A stretch of DNA of 64,000 nt from Planctomycetota bacterium (GCA_013112555.1 JABFGK010000001.1:1026581-1090580); one strand, 5' to 3'; shown: positions 1-64,000, numbered from the stretch's first letter. Numbers and translations: made by a program. Notes: generated from the letters alone by a model not told the origin.

Positions 1-2
1 TT

Positions 3-311
3 CGTATCGATACCGATTGCCCGAACGCAAAGGCAGCAACAATCACTTGGGATGCAACCACACCGGGCGGCCGAGTCGCACTCGTCTACTCTCCCTCACC
101 CGGCACACACACCGTCCCAAACGCATTCCCCTGTGCCGGCACGCGCATCGACCTCAATCCCAACGGCCTCCGCCTCGCGCTCACCGCCGACTCCGACCCG
201 AACGGTGCCGGCTCCATTCACGTCAACATCCCCAACCCAGCCTGCGGCGGCCAACTCCAACTGATCGACCTCACCAACTGCGCCATCAGCAACCTCGCCA
301 CCATCCGCTGA
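3..311 (+). CDS. 3' end of a CDS entering from upstream of the window; Cys-containing C-terminal domain of a probable secreted protein
   Basis: Frame 3 is open from nt 3 to TGA 309-311. It is absent from the ORF track because no start codon lies in the window. My translation ...CPNAKAATITWDATTPGGRVALVYSPSPG...TADSDPNGAGSIHVNIPNPACGGQLQLIDLTNCAISNLATIR* aligns with the C-terminus of the 16136-17893 protein. Confidence 0.5.
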   Translation, partial: RIDTDCPNAKAATITWDATTPGGRVALVYSPSPGTHTVPNAFPCAGTRIDLNPNGLRLALTADSDPNGAGSIHVNIPNPACGGQLQLIDLTNCAISNLATIR

Positions 312-319
312 CCCCCAAA

Positions 320-525
320 GCCCGTCATCCGCGCGCCCCGCGGATGGCGGGGTATCACATCACCATACCGCCTCGCAAAAACCACGCCCCCGAGCCAAGC
401 CCACGGATTCCAATCCGTGGGGTAACTCCTTCTTATAACCTCCTCTCCCCCGCACCACCCCGCTCCCCCCCAAAGCCCCGTCATCCGCGCCCCCGCGCCA
501 AGCCCACGGATTCCAATCCGTGGGG
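320..525 (+). repeat. Intergenic hairpin-repeat cluster (module C, linker, module E, truncated C, E)
   Basis: C = CCCGTCATCCGCG..CGCGGATGGCGGGG at 320-354. E = CCCACGGATT-CC-AATCCGTGGG at 399-424 and 503-525. The same C-linker-E composite recurs at 2331-2440 and repeatedly in 4540-5300. Confidence 0.85.
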
Positions 526-555
526 TCTCCCCTCACTCCATATCACCCCTCCCCC

Positions 556-1374
556 TCACGTCGTCCGAATACTTCGGCGTACCAGAACCTCTCCGCCGGC
601 AACCCAGCATGCCACCGCTGCCCCAACCAGCACCGCCACATCCTCCCAGGGCAAAGAACCCCGGCGCAGAATCTCAATCGGCATGAAATACTTCAAAACA
701 CTGACATACCCCACCGGCGCAAACGTCGGCCAGATCTGCGCCACAAAGTTAATAAGAAACGAAAACACGAGCACCACAAACACAAACGCGATCGCACGCC
801 CACGCCGGTCCGAAACCGCAGATGCCAGAAAGGCCAATCCACCAATCGCCAGCCCGTTGCAATATAACATCAACAAAATCTGCAACTGCTCCTCGAGTCC
901 CAGCCCACCACCCTCCGGCGGGACAGACAGGCCGGTCACAATGTGCCCGACACCGCCGAGAACGACAATCACAAACACGCCGATCAACCATACACACGTC
1001 TCGCTGAAATACACCGACCGACGCGAAACCGGCAAACCGAGCAGCACATCAATGGTCCCACGATCAATCTCGCCCACAGGATACCGGGTACACACCTGCA
1101 CGCCGTGAGCCCACACCAATGCCAAAACCATCGGGTGCCCGAGAAGCGCTGCCTGTAACAACCGGCCCGTCATCGCATCATCAGACCCGATCCCGAAAAA
1201 GGCTGCGAGAATCGTCCGCACAAACGGAATCTGATTCCACATCTCCTCAAACCCACCCTGAACCTGCGGCACGATGGCCGTCAAGCCGGCCATGATAAAC
1301 AGCATCCCAACTCCGTACAGCAACGTCGCAACCCACGTCTCACGAACCGACTTAATAACCAGGCCACGCATCAT
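556..1374 (-). CDS. ABC-2 type transporter permease
   Basis: 272-aa ORF with multiple hydrophobic spans (VATLLYGVGMLFIMAGLTAIV, IAFVFVVLVFSFLINFVAQIW). ATG at 1374 overlaps the TGA of the upstream ATPase gene (ATGA), so the pair looks translationally coupled. Confidence 0.75.
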   Translation of the reverse strand: MMRGLVIKSVRETWVATLLYGVGMLFIMAGLTAIVPQVQGGFEEMWNQIPFVRTILAAFFGIGSDDAMTGRLLQAALLGHPMVLALVWAHGVQVCTRYPVGEIDRGTIDVLLGLPVSRRSVYFSETCVWLIGVFVIVVLGGVGHIVTGLSVPPEGGGLGLEEQLQILLMLYCNGLAIGGLAFLASAVSDRRGRAIAFVFVVLVFSFLINFVAQIWPTFAPVGYVSVLKYFMPIEILRRGSLPWEDVAVLVGAAVACWVAGGEVLVRRSIRTT

Positions 1375-2294
1375 GATGCCACCCCTCCATGCCCAGCCGC
1401 CTCAGATTCACCACGGTAAAACGATCGGAAAACCGTCTCCAGATCAGGCGGGCCAACGGTGAAATCCACGATACCTGCCTGCCCCGAAACCCACCGTGCC
1501 AACTCGGCTGCAGGACCCGTCATCTCGCATGTCCAACGATGGTGCCCGTGCTCAATCACATTCAAGAATGACGGCACAGCATCGGCATCCAACGGGCCTT
1601 CACTCCCAAACAGCAGCACCACCTGCCGCCGGGCCCTGGCCTGTAACTCGGACAACGGCTCATCAGCCACAATCCGACCGGCCCGAATAATCGCAATCCG
1701 ATCACACAGATGCTCAACCTCACTTAACGTATGACTCGAAAAGAAAACCGTCGTCCCATGGTGCTCAGCACACTCACGAACAATCGCAGCCAACTCAATC
1801 TGCATCAACGGGTCCAGCCCCGAAGTCGGCTCATCCAAAACTAATAATCGCGGCCGGGCGGCCAGCGCCAAAAGTAACCCCAGTTTCTGCCGCATCCCCC
1901 GTGACATCTTCCGGACCGATACATCCGGGTCCAGTGTGAGCCGTTCACACAGCCGATTGCCTGCCGCCTGCATGTCCGTGCCTCGAATCGCCCCGAGCAC
2001 ACGCACCCCGTTTCGTGCCGTCATCCACGGGTACAGCCGCAGGTCACCCGGCACATAGCCGACATCACGCTTGATCACATGGCTCGCGCCCCAGCAGTCT
2101 CGATCAAACACGCATGCAGTCCCCCCCTGTGCCTTCAGAAAACCGAGCAGGATCCGAATCGTCGTCGTCTTGCCTGCACCGTTCGGCCCAAGAAACCCAA
2201 ACACGCACCCCGACTCCACACACAGATCAACACCCGCAACACCGACCCGCGTGCCATACGAATGATGCAACTTCTCTGCTCGAATCACGGCCAT
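1371..2294 (-). CDS. ABC transporter ATP-binding protein
   Basis: Walker A GPNGAGKTT, signature-like MSRGMRQKLGL, Walker B LLVLDEPTSGLD, H-loop SSHTL. The ORF track starts at 2330, but ATG 2294 (MAVIRAEKL) follows a GGAGTG RBS. Confidence 0.9.
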   Translation of the reverse strand: MAVIRAEKLHHSYGTRVGVAGVDLCVESGCVFGFLGPNGAGKTTTIRILLGFLKAQGGTACVFDRDCWGASHVIKRDVGYVPGDLRLYPWMTARNGVRVLGAIRGTDMQAAGNRLCERLTLDPDVSVRKMSRGMRQKLGLLLALAARPRLLVLDEPTSGLDPLMQIELAAIVRECAEHHGTTVFFSSHTLSEVEHLCDRIAIIRAGRIVADEPLSELQARARRQVVLLFGSEGPLDADAVPSFLNVIEHGHHRWTCEMTGPAAELARWVSGQAGIVDFTVGPPDLETVFRSFYRGESEAAGHGGVAS

Positions 2295-2330
2295 TGGTTC
2301 ACTCCAATACGCTCTCCCCCACACCCCCAA

Positions 2331-2527
2331 CGCCCCGTCATCCGCGCCCCTCGCACGGGGGGGGGCGGGGTATCACAACACCACACCGCCTCAAATCAAC
2401 CATCCCCCCGTGCAAGCCCACGGATTCCAATCCGTAGGGTAACTCCCTCATATCCCCTCCTCTCCCCCCGCACCCCTCTCTCCCCGAACGCCCCGTCATC
2501 CGCGCGCCCCGTGGATGGTGGGGTATC
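2331..2527 (+). repeat. Intergenic hairpin-repeat cluster (degenerate C, E variant, C variant)
   Basis: CCCCGTCATCCGCGCCCC... at 2331-2373; CCCACGGATTCCAATCCGTAGGG at 2417-2439; CCCCGTCATCCGCGCGCCCCGTGGATGGTGGGG at 2481-2527. Confidence 0.8.
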
Positions 2528-2653
2528 CTACGCCCTCCCCGTGCATCACTCCCCACACACCCACCCCCCTGGCCCGGTATCGCAACCGAAGCGCTCCTCA
2601 CCCGATATACTCCCTCCCATTTACACCCTCAACACAGGGATGGAGCTCGTCCC

Positions 2654-4516
2654 ATGCACCTCCGACACATAATCGTCACACTTACCCTGACGACACTCCT
2701 CACAACAGCCTGCACATCAGGTCAGCAACATCAACAGGTCAATCTCGAAATCACCGCCGATCCGCCGTTGCAATTCTCACTCGATTCACTCCCGGAGGCA
2801 TTCGATCGACTCCGTGCTTGGCGACAGCTGCGCGTTACCGCGCCGGCCATCATCACGCTCTTTCCCGGCCGCTACACACTCACCGATCCACTTGTCCTCA
2901 ATCCATCACTCATCGGCGATGGCCTGACCATCAGGAAGTACTACAACGCCGAACCTGACTCCGTCATCCTCACCGGCGGCAGACCAATCGAAAACCTCTC
3001 ACTCCATCACGCAACCGGCACCTGGCAAACCACTATCCCTGACGTTGCCAACGGAGACTGGTGGTTCGAAGAACTCTTTGCCGACCTCACACCACGTACC
3101 CGTGCCCGTCACCCCAATACCGGATATGCCCGCGTCGTCTCAGCCGGCCCCGACAACCGAACGTCCTTCACCTTCAATCCCGACGAAATCCCAGCAGCGC
3201 ACATCGACACCATCACCAACACCGAAGTCGTCTTCTTCCACGACTGGTCCACTTCACGAATGACCATTGCCGATATTAATACCGACACCAACACGATCAC
3301 ACTCGCCAACCCGATCGGCTGCAAAGCCCCGCACTATGCCATCACCAACTTCGAAAAACATCCGCGATTCTACATCGAAGGTAGCACAGCACTTGTCGAC
3401 ACACCCGGCGAATGGGAACTCGACCGCACCACCGGCCACTTTGTCTACAAACCGCTGCCCGGCGAGACATTCGATAACACCAACCTGATAGCCCCGGTCG
3501 CCCCCTCGCTTATTAACATCATCGGGATCCACGGCTCACCGGCAACCAATGTCACACTCGACGGCCTCACCTTTGCCCACTCCAACTGGCCGATTCCCTC
3601 CTATGGCTACGCCGAGGGGCAGGCAGCCTTCTACGAGCAACGCGATAAACAAGGAAGCGACGGCACCCGCGACCCCGTCCCCGCAGCCATCCACCTCGAA
3701 TGGGCCGACAACTGCACCATCTCCAACTGCACCGTCTCATCCGTCGGCGGGACCGGCATCTGGGTAGGACCGGGCTGTAACGACAACACCATCTCAGGTA
3801 CCACGGTCCGACACGCCGGCGCCAACGGCATCATGGTCGGCGAACCAATGGGCCGCCTCGTCAACGGCAAACACTGGTGGCAGGAAGCCCCACAACAGGC
3901 TGCCACAGGCAACACGGTCAAAAACTGCCTCGTCGAATCCTGTGGCCGACGCTTCTTCGGTGCCGTCGGCATCTGGGTCGGCCTGGCGCAACAGACCCAG
4001 GTAGCCAATTGCGAAGTCCGCGACTTGCCCTACACAGGCATCTCCGTCGGCTGGCGCTGGGACGAAACACCGACACCCTGCCAAGCAAACATCATCGAGT
4101 CAAACCACATCCACCACGTCATGCTAAGCCTCTCCGACGGCGGCGGAATCTACACACTCGGCAAACAACCCGGCACCGTCCTCCGAAACAACGCGATCCA
4201 CGACATCGTCCGCAACGCCGGCCGAGCACCCTCCAACGGCATCTTCTTCGATCAGGGCTCCACCGATCTACTGATCGAAGGCAACTTCTTCTGGAACATC
4301 GATACCACGCCGCTCCGCTGGCACTGGACATACCAGAACGTCGTCCGCAACAACACCTTCGTCATACCAGAGGGGCAGCAGTTCGCCTATTACAACCGTG
4401 CCAAGGGCCAGGACATTACCTACGAGGATAACGCAATCACTGCACCTGCAACCTGGGATCCAACCGACCCCGACAACCCCGCAGCCGCCATCATCCACCA
4501 CGCCGGCCCACAATAA
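2654..4516 (+). CDS. Secreted right-handed parallel beta-helix repeat protein (possible lipoprotein; glycan-active fold)
   Basis: 620-aa ORF with signal peptide MHLRHIIVTLTLTTLLTTAC (Cys20, imperfect lipobox). Successive beta-helix turns: NCTISNCTVSSVGGTGIWVG, NNTISGTTVRHAGANGIMVG, VKNCLVESCG..GAVGIWVG, VANCEVRDLPYTGISVG, IIESNHIHHVM..DGGGIYTLG, LRNNAIHDIV...NGIFFD. Confidence 0.8.
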   Translation: MHLRHIIVTLTLTTLLTTACTSGQQHQQVNLEITADPPLQFSLDSLPEAFDRLRAWRQLRVTAPAIITLFPGRYTLTDPLVLNPSLIGDGLTIRKYYNAEPDSVILTGGRPIENLSLHHATGTWQTTIPDVANGDWWFEELFADLTPRTRARHPNTGYARVVSAGPDNRTSFTFNPDEIPAAHIDTITNTEVVFFHDWSTSRMTIADINTDTNTITLANPIGCKAPHYAITNFEKHPRFYIEGSTALVDTPGEWELDRTTGHFVYKPLPGETFDNTNLIAPVAPSLINIIGIHGSPATNVTLDGLTFAHSNWPIPSYGYAEGQAAFYEQRDKQGSDGTRDPVPAAIHLEWADNCTISNCTVSSVGGTGIWVGPGCNDNTISGTTVRHAGANGIMVGEPMGRLVNGKHWWQEAPQQAATGNTVKNCLVESCGRRFFGAVGIWVGLAQQTQVANCEVRDLPYTGISVGWRWDETPTPCQANIIESNHIHHVMLSLSDGGGIYTLGKQPGTVLRNNAIHDIVRNAGRAPSNGIFFDQGSTDLLIEGNFFWNIDTTPLRWHWTYQNVVRNNTFVIPEGQQFAYYNRAKGQDITYEDNAITAPATWDPTDPDNPAAAIIHHAGPQ

Positions 4517-4539
4517 ATCAACCTCACCCCCTCCTCATT

Positions 4540-5300
4540 TCCGTCATTCCCGCGCACGCGGGAATCCATCTTCTCTCCCCCGTAAAGCCCCGTCATCCGC
4601 GCCCCGCGGATGGCGGGGTATATCACAACACAACACCACACCGCCTCGCAAAAACCACACCCCCGCGCAAGCCCACGGATTCCAATCCGTGGGGTATTAC
4701 CCTCTCCCCCTGCACACCATCCCTTTATCCGTCATTCCCGCGCACGCGGGAATCCATCTTCTCTCCCCCGTAAAGCCCCGTCATCCGCGCCCCGCGGATG
4801 GCGGGGTATCTCACAACACCACACCGCCTCGCAAAAACCACACCCCCGCGCAAGCCCACGGATTCCAATCCGTGGGGTATTACCCTCTCCCCCTGCACAC
4901 CATCCCTTTATCCGTCATTCCCGCGCACGCGGGAATCCATCTTCTCTCCCCCGTAAAGCCCCGTCATCCGCGCCCCGCGGATGGCGGGGTAAATCACAAC
5001 ACAACACCATACCGCCTCGCAAAAACCACACCCCCGCGCAAGCCCACGGATTCCAATCCGTGGGGTCTCTTCTTCCCCCTCACCTCATCACCCCGCACCC
5101 CGCTCCCCCGTAAGGCCCCGTCATCCGCGCCCCGCGGATGGCGGGGTATCTCACAACACCACACCGCCTCGCAAAAACCACACCCCCGCGCAAGCCCACG
5201 GATTCCAATCCGTGGTGTCTCTTCTTCCCCCTCACCTCATCACCCCGCACCCCGCTCCCCGTAAAGCCCCGTCATCCGCGCCCCCGCGGATGGCGGGGTA
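4540..5300 (+). repeat. Tandem array of composite hairpin repeats (three full ~183-188-bp units D-C-linker-E, then two shorter units lacking D)
   Basis: Unit starts TCCGTCATTCCCGCGCACGCGGGAATCC at 4540, 4728 and 4911 (periods 188 and 183). Each unit holds D (ATTCCC-N8-GGGAAT), C (14-bp stem), a conserved 45-nt linker CACAACACCACACCGCCTCGCAAAAACCACACCCCCGCGCAA, and E. Units from 5069 replace D with TCTCTTCTTCCCCCTCACCTCATCACCCCGCACCCCGCTCCCC. Confidence 0.9.
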
Positions 5301-6498
5301 AATCCCACCACCTCCCCTCAACCCCTCCCCCCCACCTCCAAAAATACTCCTCCCCATCAACCCGCTGCCGACACAGGCCTTACACACTCACGCGAAACAA
5401 TATCCAAACAAAAACCAAACACCCCTCTTGACAGCCGGCTGCCGGGCTGTACATTGATGAACAACCCAACGCATCAGCACATCCAACAATCAAAGGAAGG
5501 AAAGGAGACGCACGACCCGAACCGACAAAGCAAAAACAAAAACAACAACAACCACGTAAAAAAGCATACCAACCATCGTCAGCCCTGCTGACAATGGCAC
5601 GAAAGAACGGACGGCATGGCCCGGCGCTGTGGAGTGGCCGGGAACCAGTGTGCTGAGAAGTCCTCGCGAGCCAGTAAATGTGTATGTGTGTGCGTATGTC
5701 TATACGTTCGTCTGTATCCTGTGTACACCCGTACACATCCGTGGATACACCTGCATACCCATACACAAACGGCACGCGATCTCTTTCTCAGGCACAAACG
5801 CTCTTGCAACTGGCAATCATTGCAGGACGGTCCGGAGTGCGTGCCGTGGATCCCGGGTTGAGAGTGATGGTCAGGAAAGAGACGGTCTGGATCGATTGTG
5901 CACCGTCTGTGCCTGTTGCGGGAGCATCGGAGATGACCTTCCACTCCGTGCGGGTCGTACCCTCAGCAAGCACAGGAAATGTCGACCACCGGGCTGCATG
6001 CCAGGGTGCACCGCGCATGGAGCTGTTCTAATGTATGTGATGGTTGCAACGTCTGATTCACCGATCAATCAGGCACGGGCCGAACGGCAAACATCGTGCG
6101 GAACAAAACGCACCTGTGCGCGCACAGGACCCTGCCGCTCGTCACCCACCGCTGATCGAAACGTCGAATCAGGTACACACGCAATCAGCCACGTGCATGC
6201 CCGGAAGCGATCGACGGCGTGACGTCTGCATCCGACATCGCCTGACATACATCACATTTCCTTGTGAGTGTCCACACGCACCTCGACTGAAAAACACGTG
6301 TCATGTGCACATGCATGTGCCCGCAATCTGCCACGGGAGCGTTCAAAAAAGGGTTCCAGTCGGACAAGTGAATGGTGCCCAGTCACACCGTCTCCCAACC
6401 GGCTCGTACCATGCCACACCTTCCCAAACCCGGGTGGGCCTGCCCGTCCTTCTTCCGGTTGCTTCCCCCTGGTTGATGCTGCATGCAACCACACCCCC

Positions 6499-6585
6499 GC
6501 GCCAAGCCCACGGATTCCAATCCGTGGGGTCTCTTCTTCCCCCTCACCCCATCACCCCGCGCACCGCGGATGGCGGGGGCGGGGA
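6499..6585 (+). repeat. Hairpin repeats (E plus C-like) upstream of the metal ATPase
   Basis: CCCACGGATTCCAATCCGTGGGG at 6507-6529; CCCCGCGCACCGCGGATGGCGGGGG at 6555-6580. Confidence 0.75.
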
Positions 6586-6655
6586 AGGCAGGGGCCCCAC
6601 GCAGCAAACACCACAATCAGGTGACGACCGGAAAGGAGAAGCAGGGGAGGATCAC

Positions 6656-9030
6656 ATGACACGGCTACAATCGCGCATGGAGAAAACGGTCTCCCGCCAT
6701 GAGCAACAGACACAATCGGCATCGGCCGAACCGCTGTCCCTGCAGCCTGCGCCCTCCCCTCCACCCACATCACCCGATGCTGGCCAAGACGTCAATCCGG
6801 CTGCTGCCGAGTCCTGCCAACACAGATGCCTCGGGCGATGCCTCATCATCCCCATCGAGGGAATGCAGTCGCGCCGCTGCGAACGCATCATCAACCGAAT
6901 GCTCAAGACTCGACACAAAATCACCGGCTGGGCCTCCTATGCCGCCGGGGTCGTGCGCATCGAAAGCACCAACGTCATCCCTCCGCTGGCCGAACTGGCA
7001 GACACACTCGCAAAACGTGGCTACCGCCTCCTCTATCAGGATGCCTGGCCCTGCGGACACGATGACCCGACCCAACCAACCGCCCCGTGCCATGATCGTG
7101 TCGCCACAAAGCAGAAACCGGGCCTCATCAACCGACTCCTCCCGGCCTCGATCAGCGCCGCCGGCGCGCCCCTGGCCACCGTCCTCGTCGGCGGGCTGCT
7201 GCTGGCAATCGGCTTCGTCCTCCGCCTGACCGGCCAACCGATGTGGGCATGGATTCCCCCGCTGGCAATCGCAGCCGTACTCACCAGCCTGCAGACATTC
7301 CCCTCTGCCGTCCGATCACTCCTGAACGTCACCCTCGATGTTGATGTGCTGATGTTCGTCGCTGCAGCCGGTGCCACCTGGCTCGGCCATGCCGAGGAAG
7401 GCGTCTTCCTCCTGTTCCTCTTCGGACTCGGGACCGCCGGCGAGCACATGGCCCTCGGTCGCGCACGCCATGCCATCGAAGCACTGCGCGATGTCGCGCC
7501 CGAAAACGCTCGCCTCATCGATGACGACGGCAACGAGCGCATGATCCCGGCCGCAAACGTGCGCATCGACGATCAACTCCTCGTCCTCCCATTCGAACGC
7601 TTTCCCGCAGACGGTGCCGTCATCGCAGGCCGCTCCGCCGTCGACCAGGCAGCCATCACCGGCGAGTCCATCCCCGTCGAAAAGGATGTCGGCGACATCG
7701 TGTTTGCCGGCAGCATCAATGGTGATTCCCAGATCCTCTTCCGCGCCACCAGGCCGGCCGGTGATTCCACCCTCAGCCGACTCATTCGGCTCGTCGAAGT
7801 GGCTGAAACCGAAAAAAGCCCGGCCCAGCAACTCACCGATCGCGTCGAGCGCTGGTACGTTCCCACAGTACTGGCACTCACCATTGCCGTCATCGTCATC
7901 CCGCCGCTTGCCTGGAACGAATCCTGGAGTGAGTGGTTCTATCGCGCGATGGCATTCCTCACCGCTGCCTCCCCCTGTGCCATTGCCATCGGCGGGCCTG
8001 CCGCCGTCTTGTGTGGCATCGCACGCTCGGCACGGATCGGCGTGTTAATAAAGGGTGGGGGCCCGCTCGAAACACTCGGTCGCGTCCGGGCCGTCTGCTT
8101 TGATAAAACCGGCACCCTCACAGCCGGCAAGCCGCGCGTCACGAATATCGTCCCACTTACCGAAACCGTGACCCCCGACCAGGCTCTCGCATGGGCAGCC
8201 TCGATCGAAGCAGAAACCACCCACCCGCTGGCCGCAGCCATCGTCACAGCTGCCCGGGATCGGAATCTAACAATCCCCGATGCCCGTGACGTCAGGCAAA
8301 TTACCGGCATGGGTGCCGAGGGGTATATTAACGATGATGAGATAACCGTCGGGCGCCTCACCGAGCAACTGAGCGCACGCATGACAGATGCACAGGCACA
8401 GGAGATTGCCGACATTGCAGCCCAGGGGCGCACCATCGTCTGCCTGACACGGAACGGGGAGCCGCTGGCCGTGTTCGGCATTGCCGATGAACCGCGCCCC
8501 GAAGCAAAAGAAACGGTGGCCGAACTTCGACGCCAGGGGATGACCCACGTGTCGATGCTCACCGGCGACCGTCAGGCCGTTGCCGAAGCGATCGCTGCCC
8601 GGCTCGGGATCGATCGGGTCTATGCCGACCTCATGCCCGAAGACAAACTGCGCGCCATCGAGGAACTGAGTAACGAACATGAGACGGCCATGGTCGGCGA
8701 CGGCGTCAATGACGCACCCGCACTGGCCCGTGCTGATGTCGGGATCGCAGTGGGGGAGCCGGCGCCGACGTCGCCATGGAGACTGCCGATGTCGTTCTAA
8801 TGGGGCAGACGATCGAGCGCCTGCCTGATGCAATCGCCATCTCCCGCCTGACACGAAGTATTACATTCCAGAACCTCGTGATTGCGCTGGGCGTAATCGC
8901 CGTCGTGGCCCCGATGGCCGTCACCGGCCACGCCTCACTCGGCATCGCCGTCCTGCTGCACGAAGGCTCGACCGTCGTCGTCGTCCTTAATGCCCTGCGC
9001 ATCCTTCGCTGGGGCCGAAAACGCAAGTAG
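6656..9030 (+). pseudogene. P1B-type heavy-metal translocating ATPase (SPC/HEGST signature, P1B-4-like), reading frame broken once near the 3' end
   Basis: Degenerate HMA-like N-domain (CLIIPIEGMQSRRCERIINRM), TGES (AITGESIPVEK), SPC (LTAASPCAIAIG), DKTGT (CFDKTGTLT), GDGVNDAP. The frame breaks after ...ADVGIAVG at the G5 run 8752-8756. Adding one G gives ...GIAVGGAGADVAMETADVVLM..., which continues in ORF 8776..9030 (…LLHEGSTVVVVLNALR). Start taken at ATG 6656 behind GAAAGGAG; the 6044 start in the ORF track reads through repeat DNA. Confidence 0.85.
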
Positions 9031-9076
9031 GGCCACATGGTCGAAGGACGTATGATCAAACGTTACCTCCTGCAAG

Positions 9077-9465
9077 CCGGACAAGCCGCGTCCCGCGGAT
9101 TGTCCGGGTCTCCCCACTCCCGTAGCCCCCGGCTCTGCCGGGGGGATGATGCGCAAGCATCATGCCATGCCTCACCTCCCACAAGCAGGGCAAGACATGC
9201 CCCGCGGATGGCGGGGTCTCCTTTACCTTCACCCCCTCCTTTTCTCCGTCATTCCCGCGCACGCGGGAATCCAGCCTCTCTCCTCCCTCGCCCGCCAGCG
9301 CACGAACGTAGCCGGCGGCTTCAGCCGCCGGAACAGGCACACGCCGCGAGCGCACGCACCGCCCGGAGGGCGGACGAAGTGAAACACAGAACATGTACCC
9401 ACAACGGGGCACATGCAATGTGCCCCTACCCTCCGTCAATCCCGCGCTCGCGGGAATCCAGCCGG
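9077..9465 (+). repeat. Dense mosaic of hairpin repeats (modules A, P, B, C, D, F, G, H, D-variant)
   Basis: A CCGGACAA..TTGTCCGG 9077-9108; P CCCCGGC-TCT-GCCGGGG; B ATGATGC-GCAA-GCATCAT; C-half ~9200-9217; D 9246-9275; F CCGGCGGC-TTCA-GCCGCCGG; G CCGCCC-GGA-GGGCGG; H GGGGCACAT-GCA-ATGTGCCCC; D-variant CAATCCCGCGCTCGCGGGAATCC ~9437-9460. Confidence 0.85.
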
Positions 9466-9512
9466 GTAGGTCAGGAGGAGGTCATCCGAGTCCTGACATC
9501 AGTGGCTGACGG

Positions 9513-10022
9513 ATGGTCCTTGATATTAATGTGAATCTCACAATAAAGATAATCCGTGTCACCGCTGCCGTCATCTTCGTGATGACGTTTATCACGTCGA
9601 ACTACACTTCCAACAGCGTGTACAAATGGGCGAGCCGTCCAATCGGAGGGATCCGGCAGGTCGAACTGCACGTCGGTGACGGCGAGATCGACATCCTGTG
9701 GACCAGGGCGCGTTCGGCCAATCCGAATGCGTGGTACGTCACACCGGCCCGCCTTACCGTGCATTTTGTGCATCACCGGGTCAGGGGAATCAGGAAGCCG
9801 GTCTTCCGGTTGTCCCACCCGGGCTGGACGCTGACCCTCCCCTTCTGGTTGATCATTCTCGTCAGCGGGGCAGCCGCGTTTGCACTCAGCATCAGTGATC
9901 TGCGACGGCACCTTCGTAGCGCGCAGGGCAAGTGCCCACGGTGCGGCTACGACCTGCGCGGCAACCGGGATGATGAGAGCGGCTGTCCGGAGTGCGGGTA
10001 TGGGAGAGAGAAGGATGAGTAG
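9513..10022 (+). CDS. Hypothetical membrane protein with C-terminal zinc-ribbon (CPRCGYDLRG...CPECG)
   Basis: 169-aa ORF. One clear TM (LTLPFWLIILVSGAAAFALSI) is followed by CxxC-x15-CxxC. The start is uncertain: ATG 9513 has a weak RBS, and ATG 9582 is an alternative. Confidence 0.6.
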   Translation: MVLDINVNLTIKIIRVTAAVIFVMTFITSNYTSNSVYKWASRPIGGIRQVELHVGDGEIDILWTRARSANPNAWYVTPARLTVHFVHHRVRGIRKPVFRLSHPGWTLTLPFWLIILVSGAAAFALSISDLRRHLRSAQGKCPRCGYDLRGNRDDESGCPECGYGREKDE

Positions 10023-10108
10023 CCGGGCAGGTCAGGACGAGGTCCTCAGAGCCCTGATAGGATCTACTGCCGAATCTGTATACGTAGTTGCACAGTGCCC
10101 GCGTTCCG

Positions 10109-11080
10109 CTACTTGTATGAACTTGCAACGGTGGATAAATCGCATTTGTCGATGCTTTCACTGTGAAGCGGGCGGTGCCACTCACATCGCGTGACGCCAA
10201 CAGTTGTATTCCAGGGTGTCTCAATTTCACTAAGAGGAACAGGCATATAAAACGCCTCCTCGCTCAGAGAAAAACCATGCATCAGGCGAAGTCTGCTTAT
10301 TACGTTATTCAGAGACCATGATGCAAGTTGTAGCTTCAATACCGTCGCCTCTGCACTCCAGTTTAGTGACACTTGCCTTAGCGCTACGTGAGGACGCCGC
10401 GGTGACGGGAGCTTGCCATCGAATGTGTCTACAGTGTAAAACGTAGAACCATGTGCACTTCCTCCCAGTATTCTCATGTCCTCCGCTGCTGCAGGTACCC
10501 CTGGAACGGTTTCAGGCCCGAAAGAGAAGGTAAAACCACCAGCGCCAAGCCTGTACCCGTGCTTGATACTGTTATATTCGGCGCGGAAGTCCTTGCTCAC
10601 GTACTCGGCTGCTAATCGACGCCAGAGCAACGAGAAAGCGTCTACAAGTCCGTCTGGTGCATTTGAAAGATCGGCATGAACATACGCAGACACGTTCTCC
10701 CATGATGACTTCTCTAGACCGACGCGATTGAGTATGTGCTTGCCGTTGCTTATCGAAGCAACTAGTGCGAGCAAATCCGCATTGCGGTACAGCTGTAGCC
10801 ATCCCAGTGGGTAGCTGGGTGCCTGTAGTAACGCCCCAAGCAAGGCAAACAGAGCTTCCAGACATTGATAATACGACACTCTGACCGCTATTGAGGCATA
10901 ACGAGATCTGTCTGTTGTGATCTCTGGGTCAAGTAGAGTGGCGATGAATGAGAAGTACTCAGCATCTATTCTAGCAAGGTAGTTCTTCGCCTGGTCTGCA
11001 AGATTCCAGCCATGAACGCAATATGGTGTATCTACAACAAGGAAGCAGTAGTGCGGCGCTTTTGTCTGTTGAGTGCTCAT
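10109..11080 (-). CDS. Hypothetical protein, orphan, in a low-GC patch
   Basis: 323-aa ATG-initiated ORF. It is the only long ORF in ~10.02-11.4 kb, where composition is visibly AT-richer than the flanks, with many A/T-ending codons. I recognise no motif with confidence. Confidence 0.6.
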   Translation of the reverse strand: MSTQQTKAPHYCFLVVDTPYCVHGWNLADQAKNYLARIDAEYFSFIATLLDPEITTDRSRYASIAVRVSYYQCLEALFALLGALLQAPSYPLGWLQLYRNADLLALVASISNGKHILNRVGLEKSSWENVSAYVHADLSNAPDGLVDAFSLLWRRLAAEYVSKDFRAEYNSIKHGYRLGAGGFTFSFGPETVPGVPAAAEDMRILGGSAHGSTFYTVDTFDGKLPSPRRPHVALRQVSLNWSAEATVLKLQLASWSLNNVISRLRLMHGFSLSEEAFYMPVPLSEIETPWNTTVGVTRCEWHRPLHSESIDKCDLSTVASSYK

Positions 11081-11757
11081 TCTGAATGTGCCAACTGTAG
11101 GGTATTAAGAGGGAGAGCGTTATTATACAAACAAACGCGGCTGAGATCGCTATATGGGAACCAGTAGTCGGCAGGTTCGTCTATCCGCTAGCAAGGCGAA
11201 TGTCAACAAGTCTGGGTCGATATTCTCGTACCGCTATAAGCCTATTGCCATAGTATATGTCAGGCATCTGTTAGGTCAAGAGAAAGGGACCAGGTAATAC
11301 GAGAACTTGCCCCGTAGTTTGTGTCCTCCTGCGCCCCTCGGGGGCGTTGGCACGAACGACGCGACGGAGGAGTCGTGTCATTTGGCACCTGTTGAGGACT
11401 CGCCCCGGCTCTGTCAGGGCTTGCGTTCTGACCTACACCTCTGATTCACAACCGACGCGCGGGATCGTCTAGTCGATTCTGTTGTATCACCCTGGATGCC
11501 CGCGTTCGCGAGCATGACGAGCGAGGTAATGGTGTATGACTTGTCCCTATTCAGGCAGTTACGCGCCCGGATGTGGTCCCTGGATCTTCGGCCCTCGGGA
11601 TCGGTGTGCGCAAACCTCGGGGCGGTGGAGCCCCTATAGTGTGCAGGCAGGCGCGAGCCTGCACCGGGCCGCTGCGGGGGATGGATCACATCGGATGTCG
11701 GGGCGGCGACCTGTCAGAATATATACGTGAATTTCCAGATATCCGGAGGTACAGGAT

Positions 11758-12066
11758 ATGATTACTGTTGGTATGAACTACAATGTCATCCCGGGCAAAC
11801 AGGGGGAGTTTGAAGACAAGTTTCGTGGTGTGCTGTCGGCTCTTCGAGAGGCCGACGGGCATGTTGAGTCGAAGATGTTTCGCGATATCGACGATGAGTG
11901 TGCCTACCTGATCGTCAGCGAATGGGGCGAGCAGGACAAATTCATGGGGTTCATTCGGAGTGATGCGTTCAAAGCCGTGACCAACTGGGGCAAGGACCAG
12001 ATCCTGGCCGGGCGCCCGCAGCACACGATTTACAAACATCCCGATCAGGGCGCGCCACAGCACTGA
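11758..12066 (+). CDS. Antibiotic-biosynthesis-monooxygenase (ABM) domain protein
   Basis: 102 aa, with GGAGG 8 nt upstream of the ATG. The pattern MITVGMNYNVIPGKQGEFEDKF...YLIVSEWGEQDKFMGFIRSDAFKAV is typical of the ferredoxin-like ABM fold. Confidence 0.75.
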   Translation: MITVGMNYNVIPGKQGEFEDKFRGVLSALREADGHVESKMFRDIDDECAYLIVSEWGEQDKFMGFIRSDAFKAVTNWGKDQILAGRPQHTIYKHPDQGAPQH

Positions 12067-12084
12067 TCGTCCGAGTACAGTCCT

Positions 12085-12852
12085 ATGTTCGGCAGACGAA
12101 AGCGTCGACGCGAGCAGATCCGCTCTCAGCCGTTCCCCCCGGAGTGGTGGCACTGGATCGTTGTTAACGTTCCATATGTGAATACACTCAATGAGGCAGA
12201 CCAGCGCGAACTCAAAGGCCACATTCGTGTCCTGCTCGATGAAAAACGCTTTGAGGGCTGTGGCGGGCTGGAGATCACTAACGAAATCCGTGTCACGATC
12301 GCCGCCCAGGCTGCCTTGTTGTTATTACATCGTGAGACCGAGTACTACCCGACACTCAAGTCGATCCTCGTCTACCCGACGGCGTTTAAGTCGCATCTGA
12401 CGGTTCCTCGGCCGGATGGCACGGTCATCGAAGGTGAAGTCGCACGGCGAGGCGAGTCGTGGTTCCGCGGGTCTCTCGTATTGTCCTGGCATGATGTGAA
12501 GCGCGGGGCCGACCACCCCGGCGACGGCCGCAACGTCGTCCTGCACGAGTTTGCCCATCAACTCGACGGCGAATCCGGTGCCATGGACGGGGCACCGGCA
12601 TTGCCCAGCAGCGGATGTTACCGTGCCTGGGCTGAAGTGCTCGGTGATGAGTATCGTGACCTTCTCAGGTCCGTCCATCAACGGCATCATCACTTGCTCG
12701 ACCGCTATGCTGCGACGAACCCGCCCGAGTTCTTTGCCGTTGCTACCGAGTTTTTCTTCGAGCAGCCGTATATGATGCGCCTGCATCATCCTGACTTGTA
12801 TGAGCAACTGTCCGAGTTCTATCAGCAGGACCCGGCTGCGAATCTCGGTTGA
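12085..12852 (+). CDS. mtfA: MtfA-like zinc metallopeptidase (M90 family)
   Basis: 255 aa; HEFAHQLD zinc motif, ...NPPEFFAVATEFFFEQP... and the N-terminal W..W....P region are characteristic of MtfA/DUF980-type peptidases. Confidence 0.8.
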   Translation: MFGRRKRRREQIRSQPFPPEWWHWIVVNVPYVNTLNEADQRELKGHIRVLLDEKRFEGCGGLEITNEIRVTIAAQAALLLLHRETEYYPTLKSILVYPTAFKSHLTVPRPDGTVIEGEVARRGESWFRGSLVLSWHDVKRGADHPGDGRNVVLHEFAHQLDGESGAMDGAPALPSSGCYRAWAEVLGDEYRDLLRSVHQRHHHLLDRYAATNPPEFFAVATEFFFEQPYMMRLHHPDLYEQLSEFYQQDPAANLG

Positions 12853-12954
12853 TACGCCTTATCTGTGCGGTGGCCTGTGATGACGTTTCAATACCCGAAG
12901 CACACTCTGAGCAATGAGAAGTGGGAAACACGCGATCAGCGGCGCATAAGGAAT

Positions 12955-13218
12955 ATGAAAGCGACTGCGCGCTGGAACGGCAGGGTGCTGCTGTACGGAT
13001 TGGCCCCCATCATGTTGATCGCACCACTCGTTGGTCCAATGCCGAGCCGGTGGTGGGAGTGGGCAGGCTGTTGGGTGGTGGGGGTGTGTGTCGCTGGTGG
13101 AAGTGTCGCGCTGATCCGCTGGGGGAGGAATCCGTTTTATCGCTCTCCGGTCCTGAGCCGGCGCCCGGTAGAAGGCAGTGAAGATGACGAGGCAGAGGTC
13201 TGCAGTACGCACGAGTGA
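12955..13218 (+). CDS. Small hypothetical membrane protein
   Basis: Two hydrophobic spans (VLLYGLAPIMLIAPLVG, AGCWVVGVCVAGGSVALI). ATG 12955 follows TAAGGAA. The ORF track offers a GTG at 12865. Confidence 0.4.
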   Translation: MKATARWNGRVLLYGLAPIMLIAPLVGPMPSRWWEWAGCWVVGVCVAGGSVALIRWGRNPFYRSPVLSRRPVEGSEDDEAEVCSTHE

Positions 13219-13289
13219 CGAGTGATTCGACAAGCAAGTAACGGCCGATCTGGATTGGCTGTCTCAGTCAGGCGGTAGCGAGGTGTGCT

Positions 13290-15004
13290 ATGGCGAGTGG
13301 TGGGCTGGAGCATCATGAAGGACAATCGGCAGCCAAACTGGTGATCAGTGGCCCTGATGGGATTGCTGAATACTCATTGACCAGGAACGGACTGCTCATC
13401 GGCCGCGCGCCGACGTGCCATGCCGTGCTGACGGATCGGCAGGTGTCTCGGCAGCATGCGCGACTGTTCCGTGATCCGTTCGGGCGCTGGCTGATCGAGG
13501 ATCTGAACAGTCGGCAGGGGCTGTCGGTTGGCGGCAACAAGGTCCAGGTTCACACGATGATGCCGGGGCTTGATGTCACGATCGGACCCTACCGGGCCAC
13601 GCTCATTGATGATTCCGAGTTTGTCATCGAAGCGGATCCACAGGCATCGTCGGCGGTGAACGTGCTCCCGGAAGCGGAGGACCATCATCACATTCAGGAT
13701 GAGATGGCCACCGATGCGGGTATCTCGCGCGCGTGGTTGCGCGGGCTGAATTCCGCTGCGGAACGACTCTCGACACTGCAAAACGTAAGTGATCTCTATC
13801 CTGAGGCATGTCGCAGGGCAGCGTGTGTCCCAGGTGCCGTTGCGCTCGTGATTCGCATCAACGTTGCCGGCGAGACTTCGCAGACGGGTGGGCCGCAGGT
13901 GTTGGCCTGCCAGGCACATTCCGGACCGGCGATCGAACGGGTCGGCGAATGTGTCAACGTACACATATCAAGGCGGGTCATGGCCGGGGTGCGGGCCGGT
14001 CGAGACGTCGTCCACGCGCGCACCGATGGGCTCAGCGCCGGCCGAGGCCACTCCCAGCGCATGTCTTGACCATCGGAGACAGCCACGCTCCTCGGGCCGT
14101 GTCTTGTCATGTGATCACGGACCGGTCCGAGTCGGTGGACGTCCTGTATGTGGATGCGCCGCAGGACCACGGCACGGACAGTGTGCAAGCCTTTGTCCAA
14201 GCCCTCTCGCAGCAGGTTCGCATCGTCCGGCGTAATCTCCTCTTGCTGGAAATGATGAAGCGCCGGCGTCTCCTGGACGGGCAACTCGAGGTGGCCAGCG
14301 AGATCCAGGAGAAACTGACACCGGCAGCACGGTGCCGAGGTGAGCACTGGGAGACGGCAGCGTTCTACAAACCGGCGATGTGGGTCGGCGGCGATTTTTG
14401 TGATCTGTGGGCCCTGCCCGACGGGCGGTTGGCGTTTGCGGCCGGCGATGTCTCCGGCAAGGGGCTGCCGGCGGCAATGGTCATGTCAAACCTGCACGCA
14501 GCGCTCCGAGCAGCGACCACATTCAGTGACACGCCTGCCGATGCGCTCACCTATGTAAACACGCACCTGCAGCACTCCCTGATCGGCGGCATGTTTGTTT
14601 CGCTCTTCTTCGGGGTTCTTGATGGCGAAACCGGCACCCTGGAGTTCGTCAATGCCGGCCACATCCCGCCGCTGATCTGTACCAGCACGTGGGAGGTGGA
14701 CGAGTTTGCCATACCACAGAATCCGATCCTCGGTGTGGTCGATCACCCGTTGGAGAGTGATCGTCGAGTGCTCGCGCCGGACTCGACCCTGATCATCGTG
14801 ACCGACGGGGTCACCGAGGCAGGTGGTGAGAATGGTGAAGAGTTCGGCACGGCCCGAGTGGCTGATGCATTGCGTCAAGCACGAGACCGAACGCCGGAGC
14901 AACTCGTGCAGAGTGTGACCAACGCCGTGTTGCGCTGGCGCGGGATGGGACCGCAGCAGGATGACATCACCGTACTGGCTGTCCGCCGGACGAGCGGTGC
15001 GTAA
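13290..15004 (+). pseudogene. FHA domain - GAF-like - PP2C/SpoIIE phosphatase, frame broken near 14040-14070 (alternatively two adjacent genes)
   Basis: ORF 13290..14069 has an FHA core (LLIGRAPTCHAVLTDRQVSRQHARLFRDPFGRWLIEDLNSRQGLSVGG). It is followed by a GAF-like stretch that continues in a different frame (…LTIGDSHAPRAVSCHVITDRSESVDVLYVDAP…) into ORF 13808..15004. That ORF carries SpoIIE/PP2C motifs (GGDFCDLW, AAGDVSGKGLPAAMVM, FVNAGHIPP, IIVTDGVTEA, QQDDITVLAV). Confidence 0.65.
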
Positions 15005-15021
15005 CTCGTCGTGTGCGCCGA

Positions 15022-15297
15022 TCAGGAGTGTGCTTCGAGTGTGGCCTTGATCCTGGATCGTGATTCGTGAGACAGATGCACGGCGTCATTCGGCTCCGCG
15101 CTGATCCGCATCATCACATCACGAAGGATGAGCAGGAAGAGCGCATACTTACGACACGGGCCGCAGACAAACAGGTGGAAGCGGAGGGCGGCTCGCTCGT
15201 AGCCTGCCAGGGGGCGCTCGGACTTGTCGGAGAGCAACTGCGACGCCTGCCGGCAATTGACGTTGAGCACAAACTGGATCTTCTTGAGGAGGTTCAT
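15022..15297 (-). CDS. Anti-sigma factor, zf-HC2 type
   Basis: H-x3-C-x2-C motif (RFHLFVCGPCRKY) plus an earlier Cys (NVNCRQA). ATG 15297 lies 4 nt after the sigma gene TGA (15302-15304) and follows GAGGAC. The ORF track start 15342 would overlap the sigma gene. Confidence 0.7.
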   Translation of the reverse strand: MNLLKKIQFVLNVNCRQASQLLSDKSERPLAGYERAALRFHLFVCGPCRKYALFLLILRDVMMRISAEPNDAVHLSHESRSRIKATLEAHS

Positions 15298-15301
15298 GTC
15301 C

Positions 15302-15919
15302 TCAACATCCCTCTTTCGCAGCAGCAGGTGTGGTTTTCGCATCGCCGAGCCAATGAACTTCCAGACACTCCCGGAGCGTGATCCGCATCCGGTGAAGCCG
15401 TGTCCAGAGATTGGTCGGCGTAATGGACAGTACCTTACAGATCGAATCGGAGTCCATTTGGTCTAATTCGCGCAGTGAAAACACGTGTGCCAATGCCGGC
15501 GGCAGTTTATCGGCACAGAGGTCCAGCGCAGCCCGGAACTCTCTGAGTTCGTCGGGTGACAGATTCGATCCGGACCAGCCGACCGGAGCATCGGACCACT
15601 TGCCCTTTTTCGCAAACTTCGCATCGAAATAGGTCTCGTCCGGGGTCGGTTCAAAGCGGTCCCGCTCGCGGGCGCGCTTTCGGATATGGTCGACGATCTT
15701 GTTGCGGAGGATACTGATGAACCAAGTCTGCTCGGCTGACTTGCCGGAGAATGAATCGCGGTTCTGCAAGGCGGCCAGCAGTGTTTCCTGCACGAGTTCC
15801 TCGGCGGTCTCGCGGTCTCGCACCCTTTTCACGGCATAGCGGAACAGGATGTCACCGTGGGCATCGACCCAGGTGGCAGGGTCGGAGGTGGTGAGGTTCG
15901 TTGCCGGCTGTTCGGGCAT
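15302..15919 (-). CDS. ECF (sigma-70 family group 4) RNA polymerase sigma factor
   Basis: Region 2 (AEELVQETLLAALQNRDSFSG..QTWFISILRNKIVDHIRK) and region 4 (FSLRELDQMDSDSICKVLSITPTNLWTRLHRMRITLRE). The ORF track start 15925 is TTG; the ATG two codons later (15919) is preferred. Confidence 0.9.
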   Translation of the reverse strand: MPEQPATNLTTSDPATWVDAHGDILFRYAVKRVRDRETAEELVQETLLAALQNRDSFSGKSAEQTWFISILRNKIVDHIRKRARERDRFEPTPDETYFDAKFAKKGKWSDAPVGWSGSNLSPDELREFRAALDLCADKLPPALAHVFSLRELDQMDSDSICKVLSITPTNLWTRLHRMRITLRECLEVHWLGDAKTTPAAAKEGC

Positions 15920-16135
15920 CGTCAATCATCCTGCTGTGGCTTGCTGATACACGATAGGGGGGGAATGTCGCCCGGGCTGGACTGGCATCATCTGACTGGC
16001 CGGCTGCGCCGGTCGCCCGGGTGCTGCGGCTGGAAACTCAGGGGCAAAGAGATGCCCCGCGACAGACCGGTGTGATCTATCACGGGGCGCTCTTGGGGTG
16101 TAGAGATTCTTCGTCGCTCACTCGGGCCGGCTCGA

Positions 16136-17893
16136 TTACTCCACAGTCAACACGTTTGAGGGACAGCAGGTGTTGAGGTCAACAGCCTGCAGGTGGAGTT
16201 TGCCGCACGCCATGGGCGGGATGTTTCCATTGAAGACGGCGATCCCGTCGACGTCGGCCGTCGCGAGCGCGTGTGCCAGCGGAGCGGCGATGGCCAGTTC
16301 CAGCCCGACACACCGAGGTCCCGAAGTGATGGTGTAACACCCATCCGACAGGGCATAGGCCAGCGCCACCGGGCCGAAGGGGGTGGCATTGGTCACGGTG
16401 AAGGTGGCAGGTCCACCGCCCGGGCAGGTCCATACGCCGGACAGACCCACATCACACAGGCAGGGGCACCGGCGCTCGTCAGGTTCCTCATCAAGGTTGA
16501 TCAGGTTCGTGACATCTTCCCAGTCCGGATTGCCAGTGTGCCGCTCGATCGTCACTTTGGTCACGATGGGCTCCCAGGGGACCAGTGTCAGCGTATTCTC
16601 AGGGGCCGGACAGCCAAGCGGTGTCGCACCGCAGGGGTTTGTTCTCACAGCGTAACCGTCCGCCATTCCGGGGCCGAAGGATTCGGTTTCACCGACCATG
16701 AAGTACACATCATCGCTCGTTTTGAGCGCTGAGCCGAACCACTCATAGCCACTCCAGTAGGTCCGGATCCAGCGTGCCGACGCTCCGGTTGCATCATGAT
16801 CAAGAACCGCGAACTGGGCACCGGCACCGGTGCGCCGCCGGCTCGGGAACACGGACGATTCCCCCGATTTCTCCGGTGACACTTCGATCGAGTTGGTTCC
16901 GGTGATGTCCGGGGTGATGTAGTACCATTGCAGCGAGCCGTCCGGATGGAGACGCATGACGTAGGTGTCGCCATTTGTGAGATTCGCGTTCTGGTTGCCG
17001 GTCACCACGATGTCACCGTTGGGACAGATGTCCATCCCGCGTGCATGTTCGCTCCTGTCATCTGGAATCGCATACGTCTTGGCCCACAGCACATTCAGAC
17101 CCGGATCCAACTTAAGGACGAGCGTGTCCTTGTCATTTGTCTGGTAGTTCTCCGTAAGACCGCAGATGAGATAGCCGTCGTCCACTGCCTCGATGTCGAG
17201 GAACTCGATAATCGACTCCTCGGCAAGTGCAGCGTCGCGGTACCGAAAGAACGAAGTGACATTCCCGGTAAGTGCATCGAAGCGGTAGATGTACCCGCGC
17301 CGCCGCAAGCCGGTGAATCCCCGGCCTCGACCTGCGACGAGCCATTCATCCGTCCCGGGTATCTGAACGATCGAGGTTCCGCGGATGTCGGCCCTGGTGG
17401 AGTACAGTCCGTTCATTGTGTCGGCCCAGCGCATGGTCAGCAGTGCTGAGTCGAAGGCAGCAACGACGATGCTCTGGGACGTGGTTGTATCCTGATTCGC
17501 CTCGCCGCAGACGACGAAGTAGGTTCCATCTGCCGACTCTTCGATTCGGGTGCCGAATGTGTAGACATCGGCACCGGTTGCGTCCCGAAGGTGGAGGCGA
17601 CGATTCCAGGCCAGCCCGCTGTTGTCGGTGAGGCCGGCCGCCCAGATTCCCTGTTCGTAGGCAAACGGCACATTGTCGCGATTGCCAACTGCCAGGTACC
17701 CACCGCCCTGGGCCTCGCGCACCCAGACGAAGCGCTCGTCGGCGTTCGGTCTGCCGTAGGCAGCCTGCCACTCCTGGGCCATGCCGGCCGGGGCCGTCAT
17801 GGTCATGGCAGCACTGAGGAAGAGCGCTGCACCGCACCCCGGAACGAATCGATTGATCCATGTGTGTTGTTTGCTGTGTGAAGGCATGATCAT
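16136..17893 (-). CDS. Secreted repeat (beta-propeller-like) protein with Cys-rich C-terminal domain
   Basis: AAGGAG RBS then ATG 17893/17887. Signal peptide ...GAALFLSAAMTMTAPAGMAQE. The last ~100 aa (CPGGGPATFTVTNATPFGPVALAYALSDG...NIPPMACGKLHLQAVDLNTCCPSNVLTVE) are homologous to the partial CDS at 3-311. The upstream 48 codons in the ORF track lack support. Confidence 0.75.
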   Translation of the reverse strand: MIMPSHSKQHTWINRFVPGCGAALFLSAAMTMTAPAGMAQEWQAAYGRPNADERFVWVREAQGGGYLAVGNRDNVPFAYEQGIWAAGLTDNSGLAWNRRLHLRDATGADVYTFGTRIEESADGTYFVVCGEANQDTTTSQSIVVAAFDSALLTMRWADTMNGLYSTRADIRGTSIVQIPGTDEWLVAGRGRGFTGLRRRGYIYRFDALTGNVTSFFRYRDAALAEESIIEFLDIEAVDDGYLICGLTENYQTNDKDTLVLKLDPGLNVLWAKTYAIPDDRSEHARGMDICPNGDIVVTGNQNANLTNGDTYVMRLHPDGSLQWYYITPDITGTNSIEVSPEKSGESSVFPSRRRTGAGAQFAVLDHDATGASARWIRTYWSGYEWFGSALKTSDDVYFMVGETESFGPGMADGYAVRTNPCGATPLGCPAPENTLTLVPWEPIVTKVTIERHTGNPDWEDVTNLINLDEEPDERRCPCLCDVGLSGVWTCPGGGPATFTVTNATPFGPVALAYALSDGCYTITSGPRCVGLELAIAAPLAHALATADVDGIAVFNGNIPPMACGKLHLQAVDLNTCCPSNVLTVE

Positions 17894-18164
17894 TTGCTCC
17901 TTATCTGTACCTGCACGTGGTGAGTTGCGTCGGAGAGCAACTGTTTCTCCGCGAGGTGGTTTCTGCGACTGCCCAGTTCTCATCGATGCGTGCCCGTCAG
18001 GCAGCGGGAATCTGAGCGAGGCTGACAACCACATCACCTCTCACTCTGAAACACGCTCGTCAGCGACGGAAGCGGCAGCGAGTTGAGCGATTGCCTCAGG
18101 AAATGTGTGTTTTGACAAAGATTTAATCTTGCATCCGGACGTGGCAGGGGTTTTCTGATGATGT

Positions 18165-18460
18165 TGTGTGGCACTTCGTCCGCCCTCCGGGCGGGGTGTG
18201 TTCGTGGAGCGTGCCCTGTCCGGCGGCTGACCTCCCCCAACCGCCGGCTACGGTCGTGCGCCCTGTCGGGCGAGGGAGGAGTGAAGATGGATTCCCGCGT
18301 TCGCGGGAATGACGGAGGAGTGAGGAAACATTGCATGATGCTTGCGCATCATTATCCTCCCGGCAGAGCCGGTGCGTATGGCACGAAGTGCCATGCAGCG
18401 ATCTCATCGTGATTTAGCGGCACGTTGTCCCGCCGCCCCCCGGCAGAGCCGGGGCGAACC
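18165..18460 (-). repeat. Hairpin-repeat mosaic, reverse-complement copy of the 9128-9400 composite (G, F, D, B, P) plus an extra P
   Basis: The reverse complement of 18165-18385 aligns module by module with 9128-9400 (see findings). GGATTCCCGCGTTCGCGGGAATGACGG at ~18288-18314; ATGATGCTTGCGCATCAT ~18336-18353; CCCGGCAGAGCCGG twice. Confidence 0.8.
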
Positions 18461-18671
18461 CACGCGCGTGTCCGATTGTGTGTGAGACGGGACATGCCGA
18501 TATGCCAAACCGACGGTAGAAGTAACGGTGCGGGATTGGGTGAATCGTGCGGAATCGTGTATAAATGGATTCGCCCTAATGGTTCGGGAGGCATTGAATG
18601 CATTGGCAGCGGGAGAAATCGGCTCGATCACTTCCATCCGCGTGGATGCGTTCTGACAGTGGAGGTGTGTG

Positions 18672-19277
18672 ATGATGGATATCTTTTTCTCTGAAGCAGC
18701 CGGTTGGTTTACCCTTCCGGCAGCGGTCGGAACATTTTTCTTCGTCCTGCGATTGGTTCTGATGCTGGTGGCCGGCGATGTGCACGACGGTGTGAGCGAT
18801 GGTGATATCGGTGCCGATGGATTTGACGGGCATGTCGGCGACGGCGGGCATGATCACCCGGATTCATCGCAGTCATTCAAAGTTCTGTCGATCCAGGCGG
18901 TCGCCACGTTCCTGATGGGTTTCGGGTGGGGCGGGCTTGGTGCGTATCGCGGATCTGATCTGGATCTGGTCCCGAGCCTGGCAATTGCCGTCCTGTTCGG
19001 GGCCGGCATGGTCTGGCTGTTGAGCGTGCTGCTGAAGTTCGTTTATGGGCTAGAAAGCAGTGGGAACATTTCGATCCGCAGTGCGCTGGGACGGAGCGGT
19101 GTGGTCTATGTGACGGTGCCGGCGGAGCGCTCCGGGCGCGGGCAGGTGAAGGTGACGGTGAACGGTCGGCAGCGGATTTTCAATGCAGTCTGTGAAGGTG
19201 AGGCGTTGACGACTCGGACACCGGTCAAGGTGGTCGATGTCAATGCAGATAATACGCTGACCGTCTCGGCATCGTGA
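18672..19277 (+). CDS. NfeD/YqiJ-like membrane protein (partner of flotillin)
   Basis: GGAGG 6 nt before ATG 18672. N-terminal TMs, an acidic Asp/Gly/His loop, and a C-terminal NfeD-type beta-barrel (GRSGVVYVTVPAERSGRGQVKVTVNGRQRIFNAV). It lies immediately upstream of a flotillin gene, as in yqiJ-yqiK pairs. Confidence 0.8.
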   Translation: MMDIFFSEAAGWFTLPAAVGTFFFVLRLVLMLVAGDVHDGVSDGDIGADGFDGHVGDGGHDHPDSSQSFKVLSIQAVATFLMGFGWGGLGAYRGSDLDLVPSLAIAVLFGAGMVWLLSVLLKFVYGLESSGNISIRSALGRSGVVYVTVPAERSGRGQVKVTVNGRQRIFNAVCEGEALTTRTPVKVVDVNADNTLTVSAS

Positions 19278-19379
19278 GCGGCGGGTCAGCCTGTGGATGG
19301 ATTCGATATACTTTGAATGCACGCCCAACGGCTCGTCGAATGCTGTCGGGGTGACACACACGTGGCAAGGAGAGGCACA

Positions 19380-21098
19380 ATGATATCAGATTGGTTGCCG
19401 ACGGTGGTACTCGGGGCATCGGTTGAGGGGATGAAAGGACTGATCTGGCTTGGCAGCATTTTCGCGTTCTGCCTGATGATCATTTTCTTCATTGTTTTTA
19501 CGGTCAAGCAGTACAAGCGGTGCCCGAGTAACCGTGTGCTTGTGGTGTTTGGCAAGGTGGGCGGCGCACGAGCAGCCAAGTGTCTGCACGGCGGCGGCGT
19601 ATTCGTGGTTCCACTGGTGCAGGATTATGAATACCTGAGTCTTGAGCCTTTGACGATTGAGATTCCGCTCGAAGGCGCGCTGTCGTTAAACAACATCCGG
19701 GTGAACGTGCCGTCCACGTTTACAGTCGGTATCTCGACGGACCCGGTGCTGATGAGCAATGCAGCCGAGCGTTTGCTGATGCTCAATGAGCCGAAGATCA
19801 AAGAGCAGGCGCAGGACATCATTCTGGGCCAGTTGCGTTTGGTGATTGCGACCTTGTCGATCGAGGAGATCAACAAGGATCGTGAGAAGTTCATGGCGTT
19901 GATCAACGAGAATGTGACGCAGGAAATCAACAAGATCGGCCTTGAGCTGATCAACGTGAACATCCGTGACATTACGGACGAGAGCGGGTATATTCAGGCG
20001 ATCGGCCAGCGGGCGGCCGCGGAGGCGATTAACCGTGCCAAGGTTGAGGTGGCTGAGCAGGATCGTGACGGGGCCACCGGGCAGGCCGTGGCGGTGCGAG
20101 AGCAGACGGTGAACGTGGCTCGCGAGCGGGCCACGGCGGTGGAGGGTGAGAAGAAGGCTGAGCGTGGCCAGCGTGTGACCGTGGCGTCATTGGAGGCCGA
20201 GGCCGTCACGGGTGAGGTCGAGTCGAAGCGGGACCGTGAAATCGCAACCGCCCAGCGCGATGCGGAAACGGTCGCAGCCCGCAAACAGGCTGAGCAGGAG
20301 CAGCGAGTTGCCGTGGCGGATGCGGAGTCGCTGGCGGTGCAGGGTGAGAATACGGCCCGTGCTCAGATTGCCGATTCGAATGCGAAACTGGCCGAGATTC
20401 AGGCATCGGCGGATCAGCGGGCCGATGTGGCAGCAGCCAAGGCCCGTGAGGCGATTCTGCTGGCTGAACGCGAACGGGAACTGGCCCGGTTGAGCAAGGA
20501 GCAGTTGGCGCCGCAGGAGATTGATAAGCAACTGATCGAGATCGCTGCCGAGGCTGAGGCCGAGAAACTGCGTCGCGAGGCCCGTGGCGAGGCCGATGCG
20601 ATTCTGGCCCGCTATACCGCCGAGGCTGAAGGTGTGCGGAAGGTGCTCGAAGCGAAGGCGATCGGGTACCGTGAGTTGGTCGGTGCGTGTGTCGAGAACC
20701 CGCAGATTGCCCCGACGTTGCTGATGATCGAGAAACTGCCTGAACTCGTGGCCGAGCAGGTCAAGGCGATTCAGAATCTGAAGATCGACAAGATCACGGT
20801 CTGGGATTCTGGTCGGAACGGCCAGGGGAATGCCGAGGGATCGACGGCCGGCTTTTTGTCGAGTCTGATCGGGTCGCTGCCGGCGATGCACGAACTGGCC
20901 AACCAGGCCGGGATCGAGTTGCCGAGCGTGCTGGGCAGGTTGAGTGACCAGCAGGACGGCCGGGTTGGGAATGAGTATGCATCGGCGAAGCCGGTCGTGA
21001 ACGTCAGAAGCCATGATGATGGCACGGCCGCCGGTGATGATCCTGATGATGGGGCAGCCGGCAGCGGCGGCAAGCCGAAGCGTGGTAATCAGGCGTAG
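19380..21098 (+). CDS. Flotillin / SPFH (band-7) domain protein
   Basis: AAGGAGAGG RBS then ATG 19380. N-terminal TM, SPFH core (VVFGKVGG...FVVPLVQDYEYLSLEPLTIEIPL), and long Ala/Glu-rich coiled coil flotillin repeats. Confidence 0.9.
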   Translation: MISDWLPTVVLGASVEGMKGLIWLGSIFAFCLMIIFFIVFTVKQYKRCPSNRVLVVFGKVGGARAAKCLHGGGVFVVPLVQDYEYLSLEPLTIEIPLEGALSLNNIRVNVPSTFTVGISTDPVLMSNAAERLLMLNEPKIKEQAQDIILGQLRLVIATLSIEEINKDREKFMALINENVTQEINKIGLELINVNIRDITDESGYIQAIGQRAAAEAINRAKVEVAEQDRDGATGQAVAVREQTVNVARERATAVEGEKKAERGQRVTVASLEAEAVTGEVESKRDREIATAQRDAETVAARKQAEQEQRVAVADAESLAVQGENTARAQIADSNAKLAEIQASADQRADVAAAKAREAILLAERERELARLSKEQLAPQEIDKQLIEIAAEAEAEKLRREARGEADAILARYTAEAEGVRKVLEAKAIGYRELVGACVENPQIAPTLLMIEKLPELVAEQVKAIQNLKIDKITVWDSGRNGQGNAEGSTAGFLSSLIGSLPAMHELANQAGIELPSVLGRLSDQQDGRVGNEYASAKPVVNVRSHDDGTAAGDDPDDGAAGSGGKPKRGNQA

Positions 21099-21161
21099 TG
21101 TGCGATCCGGCTGGGGGGCTGTACGCGCAGCCGGGAGCAATGGGCGTGATTTGAGAATGAC

Positions 21162-21198
21162 CCGGACAATCCGCGATGCGGCTTGTCCGGCTTTTTTT
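21162..21198 (+). terminator. Rho-independent terminator after the flotillin gene (A-family hairpin plus T-tract)
   Basis: CCGGACAA-tccgcgatgcggc-TTGTCCGG (21162-21190) followed by CTTTTTTTGT. Confidence 0.65.
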
Positions 21199-21229
21199 GT
21201 CCCAAGCGGTGATTGGCGTCAGGGGGGGA

Positions 21230-21973
21230 TCAGTTGGTGTCGGTGGGTTTGTTGAGCAGGAGGCCGGTCAGGGCCAGGACGGCCCCGGCGCCGATGACCC
21301 AGAGTCGGCGTGGGTTGGGTCGGAGTGAGGCATCGCTCGGGGTCGGCGTGGCTTCGTACTCGGAAGTCGTCGTCGTTGTGGTCGTGGCCACAATCAAAGG
21401 GTCGTCGTGACGCGTCGTGAGGGCCACCGGCGAACACCAGCGGCGGAGTATCGTGTTCTTGTACTCCGGGGCCGGCACCGGGTCACGGGGGACGATCGTA
21501 TCTGAGATCCACTGATCGACCCGTGCATCAAGCGATACGCCGACGATGGCCAGCGCTTCGGCATCGGACGGGATCTGGTTGAAGTAGGCAGCGGCCAGCC
21601 GTTCGACGAGGACGGGGTCAGCGTCGATCACTTCATCCTGGAATCGGCAATAGGCCTCGAGCATGTCGAGGGCAGCCAGTTCGTCCTGTTCGAGGACGGC
21701 GGTCTGGTAGTCGAGTTGGGCCAGGGTGTCGGCCGGCGGGATGAGGATGGCAGCCGATATGAGGGCCAGCCCGGTGAGCAGGAAGAGCCAGCCGGGGTCG
21801 ATGACGGCGCGCAGCAGGCGATGATGCCGGGGGGCAGGCGGCACCGGCGGTGAATGGCGAGGATCGTGGATTCGGTCGTGACTGGTGGTCATCCTCATCA
21901 TCATCGGTTGCGGGTCGGATTGGTCATGAATGGGAGGGGCGGCTAGTGTGAGCCGGGAGTTGTGAATGGTCAT
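21230..21973 (-). CDS. Hypothetical membrane protein (two TM segments, Thr-rich linker)
   Basis: 247-aa ORF with TMs WLFLLTGLALISAAILI and LWVIGAGAVLALTGLLL and a T7 run. The start is uncertain: ATG 21973 overlaps the divergent ORF start, and ATGs at 21904-21892 are alternatives. Confidence 0.5.
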   Translation of the reverse strand: MTIHNSRLTLAAPPIHDQSDPQPMMMRMTTSHDRIHDPRHSPPVPPAPRHHRLLRAVIDPGWLFLLTGLALISAAILIPPADTLAQLDYQTAVLEQDELAALDMLEAYCRFQDEVIDADPVLVERLAAAYFNQIPSDAEALAIVGVSLDARVDQWISDTIVPRDPVPAPEYKNTILRRWCSPVALTTRHDDPLIVATTTTTTTSEYEATPTPSDASLRPNPRRLWVIGAGAVLALTGLLLNKPTDTN

Positions 21974-22056
21974 GATGAATGATGCGCATCGTCAAACTGA
22001 ACAGGCCCTCGCCTCCAGCCTGTCTCCCGAGGGGAGCGGTGAGGTGGAAGAGGTGG

Positions 22057-22245
22057 GACAGGAGGAGCCCGCTCCCTCACGGTCGCGGCTCGTCGGCGAG
22101 GGGGGACAGAAGGAGCCCGCTCCCTCACGGTCGCGGCTTGTCGGAGAGGTGGAACAGAAGGAGCCCGCTCCCTCACGGTCGCGGCTCGTCGGCGAGGGGG
22201 GACAGAAGGAGCCCGCTCCCTCACGGTCGCGGCTTGTCGGAGTGA
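22057..22245 (+). repeat. Four tandem copies of a 48-bp unit containing a GAGCC(C)GC...GCGGCTC hairpin
   Basis: GAGCCCGCTCCCTCACGGTCGCGGCT starts at 22065, 22113, 22161 and 22209 (period exactly 48). Translated it reads EPAPSRSRLVGEGGQK x4 on + and RAATVRERAPSVPP x4 on -. Confidence 0.85.
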
Positions 22246-23156
22246 CGGGCGAGACGCCTGTGCCACTGAAGAGTCGCTGCGGGTATGACCTGGTGGCTGT
22301 GGATCTGGATGGGACGCTGTTTGATCGGGATGGGCACATCAGCAAGCGGAATCTGGCAGCCGTGGCTCGGGCGCGGGAAGCCGGAGTACACGTCGTCGTG
22401 TGTACCGGCCGGAGTCTGTCAGAGGCGGCCGGGTCATTGGACCCGCTGCAGATTGACGGGCCGGTGATCACGGCCGGGGGGGCGATGACGGTTGATGCGG
22501 TGAGCGGCCGAACGATGCTGCGGGCGGACATGCCGGACGAGTTGGTGGTTCGGCTTACGCGGTTTCTATGCGGTCGCAGTGATCATGCGGTCCTGTTGCT
22601 GAAGGATCGTTTTGAGACCGGGGTTGACTATCTGGTGGTTGGAGATGGGCTGCTGGACCCGGCCAGCGAGTGGTGGTTTGCGAATATGCCGGTCGTGGTT
22701 GAGCGTGTGGGCGAGATTGGGGACGATCCGTATGCCGGTCACACCGTTCGGGTCGGGCTGGTGAAGCCGGCACGGGCGATGGCGGGTGTGGTGCGAGAAT
22801 TGGGCACTGTATTCGGCAATGAGGTGTTTCTGCATCACTTCCCGGCGTTGAAGGGGGCTGAGGACGGGCCGGGCCGGCTCGATCAATCGGTTCATTTGCT
22901 GGAGGTGTTCTCGCCGGAGACGAACAAGTGGAGTGCGGTGGCCGGTCTTGCGGGTCAGTACGGAATTCCAACATCGCGAGTCGCTGCGATCGGTGATGAG
23001 CACAATGATCTGGCCATGATTGATGGGGCGGGGCTTGGGATCGCGATGGGCAATGCGATTGAATCGATCAAGCATGCGGCCCAGCGTGTGACGGATGACA
23101 ATGAGCATGACGGGGTGGCAACGGCGCTGGAGCGGATTCTGTCCGGCGAGTGGTAG
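22242..23156 (+). CDS. HAD-IIB (Cof-type) phosphatase
   Basis: Motif I DLVAVDLDGTL, motif II VVCTGRS, motif IV IGDEHNDLAMIDGAGLGIAMGNA. The ORF is open from ATG 21966, but that N-terminus consists of the tandem repeat. The true start is probably a GTG at 22242, 22260 or 22293 (uncertain). Confidence 0.8.
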   Translation: MTGETPVPLKSRCGYDLVAVDLDGTLFDRDGHISKRNLAAVARAREAGVHVVVCTGRSLSEAAGSLDPLQIDGPVITAGGAMTVDAVSGRTMLRADMPDELVVRLTRFLCGRSDHAVLLLKDRFETGVDYLVVGDGLLDPASEWWFANMPVVVERVGEIGDDPYAGHTVRVGLVKPARAMAGVVRELGTVFGNEVFLHHFPALKGAEDGPGRLDQSVHLLEVFSPETNKWSAVAGLAGQYGIPTSRVAAIGDEHNDLAMIDGAGLGIAMGNAIESIKHAAQRVTDDNEHDGVATALERILSGEW

Positions 23157-23202
23157 TATTATGGCAGTATGACTCGACACATTAATGGATGGCTGGAGCA
23201 GC

Positions 23203-23853
23203 ATGGACATTTACGTTGATACCGCAAATCTGGATGAGATCAGGCAGGCCGCAGACCTCGGGATTCTTGACGGCGTGACGACGAACCCGTCGCTGGTGGC
23301 CAAGGAGGGGGCTGAGTTTCACCCTCATCTTGCCAAGATCTGTGAGATCGTGAGCGGCCCGGTATCGGCTGAGGTGACCGCAACGGATGCAGCCGGGATG
23401 GCCAGCCAGGGCGAGGAGTTGTCGAGGATCGCTTCGAACATCGTTATCAAGTGCCCGTGCACGGTCGCCGGGCTGAAGGCGTGTAAGGCACTTGCTGACA
23501 AAGAGATACGGACGAATATGACATTGTGTTTCCAGCCGTCACAGGCATGGCTGGTGGCCAAGGCGGGGGCGTTTCTGGTGAGCCCGTTTCTTGGCCGGAT
23601 CGATGACATCTCCGGTGACGGGGTGGAACTGATCCACCAGATTCGCCAGATCTACGACAACTACGGGTATGAGACGAAGATCCTGGCTGCCTCGCTGCGC
23701 CACCCGAAGCACGTCGTTGATGTCGCGTTGGCCGGTGCTGATGTGGCCACCATCCCGTTCGGGGTGATCAAGCAGTTAATGAACCACCCGCTGACTGACA
23801 TCGGGCTATCCAAGTTCCTTGCAGACTGGGAGCGTCTGCAGGCCTCGCAATGA
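23203..23853 (+). CDS. tal: Transaldolase type 3B / fructose-6-phosphate aldolase family
   Basis: MDIYVDTANLDEIRQAADLGILDGVTTNPSL..., active-site region IVIKCP (Schiff-base Lys), SPFLGRIDD. About 216 aa, typical of the short Tal/Fsa subfamily. GGAG RBS before ATG 23203. Confidence 0.9.
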   Translation: MDIYVDTANLDEIRQAADLGILDGVTTNPSLVAKEGAEFHPHLAKICEIVSGPVSAEVTATDAAGMASQGEELSRIASNIVIKCPCTVAGLKACKALADKEIRTNMTLCFQPSQAWLVAKAGAFLVSPFLGRIDDISGDGVELIHQIRQIYDNYGYETKILAASLRHPKHVVDVALAGADVATIPFGVIKQLMNHPLTDIGLSKFLADWERLQASQ

Positions 23854-24186
23854 TGCCCTGATCGGACAATACGTGGTTGATTGCAGTAACGGGGGGGGAT
23901 GCGATTGGATTGTGCGAATCTTGTTGCTCCGTTCTGAGGCTTTGCCCTGCCTGCTGCATTGATTTTCAGCGGTCTGTTTCCATGTTCCGATAATGTTACT
24001 ATTGTGCAAGTGGTTTTGAGTTCGAAGGCTCGGTTTTGGAGCCACGGTTGCAGTTTTTGTGGTATGCTGGGTGATTGCTGAGTCTGAGTTGACGGCCTGC
24101 CGTGTGGGGGAGGCTGTCGGTCCGGCTTATCAGAATGTCGTTGTGTGGGGCAGCGGTTGCGTTTGAAACGAGGAGAGCAGACTGCT

Positions 24187-24792
24187 ATGTCGAGGGGCGA
24201 TTCGAATGGGAAACTGAGTCCTGGGGGCCGGCGACTGCCGAGCGGGCTGAATCGGCCGTCCCGGGCGGATCAAACTCGAATTGACGAGATGTTTGCGCAC
24301 TTGTACCCGGAGCTTCAGCGGCTGGCGGACCGGCACATGCGTCATGAGCGATCCGATCACACGCTGCAATCGACGGCGTTGGTGAACGAGGCGTATCTGA
24401 AGTTGTGCAGTCTGCTGCCGGAAACGTGGTCGGGTGAGTCGGATTTTCGGGCGGCAGTTTCGCGTGCGATGTATCAGGTTCTGGTGGACTATGCTCGTCG
24501 CAAGGAGGCCACGAAACGTGGCAAGGGACGGTTTGTGCTGGCCTTGAATGAGTCGGTCTCGGTCGGCTTGAGCGAGGATGTCGATGTGCTGCACTTGAAC
24601 GATTCGATGGAGGAGTTGTTATCGCTTGAGCCGCGTAGTTATCAGGTCGTGATCATGCGGTTCATCGGTGGGATGACGATTCCCGAGGTTGCGGGCGTTC
24701 TGGGGGTCTCGGCCCGGACGATTGAGCGCGACTGGCAGTTTGCTCGCTCCTGGCTTCGTCGTGAGATGCGCAGAGGAGATACACAGAAATGA
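24187..24792 (+). CDS. ECF-type sigma factor of the Ser/Thr-kinase-associated class
   Basis: AGGAGAG RBS then ATG 24187. MFAHLYPELQRLADRHMRHERSDHTLQSTALVNEAYLKL is the signature of the ECF family usually encoded next to STKs. Region 4 HTH is IPEVAGVLGVSARTIERDWQFARSWL. The stop overlaps the kinase ATG (ATGA). Confidence 0.85.
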   Translation: MSRGDSNGKLSPGGRRLPSGLNRPSRADQTRIDEMFAHLYPELQRLADRHMRHERSDHTLQSTALVNEAYLKLCSLLPETWSGESDFRAAVSRAMYQVLVDYARRKEATKRGKGRFVLALNESVSVGLSEDVDVLHLNDSMEELLSLEPRSYQVVIMRFIGGMTIPEVAGVLGVSARTIERDWQFARSWLRREMRRGDTQK

Positions 24793-27404
24793 CGCCTGAG
24801 GAAATGCAGCGGATCAAGGAGGTTTTTGATCAGGCTCTGCACGTTTCACAGGCGGAGCGCGCGTCTTTTCTGACCAAGGCTTGCGAAGGTGATGCGGCTC
24901 TTTTGAGTGAAGTGGAGTCGTTGCTGCGTCACCATGACGAGATTGACGGCTTCATGTCGACCAGCGCATTGGGCGTTGAGATTGAGAGCAACTGGGCAGC
25001 CGGTGCCGGGGGTGTTGCAGGCAGCGGGTCGGTGTCGGGTCGAATCGGCCGGTACAGTATTCGCCGGCTGATTGCGAGCGGAGGGATGGGGAGCGTATAT
25101 GAGGCGGTGCAGGAGCACCCGCATCGGGTGGTGGCATTGAAGGTGATGCGCCAGGGGATCACGTCGCGATCGGCGATGCGTCGTTTTGAGTATGAGGCAC
25201 AGATTCTGGCCCGACTCCGTCATCCGGGGATCTGCCAGATTTATGAGGCCGGCGTTCATATCGACCCGCACGCCAATGCTGACACAGCACAGCGGGACGA
25301 GGATGTGGGGGGAGGGGCCGGCGGTGTCCCATTCTTTGCCATGGAGTACATCCCGAACGCCCGGCCGATCACGGAATACGCTACCCAGCGCAAGTTATCG
25401 TTGCAGCAGCGGCTCACGTTGTTTCTTGAGGTCTGTGAATCGGCACATCACGGGCACCAGAAGGGCATCATTCATCGGGATTTGAAGCCTGGGAACATTC
25501 TGGTGGATTCGTCCGGTCAGCCGAAGATCATCGACTTCGGGGTGGCCAAGGCGACGGATTCGGACATGGCAGTGACGACGCTGCAGACGAATGTGGGGCA
25601 GTTGATCGGGACGTTGCAGTACATGAGTCCGGAGCAATGTGAAGCGGACCCGCACGACCTTGACATTCGGAGCGATGTGTATGCGTTGGGCGTGGTGCTG
25701 TATGAGTTGTTGTGCGATCAGCCGCCGTACAACCTGGCGCGGGTGCCGATCTATGAAGCGGCCCGGGTGATCCGGGAGCAGGATCCGACGAGGCCGAGTA
25801 TTGTTGTTCGGCAGCTGCGTGGGGATCTGGAGACGATCGCGCTGAAGGCATTGGCGAAAGATCGGGAGGATCGGTACCAGTCTGCTTTTGAGTTGGCGCG
25901 TGACATTCGCCGGTATATGAATGACGAACCGATTGACGCCCGGCCTCCCAGCGTTTTGTACCAGGTTCAGAAGTTTGCCTATCGGAATCGTCTGGCGCTG
26001 GGGGCGCTGTCGATCGTGTTTGCGGCCTTAGTGCTTGCGACGCTTGTGAGCCTGCGTTTTGCGGTTGAGAAGAATCGGTTGGCTGCCCAGGCCTTGAAGC
26101 AGCAGGAGATTGCTCGAGACCAGGCAGCGAAGGCCAAGGCGGTTGTCTCATTTCTGACCGATGATCTGCTTGGTGGGGCGGACCCGGCCTATCAGCCGGA
26201 CCGAGATGTCACGATGACTGAGGTGCTGGAGCGCACGGCTGCGACGATCGGCGAGAAGTTTGCCAAACAGCCGTTGACGCGGGCGGCGGTGCAGATGGCA
26301 GTGGGAACGATCTATCGTCGTCTCGGATTGTTGAATCAGGCAGAAACGCATCTGAGTGATGCGATTGACACTTTGGTGGAGGAGCACGGGCGCGAGCACC
26401 TGGATACGGTGGCAGCGCGTATAGAGCTGTCGTCTGTGTATCGTGACAGCGGCGACATATTCCTGGCAGGTGATCTGCTCCTGGAGGCACTCGAGGATCT
26501 TCACAACTCGGGTGCGGATGCACCAAGGGAGGAGTTCGATCTTCGACTCCGGCTCGCGCTGATCCGTCGTCATGTCGGGCAGCTGGAGGAAGCGCTGCGT
26601 CTGAGCCAGGAGGCATCGGCCCTGGCGCTGTCGCGTTTTCCGAAGCGTGAGGGGCTGCTCTTGCGTGCTTCGGAGAGTGAAGCGACGATCAAGCACGATC
26701 TCGGTCGAACCGAGGAGGCAGTCGAGACGCTGCAGCATGTGCTGAAACGTCGTCAGGAGACGGAGGTTGGTGACTCCAATACGCTGCTGACGGCGATGTA
26801 TCGAGTGGCAGCGGTTTTGACGGACATGGAGAAATACGAGGAGGCACTGGAGTTGGCCCAACAGACGTATGATGGCCGGCTGCGCGTGTTCCAGAGTCCG
26901 AGCCACATGCGGGTGCTCAATGCGCAGTTGCTCATCGCCCGCATTCACAGTCGGACCGGGCATCTCGACCAAGCCCGTCTCGAGTATGAGCAGGCTGTTG
27001 AAACGATGATGGGCAGCGACGAGATTGTTGCGAATCACTATGAACTGCTGCAGTGTCTCTGGGAGTTGTCGGATTTGTATCTGACGCTGGAGTTGGAGGA
27101 CGAGGCAGAGGGTGCGCTGACGAGGGCGATCGCATTGACGTCAATTACATCCACGTCCGAGCGATGGCATAAGTTCGTCGCTGGGTTGTGTCGCATGGAG
27201 TATGGGGAGTTCCTGCTCGAAGTGGGTCGGTATGCCGAGGCGGATCGTGAGTTGTCGGAATCGATCAATTCGTTGTCTTTGTTGCAGGCACAGTACGGTG
27301 AGGACAATCTGTATGTGAGCAAGGCGCGGCGATTGTATCTTTCGTTGCAGGATGAGTGGGGGGTGGTGATGATGATGATGGTGACGGGGAAATGGGGGGG
27401 GTAG
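24789..27404 (+). CDS. Ser/Thr protein kinase with transmembrane segment and C-terminal TPR domain
   Basis: Gly-loop IASGGMGSVYEA, VALK, HRDLKPGNILV, DFGVAK, SPEQ; TM LALGALSIVFAALVLATLVSL; about 450 aa of TPR-like repeats. Confidence 0.9.
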   Translation: MTPEEMQRIKEVFDQALHVSQAERASFLTKACEGDAALLSEVESLLRHHDEIDGFMSTSALGVEIESNWAAGAGGVAGSGSVSGRIGRYSIRRLIASGGMGSVYEAVQEHPHRVVALKVMRQGITSRSAMRRFEYEAQILARLRHPGICQIYEAGVHIDPHANADTAQRDEDVGGGAGGVPFFAMEYIPNARPITEYATQRKLSLQQRLTLFLEVCESAHHGHQKGIIHRDLKPGNILVDSSGQPKIIDFGVAKATDSDMAVTTLQTNVGQLIGTLQYMSPEQCEADPHDLDIRSDVYALGVVLYELLCDQPPYNLARVPIYEAARVIREQDPTRPSIVVRQLRGDLETIALKALAKDREDRYQSAFELARDIRRYMNDEPIDARPPSVLYQVQKFAYRNRLALGALSIVFAALVLATLVSLRFAVEKNRLAAQALKQQEIARDQAAKAKAVVSFLTDDLLGGADPAYQPDRDVTMTEVLERTAATIGEKFAKQPLTRAAVQMAVGTIYRRLGLLNQAETHLSDAIDTLVEEHGREHLDTVAARIELSSVYRDSGDIFLAGDLLLEALEDLHNSGADAPREEFDLRLRLALIRRHVGQLEEALRLSQEASALALSRFPKREGLLLRASESEATIKHDLGRTEEAVETLQHVLKRRQETEVGDSNTLLTAMYRVAAVLTDMEKYEEALELAQQTYDGRLRVFQSPSHMRVLNAQLLIARIHSRTGHLDQARLEYEQAVETMMGSDEIVANHYELLQCLWELSDLYLTLELEDEAEGALTRAIALTSITSTSERWHKFVAGLCRMEYGEFLLEVGRYAEADRELSESINSLSLLQAQYGEDNLYVSKARRLYLSLQDEWGVVMMMMVTGKWGG

Positions 27405-27414
27405 GGGGAGAGGA

Positions 27415-27690
27415 AGCGGAAGCGCTCCGCTGCGCGTCGCGGTTGATTGGCACTGGATTCCCGCGTGCGCGGGAATGACGAGGAGGGGGAGGGGGCACAC
27501 GGGTGGTTCTCGTCGCTGTCGCGACTCGTGCCAGCCGTGCCACCCGGGAGTGGGGAGACCCGGACAATCCGCGCGGGGCGCGCGGCTTGTCCGGCTTGTG
27601 TTTTGGAGGGGGCGGGGGGTGGGTGCACCAGGCATGATGCTTGCGCAGCATTCCCCCCCCGGCAGAGCCGGGGGCTACGGGTGTGGGGAA
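27415..27690 (-). repeat. Hairpin-repeat mosaic (R, D, Q, A, B, P modules, minus orientation)
   Basis: GGATTCCCGCGTGCGCGGGAATGACG 27454-27480; CCGGACAATCCGCGCGGGGCGCGCGGCTTGTCCGG 27560-27594; ATGATGCTTGCGCAGCAT; CCCGGCAGAGCCGGGGG. The same order recurs at 37960-38165 and 35460-35600. Confidence 0.85.
27560..27606 (+). terminator. Possible intrinsic terminator for the sigma-kinase operon (A-family hairpin plus T-rich tail)
   Basis: 16-bp stem with one mismatch, followed by CTTGTGTTTTGG, about 155 nt after the kinase stop. Confidence 0.4.
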
Positions 27691-27702
27691 TGAGGGGGAG
27701 GT

Positions 27703-28423
27703 CTACAGGGTGTTGGTCACCCAGTTGAGGAATGCGGATTTGCCGTCTTTGAGGTTGTGCAGGAGCAGGTCGGGGCGGGCCGGTTCGAGTTGGTCATGGG
27801 AGCAGCCGCCGGTGGCGACTGCAGCGACACGGCAGCTGTTGGTCTGGGCGCACTCGATGTCGGCGAGTGTGTCCCCGATGATGATGACATTTGAGGGATC
27901 AATGGAAGTACCGGTGTGTTGTTCGTAGCGCTGCACGCCGACCGGTGGGAGGTCGTTGCGGGTCGGGCCGTCGATGCCCCAGACGTTGATGGTGAACCAA
28001 TCGGGGTTGATGCCGACGGATTCGAGTTTGAGTCGGCCGTTTTCGGGGTAGTTGCCGGTGAGCAGGCCGAGTGTGAAGCGGTCGGGTTGGGCCCGGAGTG
28101 CGTCGAGGAGGCTGAGGACGCCGGGGAGGGCATGGACGTTGTGGTTCGGTGAGTTGACGGTCTGCTTCAGGTGGACGTGTGTGGCAGCGGAAGCGTTCGT
28201 GGGTGTCGGCGGTATTGGGGATGCCGTTGCGATCTGCCAGGGAGGCCCAGATGAGTGGGTCGAGGCGGCCGGCGTAGGAGATTTCCTCGTTGGCAAAGGT
28301 ATCGCCGAAGAGATCGCGGCCGGCTGCGAGGAAGGCAGCCCAACCGGAGCCGTCGCCGTGGTAGAGGGTCCCGTCGATATCGAAGAGCAGGAGGAGGATG
28401 CGGTGGTGGTTTTGGTTTTCCAT
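27703..28423 (-). pseudogene. HAD-superfamily phosphatase (phosphoglycolate-phosphatase-like), frame broken near 28181-28200
   Basis: The N-terminal part is in ORF 27899..28423 (LLLFDIDGTLYHGDG...). The C-terminal part is in the frame of ORF 27703..29148 (…HVHLKQTVNSPNHNVHALPGVLSLLDAL…LLTGNY…VIIIGDTLADIECA…). The junction on the minus strand is CGCTTCCGCTGCCACACACGTC, and removing one nucleotide restores THERF-AATHVHLKQ. Confidence 0.7.
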
Positions 28424-28446
28424 AGGGTTGGAGTGTAGGAGGGGGG

Positions 28447-28640
28447 AGCGTTAGCCGCGAGGCGGGAGCCGAGCGCGGGGGAGACCCCACGGATTGGAAT
28501 CCGTGGGCTTGGCGATCCGGGAGAGGAGATGAGAAGAGAAGGTGGATTCCCGCGTGCGCGGGAATGACGGAGGGGGCGAGGAGAAGAGAGGATGGATTCC
28601 CGCGTGCGCGGGAATGACGGAAGGGGGTGGGAATGACGGA
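28447..28640 (-). repeat. Hairpin-repeat mosaic (I-E composite, two D copies)
   Basis: GTTAGCCGCGAGGCGGGAGCCGAGCGCGGGGGAGACCCCACGGATTGGAATCCGTGGGC (also at 30341 and 51163); GGATTCCCGCGTGCGCGGGAATGACGG at ~28544 and ~28594. Confidence 0.85.
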
Positions 28641-28785
28641 GGGGGTAGCCAGATGGGGGGGATGCCGCTATCCTTGCCCCCGATTTCTGCCCCGATTTCT
28701 GCCCTGGCCTCCGGTGGTCGATTCGGGGTAGGGTGTGGTGGTCTGCTGCGGCAGGCTCGGAGTCCAGTTTTTTGTCCACAATTGA

Positions 28786-30237
<1,452 letters not shown>

Positions 30238-30269
30238 GCGGGTGAGCATTACACGATAGGGATTTGAGC

Positions 30270-30317
30270 CCGGCCCGATGTTGTGCGAGGAGCACAGCGT
30301 CGGGTCGGTTTGTTTTT
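30270..30317 (+). terminator. Strong rho-independent terminator directly after atpD
   Basis: 17-bp stem CCGGCCCGAUGUUGUGC / GCACAGCGUCGGGUCGG (three G-U pairs), loop GAGGA, then UUUGUUUUU. Confidence 0.8.
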
Positions 30318-30340
30318 GGATGGGGGTGATGGGGGGGGTG

Positions 30341-30420
30341 AGTGTTAGCCGCGAGGCGGGAGCCGAGCGCGGGAGGGAGACCCCACGGATTGGAATCCGT
30401 GGGCTTGGCGATCCGTGGGC
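30341..30420 (-). repeat. I-E composite hairpin repeat
   Basis: GTGAGTGTTAGCCGCGAGGCGGGAGCCGAGCGCGGGAGGGAGACCCCACGGATTGGAATCCGTGGGCTTGGCGATCCGTGGGC. Confidence 0.85.
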
Positions 30421-30484
30421 TCACGTGTTTGGGATTGCGGATGATGTGCATAGAGTTGGGGAACGGAAGTTGGAGGATGTGATC

Positions 30485-30790
30485 ATGAAGGTCATTCTGG
30501 ACTTGTGCGTCGTGCCGATCGGTGTGGGGACGTCGGTCTCGACGTATGTGGCGGAGTGTGAGCGGGTGCTGACGGAGGCAGGCCTGAAGCATTCGCTGCA
30601 TGCGTATGGGACGAATATCGAAGGGGAATGGGATGCGGTGCTGGCAGCGGTGAAGGCGTGTCATGAGCGGGTACATGCACTGGGGGCACCCCGGATCACG
30701 ACGACGATCAAACTGGGGACGCGGACGGATCGGGGTCAGACGATGGAGGACAAGGTGGCAAGTGTCGAGCAGAAACTTGCTGGAACCTGA
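30485..30790 (+). CDS. MTH1187/YkoF-family (DUF77) thiamine-binding-like protein
   Basis: 101 aa. MKVILDLCVVPIGVGTSVSTYVAECERVLTEAGLKHSLHAYGTNIEGEWDAVLAAVKACHERVH...TRTDRGQTMEDKVASVEQKL matches the family pattern as I recall it. GGAGGA RBS. Confidence 0.8.
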   Translation: MKVILDLCVVPIGVGTSVSTYVAECERVLTEAGLKHSLHAYGTNIEGEWDAVLAAVKACHERVHALGAPRITTTIKLGTRTDRGQTMEDKVASVEQKLAGT

Positions 30791-31073
30791 GGTTTTTTGT
30801 GCTGTGGGGTTATGTTCACGGGCGAGACGCCCGTGCCACTGGTATGAAGTGCTTTGCTCGGTTCGTGTTTTGCCTGGCTGTGTACCGGCAGTGAATTCAT
30901 CTAGGGAATGAGCCGGGTGCGTGGGTGTCATTCGTGGCAGTGTGGCTGTGAAGGGCATACGCTTGGCCCTTCAGAGCCGGTTTTTCTGCAGACTTGCTTT
31001 TGGGGAGTCTGCGCATGGGTTTTGGCAATCAAGCCGGCTGATATCGGCCGGCATTCAGTTTGGAGAAGTCATC

Positions 31074-32366
31074 ATGATGAGGCATCTGTTCAAGACCACG
31101 CTTGGCCACCGGGTTGGTGGTGTGTTTGCTCGCGGTACGGCCATCGGTTTTCTCGCATTGGCTGCAGCGATCGTGCCGGTGTTCCCGGGTGCAGTCGGCG
31201 CGTTGGCCAGCCCGTTTCAGGAGGCGGCTGTAGCGCAGAAGAAGACGGTCTATCTTGGGCCGAAGTTTGTTGAAGGCCGGGTGACGGTGTACGAGCAGCA
31301 TTCTTCGATGGAGTCGAGCCAGAAGCAGTTGGATGCGGACGGGCAGCCTCAGGGCGAGTTCGGCGGGTCGACGAAGTCGACGTTGGTGATGCGGGTGCGG
31401 ATTGCCGAGGTGCATGAGGATGGCAGCGCGACGGTTGAGATGACGTATGACCGTTTCAAGACTGAGGGTGGGGGCGATTTGAGTGCTGCGTATTCATTTG
31501 ACAGCGACGTTGATCCTTCCGAGGATGCGAATGCTCGAGTAGGGCGAGCATTTCGGACGTTGCTGACGATGAAGGTCGTGGCTGAGGTCGGGGCCGACGG
31601 GATTGTGCATTCGGTGACGGGCAGCGAAGCAGCTGCGATGGAGATCAGCCGGGTGGATGAGATCCAGGGTCGCGCCAATGAGTTTCAGCCTGCGTCATTG
31701 ATGCAGATGATGCAGAGTTTCTGGCGGATCGGGGATGAGAAGCGTGAGCGTGAGGAAGGCGAAAAGTGGGTTGAGCAGCAGGAGATGCCGTTGGGCGGGC
31801 TTGGCTCGTTGTTCTTCATCAGCACATTTGATGTGGCTGAGGTGACGGATGAGACATCGTTGATCGATTTCAATCTCGATCTCGTGCTGGAGGTGGGCGA
31901 GGAGTTCATGTTGAAAGAGGATGCTGAGGGTGATGAGTCGGGCAGTGAGGCTGACACGGAGGATGAGTCCGGCGACAGCAAGCCGGCCGGCGGCGACGGT
32001 GTGATGCAGGAGCAGGATGGCGATGACGGTCATGAAGGGCATGACCATGGTGATGCAGACGGCGGGCAGGATTCGGATACTGATGAGGATGCCCATGATG
32101 AGGACGGTCAGGATGATGACGGGGCTGATGACGCAGAGCCGATGGACATGGAGCCGCAGTACATCCCGATCGAGGATGCTCACCTTGAGGTGAAGGATCT
32201 TCCGGGCCACTTCCTGTGGGACTGTGAGCGTTCGGAGTTGATTGAGCGTGAGACGGCGTTGTGGTTTGAGTTGACGACGGTGCAGGCCGGCTTGTTCCAG
32301 TTGCGTCTCACGACGATTCAGCGAAACGATGTGAAGACGTCGCTGAAGCGAATCGCGGTTGAATAG
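31074..32366 (+). CDS. Hypothetical secreted protein with a highly acidic Asp/Glu/His/Gly insert
   Basis: ATG 31074 after GGAGA; signal-like FLALAAAIVPVFPGAVGALA. About 70 residues such as GDDGHEGHDHGDADGGQDSDTDEDAHDEDGQDDDGADD lie near the C-terminus. Confidence 0.65.
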   Translation: MMRHLFKTTLGHRVGGVFARGTAIGFLALAAAIVPVFPGAVGALASPFQEAAVAQKKTVYLGPKFVEGRVTVYEQHSSMESSQKQLDADGQPQGEFGGSTKSTLVMRVRIAEVHEDGSATVEMTYDRFKTEGGGDLSAAYSFDSDVDPSEDANARVGRAFRTLLTMKVVAEVGADGIVHSVTGSEAAAMEISRVDEIQGRANEFQPASLMQMMQSFWRIGDEKREREEGEKWVEQQEMPLGGLGSLFFISTFDVAEVTDETSLIDFNLDLVLEVGEEFMLKEDAEGDESGSEADTEDESGDSKPAGGDGVMQEQDGDDGHEGHDHGDADGGQDSDTDEDAHDEDGQDDDGADDAEPMDMEPQYIPIEDAHLEVKDLPGHFLWDCERSELIERETALWFELTTVQAGLFQLRLTTIQRNDVKTSLKRIAVE

Positions 32367-32377
32367 GCTTGAATGAC

Positions 32378-32418
32378 AAGGCGTGTATCTTCGGGTACAC
32401 GCCTTTGTTTCTTTTGTG
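32378..32418 (+). terminator. Rho-independent terminator
   Basis: AAGGCGTGTA-tcttcggg-TACACGCCTT followed by TGTTTCTTTTGTG, 12 nt after the stop at 32366. Confidence 0.75.
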
Positions 32419-32539
32419 TGAATGAGTGTCTGAGATGGGTGTCGGGTGGGCAGCCGTTTTGGCCGATTGTTTCCCCCTCCCCATTTCCCCGCCCGGTCAG
32501 TTTCGAGCATCGTTTGTTAGTAAGAAGGATTTGATTACG

Positions 32540-33739
32540 ATGAAGGTTCACGAGTATCAGGCCCGTCAGTTGTTGAGCAATGCCGGTATTCCGGTTCCGT
32601 CCGGTCGCGTTTGCACGGACCCCGGTCAGGCAGCGAGCATTTATGATGAGGTATCGAAGGAATCGGGTGCATCGCTGGCGGTGGTGAAGGCCCAGGTTCA
32701 TGCCGGCGGTCGCGGGAAGGCTGGTTTTGTCAGGCTCGTCAACAGTGCTGCGGAGGCGACCGAGGCTGCGACGTTCATGCTGAGTAATCGGATGGTGAGC
32801 GTGCAGACGGGGCCGGCTGGGTTGGATGTGAAGAAGCTGCTGATTGCGGCGGGGGTTGACATTGCCAAGGAGTATTACCTGGCGATCACGACGGATCGGG
32901 CCCGCAATACGAACACGATGATTGCCTCGGCAGAGGGTGGGGTGGAGATTGAGCAGGTTGCCAAGACGAACCCGGATGCGATCATCAAGACGCCGATGCA
33001 CCCGCTGATGGGATTGCAGGCACACCAGGCTCGCGAGATTGCGTTCAAGTTGGGGATGACGGGCAAGCAGATCGGCCAGGCGGTCAAGATTATGTTGAAC
33101 CTGTCGAAGTTGTTCCTGGCCAAGGATTGTTCGCTGGCCGAGATCAACCCGTTGGTGGTGACGCCGGCGAGCGAGGCGTACCCGGACGGCCAGGTGATTG
33201 CGATCGATGCGAAGTTCAATTTTGATGATAACGCGTTGTTCCGTCACCCGGACATTCAGGAGTTGTTCGACCCGACGGAGGAGGATCCGGCCGAGTTGAA
33301 GGCATCGGAGTATGGGTTGAGTTATATCAGCCTCGATGGGAACATCGGGTGTCTCGTGAACGGTGCCGGGCTGGCCATGTCGACGATGGACATTATTAAG
33401 TTGCATGGGGGTGAGCCGGCCAACTTTTTGGACGTGGGCGGATCGGCGAGCGAGGAGGCTGTGCGTGAGGCGTTCCGGATTATTCTGTCGGACTCGGCCG
33501 TGAAGGGTGTGTTGATCAACATTTTCGGCGGGATCATGCAGTGCGACAAGATCGCGCGCGGGATTGTGAATGCAGCCAAGGAGGTTGGGTTCGAGGTTCC
33601 CTTGATTGTTCGGCTGGAGGGGACGAATGTGACGGAGGCGCGCGGGATTCTGGCAGATGCGCAGGGCGATTTGCCGACGATGCAGCCGGCCTCGGATCTG
33701 GCAGATGCAGCGAAGAAGGTGTGTGCAGCGGTGGCGTAG
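32540..33739 (+). CDS. sucC: Succinyl-CoA ligase (ADP-forming) beta subunit
   Basis: [20 protein letters not shown]..., ATP-grasp [59 protein letters not shown] 32540; the ORF track start 32426 is upstream extension. Confidence 0.95.
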
Positions 33740-33813
33740 GGTGAGGGGAGGTGAGGAGGGGTGCGGAGGAGGGTGAGTGGGAGGAATGGCGGCCCTCACC
33801 CCCAGCCCCTCTC

Positions 33814-35258
33814 TGTATAGACCGGGGACATAGGTAACAGGTGTTCGGAGACATGGGTGACACTTTTCGTATGCTGGTTTCTTCACCGATTGAGGAGACC
33901 AGGCATGCCGTGGAAGGAAGTGTCAACCGTGTCGGAGCGACAGGAGTTTGTACACCTGGCCAGCGTCGAGGGGGCCAACATCGCCCGTCTCAGTCGCGGG
34001 TTCGGAATCAGCCGCAAGACGGCCTACAAGTGGCTCGATCGGTATCGTCGGGGAGGGGATGAGGCGTTGATTGACCGGTCGCGTCGGCCGACCCGATCAC
34101 CGGCTCAGACGCCAGTGTCAGTGGAGTCGGCGGTGCTGGCCATCCGGAGTCGCCACCCGGTCTGGGGTGGCCGCAAGATTCGTCACCGTTTGCTGGCGTT
34201 GGGCCATCATGAGTCGGTTCCGGCCGCCAGCACCATCACCGGGATTCTGCGTCGCCATGGGCTGATTGATCCAGCCGAAGCGAGCAAACACACGCCGTGT
34301 CGTCGCTTCGAACATGGGCAACCCAACGATCTGTGGCAGATGGATTTCAAAGGGCATGTCGCGATGAGCGATGCTCTCGAGGATCGTCGCCGAGTGTATC
34401 CGCTGACGGTGCTGGATGATCACTCGCGGTATGTCGTCGGGCTGCGCCTGTGGGCATGAGCGTGAAGCGACGGTTCGTTCGGAGTTGACGGGCATCTTCC
34501 AGCACTACGGGCTGCCGCGTCGAATGCTGATGGATAACGGCTCGGTCTGGCGTTCCGACACGCCGCATCGGCACACGAAGTTGACTGCGTGGTTGTTGCG
34601 TCTGGGTGTTCGCGTCACACATAGCCGCCCGGTGCACCCGCAGACGCTGGGCAAGGATGAACGGTTTCATCGGACGCTGAAAGCTGAGGCGATGACGGGT
34701 CGAACCTTCCCGGGCCTGGCCCACTGGCAGCGTCACTTCGATCGCTGGCGGACGGTGTACAACTGTGAGCGGCCGCACGAGGCATTGGACATGCATCCGC
34801 CGGTGAGCCGGTATCGTGGCAGTGACCGTGAGATGCCATCCCGGTTGCCGGCCATCGAGTATTCGCCGAGTGATGTGGTTCGCAAGGTGGGCCAGGGAGG
34901 CTGGATCACGTACGGTGGGATCGAGTACAAGATTGGGAAGGCCTTCGTCGGCGAGTATGTGGCGCTGCGTGCGATGGTCCGCGACGGGTGGTTCGAAGTG
35001 TACTTCTGCCACGAGCGGCTCGGCCGGCTCAACATTCGGAGTCTGACGCGTCGATCGGGCCGGCGTGGCGGGATGGAACGGGTGGAGCCATGTCCGGCGG
35101 GCCCGGGGTTGGGACGCGTGAGGTGAATGGCGGCTGCGTTGGCGTCACTCGCTCCGCTCGTGACGCTCCCTCCGCCCGCCATTCACCGGCCCACCGGCGT
35201 ACCATCATGTGTTACCCATGTCCCCGAACGGGTGTCACCCATCTGTCCGGTCCAAACA
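33814..35258 (+). mobile_element. IS481-family insertion sequence (1445 bp) with ~50-bp imperfect terminal inverted repeats and 5-bp target duplication
   Basis: Left end TGTATAGACCGGGGACATAGGTAACAGGTGTTCGGAGACATGGGTGACAC. Reverse complement of the right end TGTTTGGACCGGACAGATGGGTGACACCCGTTCGGGGACATGGGTAACAC. CTCTC occurs at 33809-33813 and 35259-35263. A DDE transposase lies inside. Confidence 0.8.
33905..35126 (+). pseudogene. IS481-family DDE transposase/integrase, frame broken near 34441-34452
   Basis: HTH (ANIARLSRGFGISRKTAYKWLDRY), then DDE residues in LWQMDFKG, LMDNGSVW and GKDERFHRTLK. ORF 33857..34459 ends ...VVGLRLWA* and the protein continues +1 in ORF 34416..35126 (...CGHEREATVRSELTGIFQHYGLP...). 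Confidence 0.8.
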
Positions 35259-35263
35259 CTCTC

Positions 35264-35600
35264 CCGCGGGGAGAGGGGGGCAAGAGTGCCAATCGGGAGA
35301 TTGGCGGTCCGGGGGTTGACAAAGCCGCCACCGGTGGTGGCGGTAGAGAGAAGAGAAGATGGATTCCCGCGTGAGCGGGAATGACGGGGGGGGGGAGGGC
35401 GTTTACCCCACGGATAGGAATCCGTGGGCTTGGGGGAGAGGGAGAGGGGGTGAAGGGGGGAAGAGACCCGGACAATGCGCGGGGCGCGGCTTGTCCGGCT
35501 TGTGGTTTTGGAGGGGGTGTGGGTGCACAAGGCATGATGCTTGCGCATCATTCTCTCCCCCCGGCGGAGCCGGGAGCTAATGGGAGCCGTGCCCCCCGGC
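35264..35600 (-). repeat. Hairpin-repeat mosaic (split palindrome, J, D, E-variant, A, B, P)
   Basis: GCCAATC-GGGA-GATTGGC 35288-35305; GCCGCCACC-GGT-GGTGGCGG 35324-35343; GGATTCCCGCGTGAGCGGGAATGACGG ~35362; CCCCACGGATAGGAATCCGTGGGC 35407-35429; A 35468-35498; ATGATGCTTGCGCATCAT. Confidence 0.85.
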
Positions 35601-35612
35601 GGGAATGACGGT

Positions 35613-35652
35613 TGAAAAGTACAGCAAGCCACGGTGGAAGGATGACCGTGGC
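35613..35652 (-). terminator. Rho-independent terminator downstream of flagellin 1
   Basis: Minus strand GCCACGGT-catccttcc-ACCGTGGC followed by TTGCTGTACTTTT. Confidence 0.6.
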
Positions 35653-35727
35653 CTGCTGGTGGGTGCGTCCTGGTGGATCATGGTTTCTCAATCGAGTTGC
35701 CGATGATCCGTTTTTAGCCTGTCGGTT

Positions 35728-37188
35728 TTACCCGAGCAGTGCCAGGACGTTTTGCGGTTGGAGGTTCGCAATCGAGAGAACCTGCGTTGCTGCCTGCACC
35801 AGGATCTGTGACCGGGTGAGGTTGGCCGTTTCGGCTGCGAAGTCTGTTTCGCGGATCTGGCCTTCAGCGGCTGCGGTGTTCTCGAAGGTAACCCCGAGGT
35901 TTCGGATGGTTGAGCCAACGGTGTTGGCCTGGAAGGATCCGAGTCGGCCTCGCAGTGAGGCAACCTGCTTGACGGATTCATCGACGACGAGTTTGGCCTG
36001 CTCAATGTCACCGGTGACCAGGTTATTGGTTCCACCTGACTTGAGCGAGGAGATGTACCCGAGCGTTGAGGTCCCGAGGTTGCCGGTGGTGACCGTCTCG
36101 ATCCCGATACTGACCTTCCCGGCCAGGTTCACGTTCGGAGCAAGGCTGAATGTTGCGCCGCCGCCCGTCACGTAGAACGATGAAGTCTGACCGTCAGAGT
36201 TGATTGAGGTATCGATGGTGATTTCGACATCGAGTCCCTCGGAGCTCACTCTGGCAGTCAGGCCGTCCGTAGTGGCCTGAGTGCCGTTGATAAGTAAGGT
36301 CGCGTCTCGACCATAATCTTTCTTCTCATTTGCGGCATTGGCCCTCCCCTCATCGTAGATGAGGTTGTCCTGGTTGCCGTCGAGATACTTGGCACTGACG
36401 AACTGGGTTGACCCGTATGTGGTTGCCCGGAGGTTCACCATTGCGGTATCGGTCGTGTCCTGCGTTGCCGACACCCCGGTGACATCCTTGAACTGATTGA
36501 TGGCGTCAATGATGTCTGACTGCGAGGTATTAGAAGCGAAGGTAAACTGCTGCGTCCCCAGATTGCCCGTGATCTCGATCGTGTATGCCTGCCCGCTGAC
36601 ATCGAATGCCGAGCCGGTGGACAGGAAGACCGATCCAGTCTGGGCCGACTGGACGACGTCCAGGTTGACGGTCATATACGCCCCGGACGAGGTCGGCAGT
36701 TTGGCTGCATTGATGGTGACTTCCGAGAGTTGGCTCTCGTTGATGCCCGAGGTGGTGTAATCGAAGTTGCCGTTGAGCAACTTCGTCCCCTTGAAGGACG
36801 TCATGTTTGCAATGCGGTCGATCGTTTGGAGGATCGAGTCGATTTGCAGCTGGTTGGCGTCCTTCTCCTCCTGACTCAGGCCGGACTCGTTTGCCGAGGC
36901 ACCGACCAGTCCTTGGAGTTCGATCAGCATTGAGCTGATCTCCTGGAGACCGCCTTCAGCGACGTTTACGACCTGCTCGGCTCGTTCGGCATTTGAAATC
37001 GCCGTTGAGATTGCAATCTTCTCGGATCTGAGTGATTCAGATGCGATCAGGCCGGCAGGGTCATCGGCACCGCGGTTGATTCGCAGGCCGGTGCTGAGCC
37101 GCTCAAGACTCGTTGCAAGTGCAATGTTCTGGTTTTGCAACGTTCGCTGAGCGATCAGCGATGGGACGTTGGTAATGATACGACTCAT
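35728..37188 (-). CDS. fliC: Flagellin
   Basis: 486 aa. Conserved N-domain MSRIITNVPSLIAQRTLQNQN...LERLSTGLRINRGADDPAGLIASESLRSE and C-domain ...LTRSQILVQAATQVLSIANLQPQNVLALLG. Confidence 0.95.
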   Translation of the reverse strand: MSRIITNVPSLIAQRTLQNQNIALATSLERLSTGLRINRGADDPAGLIASESLRSEKIAISTAISNAERAEQVVNVAEGGLQEISSMLIELQGLVGASANESGLSQEEKDANQLQIDSILQTIDRIANMTSFKGTKLLNGNFDYTTSGINESQLSEVTINAAKLPTSSGAYMTVNLDVVQSAQTGSVFLSTGSAFDVSGQAYTIEITGNLGTQQFTFASNTSQSDIIDAINQFKDVTGVSATQDTTDTAMVNLRATTYGSTQFVSAKYLDGNQDNLIYDEGRANAANEKKDYGRDATLLINGTQATTDGLTARVSSEGLDVEITIDTSINSDGQTSSFYVTGGGATFSLAPNVNLAGKVSIGIETVTTGNLGTSTLGYISSLKSGGTNNLVTGDIEQAKLVVDESVKQVASLRGRLGSFQANTVGSTIRNLGVTFENTAAAEGQIRETDFAAETANLTRSQILVQAATQVLSIANLQPQNVLALLG

Positions 37189-37413
37189 GGTTTCCTCCGT
37201 GAAGAAATCTCACCCGTCATGGGTCCTGGATTCGAAACGCCCTCATTCCCCCAGGAACTTCTTGGACCGGCCTCTATCCTTTGGGTGGTCCGTTGCGTGT
37301 ACTGCTCTTCCGTCCGATCAATCTGCCCTCAGTCGTCTCTCGGTCTTTTTCTCAGCGGCGGGTCTGTGCGGTCTATGCTGCCATTCCCGATGCGATCCCG
37401 CCACGCCAATCGA

Positions 37414-37442
37414 GTATCGGCCTGTTCCTTTAGCCTGTTGAG
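37414..37442 (-). promoter_or_regulatory. Candidate sigma-28-type promoter for flagellin 1
   Basis: Minus strand reads CTCAAC-N15-GCCGATAC (consensus TAAA-N15-GCCGATAA), ~226 nt upstream of the ATG. A single imperfect match. Confidence 0.3.
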
Positions 37443-37688
37443 TGCAATAAGAATGAATCTGTGGTTTCATTCGTACTGGGTCTGATAAGTGTCAGTCGGG
37501 ACGGAGCCGCTGAAGTGTGGGGCCGTGGGGCGCACATCGGCAGCGCTGGGCGCGTCTCCTTTAATTAGGTTAGAGGCCGGGGTGAGGGGCAGGTGGCGAT
37601 AGTTTGTTCGGAGGGAGTACCGGCGTTGAGGGGAGTTATTGGGACGTCGCCGATTTGTTTGGATTGTTTGCTGAGGTGATGGGGACGA

Positions 37689-38200
37689 GCGCCAATCGGG
37701 AGATTGGCGATCCGGGGGGTCACAAAGCCGCCACCGGTGGTGGCGGTAGAAGGGAAGAAGAGAAGATGGATCCCGGCCTGCGCCGGGATGACGGAAGGAG
37801 GGGATGGGGAGGGGAGAGAGGATGCGCTCCGCTCCGCGTCGCGGTAAATTGGGACTGGATTCCCGCGTGCGCGGGAATGACGGGGAGGGGAGGAGAGGAG
37901 AGGAGAGAAGATGGATCCCGGCCTGCGCCGGGATGACGGAGGGAGGGGAGGGGAATGAGGGGTGGGGTATAAGGAGGAGACACGGGTCGGCTTCGTCGCG
38001 TGCGCGACTCACCCGAGCTGTGCCACCCGGGATACCACCCGGGAGTGGGGAGGCCCGGACAATCCGCGCGGTGCGCGGCTTGTCCGGCATGTGGGAGGTG
38101 AGGCATGGCATGATGCTTGCGCATCATTCCCCCGGCTCCGCCGGGGGCTAACGGGAGTGGGGAATGAGAGGATGGATTCCCGCGCACGCGGGAATGACGG
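37689..38200 (-). repeat. Large hairpin-repeat mosaic between the two flagellin genes
   Basis: J pair 37691-37750; GGATCCCGGCCTGCGCCGGGATGACGGA at ~37767 and ~37913 (D-variant); R-D at ~37820-37885; Q-A-B-P at 37960-38160 (A 38055-38087); D 38172-38200. Confidence 0.85.
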
Positions 38201-38208
38201 AAGGAGGG

Positions 38209-38251
38209 GGGTGAACAAAGAAGCCCCCGGTGTGTGTGAGCACCGGGGGCT
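38209..38251 (-). terminator. Rho-independent terminator downstream of flagellin 2
   Basis: Minus strand GCCCCCGGTG-ctcacaca-CACCGGGGGC followed by TTCTTTGTTC. Confidence 0.7.
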
Positions 38252-38298
38252 GGAGCGTGTTCGGGGGAGATTCAGTTGTTATGGGGCGTGTCGGCTTC

Positions 38299-39765
38299 CT
38301 ATCCGAGGAGTTGGAGCACGCTCTGGGCGTTGGCGTTGGCGGTTGCCAGGACGGTGGTGCCTGCCTGCACCATGATCTGTGCCCGAGTCAGTTGGCTTGT
38401 CTCGTAGGCGAAGTCAGCATCGCGGATTTTGGATTCACTTGATGTGACATTCTCAAGCGCGACCTGCATGGAGCGCATGTTGGTCTGGAGGGTATTGCGT
38501 TCCATGGCCCCGAGTTGGCCTCTGAGGACCGATATCTCATCGATGGCCGTATCAACAATACTACTCGCATTATCAAGGTTCGCGGTGGTGACATTGTTAT
38601 CGCCACCGGTCATGAGTGAGTTCAGGAAGTTGAGTTGGCTCCCGAGTTGTGTCCCGCCGAGTCGAGAGGCCGCGACCGATGAGAGTCCGACGTTGATCTG
38701 CTGATTGAACTGGACCTCGGGCCCGATCTGGAACTGGGCGCCACCGCCGGTGATATAGAAGGTGGAGTCGGTGGTCGTCTGCTGCGCGAAGGTGGAGTCG
38801 AGCAGGAGTTCGAGGTTCAGTGTCGGGGTCTTGATGGCCAGTGAGAGCCCATCGCCGGTTGCCAGGGCCCCGTTGACGACGGCGGTGACATCCTGGCCGA
38901 CATCGCGTTCATTGCTGAGCTGTGATTCGAAGAAGTCGCCGCTGTCACTGATTCGCTTGACGCGGACGAATGAGTCACTGCCAAAGGTGGTGCTGTTGAG
39001 CGTGATGCCTGATGTCATGTCGGTGATATCGGTGAGGGTGGCCGAGACCCCGGTGGAGTCCTTGATTCGGTTGACGGCATCGACGACGGTGCTGACGGGC
39101 GTGCCTGAGGTGAATGCGAGGACCTGGACGCCATCGTTTCCGGCGATTTCGAGCGTGACGGAGCTGAGGAGGGTGCCGTCGGCCGCGGTGCCGTAGTTGG
39201 CCGTGAGTTGAATCTGTGCCGTCTGTGCGGAGCTGATGACTTCGACATCGACGGGGATGTAGGAGTTTGACCCGAAGAAGGCACTGAAGATTTTGGTTTT
39301 GGAGATCTGACTCGAGGTGACGGCAGAGGTGAGATAATCGAGGCCGCCATTGAGGAGTTGGAGTCCGGCGAAGTTGGTCGTATTGCTGATTCGCGTAATG
39401 GACTCGATGGCCGAGTCGATCTGGAGCTGGTTCGCCTCGATTTCCTCTTCGGACATGCCGCCGGTGTTGGCCGCTTCGACGACGAGTCCTTTGATGGAGT
39501 TGAGGAGGTCGGCGACTTCAGCCAATGCCCCTTCTGCGGTCGCAATGACTGATGTGGCCCGCTCAGAGTTTGAGATGGCCTTTCGGAGTCCGGCGAGTTC
39601 GCTTCGGAGCCGTTCCGACGCAATGAGGCCTGCCGGGTCATCAGAACCTCGGTTAATGCGCAGGCCGGTTGAGAGTCGTTCGAGCCTGAGATTGAGATTG
39701 CTATAGGCGCGATTAAGGTTGGCCTGAGAGATCAATGAGGGGACATTGGTGTTGATCCGAGCCAT
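38299..39765 (-). CDS. fliC: Flagellin (paralog)
   Basis: 488 aa. MARINTNVPSLISQANLNRAYSNLNLRLERLSTGLRINRGSDDPAGLIASERLRSE ... LTRAQIMVQAGTTVLATANANAQSVLQLLG. SD AAGGAGGA. Confidence 0.95.
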   Translation of the reverse strand: MARINTNVPSLISQANLNRAYSNLNLRLERLSTGLRINRGSDDPAGLIASERLRSELAGLRKAISNSERATSVIATAEGALAEVADLLNSIKGLVVEAANTGGMSEEEIEANQLQIDSAIESITRISNTTNFAGLQLLNGGLDYLTSAVTSSQISKTKIFSAFFGSNSYIPVDVEVISSAQTAQIQLTANYGTAADGTLLSSVTLEIAGNDGVQVLAFTSGTPVSTVVDAVNRIKDSTGVSATLTDITDMTSGITLNSTTFGSDSFVRVKRISDSGDFFESQLSNERDVGQDVTAVVNGALATGDGLSLAIKTPTLNLELLLDSTFAQQTTTDSTFYITGGGAQFQIGPEVQFNQQINVGLSSVAASRLGGTQLGSQLNFLNSLMTGGDNNVTTANLDNASSIVDTAIDEISVLRGQLGAMERNTLQTNMRSMQVALENVTSSESKIRDADFAYETSQLTRAQIMVQAGTTVLATANANAQSVLQLLG

Positions 39766-39900
39766 GACAATCCTCCTTGATTGAGGCTACGTTCATTCAG
39801 AGTCTGCCCGGCGTTGTCGTGCATGCGTGTCGGCGTTTGGCCGAGTGCATACATGAGTCGCCGTGAGTGCGTGTATCTTCCATAATCAAGGCCGTCTGTT

Positions 39901-40236
39901 TCATGCTGAGCGGCTCTTGAGTGGATTCAGGTGATGGTTCAGTAGTGTCCGCGCTGCCTGTTTTGGTTCGTGGGCATCCGTTTTGGAATCTCCTGGTCTG
40001 ATGCGGTTTGCGAGTTGGTCGTGTGTTTGAAGCAGATCAAGTTCGGTATCGAGCAGGCGAGCGGCCTGTTCGTTTTCCCGCTTGATTGCCTCATACACTT
40101 CCTTCCGGTGCACCGCAATGCTTGTAGGCGCGTTGATGCCGAGTCGAACTTTGTCTCCTCGGATGTCGACGACGGTAATTTCGATATCGTCGCCGATCAT
40201 GATCGTTTCATCGCGCTGACGTGAGAGCACTAACAT
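39901..40236 (-). CDS. csrA: Carbon storage regulator CsrA (FliW-partnered type) with long C-terminal extension
   Basis: [54 protein letters not shown] 40236 after GGAGCG. 111 aa. The ORF track start 40353 adds 39 unsupported residues. Confidence 0.9.
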
Positions 40237-40374
40237 GCCATCGCTCCAACACTGATGGCGCTTCCCTGCGCCGTGTCGCCAGCCGGGTCCATCGCGTCGA
40301 TCACTCGTGTCTGACGGAGTTCTTCCGGCAGTCATTCGGATCGGCGCGCTCACTCTACCACGTGTCAGGTCGAT

Positions 40375-40824
40375 CTAGGCAGAGGCTGCTTGTGCAGCCG
40401 ATGCGCCCAGGTCGAGCAGCTTGTACCGTGTGGTCCATCGCTGGTCAGCCAGGACCAGTTGCCGCCCGAAACAGGTCTCGACGTTGATCACGAGGGGGCC
40501 TTGCAGGTTGCCGGTCAAATGTTGCGCATAGCGGTTGACAATGACCAGTACCTGTGCGTCATCCAGTGATTTCAGGTCGAGTGCATCCATCTGATCGCGT
40601 CGGATCGGCACTTCGTAACCTGTCACAAACAGTGACGGGTCGGTGACGACGAACGCGAGGTCCGGGCACTCGATGCACTGGAGCCAAAGGAAGACGCCCT
40701 CTGAGTTCGGTTGCAGCAGCGCATAGCGCTGGTAGTTGCTGAACCCGAGGAGTCCCGACGGAAACGTGAGAATTCGGTCGGCATCGACCTCCACGGTGCC
40801 AAATCGACTCGTGCTCACATCCAT
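40375..40824 (-). CDS. fliW: Flagellar assembly factor FliW
   Basis: RFGTVEVDADRILTFPSGLLGF..YALLQP......FLWLQCIECPDLAFVVTDP...YEV....NLQGPLVIN, typical of FliW. ATG 40824 after GGAGCG. Confidence 0.9.
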   Translation of the reverse strand: MDVSTSRFGTVEVDADRILTFPSGLLGFSNYQRYALLQPNSEGVFLWLQCIECPDLAFVVTDPSLFVTGYEVPIRRDQMDALDLKSLDDAQVLVIVNRYAQHLTGNLQGPLVINVETCFGRQLVLADQRWTTRYKLLDLGASAAQAASA

Positions 40825-41027
40825 GTGAACGCTCCACTGAGTCGGCCTCACCATCCTGGTTATTCGCCTGACGGCACATCCGAAGCCGCCGGCACATTGA
40901 GAGCGGATCCTTACCGCCGTGGCCGACCCGGCGGTGATCCTTGCAATCCATATTTCAATGGCAGGGGTTCCTGACCCGTGTATGGGTCTGTGTGTCGCTC
41001 AGCGTTTTTTGATTCCCGGCAAATGTG

Positions 41028-43019
41028 TTATGCCAGGAAGCGAATCAGGCTGAGTTGCCCTGCCTGCGAGCCGGTGATCATTGCTGCTTCGATCTGTGTC
41101 TGCAGCGAAGAGAACCGCACGCTCGCTTCCGAGTAATCGAGGTCCTGGATTTCGCTTCTCAGGTTGAGATCCATGACCTGCTGATCTGCCTCTCGATCGA
41201 TCATGCTGCTGATTCTGTTTGCCCGTTGTCCGATGACGGCTCGGGCTTTTGCAAAGCGATCGATGTCGAGTTCCAGTTTCTCTCCTGCAATTGTGATGCC
41301 AGTTTCGTCATTATTCAAAAGTGCCTGTTTCAGTGCCAACAGATGGGAAAAGACGCTATCGACGGTGACGGTGGATCGGTCCTCACCGGTAATAGTTGCG
41401 CCGTCGGCTGCAGTGCTGATGCCCAAATCTTGCGCGGCAAAGGAACTGTTGCGCGGTGTGAGTTTGAATGTGTCGGCCCCGCCGGAGAGATCGGTCAGGA
41501 TGAGGCCGTTGGGGGCATCATCATCGATCTCGATGGTGAATGTTGCCGGTGCGGCTGCGGTGACGATGTCGACGACGTCGCCGAGGGTGATGGCCCCTGC
41601 CAGGTCGACTTCGAATTCAGTGCCGTCACTGAGGGTGATGGAGAAGTCGACGTCGCGGCTCGGGTCTGGGAGTCCTGTCTCGGGATCGGTGGACCCGGTG
41701 ACGATACTGACGCCCCGGCCGTCGTTGAGGTCGGCCAGGAGGGTATCTTCGGTCTGGGTGCGAATCCCGAGTTCGAGGGCGGTCTGACCGCCGGTGGTTT
41801 CGTAGACGGCCAGGTCGGCCCCCGACATCTGGTTGAGCAGGTTGAGGCGGGTGCCGTCGTCGTTGAGTTCGAGTCGGACACCGGCATCGGCCTGTTTGAT
41901 GAGGTCGATGAGGTCGCCGATTGTCTGGGCGGACGAGGTTTCGATGACGCGCGTGGTGTCGCCGTTGGCAATGATGAAGTCATCGAGACCGGCCAGGTTC
42001 GGCAGGTCTGCCAGGGCAGTCATCCTCGAAAGCCGGGGGTCGAGGTCGTTGCCGTCGGTGGTCGTGTCATCGAAGGCGACATCGGTCAGGCCGAGGTCTG
42101 CGGCAGTGAATGACCCCTGGAGATCGTTGATGTCGATCGTGTTGCCGGTGTCGGCGTAGAGTGCCAGTCCATTGGCAGCGGCGTTGATGTCAACGCGGGC
42201 GCCGGTGAGGATCGTGGCACTGTTGTCGGTTTCGTAGGTGGCAATGGCATCGTCGATGAGGTCGATGACGTCCTGGACCGAATCGGCGTCGGCCAGATCA
42301 ACGTCGAGGTCATCGGAGCCGTTGATGGTGATACGGATCGTGCCGAGTGCGACATCGAGGCCTCGGGCCCCGTTGAGATCGGAGACGCGTGAGTTCCCGG
42401 TGAGGTCGGGGTTCAGGTCGCGATCGCCCTCGACGCGTGCCGAGAGTGATCCGAAAGCATCGGGTGCCCCGGTGGTGACGGGGACATGGAGATCGGAACC
42501 GAGATGGATTTCCATGCCGTCGCGGGTGCCGAGGTATTCGATGCCGTCGGTTGTTTCGCGCATGGGGGCGATCGAGGTCTGTTTGCCGCCGAAGAGGTAG
42601 AGGCTGCCGAGTTTATGGTTGGCCAGTGCCATCATCTCATCAATGAGTGACTGGACGACGTGTGATTCGTTTTTGCGTGTCTGCGCGTCGATCCCGAGCC
42701 CGACCATGGCCATGGCCAGGCTTTTTGCTTCAAGGACGAGGTCGGAGGATTCGCCGAGGCTTGCATCGGCCACGTCGAGGAGTGAGCGGCCGTGCTCGAG
42801 GTTGCGCATGCGTTGTTCACGTCGTTCGATGGCTTCGTCGAGGACGGAGGACAGTGAGCCGGCCACGACGTCGTCGCTGGGTCGGTTGACACGGCGGCCG
42901 GTGGCCAGTTGCATCTGGGTATTGAGCAATCGGCCCTGCGACTTGGTCAGGTTATTGAGGAATACCTGGGTCGACAGGGTGACGGGGACGCGGGCGAGAT
43001 TCGATGGAATGGAACTCAT
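41028..43019 (-). CDS. flgL: Flagellar hook-associated protein 3 (hook-filament junction), unusually long
   Basis: 663 aa. Flagellin-type N-domain (LQLATGRRVNRPSDDVVAGSLSSVLDEAIERREQ) and C-terminal helices (...DLDYSEASVRFSSLQTQIEAAMITGSQAGQLSLIRFLA). Position after flgK. Confidence 0.85.
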   Translation of the reverse strand: MSSIPSNLARVPVTLSTQVFLNNLTKSQGRLLNTQMQLATGRRVNRPSDDVVAGSLSSVLDEAIERREQRMRNLEHGRSLLDVADASLGESSDLVLEAKSLAMAMVGLGIDAQTRKNESHVVQSLIDEMMALANHKLGSLYLFGGKQTSIAPMRETTDGIEYLGTRDGMEIHLGSDLHVPVTTGAPDAFGSLSARVEGDRDLNPDLTGNSRVSDLNGARGLDVALGTIRITINGSDDLDVDLADADSVQDVIDLIDDAIATYETDNSATILTGARVDINAAANGLALYADTGNTIDINDLQGSFTAADLGLTDVAFDDTTTDGNDLDPRLSRMTALADLPNLAGLDDFIIANGDTTRVIETSSAQTIGDLIDLIKQADAGVRLELNDDGTRLNLLNQMSGADLAVYETTGGQTALELGIRTQTEDTLLADLNDGRGVSIVTGSTDPETGLPDPSRDVDFSITLSDGTEFEVDLAGAITLGDVVDIVTAAAPATFTIEIDDDAPNGLILTDLSGGADTFKLTPRNSSFAAQDLGISTAADGATITGEDRSTVTVDSVFSHLLALKQALLNNDETGITIAGEKLELDIDRFAKARAVIGQRANRISSMIDREADQQVMDLNLRSEIQDLDYSEASVRFSSLQTQIEAAMITGSQAGQLSLIRFLA

Positions 43020-43058
43020 GGTTCACGGTGTCCTTCTGGACGGTTGGCATCGAAGGCG

Positions 43059-44757
43059 TCAGACGATGGCCAGCAGTTGGTCCATCAGGTCGTTGACGAC
43101 ACTGATGAAGCGGGCCGCGGCTTCGTACTGACGTTGGAAGTTCATCAGGTTGATTGACTCCTCATCAAGGCTGACGCCGCTGACGGCTGCTTCCTGTGCC
43201 TGGAGTCCTTCGCGGACGGCGGAGGTGGTGGCAGCCTTGACGTTGGTGGCGTCGAGTTGCACGGCAATTTCTTCGACGCTGTCGGACCAGAACTCGCGCA
43301 GGGAGCGTGATCCGAGTTCGGTGATCGATTGTGTTTCGAGTTCGGCAATGGCCAGCGCCGTGTCATTGGAGCCGGGCACATGGTCGGCCCCGACGGCGAG
43401 GTAGTCGGTGTCGGTCTGGACGGTGTCATTGACCGTGATGTTGGAGGCATCGAACCCGTCGAAGTAGGAGTTGAGCCCGAGGGCAGCCAGTGCATCGGCG
43501 GTGTCATCGGAGAATGACAGTCGGTAGCCGTCGGTCGCGGTGAGGGTGAGTGTTCCGTCTGCGTTGACGGTTGCGGTGGCGTTATCGACGGCAGTGATTG
43601 CTGTGGCGAGGTCGTTGAGGGTCATGTCGGAGCCGACGCCATCGAGGTCGATATCGATCCGGGTCGTCGTTCTAGCGCCGGTTGCCTCGTTCGTGATATT
43701 GAGTTGGAGGCTCCCGTTCTTGATGGTGAAGGGCAGGCCGGCGTCGGTGGCGTTGAGTGCTGCATCGGCATCGGTGACGCCGTAGGTTCCGGTGACGGTA
43801 TCGAATCCCTTTGATCCCTGGCCCTGGGAATGGACCTTATTGACCTGGAAGATGAGTTGCCCGGCAAAGGTGTCAACATCGTCGAGCAGGCCGCTGACGA
43901 GTTCATCGCGAGAGTTGAGGAGGGCACCGAGTTGGCCCTCGGTGATGGTGAGCCGGGAGCCATCAGCACGGACGCGGACGGTGGCAACCAACTCGCCGTC
44001 GATGGTTTCGGTCCGGAGTTGGACGCCGCGCGATTCGTTCCCGAGCAGGACGGGGATCGAGTTGACCAGGACGTCGGTGGTGCCGGAGACCTGTTCGATG
44101 ACGGTGATGTCCATGATTTCTGCGAGTTCGCTGAGGAGTCGATCGCGTTGATCACGGAGCGAGCTGGCGGTGGCGTTTCCCTGCTCAGCATCGACGATGG
44201 AGCCGTTGAGTCCGGCGACTTGCTCCAGAATGCTGTTGGCTCTGCTTGAGATGAGGTCGATTTCGCTGTCGATCTGATTGCGGAGTTCGACGTATTGATG
44301 GGCGCAGGTCGCGCAGGTGTTCGGAGAGCGAGATGCCCTCCTGCACGACGAGGGAACGGATGGCTGAGTCGTCGGGGTTGTTTGCCAGTTCAGACCAACT
44401 GGAGAAGAAGGACCCGAGCGCGGTGGAGAGATCCTGCTTGGTCAGTTCGTTATGCAGGGTTTCGATCTGTGACAGGGTTCGTTGCCGCGAGAGGGTGGAC
44501 TCCTCCTCAGACAGCGCGCTGCGGATGCGTTGTCGGAGGGCTTCATCGACGTGCCGGATGACATCATCGAGTTCGACGCCGCGCCCGACAAAGGCGTTCA
44601 TGCCGACCCGCTCACCGGTCATTGGATTCAGGCTGACGGTGTTTCGGGTGTAGCCGGGCGTCGTGGCGTTGGCCATGTTATTGCCGGTTACCTGCAGGCC
44701 GATCTGGCTGACGGTGATGGCGGAGCGGCCGATATGGAGTGCGCTGGTGAGGCTCAT
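43059..44757 (-). pseudogene. flgK: Flagellar hook-associated protein 1 (FlgK), frame broken near 44295-44310
   Basis: N-terminal ORF 44185..44757 (MSLTSALHIGRSAITVSQIGLQVTGNNMANATTPGYTR) loses sense after ...SEHLRDLR. The protein continues +1 as HQYVELRNQIDSEIDLISSRANSILEQVAGLNGSIV...LSELAEIMDITVIEQ into ORF 43059..44114 (…NLMNFQRQYEAAARFISVVNDLMDQLLAIV). The shift is at the minus-strand run CGCCCAT (plus GGG 44300-44302). Confidence 0.85.
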
Positions 44758-44782
44758 GTCATTGGTTCACAGATCTGGACGT

Positions 44783-45373
44783 TCAGTGTCGTACATCGAG
44801 TACGCGATTGCTGGTCACGGTCGGGTTCGGGTCGATGCGGCCGTCGGGCTGGTAGAGTCCGGTGACGTTGACGAGTCGGTTGATTCGCTGGATGAGTCCG
44901 GAGACGTGCCCGAGCAGGTTCTCGGCGGTTTTGCGGACGACTTCCCCCTGTCGTCTGACGGCATTGGTGAGTTCGCGGAGCCGTTTCGTTTTTTCGCGTA
45001 CCGGCTCGGCCAGGTCAGCAGGGAGATGTTCGATGAGTTCGGTCATGGTGGCAGGGAGTGCTTGTTCGGCTGTGGCCTGCGCGGCTTTGGCTGTCCTCCC
45101 GGCAGTCGTCGACTCCAGGCCGAGTTCGGCGATGAGTGCCCGGACGGAATCGAGTCGACGTTCATCGAGCGTCATGAGTGTGGCAGCGAGTGCTTGTTGC
45201 TCCTGGGCACAGGACTCCATCTGCGTGGCATCGCCACGGCGCATGGCCTCATGCTGACGATGGAGGCAGGTGAGCATGGACTGCTGGAGGTTGATGTATT
45301 CGGAGAGGATCCGATCAAACTTCCGGCACGGGTGCTGCTTCGGTGTCGTGGCCGTCGCGACGGTCTCATGCAT
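44783..45373 (-). CDS. flgN: FlgN-like flagellar export chaperone
   Basis: All-helical ~196 aa. ILSEYINLQQSMLTCLHRQHEAMRRGDATQMESCAQEQQALAATL resembles FlgN, and the gene lies directly upstream of flgK. The ORF track start 45382 is TTG; ATG 45373 preferred. Confidence 0.65.
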   Translation of the reverse strand: MHETVATATTPKQHPCRKFDRILSEYINLQQSMLTCLHRQHEAMRRGDATQMESCAQEQQALAATLMTLDERRLDSVRALIAELGLESTTAGRTAKAAQATAEQALPATMTELIEHLPADLAEPVREKTKRLRELTNAVRRQGEVVRKTAENLLGHVSGLIQRINRLVNVTGLYQPDGRIDPNPTVTSNRVLDVRH

Positions 45374-45755
45374 GGCGGTCAATCCTTCGGGTGGCAGCGG
45401 GCGTGGGGGCCGGCCTCTGGCTCCTGGGCGTGTTCATGAAGCGATCGGTCAGTGCATCAACGAGTGGCAAACGGGATGCCTGGATCACGTGCTTTGCCAT
45501 TTCCGAGTCGAGCATTTGTTGGAATGCTTTCTCGCCGCTGGAGACGGGGATGAGGTCAGAGTTCAGGGGGTCCTCGCGCATCATGCGGAACATTGGCTGG
45601 ATGAGCGTTCCGGCCACGAGTTCTGCGGCTGCAAGGCGGACGGTTTCCCGTGTGTCGGCCCGGTCGCCTGCCTTGGGCTGATAGAGCGCCTGCAACTGGA
45701 GTGCTGCCGGGTTCGGCGATGCGAGCGAGGATGTCAGGGAGTCGTTGATGTTCAT
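45366..45755 (-). CDS. Rod-binding protein (FlgJ N-terminal-domain-like)
   Basis: 129 aa. ELVAGTLIQPMFRMMRED...GEKAFQQMLDSEMAKHVIQASRLPLVDAL resembles the Rod_binding domain. No muramidase domain. Lies after flgI, as flgJ does in many clusters. Confidence 0.6.
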   Translation of the reverse strand: MNINDSLTSSLASPNPAALQLQALYQPKAGDRADTRETVRLAAAELVAGTLIQPMFRMMREDPLNSDLIPVSSGEKAFQQMLDSEMAKHVIQASRLPLVDALTDRFMNTPRSQRPAPTPAATRRIDRHA

Positions 45756-45772
45756 TGTCTCGTGAAGCGCAT

Positions 45773-46951
45773 TCAGCTTTCAATGAGTTGGGCGTGAAGG
45801 ACGCCCATCTTCTTCATTTCGCGGAGGATGGTGACGCGTTCATCGAAGGGGACTTTGAGTGATTCGAGTGCCTGGAGGAGGTCGTCGAGCCGTGCCGTGG
45901 CATTCGGTGTGACCGAAGCGGTCGAACTGACGGCGACGTGGTCCGAGGTTTCGTAGACTGGGTTTGCTGGTGTGGCGACCGGCTCGGGTACGATGCGCGT
46001 GATCGTGAGGCCTCGTGACGTGATCACGATGGCTGAGATTTCGACGTTGCCGGTGACGAGGATGGTGCCGGCTTCCTTGTTAATAAGGACGCGAGCGGGC
46101 ACCTGGAGCAGGCTTGCATCGATATCGAGTGTCAGGATTCGGCCGAGGAGTGAGGCCGGGTCTTCGGTCTGCCAGGATGAGAGGTGGACGACCACGTTCT
46201 TGTTGTCTTCGACTTCGGCCCACACGTTGCCGATGGTGGTGGCGTCGATCATGAATTCCTGGGTGATATGACTGGCAATGGTGCTGGCAATGGGATATTC
46301 GGCATAGGGCGTGTCAAGGACGAGCGTGACGGTGTCGGCCCCTTGTGTGATTGCAGTGGTGCGAATGTCCTGGAGCATTTGCGCGCCGCCTCGGATGATC
46401 CCGTGGCGTTTATTGGTTCCGACGATTTCGATGGGGCCGCTGGCAACGGCATAGGGGTTGATGCCGCGCCCGGGCTTGAGCGGTGTCTGGATGAGCATGC
46501 CGCCTTCGAGGCTGGAGGCATCGCCGACCACGGTGACGTGGACGTCGAAGCGATCGCCTTCGCGTGCACCGGTCCCGGGCACTTCGCACCAGAGTTCGAC
46601 GGCTGCCACGGTGTCGATTCCGGTGAGTTCGTCGAGGAGTTGGGTGCCGAATCCTGCTTCCTGGTACATGACCAGGAGTGGTCGCTTGAGTCGTTCGGAC
46701 TTCTTAGTTGAGCCGCCGGTGCCGTCGAGCCCGGTGACGAGGCCGATGCCGCGTACATGGTTTGCCTCGTGGCCCTTGATGCGGATGATGTCCTGGATCT
46801 CGACGGCCGAGGAGGTGGTGGTGGTTGCCAGCAGGGCTGTTGCCCCGGCACAGCACAGCGCCGCAACGGTTGCCAGGGGGCGAAGTCGGCCGTGCAGCGC
46901 TTCCATGCTCGAGTTATTCGGTGCGACAGTGTTCATTTTCGTGAGTCTCAT
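45773..46951 (-). CDS. flgI: Flagellar P-ring protein FlgI
   Basis: Signal peptide, then IQDIIRIKGHEANHVRGIGLVTGLDGTGGS... and a C-terminal ...MGVLHAQLIES. ATG 46951 (the ORF track TTG at 46954). Confidence 0.9.
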   Translation of the reverse strand: MRLTKMNTVAPNNSSMEALHGRLRPLATVAALCCAGATALLATTTTSSAVEIQDIIRIKGHEANHVRGIGLVTGLDGTGGSTKKSERLKRPLLVMYQEAGFGTQLLDELTGIDTVAAVELWCEVPGTGAREGDRFDVHVTVVGDASSLEGGMLIQTPLKPGRGINPYAVASGPIEIVGTNKRHGIIRGGAQMLQDIRTTAITQGADTVTLVLDTPYAEYPIASTIASHITQEFMIDATTIGNVWAEVEDNKNVVVHLSSWQTEDPASLLGRILTLDIDASLLQVPARVLINKEAGTILVTGNVEISAIVITSRGLTITRIVPEPVATPANPVYETSDHVAVSSTASVTPNATARLDDLLQALESLKVPFDERVTILREMKKMGVLHAQLIES

Positions 46952-46972
46952 CAATCTCGTGTCAGCCGTTTC

Positions 46973-47716
46973 TTAGAATGCGAATACGGATTCGAGGACA
47001 CGTGCAATGATGCCCTTCTTGTTCGTTTCCCTGAGTTCGCCCTCGTGCTCTTTTTGAACACGGAGGTCAAAGAGTTGGCTGCTCTGGATGGTGCGCGACA
47101 GGGTGATGTTGCGCGGGTCGGCCACGCCGGTGAGGAGGATTGTCGACACCTCATCGTCCTGTTTGATGTTCGTGCGTGCTTCGAGGACGAGGTGCCCGTT
47201 GGGGAGGATTTCGATGATTTCAGCCATCACTCTGGCCGAGAAGTCATCGGTTCGCAGGTATTCGCCGGCCCCCTCGAACTTTCGATCGGAACTCACGCCG
47301 AGTTTCGGGGGTGATGCGTTTTCGCTTGCCTTGAGGATGCCCTCGATGAGGTCATTGATGGTGAGTTGGGGGAAGTCTGAGACTTCGCCGTTGAGGTCCC
47401 ACTTCTTCTCGGTAGTCACTTCCTGCTTGGATCGAATGTTCGATGTTTCGCGTACGATGATCTGGATGTGATCATGCTCGGCAAACGCAGGAGGTGGCTG
47501 CACGATGACGGTGAAGGGTGCGAATGGGTGGAGCGAGGCTGCAAGGTCTGACGCCCCGCCGCTGGAATCGAGGCGTGAGACATACTCGGCGGGCAACTGT
47601 GAGCCGCCGTTGACGAGAATGTTTGAGCTCTGGGCCAAGGCCGGCGTGGTGAGTGCGACGGCTGCGCCGAGCGCTGCCGGGATGAGGAGCCGTGCTGTGT
47701 GTCTGGGTGTGATCAT
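46973..47716 (-). CDS. flgH: Flagellar L-ring protein FlgH
   Basis: ARVMAEIIEILPNGHLVLEARTNIKQDDEVSTILLTGVADPRNITLSRTIQSSQLFDLRV matches the FlgH core. The signal peptide ends ...TPALAQ with no lipobox Cys. Start ATG 47716 or GTG 47719. Confidence 0.85.
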   Translation of the reverse strand: MITPRHTARLLIPAALGAAVALTTPALAQSSNILVNGGSQLPAEYVSRLDSSGGASDLAASLHPFAPFTVIVQPPPAFAEHDHIQIIVRETSNIRSKQEVTTEKKWDLNGEVSDFPQLTINDLIEGILKASENASPPKLGVSSDRKFEGAGEYLRTDDFSARVMAEIIEILPNGHLVLEARTNIKQDDEVSTILLTGVADPRNITLSRTIQSSQLFDLRVQKEHEGELRETNKKGIIARVLESVFAF

Positions 47717-48903
47717 CACGGGTTCAATCCTCCGAATGATGATGGGATGACCAGTTCGCCATCGGGTTCGATGCGGGCCATCAGTTCGGTGCGGTCTGTG
47801 AGTCGCCGGATGCGGATCAGTTGGCCTGGTCGACCGCTTTCAAGTGCGAGGGCGGGCATGCGGACGATCCAGTTGCCGGCATGGGCGCGGACGATGACCT
47901 GACTGCGTGCCTGGACGAGGACCGGGTCGACGAGGTCGTTCACGTGCAGGATCTGCCCTTCGGACAGCCGAGATCGTGCCTGGCGCCCGATGTAGGGCAG
48001 GTCGACGGGGTAGACCGGGATCGTGCTCGGGGGCACAAGTTTTGTTTCAACGGCGACGTCGGCGGGCTGAAGTTCGGAGTTCCGCGCGATGTAATCCTGC
48101 AGGACGAGGACATCGATCAGGACTGCAACATCGACGGTCATGCGACGTGACTCGGTGATGGATCGACCTTCATAGAGGTTGATCTCGACCGGGACGCGCG
48201 GCGACATGGGCGCGGCGAGCGGGATCACTTCCAGGCCACGGCCTGCCACAGGCTGTGTCAGGAAGTTGTAGTCGTCGGCATCGCAGATGAACTGGACATC
48301 GCGCGGGTTCATGTCGGCTTCGAGTCGTGCAGCCAGTGTGTCGGTGACCGTCGCGCCGATGGTGCCCGGTTGTGTGTTGAAGTCGCTGAGCCAACAGGCG
48401 GGCCGGTCGGGGGAGTCTGTGCCGGGCCGGGTGTCTTTCCGATCCTGTTCGGCCTGCTTCTGATTTGTGACGTTCTCTGATGGCGATTCAGATGCGGCAG
48501 CCTTGATCGTACAGCGGCCGCCGGAGAGTGCCAACAGGGCATGGTTGACAGTGTTAGGGCCTTGTTTTTCTTTGATATAGGTGGGGGACTTGAGTGCTGC
48601 ACGGATGTCGGAGAGTGTGATCGTGGGCGATGTAAGATGGACATCGCTTCTAATGATCAGCCCGGACAGGGATGTTGCATAGGTTCCGGTCAGGTCTGCT
48701 ACATCTGCCAGCGTAATCACGTCGGTACCCGGGTCATACGTGGATGCGGGGCGAAGCCGGATGGTCCCGGAGGAAGGCGCGGCCTGGGTCGGCTTCTCAT
48801 CGGCCCCGGTTGCCTGGGTCGGGATGGCCCAGGCAAGCGTGGCTGTGATCAGCAGGAGCGTGCTGAGTGTGCGGTAGAGGGTATTACGTGTGGGCCGTGT
48901 CAT
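47716..48903 (-). CDS. flgA: Flagellar P-ring assembly chaperone FlgA (long form)
   Basis: The C-terminal SAF/FlgA region ...ARSRLSEGQILHVNDLVDPVLVQARSQVIVRAHAGNWIVRMPALALESGRPGQLIRIRRL... and a signal peptide. 395 aa. Confidence 0.75.
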   Translation of the reverse strand: MTRPTRNTLYRTLSTLLLITATLAWAIPTQATGADEKPTQAAPSSGTIRLRPASTYDPGTDVITLADVADLTGTYATSLSGLIIRSDVHLTSPTITLSDIRAALKSPTYIKEKQGPNTVNHALLALSGGRCTIKAAASESPSENVTNQKQAEQDRKDTRPGTDSPDRPACWLSDFNTQPGTIGATVTDTLAARLEADMNPRDVQFICDADDYNFLTQPVAGRGLEVIPLAAPMSPRVPVEINLYEGRSITESRRMTVDVAVLIDVLVLQDYIARNSELQPADVAVETKLVPPSTIPVYPVDLPYIGRQARSRLSEGQILHVNDLVDPVLVQARSQVIVRAHAGNWIVRMPALALESGRPGQLIRIRRLTDRTELMARIEPDGELVIPSSFGGLNP

Positions 48904-48923
48904 GTGCGTTTGTGTATTTCGCG

Positions 48924-49736
48924 TTAGCCTCTGCGGAGGGTATTGATTTGTTGGAGCGTTTCGTCGGCAGCCCGGACGACCTGGCCGTTGAGTTCGAAGG
49001 CCCGTTGGGTTTTGATCATGGAGACAAGTTCGGTGATCGGTTCGACGTTCGAGGTTTCGAGGAACCCCTGCTGGATGGCCCCGGCGTTTCCCTCGGTGGG
49101 GGTTCGTTCTGCGGGTGCACCGGAGGCTGCGGTTTCAATAAAGAGGTTTTCACCGACTTCTTCGAGGCCGGCCGGGTTGATGAAGAGGGCGAGCAGGATC
49201 TGGCCTGCTTCGGTCGGTTCTTCGCCTGAGTTTTCCTGTACGAGGACGCGGCCGTCCTGTGTGATTTCGATCTGGTCGAGTCGGGTATCGGCACCGACGT
49301 TGACGGGCGGGTCGAGTTGGCGTCCCTGGTCGGTTGCGAGGACGAGGTCGCCTTCGCCGTTGATGGCCAGGGCCCCGGCTCGGGAGTACCCGGTCCCGCC
49401 GCGGTCATCTTCGATGGTGACTTTGAGGAAGCCGAGGCCGTCGATCATGATGTCGAGATTTCGGCCGGTGGGCATGGCATCGCCCATGCGGAAGTCTTTG
49501 TGGGTGCCGGAGATTTCAGTGCCGAGCCCGACGAAGAGGCCCATCGGTCGGCGATCGCCGTTGAGGTTTTCCACGCCGGGCTGCTTCTTTTTAACATACA
49601 TCAGATCCTGAAAGTTGGCCCGACTCGCTTTGAACCCGGTCGTGTTAATATTGGCCAGGTTATTGGCAATGACATCGAGCTCGGTGCTGAGTGCAGAGAG
49701 TCCGGTGGCAGCGGAGTGTAATGCAGTAACGGCCAT
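48924..49736 (-). CDS. flgG: Flagellar distal rod protein FlgG
   Basis: MAVTALHSAATGLSALSTELDVIANNLANINTTGFKASRANFQDL ... GFLETSNVEPITELVSMIKTQRAFELNGQVVRAADETLQ. Confidence 0.9.
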   Translation of the reverse strand: MAVTALHSAATGLSALSTELDVIANNLANINTTGFKASRANFQDLMYVKKKQPGVENLNGDRRPMGLFVGLGTEISGTHKDFRMGDAMPTGRNLDIMIDGLGFLKVTIEDDRGGTGYSRAGALAINGEGDLVLATDQGRQLDPPVNVGADTRLDQIEITQDGRVLVQENSGEEPTEAGQILLALFINPAGLEEVGENLFIETAASGAPAERTPTEGNAGAIQQGFLETSNVEPITELVSMIKTQRAFELNGQVVRAADETLQQINTLRRG

Positions 49737-49812
49737 ATTCGATGTCCTCGTCCCGGGGTCAGTGTGTGTGTCTCACCGTGCGTTCATTTGTGTGCATGCG
49801 GTCAGTGGTTCG

Positions 49813-50595
49813 TTACACGAAGCGCCCGAGTCTGTTAATAGCACTGTTCATTAATTCATCCTGATACCGGATCATCTGGGCGTTGGCAGAGACGGCTGCA
49901 GTGGTGCGGTTGAGTTCCATGAGTGATTGCATGGGATCGACGGCACTCGTTTCGAGCCAGCCCTGGGAGATGGAGCCGGAGGCAGGGAGTCGGCTGTTTT
50001 GTTCGGTGTTACCGAGTCGGAAGGTGTTGGCACCTTCTTTTTCGAAGGCTTGGAGATCGGCGATGGTGATGAGTTGAATGCGTGCGACGGTCGTATTGCC
50101 TTGCTTGACGCTGCCGTCGGATTCGATGCGGACGTCGCCGCGTGTCGGATCGACTTCGATGGGGCGATCGTTTTCATCGAGGACGCGCATGCCGCTGCCG
50201 GAGTGAACGAGCATGCCGTTGTTGTCGATGCTCATGGCTCCGTCTCGTGTGAATCGGAGTCTGGTCGAGTTGGCGGTGGCACCGGATGAGAGTGTGAAGA
50301 AGCCCTCGCCGCGGACGGCCAGGTCGAGGGGGTTGCCGGTTTGTCGGAGGGCCCCATCACGGAACAGGGTGACGGTGGGGTTCAGCAGGCTGCCGCCGCC
50401 GAGGTTTTCGAGCAGTCGATTCGGGTCGTCGAGGCTGAGGTTATCTTCGAGGCGTTCGGGTTCGCGCTGGCGGATGATGGGCATGTCGGGTTTGAAGCCG
50501 ACGGTGTTGACGTTGGCAATGTTATTGGAGACCACATCCTGCATGTGGCGGTTGACGAGGAGTCCGGATGCGGAGAGGTACAGGCCGTAGTTCAT
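49813..50595 (-). CDS. flgF: Flagellar proximal rod protein FlgF
   Basis: MNYGLYLSASGLLVNRHMQDVVSNNIANVNTVGFK ... GWLETSAVDPMQSLMELNRTTAAVSANAQMIRYQDELMN. Confidence 0.85.
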   Translation of the reverse strand: MNYGLYLSASGLLVNRHMQDVVSNNIANVNTVGFKPDMPIIRQREPERLEDNLSLDDPNRLLENLGGGSLLNPTVTLFRDGALRQTGNPLDLAVRGEGFFTLSSGATANSTRLRFTRDGAMSIDNNGMLVHSGSGMRVLDENDRPIEVDPTRGDVRIESDGSVKQGNTTVARIQLITIADLQAFEKEGANTFRLGNTEQNSRLPASGSISQGWLETSAVDPMQSLMELNRTTAAVSANAQMIRYQDELMNSAINRLGRFV

Positions 50596-50885
50596 GCTGC
50601 GTGCCCTCCTCCCGGGTCGTCCTGATCAGTGGTGTCGGCCGGACCGGAGAATGGCAGCGGGGCAATGCGGGTGGCGTCGAACTGTGGTTGTTCTTCGTTG
50701 GCCATCATCATGGTGTGGGCCTGGGCAGCGAGGGTGGCAAGTCGGACAACGAGTTTGCCGAGGTCATGGGGGTCGGTATCGCGGCGGAGGCGTGCCAGGA
50801 CCGGCGAGGGGGGCGACCTGTGCGTCCCGAGCATCGGCATACTGCTGCTGCTCGTGTTGTTGGCGCGCATGCAGATGTTTGTCAT
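50592..50885 (-). CDS. Small hypothetical protein translationally coupled to flgF
   Basis: 97-aa ATG ORF whose TGA overlaps the flgF ATG (ATGA). No recognisable motif, weak RBS. Confidence 0.35.
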   Translation of the reverse strand: MTNICMRANNTSSSSMPMLGTHRSPPSPVLARLRRDTDPHDLGKLVVRLATLAAQAHTMMMANEEQPQFDATRIAPLPFSGPADTTDQDDPGGGHAA

Positions 50886-51159
50886 CCTGAATTTTCAGTG
50901 ATGCAGCGCTCAACGATCTCAAATGACAAGCCTGATCGCGTCCATACGTCACAGCGGCACTCCTTGCCTGTGGCTCGGTTCTACAACGGTTGTCATGCAA
51001 TCGGCGGGCCGGGAATGGGGGGGGGTTGGAGTGGGGTGTGTAAGTGGTTGATGGTTGGCGAGTTAGGGGTGGTTATGGTAACGGGAGTGGTTCGGTGTTG
51101 GTGTGGGGATGAAGCGCAAGGATTGCCGGGCAGGGGGCGCAGGGGGTGGGGGAATGTGA

Positions 51160-51345
51160 GGGGTGAGTGTTAGCCGCGAGGGGGAGCCGGGGGCGGGGGA
51201 GACCCCACGGATTGGAATCCGTGGGCTTGGGGAGGGGTGGGGAGGAGCGACCCCACGGATTGGAATCCGTGGGCATGGTGAGTCGGGGAGTGGGGAGGAG
51301 CGACCCCACGGATGGGAATCCGTGGGCTTGGGGAGGGGCCGGGGG
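51160..51345 (-). repeat. Hairpin repeats: I-E composite followed by two further E copies
   Basis: CCCCACGGATTGGAATCCGTGGGC at 51203-51225 and 51251-51274; the variant ...GGATGGGAATCC... at 51304-51327. Confidence 0.85.
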
Positions 51346-52338
51346 CTAATGCATCGATTCCACTTCCAGGGCTGCGCGGTCGGCGTGGTAGGAGGAGCGG
51401 ACCATCGGGCCGCTTTCGATCGAGCGGAAGCCTTTGTCCAATCCCGTCTGTTTAAAGGAGGCGAACTGATCGGGTGTGACCCAGCGGTGGACGGGCAAGT
51501 GGTTGCGGGTCGGCTGCATGTACTGGCCGATCGTCATGATGTCGCATTGCGATCCGGTGAGGACGTCGTCCATCAATTCATCGACTTCATCATCGCGTTC
51601 GCCGATGCCGACCATGATGCCGGTTTTGGTTATCAGGCCGGCCTGCTTGGAGCGATCGAGCAGTTCGATGGAGCGGTCGTACTTGGCCTGGGGGCGGACG
51701 ACACGGTACATGCGGCGGACGGTTTCCATGTTGTGGCCGAGGATATCGGGCTGCGCGTCGATGATGGTCTGGAGGTGCTCCCACTTGCCGCACATATCGG
51801 GGATGAGGACTTCGATCCGGGTGTCGGGGCTGGCTGCGCGCACCTCGCGGATGGTGTCGGCCCAGATGGCAGCGCCGCTGTCGGGGAGTTCATCGCGGTT
51901 GACGGATGTGATGACGACGTGCTTGAGGGCCATGATGCGGACGGCATCGGCGACCCGATGGGGCTCATCGGTGTCGAGGATGGGTGGGCGTCCAGTTTTG
52001 ACGTGGCAGAAGCCGCAGGACCGGGTGCAGACCTCGCCGAGGATCATGATGGTGGCCACGCCGTGTGACCAGCATTCGCCGATGTTGGGGCACTTGGCTT
52101 CTTCGCAAACGGTATTCAGATTATTGCGATGCATGAGATCGCGGAGTTTGATGTAGTCGTCGCCGGACGGGAGTTGTGCTCGGATCCAGGCAGGCTTGCG
52201 TTTCTGGAATGAGCGGTCGCCGGGCTGGGGCTGGTCGAGGATTCGATCTGTGAGGCTGATTTTTGGCATTGCGGTGAGGGTTTCGGCTTGATGTGCAATT
52301 GTCAACGTGAAATGGGTGTTGTAGAGGTCAGTACTCAC
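51346..52338 (-). CDS. lipA: Lipoyl synthase
   Basis: CEEAKCPNIGECW and radical-SAM CTRSCGFCHV clusters. KPAWIRAQLPSG matches the LipA N-region. The start is either GTG 52338 (ORF track) or ATG 52269. Confidence 0.95.
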   Translation of the reverse strand: MSTDLYNTHFTLTIAHQAETLTAMPKISLTDRILDQPQPGDRSFQKRKPAWIRAQLPSGDDYIKLRDLMHRNNLNTVCEEAKCPNIGECWSHGVATIMILGEVCTRSCGFCHVKTGRPPILDTDEPHRVADAVRIMALKHVVITSVNRDELPDSGAAIWADTIREVRAASPDTRIEVLIPDMCGKWEHLQTIIDAQPDILGHNMETVRRMYRVVRPQAKYDRSIELLDRSKQAGLITKTGIMVGIGERDDEVDELMDDVLTGSQCDIMTIGQYMQPTRNHLPVHRWVTPDQFASFKQTGLDKGFRSIESGPMVRSSYHADRAALEVESMH

Positions 52339-52642
52339 TGAAAACCGGTCTGGTTTTGGTCAATCATGCGTTTCGGGCTTATCAGACCCGTTTGAATGCG
52401 ACGATAGAGACAACGCGGACGAATGCGATGCCCGAGTGGCTGTGTGCGCGCCCATTGTATCGGTATCCGGTGGGCGTGTTTCCGGTTGACCGGTTATCGG
52501 TCGCGGGTACCGTCAGGCGTCTGCACGATGGATTCGAGGTCAGAGAACGGCTGTTTCGCGCAGGCGGTCGGCCGGTTCTGTGTCTGCATAGAGTTTCTAT
52601 TTCCCCCCATGACCTGACGCTTGTCGGGAGCGAGAACGAGGC

Positions 52643-54361
52643 ATGAGCATACAAGCCGCACGACGAAGGATCTGTCTTGCCGCCGCTGGTTTTGGCATGG
52701 TTGCGCTGACTGCTGTGATCGGTGGTTGTGCAGCGGATTCGTGGTTTGATCCGAGTGTTCTTGGTCGGTACGAGAACACGCCGGCGGTCGCCCCGATTCT
52801 GGATCGGCTGGACATCATCGAATCGGAGTTGGATGAGACGCTGGAGACGACCCCGCCGACTGCGTCTGATTTGATCCCGGAGGTTCAGCCGTATGTGGTG
52901 GGCGTGAGCGATGTGTTAACGGTTGACATTTTCGAGTTATTCGCACCGAACACGCCGTACCAGGTTCAGCGGGTGGTGGATCAGACGGGTCGGATGACGG
53001 TGCCGCTGGTGGGTGATGTGGAATGTGCCGGGTACACGGAGGAGCAGATTCGGGACTATATCAAGGACATCCTTGATCCGGACGTGTTGATCGACCCGCA
53101 GGTGAGCGTGATTGCCGAGACGAAGCGAGAGAACACGTTCACGATCATCGGTCCGGGGATTCAGAATGCGACGATGATTCTGCCTGAGCCTCGATTCCTG
53201 TTGCTGGATGCGTTGGCGCAGGCCGGCGGGATTCCGGCGACGGCCGAGAACATTTACATCATCCGTCAGATTCCGTTGTCGGACAAGGTGGTTGAAGGGT
53301 GGCGGAAGGTCGGAGGGGACCAGCCACGACCGACGGCCGAAGCAGGCCGCGATTCGGAAGGCACTGAGGCTGAGTTGGATGCTGCGGAGTTGGAGGATCT
53401 GATTGATGAGTTGACGGACCCGGCTTTACTTGACAAGGCACCGGCCGGGGATGACGAGTTGATGCAGGAGCCGGCAGCGTCTGATGCAGGGGCGCTTGAT
53501 CTGGGAGCCGGCGACGAAGAGGAGTTTCTCGCACGGGCGCTGGAGGGTGGTGAGGCATCGGATGCGGCTGCGGTGATTCACCGAGCCGACCTCGGCGCAG
53601 GGAGCGATGCAAGCAACGGGACGCAGCCGGTTGATATGGCACGGGACTCGATGGTTTCGACGGCAGCGGGTCAGGATCAGATTGAGCCGGCGATTGAGGT
53701 GCCGGACCCATCGGGATTGGGGTCGGGCGGCGGGCCTGCCGGCAAGTGGCTGTACCTGAACGGCAAGTGGGTTCGGGTGGTGACGAGCGAGGATCGTCGC
53801 GAGGCTGCCGAGGCCGCCACGCGCGGCGGGACGCTGGCGGTTGATACGGATGCCGATCAGTTGGTAACGCAGCGGATCATCCGGATTCCGGTTCGGCCGC
53901 TGCTGGAGGGCAACGCCCGGTACAACATTGTGGTGCGTCCTGATGATGTGGTTCGTCTGCCCGACGTCCCGCAGGGCTTTATCTACATTGGTGGAGAAGT
54001 GGCCCGGCCCGGGCCGTACACGGTGTCGCCGTATGGTGATCTGACATTGACGCGGGCGATTGAAGCGGCGGGTGGACTCGGGCCGCTGGGGATTCCGGAG
54101 AAGGTTGACGTGACGCGATTGATCGCCGGGGATCGTCAGATCACGGTGAAGTTGAATCTGCGTGCGATCTATGCGATGACGGAACCGGACGTGTATCTGA
54201 AGCCGGGCGACCGGATCAATGTCGGGACGACGTGGTATGCGGCGCCGCTGGCCGTGATTCGCAACGGGTTCCGGATGACGTATGGGTTTGGCTTCCTGCT
54301 GGATCGGAACTGGGGCAACGATGTGTTTGGTCCGCCGCCGACGCGCGTGGTGGGGAACTGA
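52643..54361 (+). CDS. Polysaccharide export outer-membrane lipoprotein (Wza/EpsE-like; Poly_export plus SLBB domains) with long acidic insert
   Basis: Lipobox VIGGC. Poly_export core YVVGVSDVLTVDIFELF...TVPLVGDVECAGYTEEQIRDYI. SLBB-like IYIGGEVARPGPYTV. Confidence 0.8.
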   Translation: MSIQAARRRICLAAAGFGMVALTAVIGGCAADSWFDPSVLGRYENTPAVAPILDRLDIIESELDETLETTPPTASDLIPEVQPYVVGVSDVLTVDIFELFAPNTPYQVQRVVDQTGRMTVPLVGDVECAGYTEEQIRDYIKDILDPDVLIDPQVSVIAETKRENTFTIIGPGIQNATMILPEPRFLLLDALAQAGGIPATAENIYIIRQIPLSDKVVEGWRKVGGDQPRPTAEAGRDSEGTEAELDAAELEDLIDELTDPALLDKAPAGDDELMQEPAASDAGALDLGAGDEEEFLARALEGGEASDAAAVIHRADLGAGSDASNGTQPVDMARDSMVSTAAGQDQIEPAIEVPDPSGLGSGGGPAGKWLYLNGKWVRVVTSEDRREAAEAATRGGTLAVDTDADQLVTQRIIRIPVRPLLEGNARYNIVVRPDDVVRLPDVPQGFIYIGGEVARPGPYTVSPYGDLTLTRAIEAAGGLGPLGIPEKVDVTRLIAGDRQITVKLNLRAIYAMTEPDVYLKPGDRINVGTTWYAAPLAVIRNGFRMTYGFGFLLDRNWGNDVFGPPPTRVVGN

Positions 54362-54533
54362 CGGCGCACTCGTCTTGAAGGACATGACACGGTCATGGCG
54401 GCCGGTGGGGCCGTCATGATTCATGAGTACGGGTGGGTGGAGTGAAGGCACCGGCAGCCGACATGCCTTGTGCACTGTCGGTTGGCGGGCCGACTGCTGG
54501 TGGGACTCCGGAGATCGATCGAGTAGCAATCCC

Positions 54534-55556
54534 ATGAACGAGGCACAAGCGGACTATCAGGGGTGGTGGCGAAACCGGGTGTGGCTTTCGGTGCACCTGG
54601 GTCTTGTGCTCGTGGCGTTCGCGGTGTACTACTGGACGTTTCTGCAGAAGCAGGCATTGATCAGTTTGAATCCGGACTGGTCGCATGCGTATCTCGTTCC
54701 GGTGATTGCCGGCTATTACGTGTACCTCAATCGCGAGCGTCTGGCACGGCTTCGGGTGCAGCGATGCTGGTGGGGGGTGCCGCTGCTGCTGATCGGCATG
54801 GTCGGGTACTTCGGGTTTACGCTGACGAGTTTGAACAATCACACGTTGCAGGGCTTTTGTATGATTCTGAGCCTGAGCGGGGTGATTTTGTTTCTGCTCG
54901 GTCGGCCGATGTGGATGGTGCTGCTGTTCCCACAGGCATATATGGTTCTGGCTGTTCGCATGCCGGAGCCGTTGCTGCAGTTGGTGACGCCGAAGTTGCA
55001 GCAATGGGCAGCGGTCGGTTCGTATTACCTGCTGAACATCATCGGCTACCCGACGGATCTCGAAGGGGTGAAGTTGTCGATCATCGACGGGGGCGATGTG
55101 TACCCGTTGAACATTGCCGAGGCATGCAGCGGGATGCGGATGGTGGTTGGTTTTCTGGCACTGGGGATTGCAATTGCGTTCCTGTCGTGCCCGCGTTGGT
55201 GGCAGCGTGTGATCCTGGTGCTGCTGGCGGTGCCGGTGGCGGTGCTGGTGAACATCATTCGGGTTGCCACGATCGGTGTGATGACGACATTTGATGAAGG
55301 ATGGGCCCGAGGGGATGCGCATATTTTCCTGGGCCTGGTCTGGCTGTTCCCGGCGCTATTGCTGTATCTCGGGCTTGCGTGGGTGTTGCAGCACATCGTG
55401 ATTTACGAGGATGAGGGATCACAGCAACGCGAGCAGAAGCAGCAGCAGCAGCACTCGGAACCCGTGCAGGCGCCGGTTGCAGAGCAGGGTGGGCTGCGGC
55501 TTGTGCCGAGTGATGGTGAGGCAACGACGGATTCGGCAAGTGAGGTCAGTGCATAA
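54534..55556 (+). CDS. Exosortase (EpsH/Xrt family)
   Basis: Polytopic membrane protein with catalytic-region motifs NIAEACSGMRM (Cys), VNIIRVATIG (Arg) and GDAHIFLG (His). A Gln-rich tail. Followed by epsI. ATG 54534 preferred over the track start 54423. Confidence 0.85.
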   Translation: MNEAQADYQGWWRNRVWLSVHLGLVLVAFAVYYWTFLQKQALISLNPDWSHAYLVPVIAGYYVYLNRERLARLRVQRCWWGVPLLLIGMVGYFGFTLTSLNNHTLQGFCMILSLSGVILFLLGRPMWMVLLFPQAYMVLAVRMPEPLLQLVTPKLQQWAAVGSYYLLNIIGYPTDLEGVKLSIIDGGDVYPLNIAEACSGMRMVVGFLALGIAIAFLSCPRWWQRVILVLLAVPVAVLVNIIRVATIGVMTTFDEGWARGDAHIFLGLVWLFPALLLYLGLAWVLQHIVIYEDEGSQQREQKQQQQHSEPVQAPVAEQGGLRLVPSDGEATTDSASEVSA

Positions 55557-55558
55557 CG

Positions 55559-56521
55559 ATGCGGACGGCATGTCGCTACATTCTGGATACGCTGGCTGTG
55601 CTGCTGGTGGTGGCAATTCTGGGTGCCGGGACCTACGGGTTCCGTGTGGCGCAGAAGGAGATGCGTGCGGTTTTGATCAAGAAGCCGGTGCCGTTGCGTC
55701 ATTCGTTTTCGGAGTTGCCGCGTCATGTCGGAGACTGGCAGCGGATCGGGAGCGATGCGGAGTTGACGGCCGAGGTTGAGGAGAGTCTGGGCACGGATCT
55801 GTATCTGTCGCGCGATTACGCGTTGCAGGGTGACCCGGACAAGGGGATTCTGCGTTTTCACATTGCGTACTACACGGGGATGATTGATGCGGTGCCGCAT
55901 GTGCCGGAGCGGTGTTACGTTGGGAGCGGGTATGCGAAGTCAGCGCGTTTCGAAGCGTTGCCGGTGACGTTGGATCAATCGGGGTGGTGGCAGGATCGCG
56001 AGGGGGGTGATGCCGGCACTTCAGCAGGGGGAGATGCAGGGGATGCGGAGAATGGCACGGCGGCCTCCGGGGCTGATGCACCGGCGTCTTCGTATTGGAT
56101 GACACGGTCCGCTTCGAGTTCGTTTGTTCGGCTGCCGCTGGTTGACGGTGATAGTATCAGGATGAACATTCGTCAGTACTGGAGCCCGAGCCGTCCTGAG
56201 GTTCGGTTCAGTGCCGGTTATTTCTTTGTGGCCAACGGTTGGGCAACGCCGTATGCCGAGCGTGTGCGGCTGTTGGCGTTCGATTTGACGGATGTGCATG
56301 CGTATTACTGCAAGGTTCAGTTGACGTATGAGTTTCCTGATGCATCGGTTGAGCCTTCGGAGTTGGCAGAGGTGGCCGGCGAGTTCTTGAACACGATGCT
56401 GCCTGAGATCATGTATTGCCTGCCGGACTGGAGCGAGGTGGAGCAGTCGGCTGCATCGGAAGGCAGTGGGGGAGCGTCTGACGAGGGGATGAACGACGGG
56501 AGGCCGGCATCCGGTGGGTGA
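55559..56521 (+). CDS. Exosortase-associated EpsI family protein
   Basis: N-terminal TM, then ...SFSELPRHVGDWQRIGSDAELTAEVEESLGTDLYLSRDY..., the EpsI pattern. It starts 2 nt after the exosortase stop. Confidence 0.75.
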   Translation: MRTACRYILDTLAVLLVVAILGAGTYGFRVAQKEMRAVLIKKPVPLRHSFSELPRHVGDWQRIGSDAELTAEVEESLGTDLYLSRDYALQGDPDKGILRFHIAYYTGMIDAVPHVPERCYVGSGYAKSARFEALPVTLDQSGWWQDREGGDAGTSAGGDAGDAENGTAASGADAPASSYWMTRSASSSFVRLPLVDGDSIRMNIRQYWSPSRPEVRFSAGYFFVANGWATPYAERVRLLAFDLTDVHAYYCKVQLTYEFPDASVEPSELAEVAGEFLNTMLPEIMYCLPDWSEVEQSAASEGSGGASDEGMNDGRPASGG

Positions 56522-56619
56522 TCGGCGTGGTGTCGCGTGCGTCGGGTGTGTTGCCGATGTCGCGAGTGTGAACGAACGGATGACTCAAGAACGACTTGAA
56601 TAGTCGAGAGGTGGCATGG

Positions 56620-59600
56620 ATGGCTGCCAAGGTCAATAAGAAGTTGCTGCTGATTCTGATGGCATTCCTCGTGGCTGTGTCAGCCACGATTATTGTGTTG
56701 GCTGTTATTGTCAACATGCGGGGGCCGGAGCGCTATCGGGAACTTGGTGACAAGGAGCGAGCGGCCGGCAATTGGCGGGCAGCGGCCGAGATGTATGAGC
56801 GAGCGGTGGCGCGAGATCAGTCCAGCATTGAGTACATTGATCTGTGGATGGATGCATTGCTGCACGTGGTGCCGCGTGATCGGACCGAGGCAGAGGTGAA
56901 CTACCGTTGGATTCGGTTGTTGCACAAGAGCAAGGCAGAGATTGAGCCGTCGAACGTGTCGTACCATCTGGCACTGCTCGAGTTCTTTGAGCGGGGGGCG
57001 AGGGCGTTCTCGTCGCCGGAGATGTACAAGCAGCTCTCGACATATGCCACGCAGATGCTGGATCACGTGTCGCCGGAGGATGAGCAGGCCATTCAGGCAT
57101 ATCGAGCGCGTGCGCTCGGGCAGGCCGGTCAGCCTGACATTGCAGGTATGACCAGCGAAGAGCGGGCGAACCTGAAGAGCGACCTTGACATTGCCTTGGC
57201 TGAGTTGACTGATGATGCGAGTCTCCTTGATGCGCTGGTCTCATGGGCGGTCGGCGAAGCGACGGTAACGCGTCGTCTGGAGCAGACCCAGGCAGCGCGC
57301 GAGGTGCTGACCGATGCACGTGCGCATGTGGATCGGTTTGTGGAGTCCCACCCGGATGACGGGCATGGACGGCTCGTGCAGGTGCGGTTGAATCGCGTGC
57401 TGCAAGCGATGCCTGAGATCGGGGTGTCGGTCGATCCGGTTGCTGCGACGGCAGCGCTGAATCGGCTGGAGGAGATTTGTCTGACGGGGACGGTGTCGGC
57501 TGAGACGGCCTCGGGCGCGGCGATCGAGATTGCAGGTGCGGATCGTGTTGCGGGTCTGGAGCGGGGTGACGCGATTCTGGTTCGGGCCATGGAGGCATTT
57601 CCTGAGCGGGCACGGCTGATGGCTCACCATGCAGACATGCTCGAACGGATGGGATTGCTCGACGAGGCGTATGCAGCATTTGAGGATGTGATTGAGCATC
57701 CGGATCTGCCGACCGGCGAGCAGAGTATCAATCTGTTTCGGATGCGTGTGATTGCAGTTCAGAAGCAGTTTGATATCCGTGTGTCGCAATGGGCGGCGGT
57801 CGATGCGTCGGATGCGGAGGCTGTTGGCCAGGCTGTGGCAGACGCGCAGGCTGCCCGGGAGCGTTGCCAGACGTATCTGCCGGAGAATGACTCGTACCGC
57901 GTGTACATGGAAGCGCACATGGCGCGGATTAACGGGAGGTATGACAAGGCAGCGTCGCTGTTCACACGGTACGTCGGGATGACCGGCGGGCGTGACATGG
58001 AGGCAGCGATGCTGGCAGCGCGGGCGTTGCGTGACAGTGGTCAGGTGAGCGCTGCGTACTCCCAGTATGAGGAGATCGCGAATCAGACGCAGGGGCGGTA
58101 TACGCCGGCGGTTCGCGAGTTGATCGTCATGGATGTGGAGCGTCGCGAGTATGACAGTGCCGAGCGCCGTCTGTCGCGGTTGCTGAGCCTTGATCCGGCA
58201 GACGGATGGGCTGTGACGATGCAATCGCGATTGCGTGCGATTCGAGGTGAGATGCCGGTCGATGGGGCGGGCGGATCGGATGCGGTTTCGGCTGCGTTGC
58301 TTGAGGCTCAGACGGCGATGCGTGCCAGTGGGAATCCGGCTGATGGGATCGTCATCCTTGAGGCTGCCGTCGAGGCGAACCCGGGTGAGATGCGGTTGGT
58401 GATCACGCTGGCCCGGTTGTTGTCGCAGGATGGGCAGCGTGAGCGCGCGCTGGAGGTGGTGCGTGCCGGGCTGGCCGAGGACGAGGGGAATGAGACGCTG
58501 GCGTTCATGGAAGCGGAGTTGGCTGAGAGCGACGTGCGCGAGGTGATCGACCGGATTGTGAATGCGAACCAGAAGATGCGCCCGGTTGATCGGCTGTTGC
58601 GACGAAGCAGTCTGTATCGGCAATACGGGCATGTTGAGGATGCGGATCGGTTGTTCGATGAGGCAACGGAGTTGGAGCCGGATCACCCGGTTATTGCTGA
58701 GGCGCGATTCGTCACGTTGCTGACGGAGGCGAAGGAAGCCGAAGCGAATGGGGACGCGGAGGTGGCCGCTTCGTTGCTGGTGCAGGCGGAGCAGTTGGCA
58801 ACACGGGCACGGGATTTGAATCTCGATCAGGCTGAGGGGCTGACGTACACGGGTCGTCTGGAGTTATCGCGTGGGAATTCGGCTGCGGCGATCAGTGCAT
58901 TGCGGCAGGCAACGACGATCAAGGCATATGACGGGGCACTGTGGCGGTATCTGGCTATGGCGTATCAGGCTGAGGGGCGATACACCTCGGCCCTCGATGC
59001 GTTTGAGCAATCGATCAAGCAGCGTGATGACGATGTGGTGACGCTCAAGGAGTATGCCCGCCTGCAGGTGGAAGTCAGCGACTATGACGGGGCCTTGGCA
59101 ACGATCGGGCGTGCGTATCAGTTGGCATCGAGTGACGACACGGTGCGTGACATGTACTTCGATCTGGAGGGGCGGTATGGCAATCGAAGTCGTGTGATCC
59201 AGTTGCGGACCGGTGATTATGAAGTGCCTCCGGCCTCGTGGAGTGACGGGGAGCAGATTGCGAATGCGATTGCCCTGGTTGATCTGTTGACGTTGCCGAA
59301 CATGAGCAGCGATGACGAGACGCAGAACTTCGTGAAGGCCCAGGCCATCCTCGATTCACTGGACCCGGAATCAGAATCCTGGGAGCTGCGTGTCCTTGAT
59401 GCACAGGGCGGGTTGCTGATTCGGAAGGGCGAGATCGACGAGGCAGAACAGGTGTACACTGAGTTTCTGTCGCGTTCGGATCTGTCATCGGGGCAACGGG
59501 TGCAGGCTTCGTTGTCGCTGTCGCGGATTCTGATCGGGCGGCAGGAGGCGGATGAAGCACTGCAGGTTTTGCAGGAAGCGCGGGCGTTCCAGGATGAGGT

Positions 59601-61449
59601 CCGGTGCGAGGCAGACCGGGCGCTCGGTGCGTACTTCATGCGGCAGGGCGATTCGTCGGCAGCCCTGGAGCATTATCTGGTTGCGCTGGCCGGCGACCCG
59701 ACGGATCGCACGTTGAGTCTGCAGGTGATTGATCTGTACCTGGCCCTGGCGCGCGGTGATGAAGAGACGAGCGATGCGTTCGTGGCACAGGGGCGGGCAC
59801 AGTTGCAACAGCATCTGGACCGGTTTGATGCGAGCGTTGAGACGCTGCTGCTGGAGGCAACGATCGAAGGGCAGGCCGGGAATGCTGAATCGGCCGGTCG
59901 GTTGTTTGATGAAGCGCAGAAGAAGTACCCGGACGACTGGCGGACGTATCGGCAGCGTGCCCGTTTTCTTTTGAATCAGTACCGGGCGCAACCGTCTTCG
60001 GTGCTGGTCAGTCAGATTCGTGATGATGTCAGCCGGGCCACGGAGTTGAATCGTGATGACGTGACGTCGTTATTGATTCGGGCCGAGTTGGCATTGGCAT
60101 TGGTCAACCCGACGACGGGTGAATCGACGGTCGATCATGATGACCTGCGGGCCACGTATCGGCAGGTGTTGGCCGTTGATCCCGGTCGCGATGAGATCAG
60201 GCAGCGATTGATTGACCTGCATGATCTGTGGTACCGGAACTACTCGGCCGCTGCGTCGGTGGCTCAGGATGGGATCGACGCTGATGCGGGGAATCCGATT
60301 TGGCACTACATGCTTGGGCGGATGAAGCGGAAGCGTGGCGACAAACTTGAGAGTTACTGGCCTGATCTGGAGCGGTCGCTGGCGCTGGGCCCGACGCCTC
60401 AGCGTTTGCTGACGCTGGTTGATGCGTTGGTGTCGAGCGATCCGCCGGCGTCGATGCGTCAGTCGGCCGTTGGGCCGTGGCGTCGCCGGAACTACCAGGC
60501 CGTGATCCAGTTGGTTGAGCAGTATCCGGAGTTGGCCGGCACGTCGGCACTGGTGATGATTCTGCATGCCCGGGCCGTGACGGAGGTGCAGGGATGGTCG
60601 GCCGGTCAGCCGTTGTATGGTGAGGCACGGGAGGTTGCGTTACGGATCAGCCGCTGGCAGAATCGGGCGTTGGTCATCGAGCGCTGGTTCTATCATGTGA
60701 GCCGGGCGGTTCGGCCGCTAGAGTTCGTTGCTGCGGTGGAGGGGTTGTGCGGCAGCCAGTTGACGGTGATGGAGGCGATCAATCTGGCCCAGATGTTGTG
60801 TGGGACGGATCCGGAATGGATCGGCCAGGAGTCGGCTGCTGATCAGGATGCCTTGCGTCGCGAGGGGTTGAACCAGTTGGCAGGGGTGCGTGATCTGCTG
60901 GTTTCGCAGGGGCGAGATGCGCAGACGATGGATGAGATGCGGGAGGAGTGGCAGGCCCTGGTGGTGACATGTGGGAACCTGATGGGCTCGGTTTATTTCC
61001 AGGAGGAGGACTGGGAGAATGCCGTTGCTGCCTGGAAGTGGGTTCTGTCGGCCCGGCCTGATGACGTACAGAGTAACAATAATCTGGCATTCACTTTGGC
61101 AGACAAGTTGGATCGTGCAACCGAGGCATTGCCGTATTCGTCGGAGGCGTTCCGGGCTTCGTCTGAAAACCCATCAGTTGCAGACACTTACGGCTACATT
61201 CTGATGTTGACGGGTCGGCATGACGAGGCTGAGCAGATTTTGCGCGATGCATGTCAGGTCAGTGAGAGTGCGTCATTGCGGCTGCATCTCGGTATGGTTT
61301 TGATAAAGAAGGGTCTCGGCAGCGAGGCCCGTGAAGAACTCGATAAGGCCCGAGAATTAGCCGAAAAACAGAATCAGGCAGGCATTCTCGAACAGATTCC
61401 CTCACTGCTCGAAGAGATTGGCAGAGCGGCCGGCAGTGATGGAGGCTGA
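56620..61449 (+). CDS. Giant membrane-anchored TPR-repeat protein of the exosortase locus (PrsT-like)
   Basis: ~1610 aa. N-terminal TM LLLILMAFLVAVSATIIVLAVIV. Dozens of TPR-like A..Y..A....P helices throughout. GAGAGG RBS before ATG 56620. Confidence 0.8.
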   Translation: MAAKVNKKLLLILMAFLVAVSATIIVLAVIVNMRGPERYRELGDKERAAGNWRAAAEMYERAVARDQSSIEYIDLWMDALLHVVPRDRTEAEVNYRWIRLLHKSKAEIEPSNVSYHLALLEFFERGARAFSSPEMYKQLSTYATQMLDHVSPEDEQAIQAYRARALGQAGQPDIAGMTSEERANLKSDLDIALAELTDDASLLDALVSWAVGEATVTRRLEQTQAAREVLTDARAHVDRFVESHPDDGHGRLVQVRLNRVLQAMPEIGVSVDPVAATAALNRLEEICLTGTVSAETASGAAIEIAGADRVAGLERGDAILVRAMEAFPERARLMAHHADMLERMGLLDEAYAAFEDVIEHPDLPTGEQSINLFRMRVIAVQKQFDIRVSQWAAVDASDAEAVGQAVADAQAARERCQTYLPENDSYRVYMEAHMARINGRYDKAASLFTRYVGMTGGRDMEAAMLAARALRDSGQVSAAYSQYEEIANQTQGRYTPAVRELIVMDVERREYDSAERRLSRLLSLDPADGWAVTMQSRLRAIRGEMPVDGAGGSDAVSAALLEAQTAMRASGNPADGIVILEAAVEANPGEMRLVITLARLLSQDGQRERALEVVRAGLAEDEGNETLAFMEAELAESDVREVIDRIVNANQKMRPVDRLLRRSSLYRQYGHVEDADRLFDEATELEPDHPVIAEARFVTLLTEAKEAEANGDAEVAASLLVQAEQLATRARDLNLDQAEGLTYTGRLELSRGNSAAAISALRQATTIKAYDGALWRYLAMAYQAEGRYTSALDAFEQSIKQRDDDVVTLKEYARLQVEVSDYDGALATIGRAYQLASSDDTVRDMYFDLEGRYGNRSRVIQLRTGDYEVPPASWSDGEQIANAIALVDLLTLPNMSSDDETQNFVKAQAILDSLDPESESWELRVLDAQGGLLIRKGEIDEAEQVYTEFLSRSDLSSGQRVQASLSLSRILIGRQEADEALQVLQEARAFQDEVRCEADRALGAYFMRQGDSSAALEHYLVALAGDPTDRTLSLQVIDLYLALARGDEETSDAFVAQGRAQLQQHLDRFDASVETLLLEATIEGQAGNAESAGRLFDEAQKKYPDDWRTYRQRARFLLNQYRAQPSSVLVSQIRDDVSRATELNRDDVTSLLIRAELALALVNPTTGESTVDHDDLRATYRQVLAVDPGRDEIRQRLIDLHDLWYRNYSAAASVAQDGIDADAGNPIWHYMLGRMKRKRGDKLESYWPDLERSLALGPTPQRLLTLVDALVSSDPPASMRQSAVGPWRRRNYQAVIQLVEQYPELAGTSALVMILHARAVTEVQGWSAGQPLYGEAREVALRISRWQNRALVIERWFYHVSRAVRPLEFVAAVEGLCGSQLTVMEAINLAQMLCGTDPEWIGQESAADQDALRREGLNQLAGVRDLLVSQGRDAQTMDEMREEWQALVVTCGNLMGSVYFQEEDWENAVAAWKWVLSARPDDVQSNNNLAFTLADKLDRATEALPYSSEAFRASSENPSVADTYGYILMLTGRHDEAEQILRDACQVSESASLRLHLGMVLIKKGLGSEAREELDKARELAEKQNQAGILEQIPSLLEEIGRAAGSDGG

Positions 61450-61524
61450 GTAGAACGGACGGACGGACGAACGAACCGCTTTTGCCGTGCAGGCAACGGA
61501 CGGTGTTCATAGCAAGGACATGCC

Positions 61525-63786
61525 ATGAGTATGACATTGACGAATCACCAGACGGCTCAACCGAGATCGGGGCAGGGATCGGCCGGTTCGGCAGCGGGTT
61601 CCAGTGCGGCACGTGGTGTTGGTGGGTCAGGCCAGCACCCAGGGCGCGGCTTCGGTGGCGGCGGGCCGGCTTCGGCCATGACGGCGATTGACCCGATCCG
61701 CGTGTTGCGGCAATACCAATGGGTATTGGCTGCGAGCGTGGTGCTCGGGATTGTCATTGGCGTTGCGGGACACTTTGCCTGGCGATCGTGGATGCCGGTG
61801 TTCGTGGCCAACGCGACGTTCAAGGTGAACGATCCGATTCGAGACGTGATGCAGGTCGGGGCGAATCCGGGGCAGACAGGTGACTACATTGAGCGCGCGC
61901 AGGGGACGGTGGCCGCCCGGCTGATGGATCCTGAGATTCTGCGGCAGGCGATCGGTGACCCGGCCGTTCGTGACAATACGACCTGGATCCAGGGGTTCAC
62001 GAACGCGGAGGGTCGTCTCGATATTGCCGAGGCCTTGGAAGATCTGTCGGACCGGACGCGAGCGATCCCGATGCCGAACAGCAGTCTCGTGGCCTTGCAG
62101 GTGAGTGGGCGAAGTGCCGGGGATGTGAAGCGACTCAATGATGCGATCGTCAGCGTTTTTGAGAGTGAGCAGTTGACGCGAAAGAACGAATCGCGGCAGG
62201 ATCTGAGTTCATCGTATTCGAGTCTGCGGAACGAGTTGCAGACGCAGTTGGATGGGTTGCAGTCTGAGATTGAGGACTACGTGGCTGCGAACCAGATTCC
62301 GCCGAGCAACTTCCTTGACCCGGTGTCGCAGGAAGTGCAGGAGTTGTCATCGACGCTGACGGAGTTGAACCAGGCGTATGCCGCTGCCGCAGGGCAGGTG
62401 GAGTTGTATCAGCAGCGGATCAACGATCCGAGCCAGGATTACACGGACGAGGATCTGGCGAGTGCTGAGGCGGACCCGAAGGTGTACACGCTGGACAACA
62501 CGTTGCTGCAGTTGCAGGCGACGCGCCGAGCGGAGTTGGTCGGCAAGGGCCCGCAGCATCGGTACATCAAGGAGTTGGATCGTCAGATCCAGGCCATGCA
62601 GGCAGAGCGTGATGCGGAGTTTCATCGGGTGCTGGCGCGGAACACGCGGGTGCGTCTCGAGATGGCCCAGACCCAGGCGGACAGCATGGCTTTGCAGATT
62701 GAGGACATTGAGGGGCAGTTGGCAGCCAAGGAAGTTCGAATCTCCGAGTTGTCGAAGCACCAGGCATGGCTTGAATCGAAGAAGCAGGAGAAAGAGGGCC
62801 TGATCACGCGGATCGCAGAGATCGAAGGGTCGATTGCTGCGACGAATCTGTATGGCGATTCGAAGCAGACAAGCCAGGTGTCATTGTGGGGCAATGCGTT
62901 GGAGCCGGACCGCCCGGAATGGCCGAAGCCGCTGATTTCAGTGTTTCTGGGTATGTTGTTGTCGTTCGGGCTGACGAGTTGCTTCGTGTTCCTGCGTGAG
63001 TTGACGGACAAGCGTGTGAAGGGGCCGGCAGACGTGTCTCTGATCTCGCATGGCCGTGTGCTGGGCGTGGTGCCTCATCTGTCTGATGACCCGACGAACC
63101 CGCGTTCGATCGACCTGATATCGGTGCGTGCGCCGAACGGCGTGATGGCCGAGTCGATCCGGCAGATTCGAAATCCGCTGTTGCGTGCCATGGATCGTGC
63201 GGGTCACAAGTCGCTGTTGGTGGTGGGTGGGCAGCCGGGTGCCGGCTCTTCGTCGGTACTGACGAATCTGGCTGTTTCGATTGCCAAGACGGACCGTCGG
63301 GTGCTTGTGATCGATGCGAATTTCAGGCGGCCTGGTCTGGCAGAGTTGTTCGGCGTTCCGGGGATCCCGGGACTGGGCGACATTCTGGCTGGCGAAGTGG
63401 AAGCCGAGCAGGGGGTACACGTGGCACCGGATGCGCCGGGTCTGTTTGTCCTGGGGGCAGGGTCGACTGAGCATCGGCTGTTTGAACGGTTGGGAACAGA
63501 GCGAATGGCCGGGTTGCTGGCACAGTTCACGGCTGCGTATGACATGGTCATGATTGACGCCCCGGCAGCGGTGGCCGCGGGCGAGAGTCAGGCATTGGCG
63601 CACCTTGTTGATGCTTCGGTTCTGGTGGTTCGAGCGTTGCAGGAGGATCGCGGGCTCGTGGCCCGTCTGATCCGGCAGATGCGTGAGAGCCGGGCCGAGC
63701 ATCTGGGCGTTGTCCTGAATGCAGCACGGATTGCAGCCGGCGGGTATTTCAAGCGGAACTTCAAACACATGGCGTCTTACCATTAG
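61525..63786 (+). CDS. Chain-length determinant (Wzz) fused to BY-kinase-like P-loop domain
   Basis: TM1 VLAASVVLGIVIGVAGHF, long coiled coil periplasmic region, TM2 ISVFLGMLLSFGLTSCFVFL. C-terminal domain has GGQPGAGSSSVLTNLAVSIA (Walker A-like), VLVIDANFRRP (A'), VMIDAPA (B), with few tail tyrosines. Confidence 0.8.
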   Translation: MSMTLTNHQTAQPRSGQGSAGSAAGSSAARGVGGSGQHPGRGFGGGGPASAMTAIDPIRVLRQYQWVLAASVVLGIVIGVAGHFAWRSWMPVFVANATFKVNDPIRDVMQVGANPGQTGDYIERAQGTVAARLMDPEILRQAIGDPAVRDNTTWIQGFTNAEGRLDIAEALEDLSDRTRAIPMPNSSLVALQVSGRSAGDVKRLNDAIVSVFESEQLTRKNESRQDLSSSYSSLRNELQTQLDGLQSEIEDYVAANQIPPSNFLDPVSQEVQELSSTLTELNQAYAAAAGQVELYQQRINDPSQDYTDEDLASAEADPKVYTLDNTLLQLQATRRAELVGKGPQHRYIKELDRQIQAMQAERDAEFHRVLARNTRVRLEMAQTQADSMALQIEDIEGQLAAKEVRISELSKHQAWLESKKQEKEGLITRIAEIEGSIAATNLYGDSKQTSQVSLWGNALEPDRPEWPKPLISVFLGMLLSFGLTSCFVFLRELTDKRVKGPADVSLISHGRVLGVVPHLSDDPTNPRSIDLISVRAPNGVMAESIRQIRNPLLRAMDRAGHKSLLVVGGQPGAGSSSVLTNLAVSIAKTDRRVLVIDANFRRPGLAELFGVPGIPGLGDILAGEVEAEQGVHVAPDAPGLFVLGAGSTEHRLFERLGTERMAGLLAQFTAAYDMVMIDAPAAVAAGESQALAHLVDASVLVVRALQEDRGLVARLIRQMRESRAEHLGVVLNAARIAAGGYFKRNFKHMASYH

Positions 63787-63918
63787 CGAGCAGCACCCGG
63801 GTCTTTGCTGCGTCGAAACTGACCGGAGCGTGTTCCGAGTCAGACGTGGGTGGCCGGCAGCGTTCTCATCATCTCTGTCGAGTGTCTTGACGTATTGCCC
63901 GGCTTGAAGGAACTGGTG

Positions 63919-64000
63919 ATGAACGGCACGGCCAGCGGATCGCAGCGAATCCTGATTACCGGCGGTGCCGGTTTTGTGGGATCTCATCTGGCCGAGTTGC
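63919..64000 (+). CDS. 5' end of an NAD-dependent epimerase/dehydratase (SDR) gene, truncated by the window end
   Basis: ATG 63919 after GAAGGA. MNGTASGSQRILITGGAGFVGSHLAEL has the Rossmann motif GxxGxxG. Confidence 0.7.
   Translation, partial: MNGTASGSQRILITGGAGFVGSHLAEL

Follow-up and report, generated by a model that had tools for sequence, protein, structure and literature searches.

REPs rank among the commonest non-coding elements of bacterial genomes, and both their spread and their role are still debated. REP-type repeats normally occur as inverted pairs. To our knowledge, replichore polarity has not been reported for the classical RAYT-associated REPs, which form inverted dimers, and we know of no description of strict replichore polarity for the REPINs of E. 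coli or Pseudomonas. In terms of strand composition, the usual skew rule identifies the G-rich strand of a replichore as the leading strand. REP super-families are defined by 5' GTAG and CGTC tags, and for CGTC-type REPs no transposase is known (PMC3733652). CGTC-1, of the Neisseria dRS3 type, has been described as a CGTC tag, an 8-bp stem starting with AT, a 4-nt loop and an unpaired CCA tail, in a study whose reported CGTC repeats include none from Planctomycetes (Di Nocera et al. 2013, PMC3733652). It has also been demonstrated that TnpA(REP) binds only the single-stranded DNA strand that carries tag plus hairpin (PMC3333891), and that a RAYT is normally specific to a single REP family (PMC6006769). 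In the case of IS200/IS605 elements, the active strand lies on the lagging-strand template and tnpA is co-oriented with the fork (PMC3971601, PMC3333891).

The DNA analysed here is a stretch of 64,000 nt (the window) from a planctomycete (Phycisphaerae-like), extended by 10 kb on each side to 84 kb in total; the 20 kb of flanking DNA and one remote locus of this genome (L062) were taken from the source MAG GCA_016743455.1. Several families of intergenic hairpin repeats reverse their orientation together where the GC skew changes sign, a joint flip that is unusual for REP-type repeats.

Anatomy of the repeat modules

The modules are REP-type elements: short, 5'-tagged and imperfectly palindromic sequences located between genes. 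They are combined head-to-tail into mosaic units of 80-190 bp, and no inverted dimers occur. A 5' CGTC tag is present in modules D, D' and C, every copy of which reads CCGTCAT... on the C-rich strand. Module D is laid out as CGTC / ATTCCCGC / GCAC / GCGGGAAT / CCA and folds, as DNA, into 8 pairs with a 4-nt loop, fitting all four motif features of CGTC-1, which it also resembles in being clustered as in Neisseria and in lacking a known associated transposase. D' differs from D by two compensatory stem changes that retain tag and tail and are counted as evidence of a probable structural constraint. The published CGTC-1 families consist mostly of head-to-head dimers with negligible head-to-tail pairs (PMC3733652), whereas here all same-arm copies are head-to-tail and their orientation is tied to skew.

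Module P consists of GTAG followed by CCCCCGGC-TCT-GCCGGGGG, and CCGGCGGCT is a second GTAG-tagged hairpin. Both are reminiscent of GTAG REPs, BIMEs and REPINs in having a 5' GTAG at the base of their GC-rich stem, and the repeats share with these systems an extragenic, multicopy and mosaic arrangement. GT[AG]G stands at the stem foot of P at 9120 and 27655 and of the CCGGCGGCT hairpin at 9307 and ~18.2 kb; four other P-like copies have a degenerate tag (GTTAG, ATTAG) or none. Module A is a hairpin with a CAAGCC...GGGTCTC foot and module B a hairpin with a GCAA loop. A stem mismatch is conserved in E and A, which can be likened to E. coli REPs, to which the enzyme does not bind without such a mismatch (PMC3333891). 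Unlike in BIMEs and REPINs, REP/iREP inverted pairs are absent, so that recognisable REPs lie on one DNA strand only; inverted neighbours occur only at L062, where one E adjoins one D, and these belong to different families. Tags (GTAG, CGTC or the CAAGCC foot), pyrimidine-rich linkers and the hairpin cores of greater stability sit together, almost without exception, on the C-rich strand. The stability asymmetry between hairpin strands is small, and whole-segment folds reverse its sign, as do random control segments. Unit borders are mosaic, no target-site signature was definable, and no empty site is available, the relatives being without the elements.

Orientation of the repeats along the window

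The polarity is clearest in modules E and D. Module E (CAAGCCCACGGATTCCAATCCGTGGGGT, at most 1 mismatch) has 8 copies on the + strand at 396-6530 and 6 on the - strand at 28484-51330, and for module D (GTCATTCCCGCGCACGCGGGAATCC, at most 2 mismatches) the copies number 5 on the + strand (4543-9459) and 7 on the - strand (18289-38198), with a chance expectation of none in either case. These are the counts and strands of an earlier sequence-only reading, which had listed E copies (8 before 6.6 kb, 6 reversed after 28 kb) and D copies (5 before 9.5 kb, at least 7 reversed after 18 kb) by their stem starts, 3-4 nt inside the matches used here, and had described the same inversion for A, B and P, whose behaviour is likewise reproduced. 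Self-BLAST of the window yields 195 repeat pairs without exception to the pattern: the orientation is direct in each of the 47 pairs within the left arm and the 53 within the right arm, and inverted in each of the 95 between arms. The sites are collected in Table 1.

Table 1. Intergenic hairpin-repeat sites of the window and the zone in which their orientation reverses
Feature	Context	Coordinates	Strand	Remark
Left-arm cluster C, E, C-like, E	between convergent genes	305..534	+	tag (C-rich) form on +
Left-arm cluster C-like, E, C	divergent region, ABC ATPase (-) / beta-helix gene (+)	2323..2527	+	
Tandem array, ~183-nt D-C-E mosaic units then ~152-nt C-E units		4524..5311	+	head-to-tail
Single E unit and C-like remnant	upstream of likely start (~6656) of P-type ATPase	6486..6567	+	
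A-P-B composite unit		9065..9194	+	P GTAG-tagged; B with GCAA loop
D, CCGGCGGCT hairpin, GGGGCACAT hairpin, variant D		9226..9463	+	D CGTC-tagged; CCGGCGGCT hairpin GTAG-tagged
Polarity switch zone		9464..11491	.	no significant repeat copy; GC skew zero crossing; GC down to ~0.50
Degenerate D, right-arm orientation		11492..11521	-	first right-type copy; E ~1e-5
Right-arm cluster D, GTAG hairpin, B, P-like	divergent region	18165..18372	-	tag form on - from here onward
Single A hairpin	between convergent genes	21159..21193	-	
D and A-B-P composite	between kinase gene (+) and HAD gene (-)	27405..27694	-	
E unit and two tandem D units	divergent region, HAD (-) / atpD (+)	28439..28647	-	D period 50 nt
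E unit	between atpD (+) and thiamine-binding-protein gene (+)	30335..30415	-	
D, E, A, B, P-like and perfect palindrome	between IS481 transposase (+) and flagellin 1 (-)	35284..35586	-	
D' x2, D x2, A-B-P	between two flagellin genes (both -)	37687..38211	-	D' compensatory stem variant; one D loop flipped
Three tandem E units	between lipA (-) and flgF (-)	51158..51338	-	53-nt period

The arm rule also holds across the 20 kb of flanking DNA of GCA_016743455.1. Over the window, both 10-kb flanks and the distant locus it is obeyed by ~60 module copies against 1 violator, or, counted by site, by 20 intergenic sites with 1 mixed. The violator is an E copy in opposite orientation at L062:11900-11927, and the polarity is thus near-strict, not absolute, genome-wide. 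Within the 84 kb, no wrong-orientation copy, even a decayed one, was found at BLAST E <=1e-3; in two copies (D at 38176, P at 38129) the loop alone is flipped relative to its flanks. The self-BLAST aligns copies from the two arms with 100% identity over stretches of 34-37 nt, and the closest relatives are without these elements, two observations that are counted as evidence of a probably recent spread.

All families reverse between ~9.46 and 11.49 kb, the interval in which the GC skew crosses zero. The sequence-only reading had placed the switch between a weak P variant at ~11401, taken as the last plus copy, and ~18171; the former extends over 11 nt and falls short of significance (E ~0.3), and the actual switch falls at 9460-11492, the last left-type copy being the variant D at 9433-9460. 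The zone contains two ORFs without a family match (9513-10022 on +, 10109-11080 on -), and no DnaA-box cluster, oriC or dnaA was found there. GC3 skew is -0.43/-0.48 on the left arm and +0.37/+0.46 on the right arm, whichever strand the genes occupy, and the repeat segments are more skewed (|skew| 0.4-0.5) than the surrounding genome. The tagged strand, to which a RAYT/IS200-type enzyme would bind, is the C-rich strand on both arms, which places the tag form on + on the left and on - on the right. We infer that the leading strand here is the G-rich one; being C-rich, the tag strand would then have the lagging-strand sequence and be the leading-strand template.

Replication versus transcription

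An alternative in which each repeat simply takes its direction from the closest gene upstream would make the elements terminators or 3'-UTR structures, with the flip mirroring the gene orientation of each arm. This reading is very improbable. In its favour, the C-rich form lies in the sense of the upstream gene in 5-6 tandem gene contexts (4524, 9065, 37687, 51158 and L053:15699), as at the 4524..5311 array downstream of the beta-helix gene (+), and the rule-breaking E copy at L062 is in the sense of lepA. Against it, 2-3 tandem contexts (30335, L053:19448 and L053:20733) show the G-rich form in sense, five divergent promoter regions obey the arm rule as well, and genes occupy both strands in both arms. 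The E unit at 30335..30415 helps to separate replication from transcription because its G-rich form is in the transcription sense, downstream of atpD's own terminator (30270-30308). Genes own separate canonical terminators upstream of the repeats; the cluster at 37687..38211 lies downstream of the flagellin-2 terminator (38222-38251). Terminator prediction called no D, C, E, P or B hairpin, the modules having no T-runs, and gave one weak + strand call (27576-27592) that falls within an A copy. The modules were therefore rejected as intrinsic terminators, since they are without T-runs, the genes are terminated separately and orientation is independent of gene direction.

When set against both skew and the nearest upstream gene, orientation follows the skew and contradicts the upstream-gene reading within the window. 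The dependence on the replication strand proposed from sequence alone is thereby borne out: orientation tracks replication-associated strand asymmetry, with a GC3 skew sign specific to each arm, and not flanking transcription. Replication-linked polarity is well supported, and orientation is set by replication direction, not by transcription.

Comparison with polar elements and enzyme search

A comparable arrangement is that of the tandem GI/GIII arrays of Pseudomonas fluorescens SBW25, in which head-to-tail REPs are forward on one chromosome side and reverse on the other (Bertels & Rainey 2011, PMC3116915). However, those are a few arrays amid a majority of inverted REPIN doublets (PMC3116915), whereas here every family is involved, single copies included. 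KOPS and Chi also flip orientation at the origin and have their G-rich form on the leading strand, but they are 8-mers spread throughout coding DNA and read by FtsK or RecBCD, in contrast to the 25-190-nt intergenic hairpin mosaics considered here. The repeats and IS200/IS605 have in common hairpins of which a single strand bears a 5' guide or tag, and an orientation bias tied to replication direction. The sign of the bias is nevertheless opposite, the tag strand here being C-rich, assuming that G-rich means leading, and no distinct left/right ends, target tetranucleotide or transposase was identified at these repeats.

No HUH/Y1 (RAYT/IS200-type) gene was found in ~106 kb of the genome by Pfam scans, annotations and a motif scan, nor in any fetched locus, so that the repeats differ from REPIN-RAYT systems in having no RAYT gene in ~106 kb of host DNA. 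In agreement with the earlier statement that the window encodes no hairpin-recognising enzyme, Pfam scans of ~60 ORFs detect none; its sole transposase is an IS481-type DDE enzyme (33857-35126). The link to IS200/IS605 and RAYT enzymes that had been drawn from the sequence therefore stands in part: the GTAG and CGTC tags of REP super-families are present, but the enzyme is missing from ~106 kb and the bias has the opposite sign.

The exact D 27-mer is present in at least 120 metagenome contigs. In other organisms it shows no skew-linked polarity (34 copies against 29), in surroundings where skews are weak. In other Phycisphaerae MAGs, a tally of E-like hairpins gives 33 copies that follow the local skew and 9 against it. 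A D module that is polar here and not elsewhere, together with E-like hairpins that are polar in several Phycisphaerae, suggests a property of the host lineage.

Origin of the polarity

The account that we tentatively prefer holds that the elements are REP-type mosaics oriented by replication. At the fork, a strand-specific process would act on them in the form of single-stranded hairpins, the most plausible agent being a Y1 HUH (RAYT/IS200-like) enzyme; we infer both the single-stranded processing and which enzyme acts. Since IS200/IS605 elements are biased in the opposite sense, strand-specific loss is favoured over strand-specific insertion: copies with their recognised strand on the lagging-strand template, which is exposed as ssDNA, would be lost through excision or breakage, and copies on the protected template would persist. 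All families flip together at the skew flip because the tag strand is the C-rich strand. Several points weigh against this account. Neither ~106 kb of this genome nor any fetched locus yielded a Y1/HUH gene, no transposase is known for CGTC REPs (PMC3733652), and three tag types share one polarity although a RAYT normally serves one family (PMC6006769). The loss variant is ad hoc, the bias being opposite to the documented one (PMC3971601), the D 27-mer is non-polar in other organisms and the E copy at L062 runs against the rule. Neither a signature of the target site nor an empty site is definable. Finally, the leading role of the G-rich strand is assumed from the usual skew rule, with no oriC, dnaA or DnaA-box cluster at the switch.

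Less likely, though a serious rival, is orientation-dependent selection by the host without strand-specific transposition, in which insertion would occur either way and only one fork-relative orientation would be tolerated or useful. The purine- or G-rich strand may have to lead, for instance, or the C-rich hairpin-plus-pyrimidine units may act in a polar manner, blocking head-on transcription, loading Rho against it or serving as KOPS/Chi-like architecture signals. A polarity common to all families regardless of tag type favours such selection, as do the restriction of D polarity to this genome alongside E-like polarity across several Phycisphaerae, the excess of skew in the repeat segments over their surroundings and the position of 5/8 tandem-context sites behind lagging-strand genes. 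On the other hand, wrong-orientation copies are missing from the 84 kb even in decayed form and young copies are identical across arms; moreover, the modules lack T-runs and are not gene terminators, and the small hairpin-stability asymmetry is reversed in whole-segment folds as in random controls.

Insertion into the lagging-strand template in the manner of IS608 and ISDra2 by a RAYT/IS200-type enzyme, as the sequence-only reading had it, with the polarity due to insertion bias alone, is improbable. It would account for the tagged-hairpin anatomy (PMC3733652, PMC3333891), and IS200/IS605 elements provide a documented case of orientation biased by replication (PMC3971601), but by the usual skew rule the C-rich tag strand is the leading-strand template, no enzyme was found in ~106 kb and inverted dimers are absent. 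A passive origin by local tandem duplication and gene conversion, followed by symmetric inversions around the origin that inverted the copies on the other arm, has tandem arrays in its favour, one of which (4524..5311) differs in length between two assemblies, being 183 bp shorter in the draft MAG, and is scarcely credible against at least 20 separate intergenic sites over 84 kb, interleaved with unrelated genes, varying in mosaic composition from site to site and recurring on another contig.

Implications

Three tag types with one polarity, together with a D module that is non-polar elsewhere, point to a host-level process at least as much as to one element-specific enzyme. A broader proposition, bold and on balance unlikely, is that a replication-strand filter or function of the host acts on all hairpin repeats of a lineage with extreme strand asymmetry, so that several unrelated tag classes would be kept only with their protein-recognisable hairpin strand on the leading-strand template, beyond the footprint of one transposase. 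If true, it would reveal a polar, origin-to-terminus layer of intergenic signals that might curb head-on transcription or mark the polarity of the replichores.

Where all REP families of a genome point one way relative to replication, a clean natural experiment is available that separates the two DNA strands, and the value of this system lies in a bias opposite to that of IS200/IS605 coupled with an unusually strong GC skew. If the pattern is confirmed genome-wide, CGTC REPs would be extended to Planctomycetota, and it would become testable whether REP polarity arises through strand-specific insertion, strand-specific loss or polar function.

Orientation of the hairpin repeats and the skew switch

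The sequence-only reading had proposed that the hairpin families of the window invert their orientation across one common zone, and this is borne out by scanning the window for modules D and E, whose copies (listed in the table) stand against a chance expectation of none. A self-BLAST of the window returned 195 repeat pairs, direct in 47/47 left-left and 53/53 right-right comparisons and inverted in all 95 left-right ones, which extends the one-way orientation past the modules originally named. The repeats fill about 20 intergenic segments, some 3.8 kb in total, and no inverted pair was found within either arm of the window. Throughout, the strand carrying the 5' tag (CGTC or GTAG at the hairpin foot) is the C-rich strand, + on the left arm and - on the right, an arrangement referred to here as the arm rule.

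At the level of base composition, GC skew in 2-kb windows starts from -0.33 (left end) and rises to +0.2/+0.3 (right), crossing zero at about 9.6-10.8 kb. Left-type copies end with a variant D (9433-9460), and the sole significant match between 9.5 and 18.1 kb is a degenerate D in right-arm orientation at 11492-11521. Therefore, the polarity switch lies inside 9464-11491, an interval that coincides with the sign change of the skew. The common flip thus stands, but not the bounds first given to it (~11401 to ~18171); the weak P variant at ~11401, taken as the last plus-oriented copy, is an 11-nt match at chance level. Read on the + strand, GC3 skew is -0.43 for + genes and -0.48 for - genes on the left arm, and +0.37 and +0.46, respectively, on the right arm. 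Since its sign is independent of gene strand on both arms, the skew of the window is of the replication type. Neither a DnaA-box cluster nor repeated 8-mers were found at the switch, so that the origin is inferred from the skew sign only, and the site is origin-type by that sign. A replication-linked polarity of the repeats is well supported, and we regard it as highly probable.

The stretch at the skew switch (9464-18164) looks like a recent acquisition or rearrangement. Strand asymmetry is unusually strong in the window and its 10-kb flanks, with a GC skew of 0.2-0.33 per 2 kb and a GC3 skew of about 0.4-0.5 on either coding strand, and in all three the G-rich strand has more T than A.

Repeat modules and other features of the window
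Feature	Position (strand)	Description
Module D	5 copies, 4543 to 9459 (+); 7 copies, 18289 to 38198 (-)	C-rich strand: CGTC / ATTCCCGC / GCAC / GCGGGAAT / CCA
Module D'		C-rich strand: CGTC / ATCCCGGC / GCAG / GCCGGGAT / CCA; two compensatory stem changes relative to D
Module C		C-rich strand: CGTC / ATCCGCG / CCC / CGCGGAT, within a longer stem
Module P		C-rich strand: GTAG / CCCCCGGC / TCT / GCCGGGGG
Second GTAG hairpin		C-rich strand: CCGGCGGCT / TC / AGCCGCCGG
Module E	8 copies, 396 to 6530 (+); 6 copies, 28484 to 51330 (-)	foot CAAGCC...GGGTCTC, conserved G.G mismatch
Module A		foot and mismatch as in E
Module B		loop GCAA
D-C-E composite	4540-5066 (tandem)	about 183 nt
A-P-B composite		about 125 nt
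D + GTAG hairpin		about 150 nt
E + conserved tail		about 80 nt
D copy with loop alone inverted	38173-38200	GCAC in place of GTGC
P copy with loop alone inverted	38129-38147	TCC in place of AGA
Stretch at skew switch	9464-18164	8.7 kb; GC3 skew near zero; single degenerate repeat (11492-11521)
ORFs at switch	9513-10022 (+); 10109-11080 (-)	no Pfam or NCBIfam match
Low-GC core	9.9-11.4 kb	GC about 0.50
Repeat-free part	11.7-18 kb	GC3 skew near zero
Further genes	within 9464-18164	ABM monooxygenase, M90 peptidase, FHA, SpoIIE-phosphatase, ECF sigma factor, beta-propeller protein
Non-repetitive stretch	5312-6485	about 1.2 kb, apparently non-coding, from repeat array to next E unit, upstream of P-type ATPase; ORFs without Pfam or NCBIfam match
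P-type ATPase start	near 6656 (probable)	6044 in the MAG annotation
48-nt tandem repeat	22049-22242	4 copies, 92% matches, in 5' part of HAD-type hydrolase ORF (21966-23156)
F1-ATPase beta-subunit gene	28798-30237	solitary, outside any atp operon, between HAD hydrolase and thiamine-binding-protein genes; arrangement kept in the relative with 41% GC
IS481-family DDE transposase	33857-34459; 34407-35126	two overlapping ORFs (33857-35126), the split being due to a frameshift or to programmed frameshifting; the end of the draft MAG contig lies immediately ahead of it

Repeats beyond the window

The AtpD protein of the window is 100% identical to that of a 'Planctomycetes bacterium' MAG, and the draft MAG of the same organism (GCA_016743455.1) was read around the window and, on another contig, at a single distant locus. 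A complete assembly of the organism encodes the identical AtpD and LepA, and its DNA is present in the metagenomes SRR10579383/4, SRR8556129 and DRR538836/40. The flanks L053 (10 kb to the left) and L056 (10 kb to the right) hold six more clusters, all of which follow the arm rule. At the distant locus, L062, repeat density and skew are both lower than in the window (overall skew +0.09, GC3 skew about +0.2), the skew being only about half as strong. Its repeats comprise one D, which follows the rule, an E-like variant (4 mismatches) and a single clear E (11900-11927), which breaks it and is the sole clear violation in about 60 copies. Three adjacent + genes at L062 7036-9894 have a GC3 skew of -0.09 to -0.39 amid positive skew, which points to a local inversion or insertion of recent date beside lepA, not far from the rule-breaking E.

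The tandem D-C-E array spans 788 bp in the window (4524-5311) and 605 bp in the draft MAG (L053 6247-6851), one unit of about 183 bp apart, which reflects either assembly collapse or a true copy-number difference.

Sign of the bias and possible mechanism

The leading strand is G-rich as a general rule. Taking this rule to hold here, the C-rich tag strand would be the leading-strand template, and the bias would consequently be the reverse of that of IS200/IS605 elements. The latter are biased towards having their active strand on the lagging-strand template, and tnpA is co-oriented with the fork (PMC3971601). Binding by TnpA(REP) is confined to the ssDNA strand bearing the tag, the hairpin and the hairpin mismatch (PMC3333891). 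The sequence-only reading had likened the polarity to that produced by IS200/IS605 transposases and RAYTs, and left out this reversal of sign relative to IS200/IS605; it was right that the window encodes no hairpin-recognising ssDNA transposase, as Pfam scans and a crude regex motif scan found no HUH/Y1 ORF in the window or in the other loci examined. No target-site signature could be made out.

The reversed sign suggests survival of copies in a protected orientation, or selection, over simple insertion into the lagging-strand template. Our tentative preference, held at somewhat less than even probability, is that the REP-type elements may be processed strand-specifically as ssDNA at the fork, with copies being retained in the protected orientation. 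The main rival is selection on orientation at the level of the host, which the same reversal of sign would also accommodate and which we judge less likely. A selective disadvantage of stable hairpins on the lagging-strand template is unsupported: taken in isolation, the hairpin cores gain 0-3 kcal/mol in stability on the C-rich (tag) strand; for whole repeat segments the G-rich strand gives the better fold, which is equally true of random control segments of the window. The inversions of the loop alone in one D and one P copy are as expected for intrastrand template switching inside the hairpin.

Transcription is rejected as the determinant of orientation on gene maps that combine Pfam matches with the MAG annotation. 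Genes of either strand are present on each arm, including a flagellar cluster on the - strand (35.7-52.3 kb). Where genes lie in tandem, the C-rich (tag) form is found in sense at 4524, 9065, 37687, 51158 and L053:15699, and the G-rich form at 30335, L053:19448 and, probably, L053:20733; the arm rule is also followed in five divergent promoter regions, and genes have canonical terminators of their own upstream of the repeats (e.g., atpD 30270-30308, flagellin 2 38222-38251). Because both senses occur in tandem contexts, divergent regions keep to the rule and terminators are separate, transcription does not explain the orientation. Weighing replication against flanking transcription was a check proposed with the original claim, and it falls to replication, as the skew sign accounts for orientation at 20/21 sites. 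The idea that the repeats are known RNAs is dismissed, as no Rfam match attained its gathering threshold and tRNAs are absent.

Family assignment and distribution

Every motif feature of the CGTC-1 family (dRS3 type of Neisseria) is found in module D, and module P agrees with the GTAG REPs (PMC3733652). Published REPs are mainly inverted dimers (PMC3733652, PMC3333891, PMC2817692); in this arrangement the CGTC-1 and GTAG families differ from the elements described here, which recur in composites exceeding single hairpins, with neither arm holding an inverted pair. We place the elements within known REP super-families, as new members or variants whose near-strict replichore polarity is unusual, and do not regard them as a categorically new system.

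Close relatives with 91-92% AtpD identity (GC 41% and 54%) and 87% AtpD identity (GC 68%) were compared; they are free of these repeats and have a weaker overall skew (0.04-0.09). Among close relatives at 91-92% AtpD identity, GC spans 41% to 60%. In the empty-site comparison, synteny was absent from two relatives' loci (L059, L061) and a third (L185) was syntenic but AT-rich and repeat-free, so that no insertion border could be defined. At least 15 other Planctomycetota/Phycisphaerae MAGs hold several copies of the 22-nt E core, in differing flanks that frequently lengthen the stem; two Nocardia genomes and a Lachnospiraceae MAG have a single copy each. JGI metagenomes and viral contigs yielded no match to the E 28-mer, and peptides translated from the repeats in six frames matched no spurious ORFs at other loci.

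At least 120 metagenome contigs, of 48% to 73% GC, contain the exact D 27-mer (CGTCATTCCCGCGCACGCGGGAATCCA), and this REP sequence is therefore base-identical across very different organisms. Some of its copies in the metagenome loci (L065-L144) lie head-to-head, 20-70 nt apart. Its orientation there is unrelated to local skew (34 vs 29 among the matches listed), a control of limited power because skews are weak in these contigs. By our own tally, 33 copies of E-like hairpins in other Phycisphaerae MAGs are oriented with the local skew and 9 against it, and one Phycisphaerae locus carries five co-oriented copies. Since the D 27-mer ignores skew elsewhere and the E-like hairpins of Phycisphaerae follow it, the polarity seems to belong to the lineage no less than to the element.

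Follow-up and report, generated by a model that had tools for sequence, protein, structure and literature searches.

Organisation of the array and its recurrence in other assemblies

The window (i.e. the whole 64,000-nt stretch of GCA_013112555.1, from a Planctomycetota bacterium, that was analysed) contains a tandem array of hairpin modules at positions 4541-5300. It begins 25 nt downstream of the stop codon that closes a beta-helix gene, and a sigma-70-like promoter match lies ~130 nt beyond its end (Table 1). Module-by-module mapping gave the order (D-C-L-E-Y)x2, D-C-L-E-X, C-L-E-X, C. Tandem Repeats Finder reported a repeat of period 183 at 4540-5066 (2.8 copies, 96% matches) and another of period 152 at 4946-5300 (2.3 copies, 94% matches). 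The two approaches agree that the tandem array of composite modules described in a first-pass annotation of this DNA is real, and the D-C-L-E-Y composite of 183 nt forms a unit by itself.

Module D has the sequence CCGTCATTCCCGCGCACGCGGGAATCCATCTTCTCTCC and is followed, after a spacer of ~22 nt, by module C, a hairpin with a stem of 14-15 bp that includes one T.G pair (CCCCGTCATCCGCG-CCC-CGCGGATGGCGGGG). Module L is an A/C-rich linker of 46-52 nt, module E (CCCACGGATTCCAATCCGTGGG) has a stem of 9-10 bp, and modules Y and X are two alternative spacers, both C-rich. The module order given in the first-pass annotation stood, while its lengths (i.e. a 20-nt D-C spacer, a 14-bp C stem, a 45-nt linker and a 10-bp E stem) were slightly off. 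Individual units differ in details: the linker of unit 2 has a 5-nt ACAAC deletion relative to unit 1, unit 3 carries spacer X in place of Y, and the last stem base of E in unit 4 is changed from G to T. Searches with the D 20-mer allowing up to three mismatches returned 12 sites (24 strand matches), where 0.01 strand matches would be expected, and E was found at 14 sites (28 strand matches) against 0 expected. A chance origin of the D and E repeats is excluded. The array was considered as a CRISPR and rejected as such, the would-be 'spacers' L, Y and X being themselves repeated with 97-100% identity.

Folding of the C-rich strand of the array produced three clean hairpins (z = -5.75) as compared to a z of -1.4 for the G-rich strand, and linker L was unstructured. 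Counts of wobble pairs and A.C mismatches, made to identify the folded strand, were 15 and 7, respectively, the former being mostly the conserved T.G pair in C, and this difference is too weak to be informative.

Table 1. Coordinates of the array, of the other hairpin clusters and of neighbouring features (window positions unless a locus is named)
Feature	Position	Strand	Description
Cluster between convergent genes	312-526	+	Intact C-L-E, then C left arm fused to a second E
Cluster in divergent promoter region	2331-2525	+	Decayed C-L-E; C variant containing four wobble pairs
Beta-helix gene upstream of array	2654-4516	+	Right-handed beta-helix protein, 620 aa; Pfam Beta_helix/GH141_M
Array unit 1, 188 nt	4541-4728	+	D/NTS core 4542-4569 (D hairpin 4546-4565); C 4588-4618; L 4621-4671; E 4672-4693; Y 4696-4728
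Array unit 2, 183 nt	4729-4911	+	D/NTS 4730-4757; C 4776-4806; L 4809-4854; E 4855-4876; Y 4879-4911
Array unit 3	4912-5106	+	D/NTS 4913-4940; C 4959-4989; L 4992-5042; E 5043-5064; X 5067-5106
Array unit 4, 152 nt, without D	5106-5258	+	C 5116-5146; L 5149-5194; E 5195-5216; X 5219-5258
Terminal C hairpin	5257-5300	+	Hairpin 5267-5298; loop longer by one C
Sigma-70-like promoter	5428-5455	+	TTGACA-16-TACATT; consensus match only; ahead of P-type ATPase gene
Partial unit	6487-6578	+	End of L, E, X, C right arm; inside over-extended 5' end of called ATPase ORF
Mosaic cluster	9073-9460	+	G, F double hairpin, C right arm, exact NTS 9247-9274, D variant 9433-9460; last '+' copies
Orientation-flip interval	9460-11493		Coincides with cumulative skew minimum and low-GC (0.51) segment; putative replication origin side
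Diverged D/SRM copy	11493-11519	-	One compensated stem pair; first '-' copy
D (GAAC loop) plus F hairpins	18278-18454	-	Divergent intergenic region
Cluster	27454-28640	-	Exact NTS 27453-27480, G, F, E 28484-28507, two tandem D 28535-28620, truncated third D; all elements antisense to flanking '+' genes
Single E	30380-30403	-	Antisense; between '+' genes atpD and thiamine-binding protein gene
Cluster between convergent genes	35352-35611	-	D, E, G, F, truncated D
Cluster between two flagellin genes	37752-38200	-	Two D variants (two compensated stem pairs), exact NTS, G, F, loop-inverted D
Three tandem E hairpins	51202-51326	-	Period ~50 nt
Small unannotated ORFs near D clusters	28052-28438, 9513-10022, 18034-18336, 37467-38111, L001 3074-3595

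The window matched two contigs of GCA_016743455.1, a second assembly of this organism (entered as an uncultured Planctomycetota bacterium), at 99-100% identity. The same array is present there with exactly one full unit fewer and with slightly different unit variants; two full plus two short units are resolved, as compared to three full units in the window. This difference in unit number may still be caused by assembly collapse. Short-read contigs from six sequencing runs were 99.95-100% identical to the window and ended inside D or E hairpins, and all five that carry the beta-helix gene stopped at 4567-4568, within the first D; short-read assemblies of this organism break at the D/E hairpin repeats. 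A diverged paralogous array with ~85% identity lies ~7 kb upstream of the window start (i.e. at 2716-3023 of locus L001) and has the same cyclic order E-Y-D-C-L, with conserved hairpins and drifting linkers. Comparison of the two paralogous arrays showed that L diverges faster than the hairpins. The copy-number comparison and the search for a conserved module order that the first-pass annotation had put forward as checks thus gave an array that does not collapse to one unit in GCA_016743455.1 and whose order recurs in L001.

These comparisons bear on two further origins, both of them very improbable: that a DDE transposon left behind a cluster of MITEs here, or that misassembly turned a single repeat into an array. 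An IS481-family transposase in the window (33857-35126) and the breaking of short-read assemblies at the repeats are what such an origin would predict, but the units lack terminal inverted repeats and target-site duplications, private unit variants are shared by the two assemblies, and GCA_016743455.1 resolved its full and short units independently. The array is not an assembly artefact. Single C-L-E copies outside the array were confirmed, intact at 312-425 and decayed at 2331-2440. The proposal that C-L-E is a MITE-like element was not upheld, as the unit ends (CCGTCAT... and ...CCTTTAT) do not form an inverted repeat and the single copies lack flanking duplications.

Module D and the dRS3/NTS hairpin family

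CGTC-1 REPs are defined by a CGTC tag, an 8-bp stem beginning with AT, a 4-nt loop and a CCA tail, and include the dRS3 repeats of Neisseria (PMC3733652). Module D shows all of these features, its CGTC head being unpaired. Alignment of 15 D copies of this genome showed G3, T4 and C5 as well as C26, C27 and A28 to be invariant (15/15), and all eight stem pairs held with 99% of cells paired. The first pair was AU in 13/13 distinct rows and the second pair UA in 12/13. Loops were variable (i.e. GCAC, GAAC, GCAG, GCTC, TCAC and GTGC), and the stem had two positions with fully compensated changes; compensated stems were ATCCCGGC/GCCGGGAT in the copies at 37763-37794 and 37908-37939 and ATGCTCGC/GCGGGCAT in the copy at 11493-11519. 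Judged by these sequence features, D is a true member of the dRS3 family (i.e. a CGTC-1 REP) and not just a look-alike, and the first-pass wording, which credited D with the dRS3 form, was an understatement.

The repeats of this genome share further properties with the CGTC-1 REPs described by Di Nocera, De Gregorio & Rocco (2013), being extragenic, high in copy number and of several stem and loop types. CGTC-1 REPs occur mostly as head-to-head dimers, with negligible numbers of head-to-tail pairs (PMC3733652). This usual organisation, which describes the family but does not define it, was not found here: unlike the published repeats, the copies are exclusively head-to-tail without dimers, and among at least 16 D copies there was no inverted pair (REPIN-type, within about 130 bp), all neighbours being head-to-tail.

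Copies of D also carry the 28-nt Neisseria Transformation Sequence (NTS; CGTCATTCCCGCGMAVGCGGGAATCYRG). Three exact sites were found in the D copies of this genome, and nine if the last base is left free (i.e. six more with one end mismatch). The degenerate Ssn-related motif (SRM) gave 12 matches as compared to 0.65 expected. In Neisseria, the NTS is bound and cut by SsnA, a 94-aa GIY-YIG nuclease (Chenal et al. 2025, PMC11893778). SsnA binds and cuts the motif in single-stranded DNA only, and only on the tagged strand, with cleavage upstream of the hairpin; cleavage depends most on the three bases 5' of the palindrome, and binding on the C just 3' of it (PMC11893778). By sequence match, the invariant positions of D (GTC 5' of the stem and C 3' of it) are exactly those that SsnA requires, so that the flank bases critical to this nuclease are preserved in every aligned copy.

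In Neisseria intergenic mosaic elements (NIMEs), dRS3 copies (ATTCCC-N8-GGGAAT) flank repeat blocks of ~50-150 bp in arrays that were reported as Neisseria-specific (PMC1797815). The NIME-like architecture suggested for the present array was borne out, ATTCCC-N8-GGGAAT hairpins flanking repeat blocks in an array whose number of blocks varies between assemblies. Both systems form intergenic arrays with a copy number that is variable between genomes and have in common the bounding hairpin CGTCATTCCCGCG-CA(C/G)-GCGGGAATCCA, with D one loop base off the commonest Neisseria 21-mer. Repeat blocks between successive D copies measure 145-165 nt, or about 168 and 163 nt for the two blocks if counted from the copies at 4546, 4734 and 4917, and the last two units are without D. 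NIMEs differ from the present array in their host, which is here a Planctomycetota MAG, and in the make-up of the blocks, which are built here of other hairpin families (i.e. C and E). A further difference is that the copies are co-oriented here and flip with GC skew, whereas Neisseria-like contigs mix both orientations. The BIMEs of E. coli are likewise mosaics of REP hairpins with conserved linker motifs that lie after genes in variable copy number, but their REPs alternate in orientation, belong to the GTAG superfamily and have a known RAYT, whereas the present array consists of direct repeats of CGTC-type and untagged hairpins.

The CGTC-1 family has been reported from five phyla, Planctomycetes not being among them (PMC3733652). 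The exact D 28-mer of this genome was found in at least 112 stretches of GTDB genomes from at least 10 phyla, with hosts that include Bacteroidota/Rhodothermales, Alpha-, Beta- and Gammaproteobacteria, Thermodesulfobacteriota, Gemmatimonadota, Nitrospirota, Chloroflexota, Hydrogenedentota and Phycisphaerae. The view that a dRS3-type layout was unexpected in this genome was therefore overstated. A looser motif (GTCATTCCCGC-N4-GCGGGAATCC) occurred in >120 IMG/VR contigs with GC contents of 32-72%. Copies of D in other taxa shun divergent regions, which hold 7/106 intergenic copies with genes on both sides (cf. PMC3733652). D copies of both orientations are often side by side in these other loci, including Neisseria-like contigs.

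Ssn-like genes were present in seven D-bearing loci of other organisms, one of them partial at the locus end. In Collimonas and Dehalococcoidia, the distance between D and a GIY-YIG (PF01541) gene is 20 and 210 nt, respectively, both proteins being confirmed as GIY-YIG, and the five further loci are L187, L012, L045, L096 and L137 (a partial copy). The occurrence of Ssn-like genes in D-bearing loci reproduces the published association of the motif with ssn (a cd10448 GIY-YIG gene), which it typically flanks. Of genomes with >200 SRMs, 81% have an Ssn gene (PMC11893778), and for the present genome this figure is no more than a prior expectation. Unlike in the NTS-SsnA system of Neisseria, no GIY-YIG/Ssn-like gene was found in ~92 kb of this genome (~3% of 2.86 Mb) using motif and tblastn searches. 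The small unannotated ORFs by the D clusters gave no GIY-YIG or HUH signal even at E <= 1.

Companion hairpins and strand polarity

Of the 16 intergenic regions in the window that measure >=130 nt, 11 hold modules, between genes that are convergent, tandem or divergent. Module C has the same CGTCAT head as D, but its stem runs through the tag. Modules E and G share a CAAG...GTCTC frame, G being the longer hairpin (CAAG-CCGGACAAGCCGCG...TTGTCCGG-GTCTC). Module F is a double hairpin, CCCCCGGC-TCT-GCCGGGGG being followed by ATGATGC-GCAA-GCATCAT. C and L were found only within ~17 kb on one side of the switch in GC skew, which suggests local spread.

GC skew was -0.25 to -0.38 up to ~8 kb and +0.15 to +0.33 from ~18.5 kb, with a broad, weak-skew switch zone at ~8-18 kb and a cumulative minimum at 9.5-10.5 kb. 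The skew is nearly independent of gene direction: coding skew on the left was -0.30 whichever strand the genes are on, and on the right it was +0.23 and +0.17 for the two strands. In 17-18 intergenic regions, spread over the ~92 kb that were read (~3% of the 2.86-Mb genome), all copies of families C, D, E, F and G without exception carried the tagged, C-rich form of the hairpin on the C-rich strand. All seven regions on the negative-skew side are '+' (i.e. 2716-3023 and 5819 in L001 and 312, 2331, 4541, 6487 and 9073-9460 in the window), and all 10-11 on the positive-skew side are '-' (i.e. 11493, 18278, 21159, 27454-28640, 30380, 35352, 37752-38200 and 51202 in the window and 14905 and 16828 in L269). 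Agreement of at least 17 regions with the sign of the skew has a chance probability of <1e-5. The change of orientation, between 9460 and 11493, falls on the cumulative skew minimum. This strict polarity, which flips with GC skew and is combined with a head-to-tail organisation, is a new property and was missed in the first-pass annotation. The sign of the skew is the basis for placing a putative replication origin at the flip interval; a search for DnaA boxes (TTATCCACA, up to one mismatch) gave 5 matches where 6.9 are expected, and these do not cluster at the skew switch.

The polarity of D was also observed in other phyla, where it is weaker (70/110 copies) and reaches 11/11 copies where local |skew| is >=0.12. 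No modules were found in relatives at 56-62% protein identity (loci L264-L266), and skew is only weak there. Copies of E in other organisms were concordant with contig skew in 16/17 contigs; this was rejected as support for polarity, E being a perfect palindrome except for a central CC, so that its 'orientation' may be compositional.

Placement of the elements with respect to genes was compared with their orientation. Elements at 27.4-30.4 kb are antisense to '+' genes, those at 35-52 kb are sense to '-' genes, and those at 2331-2525 and 18278-18454 are in divergent promoter regions. Such a mixture of sense, antisense and divergent placements indicates that transcription does not explain the polarity. 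It also bears on the idea that the array is a transcribed 3'-UTR element that stabilises or terminates the beta-helix mRNA, or that C-L-E is a small structured RNA, which we regard as distinctly unlikely. The array does lie between a stop codon and the next promoter-like site, the promoter match being downstream of it, and its sense strand folds into three strong hairpins. In unit 3, E plus X gave a weak terminator-like score. REPs are generally downstream of genes, in line with the rarity of D in divergent regions elsewhere (PMC3733652). However, Rfam searches were empty both for the window at gathering score and for 4400-5500 at E <= 1, the latter segment including the composite that the first-pass annotation had proposed for this search, and the same modules stand antisense to genes and in divergent promoters. 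Orientation tracks skew and not transcription, L is unstructured and diverges faster than the hairpins between the paralogous arrays, and the hairpins are near-palindromic, so that an RNA role cannot account for polarity. The suggestion of a small structured C-L-E RNA was accordingly not sustained. A role of the hairpins at RNA 3' ends may coexist with either of the DNA-level models considered below; such a role (i.e. 3'-end hairpins and weak termination by E plus X) would be secondary and orientation-independent.

Proposed mechanism and significance

The best reading of the array is a NIME/BIME-like cluster of extragenic hairpin repeats, which is neither a gene nor a dedicated RNA locus. We propose, with a probability of about 0.6, that it is a recombination-amplified cluster of REP-class single-stranded-DNA hairpin motifs and that a strand-specific process linked to replication sets the orientation of these motifs. 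The array would grow and shrink through unequal recombination between the direct repeats or through replication slippage. Two hairpin-loop inversions were observed between the two assemblies (i.e. D loop CA/TG at 38186 and F loop TCC/GGA at 38139), and this comparison of two assemblies only contains a hint that hairpins extrude during replication.

As a rule, the leading strand is G-rich and T-rich. The AT skew of this DNA agrees with assignment of the G-rich, T-rich strand as leading strand. Because the leading strand is usually G-rich, the tagged strand would be the leading-strand template. The tagged, cleavable and slightly better-folding strand would then always be on the leading-strand template and never on the lagging-strand template. 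The latter, which is exposed as single-stranded DNA, would carry only the complement, a sequence that SsnA does not cut. Polarity would be the footprint of a strand-specific, single-stranded-DNA process at the fork, the likeliest form being counter-selection of hairpins that are open to an Ssn-type nuclease or to the replisome on the lagging-strand template. The strand assignment has the direction expected if self-cleavage, or stable hairpins as such, were selected against on that template. The extreme skew (0.2-0.3) suggests long exposure of single-stranded DNA, which would sharpen such selection. Both orientations are tolerated in Neisseria despite an active SsnA, and Neisseria-like and many other loci have D in both orientations, indicating that an active Ssn alone does not enforce polarity. 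Modules E, F and G are not NTS-like yet are polar, and would have strand-specific partners of their own or reflect a more general cause.

An alternative at the DNA level is that the repeats are non-autonomous and owe their spread to a single-strand HUH (Y1) transposase, either a RAYT or an enzyme of the IS200/IS605 'peel and paste' type, with head-to-tail arrays and replichore polarity resulting from insertion into fork single-stranded DNA and not from selection. This model is a live rival, though on present evidence an unlikely one. The REPIN-RAYT and IS200/IS605 systems share two features with the repeats described here, namely a hairpin that has a 5' tetranucleotide foot and is recognised in single-stranded DNA, and a replication-linked orientation bias; IS200/IS605 transposition is tied to the lagging-strand template with a chromosome-wide orientation bias (PMC3971601; PMC6006769). 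One study took the dRS3 21-mer of Neisseria to be the REP in a REPIN population with a Group 2 RAYT (bioRxiv 10.1101/2021.07.10.451892), and co-oriented tandem copies are present here. Unlike REPINs, however, the repeats have no inverted pairs among the D copies. A tblastn search with E. coli RayT of the window, its flanks and ~270 other loci gave no significant match (the only one had E = 0.19), no Y1_Tnp was among the Pfam calls of the sampled DNA (~3% of the genome), and no transposase dedicated to CGTC repeats was found by Di Nocera et al. (PMC3733652). The top strand of IS200/IS608 is on the lagging-strand template (PMC3971601), and the polarity observed here is the opposite if the tagged strand is the active 'top' strand, which would then be on the leading-strand template. 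If the polarity of the skew were reversed, the strand assignment would be inverted and an IS200-like model favoured.

The array in the window is of a known kind (i.e. a REP/NIME mosaic on the dRS3/NTS hairpin); what is new is the host and, combined with a head-to-tail organisation, a strict polarity of replichore type that several families share. The dRS3/NTS hairpin crosses phyla and is able to build NIME-like arrays in Planctomycetota, a layout once thought to be Neisseria-only. The purpose of REPs, BIMEs and NIMEs and the spread of CGTC repeats have been debated for decades, and the polarity of D and four companion families ties these repeats to a single-strand, replication-linked process. 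It offers a simple genome-wide test, i.e. orientation against replichore, and a biochemical test, i.e. an Ssn homologue on top- versus bottom-strand oligonucleotides.

A more specific form of the proposed process, which we advance tentatively and hold to be rather unlikely, is that strand-specific single-stranded-DNA enzymes of REP hairpins (i.e. Ssn, and possibly others for C, E, F and G) act at forks to impose the rule that the recognisable strand is on the leading-strand template only. If so, the rule would hold chromosome-wide in organisms with long-lived single-stranded DNA on the lagging-strand template, as marked by extreme skew. On this view, REP and NIME arrays would be polar with respect to the replichore, in the manner of KOPS or Chi sites, their orientation would show which way the fork moves, and the role of the dRS3/NTS-Ssn system would extend beyond the control of transformation to one linked to replication.

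Strand asymmetry and repeats in the window

The absolute GC skew of the window (1-64000) was 0.2-0.38 in 1-kb windows, about 10 times the typical bacterial value, and was almost uninfluenced by gene strand. Its sign changed only once, at about 9.5-11.5 kb. This switch zone contained a low-GC segment but no DnaA-box cluster. Two further families of intergenic hairpins, G (with a CAAG...GTCTC frame) and F (a double hairpin), were found travelling together in the window and shared the strand polarity of families D, C and E.

Some of the G-rich intergenic repeats contained GGGGAGGG, which fits the KOPS pattern GGGNAGGG, a pattern defined for E. coli. A 48-bp repeat falls in the 5' part of an ORF called as a HAD hydrolase (21966-23156) and may be another intergenic hairpin array, engulfed by an over-long ORF.

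Positions of features in the window and in loci from other organisms
Feature	Positions	Strand	Remarks
G and F hairpins	9073-9166, 18333-18454, 21159-21193, 27554-27674, 35463-35551, 38049-38136		window
P-type ATPase region	6044-9038		window
Low-GC segment (0.51)	10.0-11.5 kb		within skew switch zone
323-aa ORF	10109-11080	-	in low-GC segment of switch zone; without Pfam match
48-bp unit, four copies (92% identity)	22050-22240		contains GGAGC-CC-GCTCC hairpin
G-rich low-complexity intergenic repeats (GGTGAGGGGA, GAGGGGAGGGGAAT)	33740-33784, 37885-37979	G-rich	window
IS481-family transposase	33857-35126		divided between two overlapping ORFs: HTH/LZ_Tnp_IS481, then rve
Small Ssn-like genes	L161 2494-2778, L169 4687-4971, L187 7235-7492		loci with D-type hairpins
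Small Ssn-like genes	L012 2855-3106, L045 991-1248, L096 7850-8104		loci with D-type hairpins

Comparison with a second assembly

The window was compared with GCA_016743455.1, a second assembly of the same organism. A gap between two contigs of that assembly coincides with the IS481-family transposase. Owing to indels of 1-3 nt, such as one of GCT at 7166 and one in a G run at 8752, the length of the P-type ATPase differs between the assemblies: 918 aa in the window (6044-8800) against 996 aa in GCA_016743455.1. As the called 5' end of this gene crosses a partial array unit, the E-X-C repeat module (6487-6578), the protein probably begins in reality at around 6.6 kb.

Two hairpins with identical stems differed between the window and GCA_016743455.1 in having loops that were exact reverse complements, namely an F loop at 38139 (GGA versus TCC) and a D loop at 38186 (TG versus CA). 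These two hairpins are neighbours. Such a pattern is the signature of loop inversion by template switching or flip-flop, unless it reflects a difference in assembly where a contig ends.

E and D hairpins in other organisms

The exact 22-mer of the E hairpin was present as one copy in each of 20 contigs from other organisms (L244-L263; JGI and ENA metagenomes) with GC contents of 0.54-0.72. The hairpin was lengthened in these contigs to AAG...CTT and was followed in several by a terminator-like T-rich tail. Of the 17 contigs with an absolute skew of >0.02, 16 had the central CC of E on their C-rich strand.

Six loci with D-type hairpins, from Collimonas, Dehalococcoidia, Rubrivirga and three IMG/VR contigs, carried small genes resembling ssn, the gene for the GIY-YIG nuclease SsnA that cuts the Neisseria NTS motif. 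A GIY-YIG domain (PF01541) was confirmed for the Collimonas and Dehalococcoidia proteins (~95 aa). The presence of Ssn-like genes in D-bearing loci is the NTS-ssn association, here observed across phyla.
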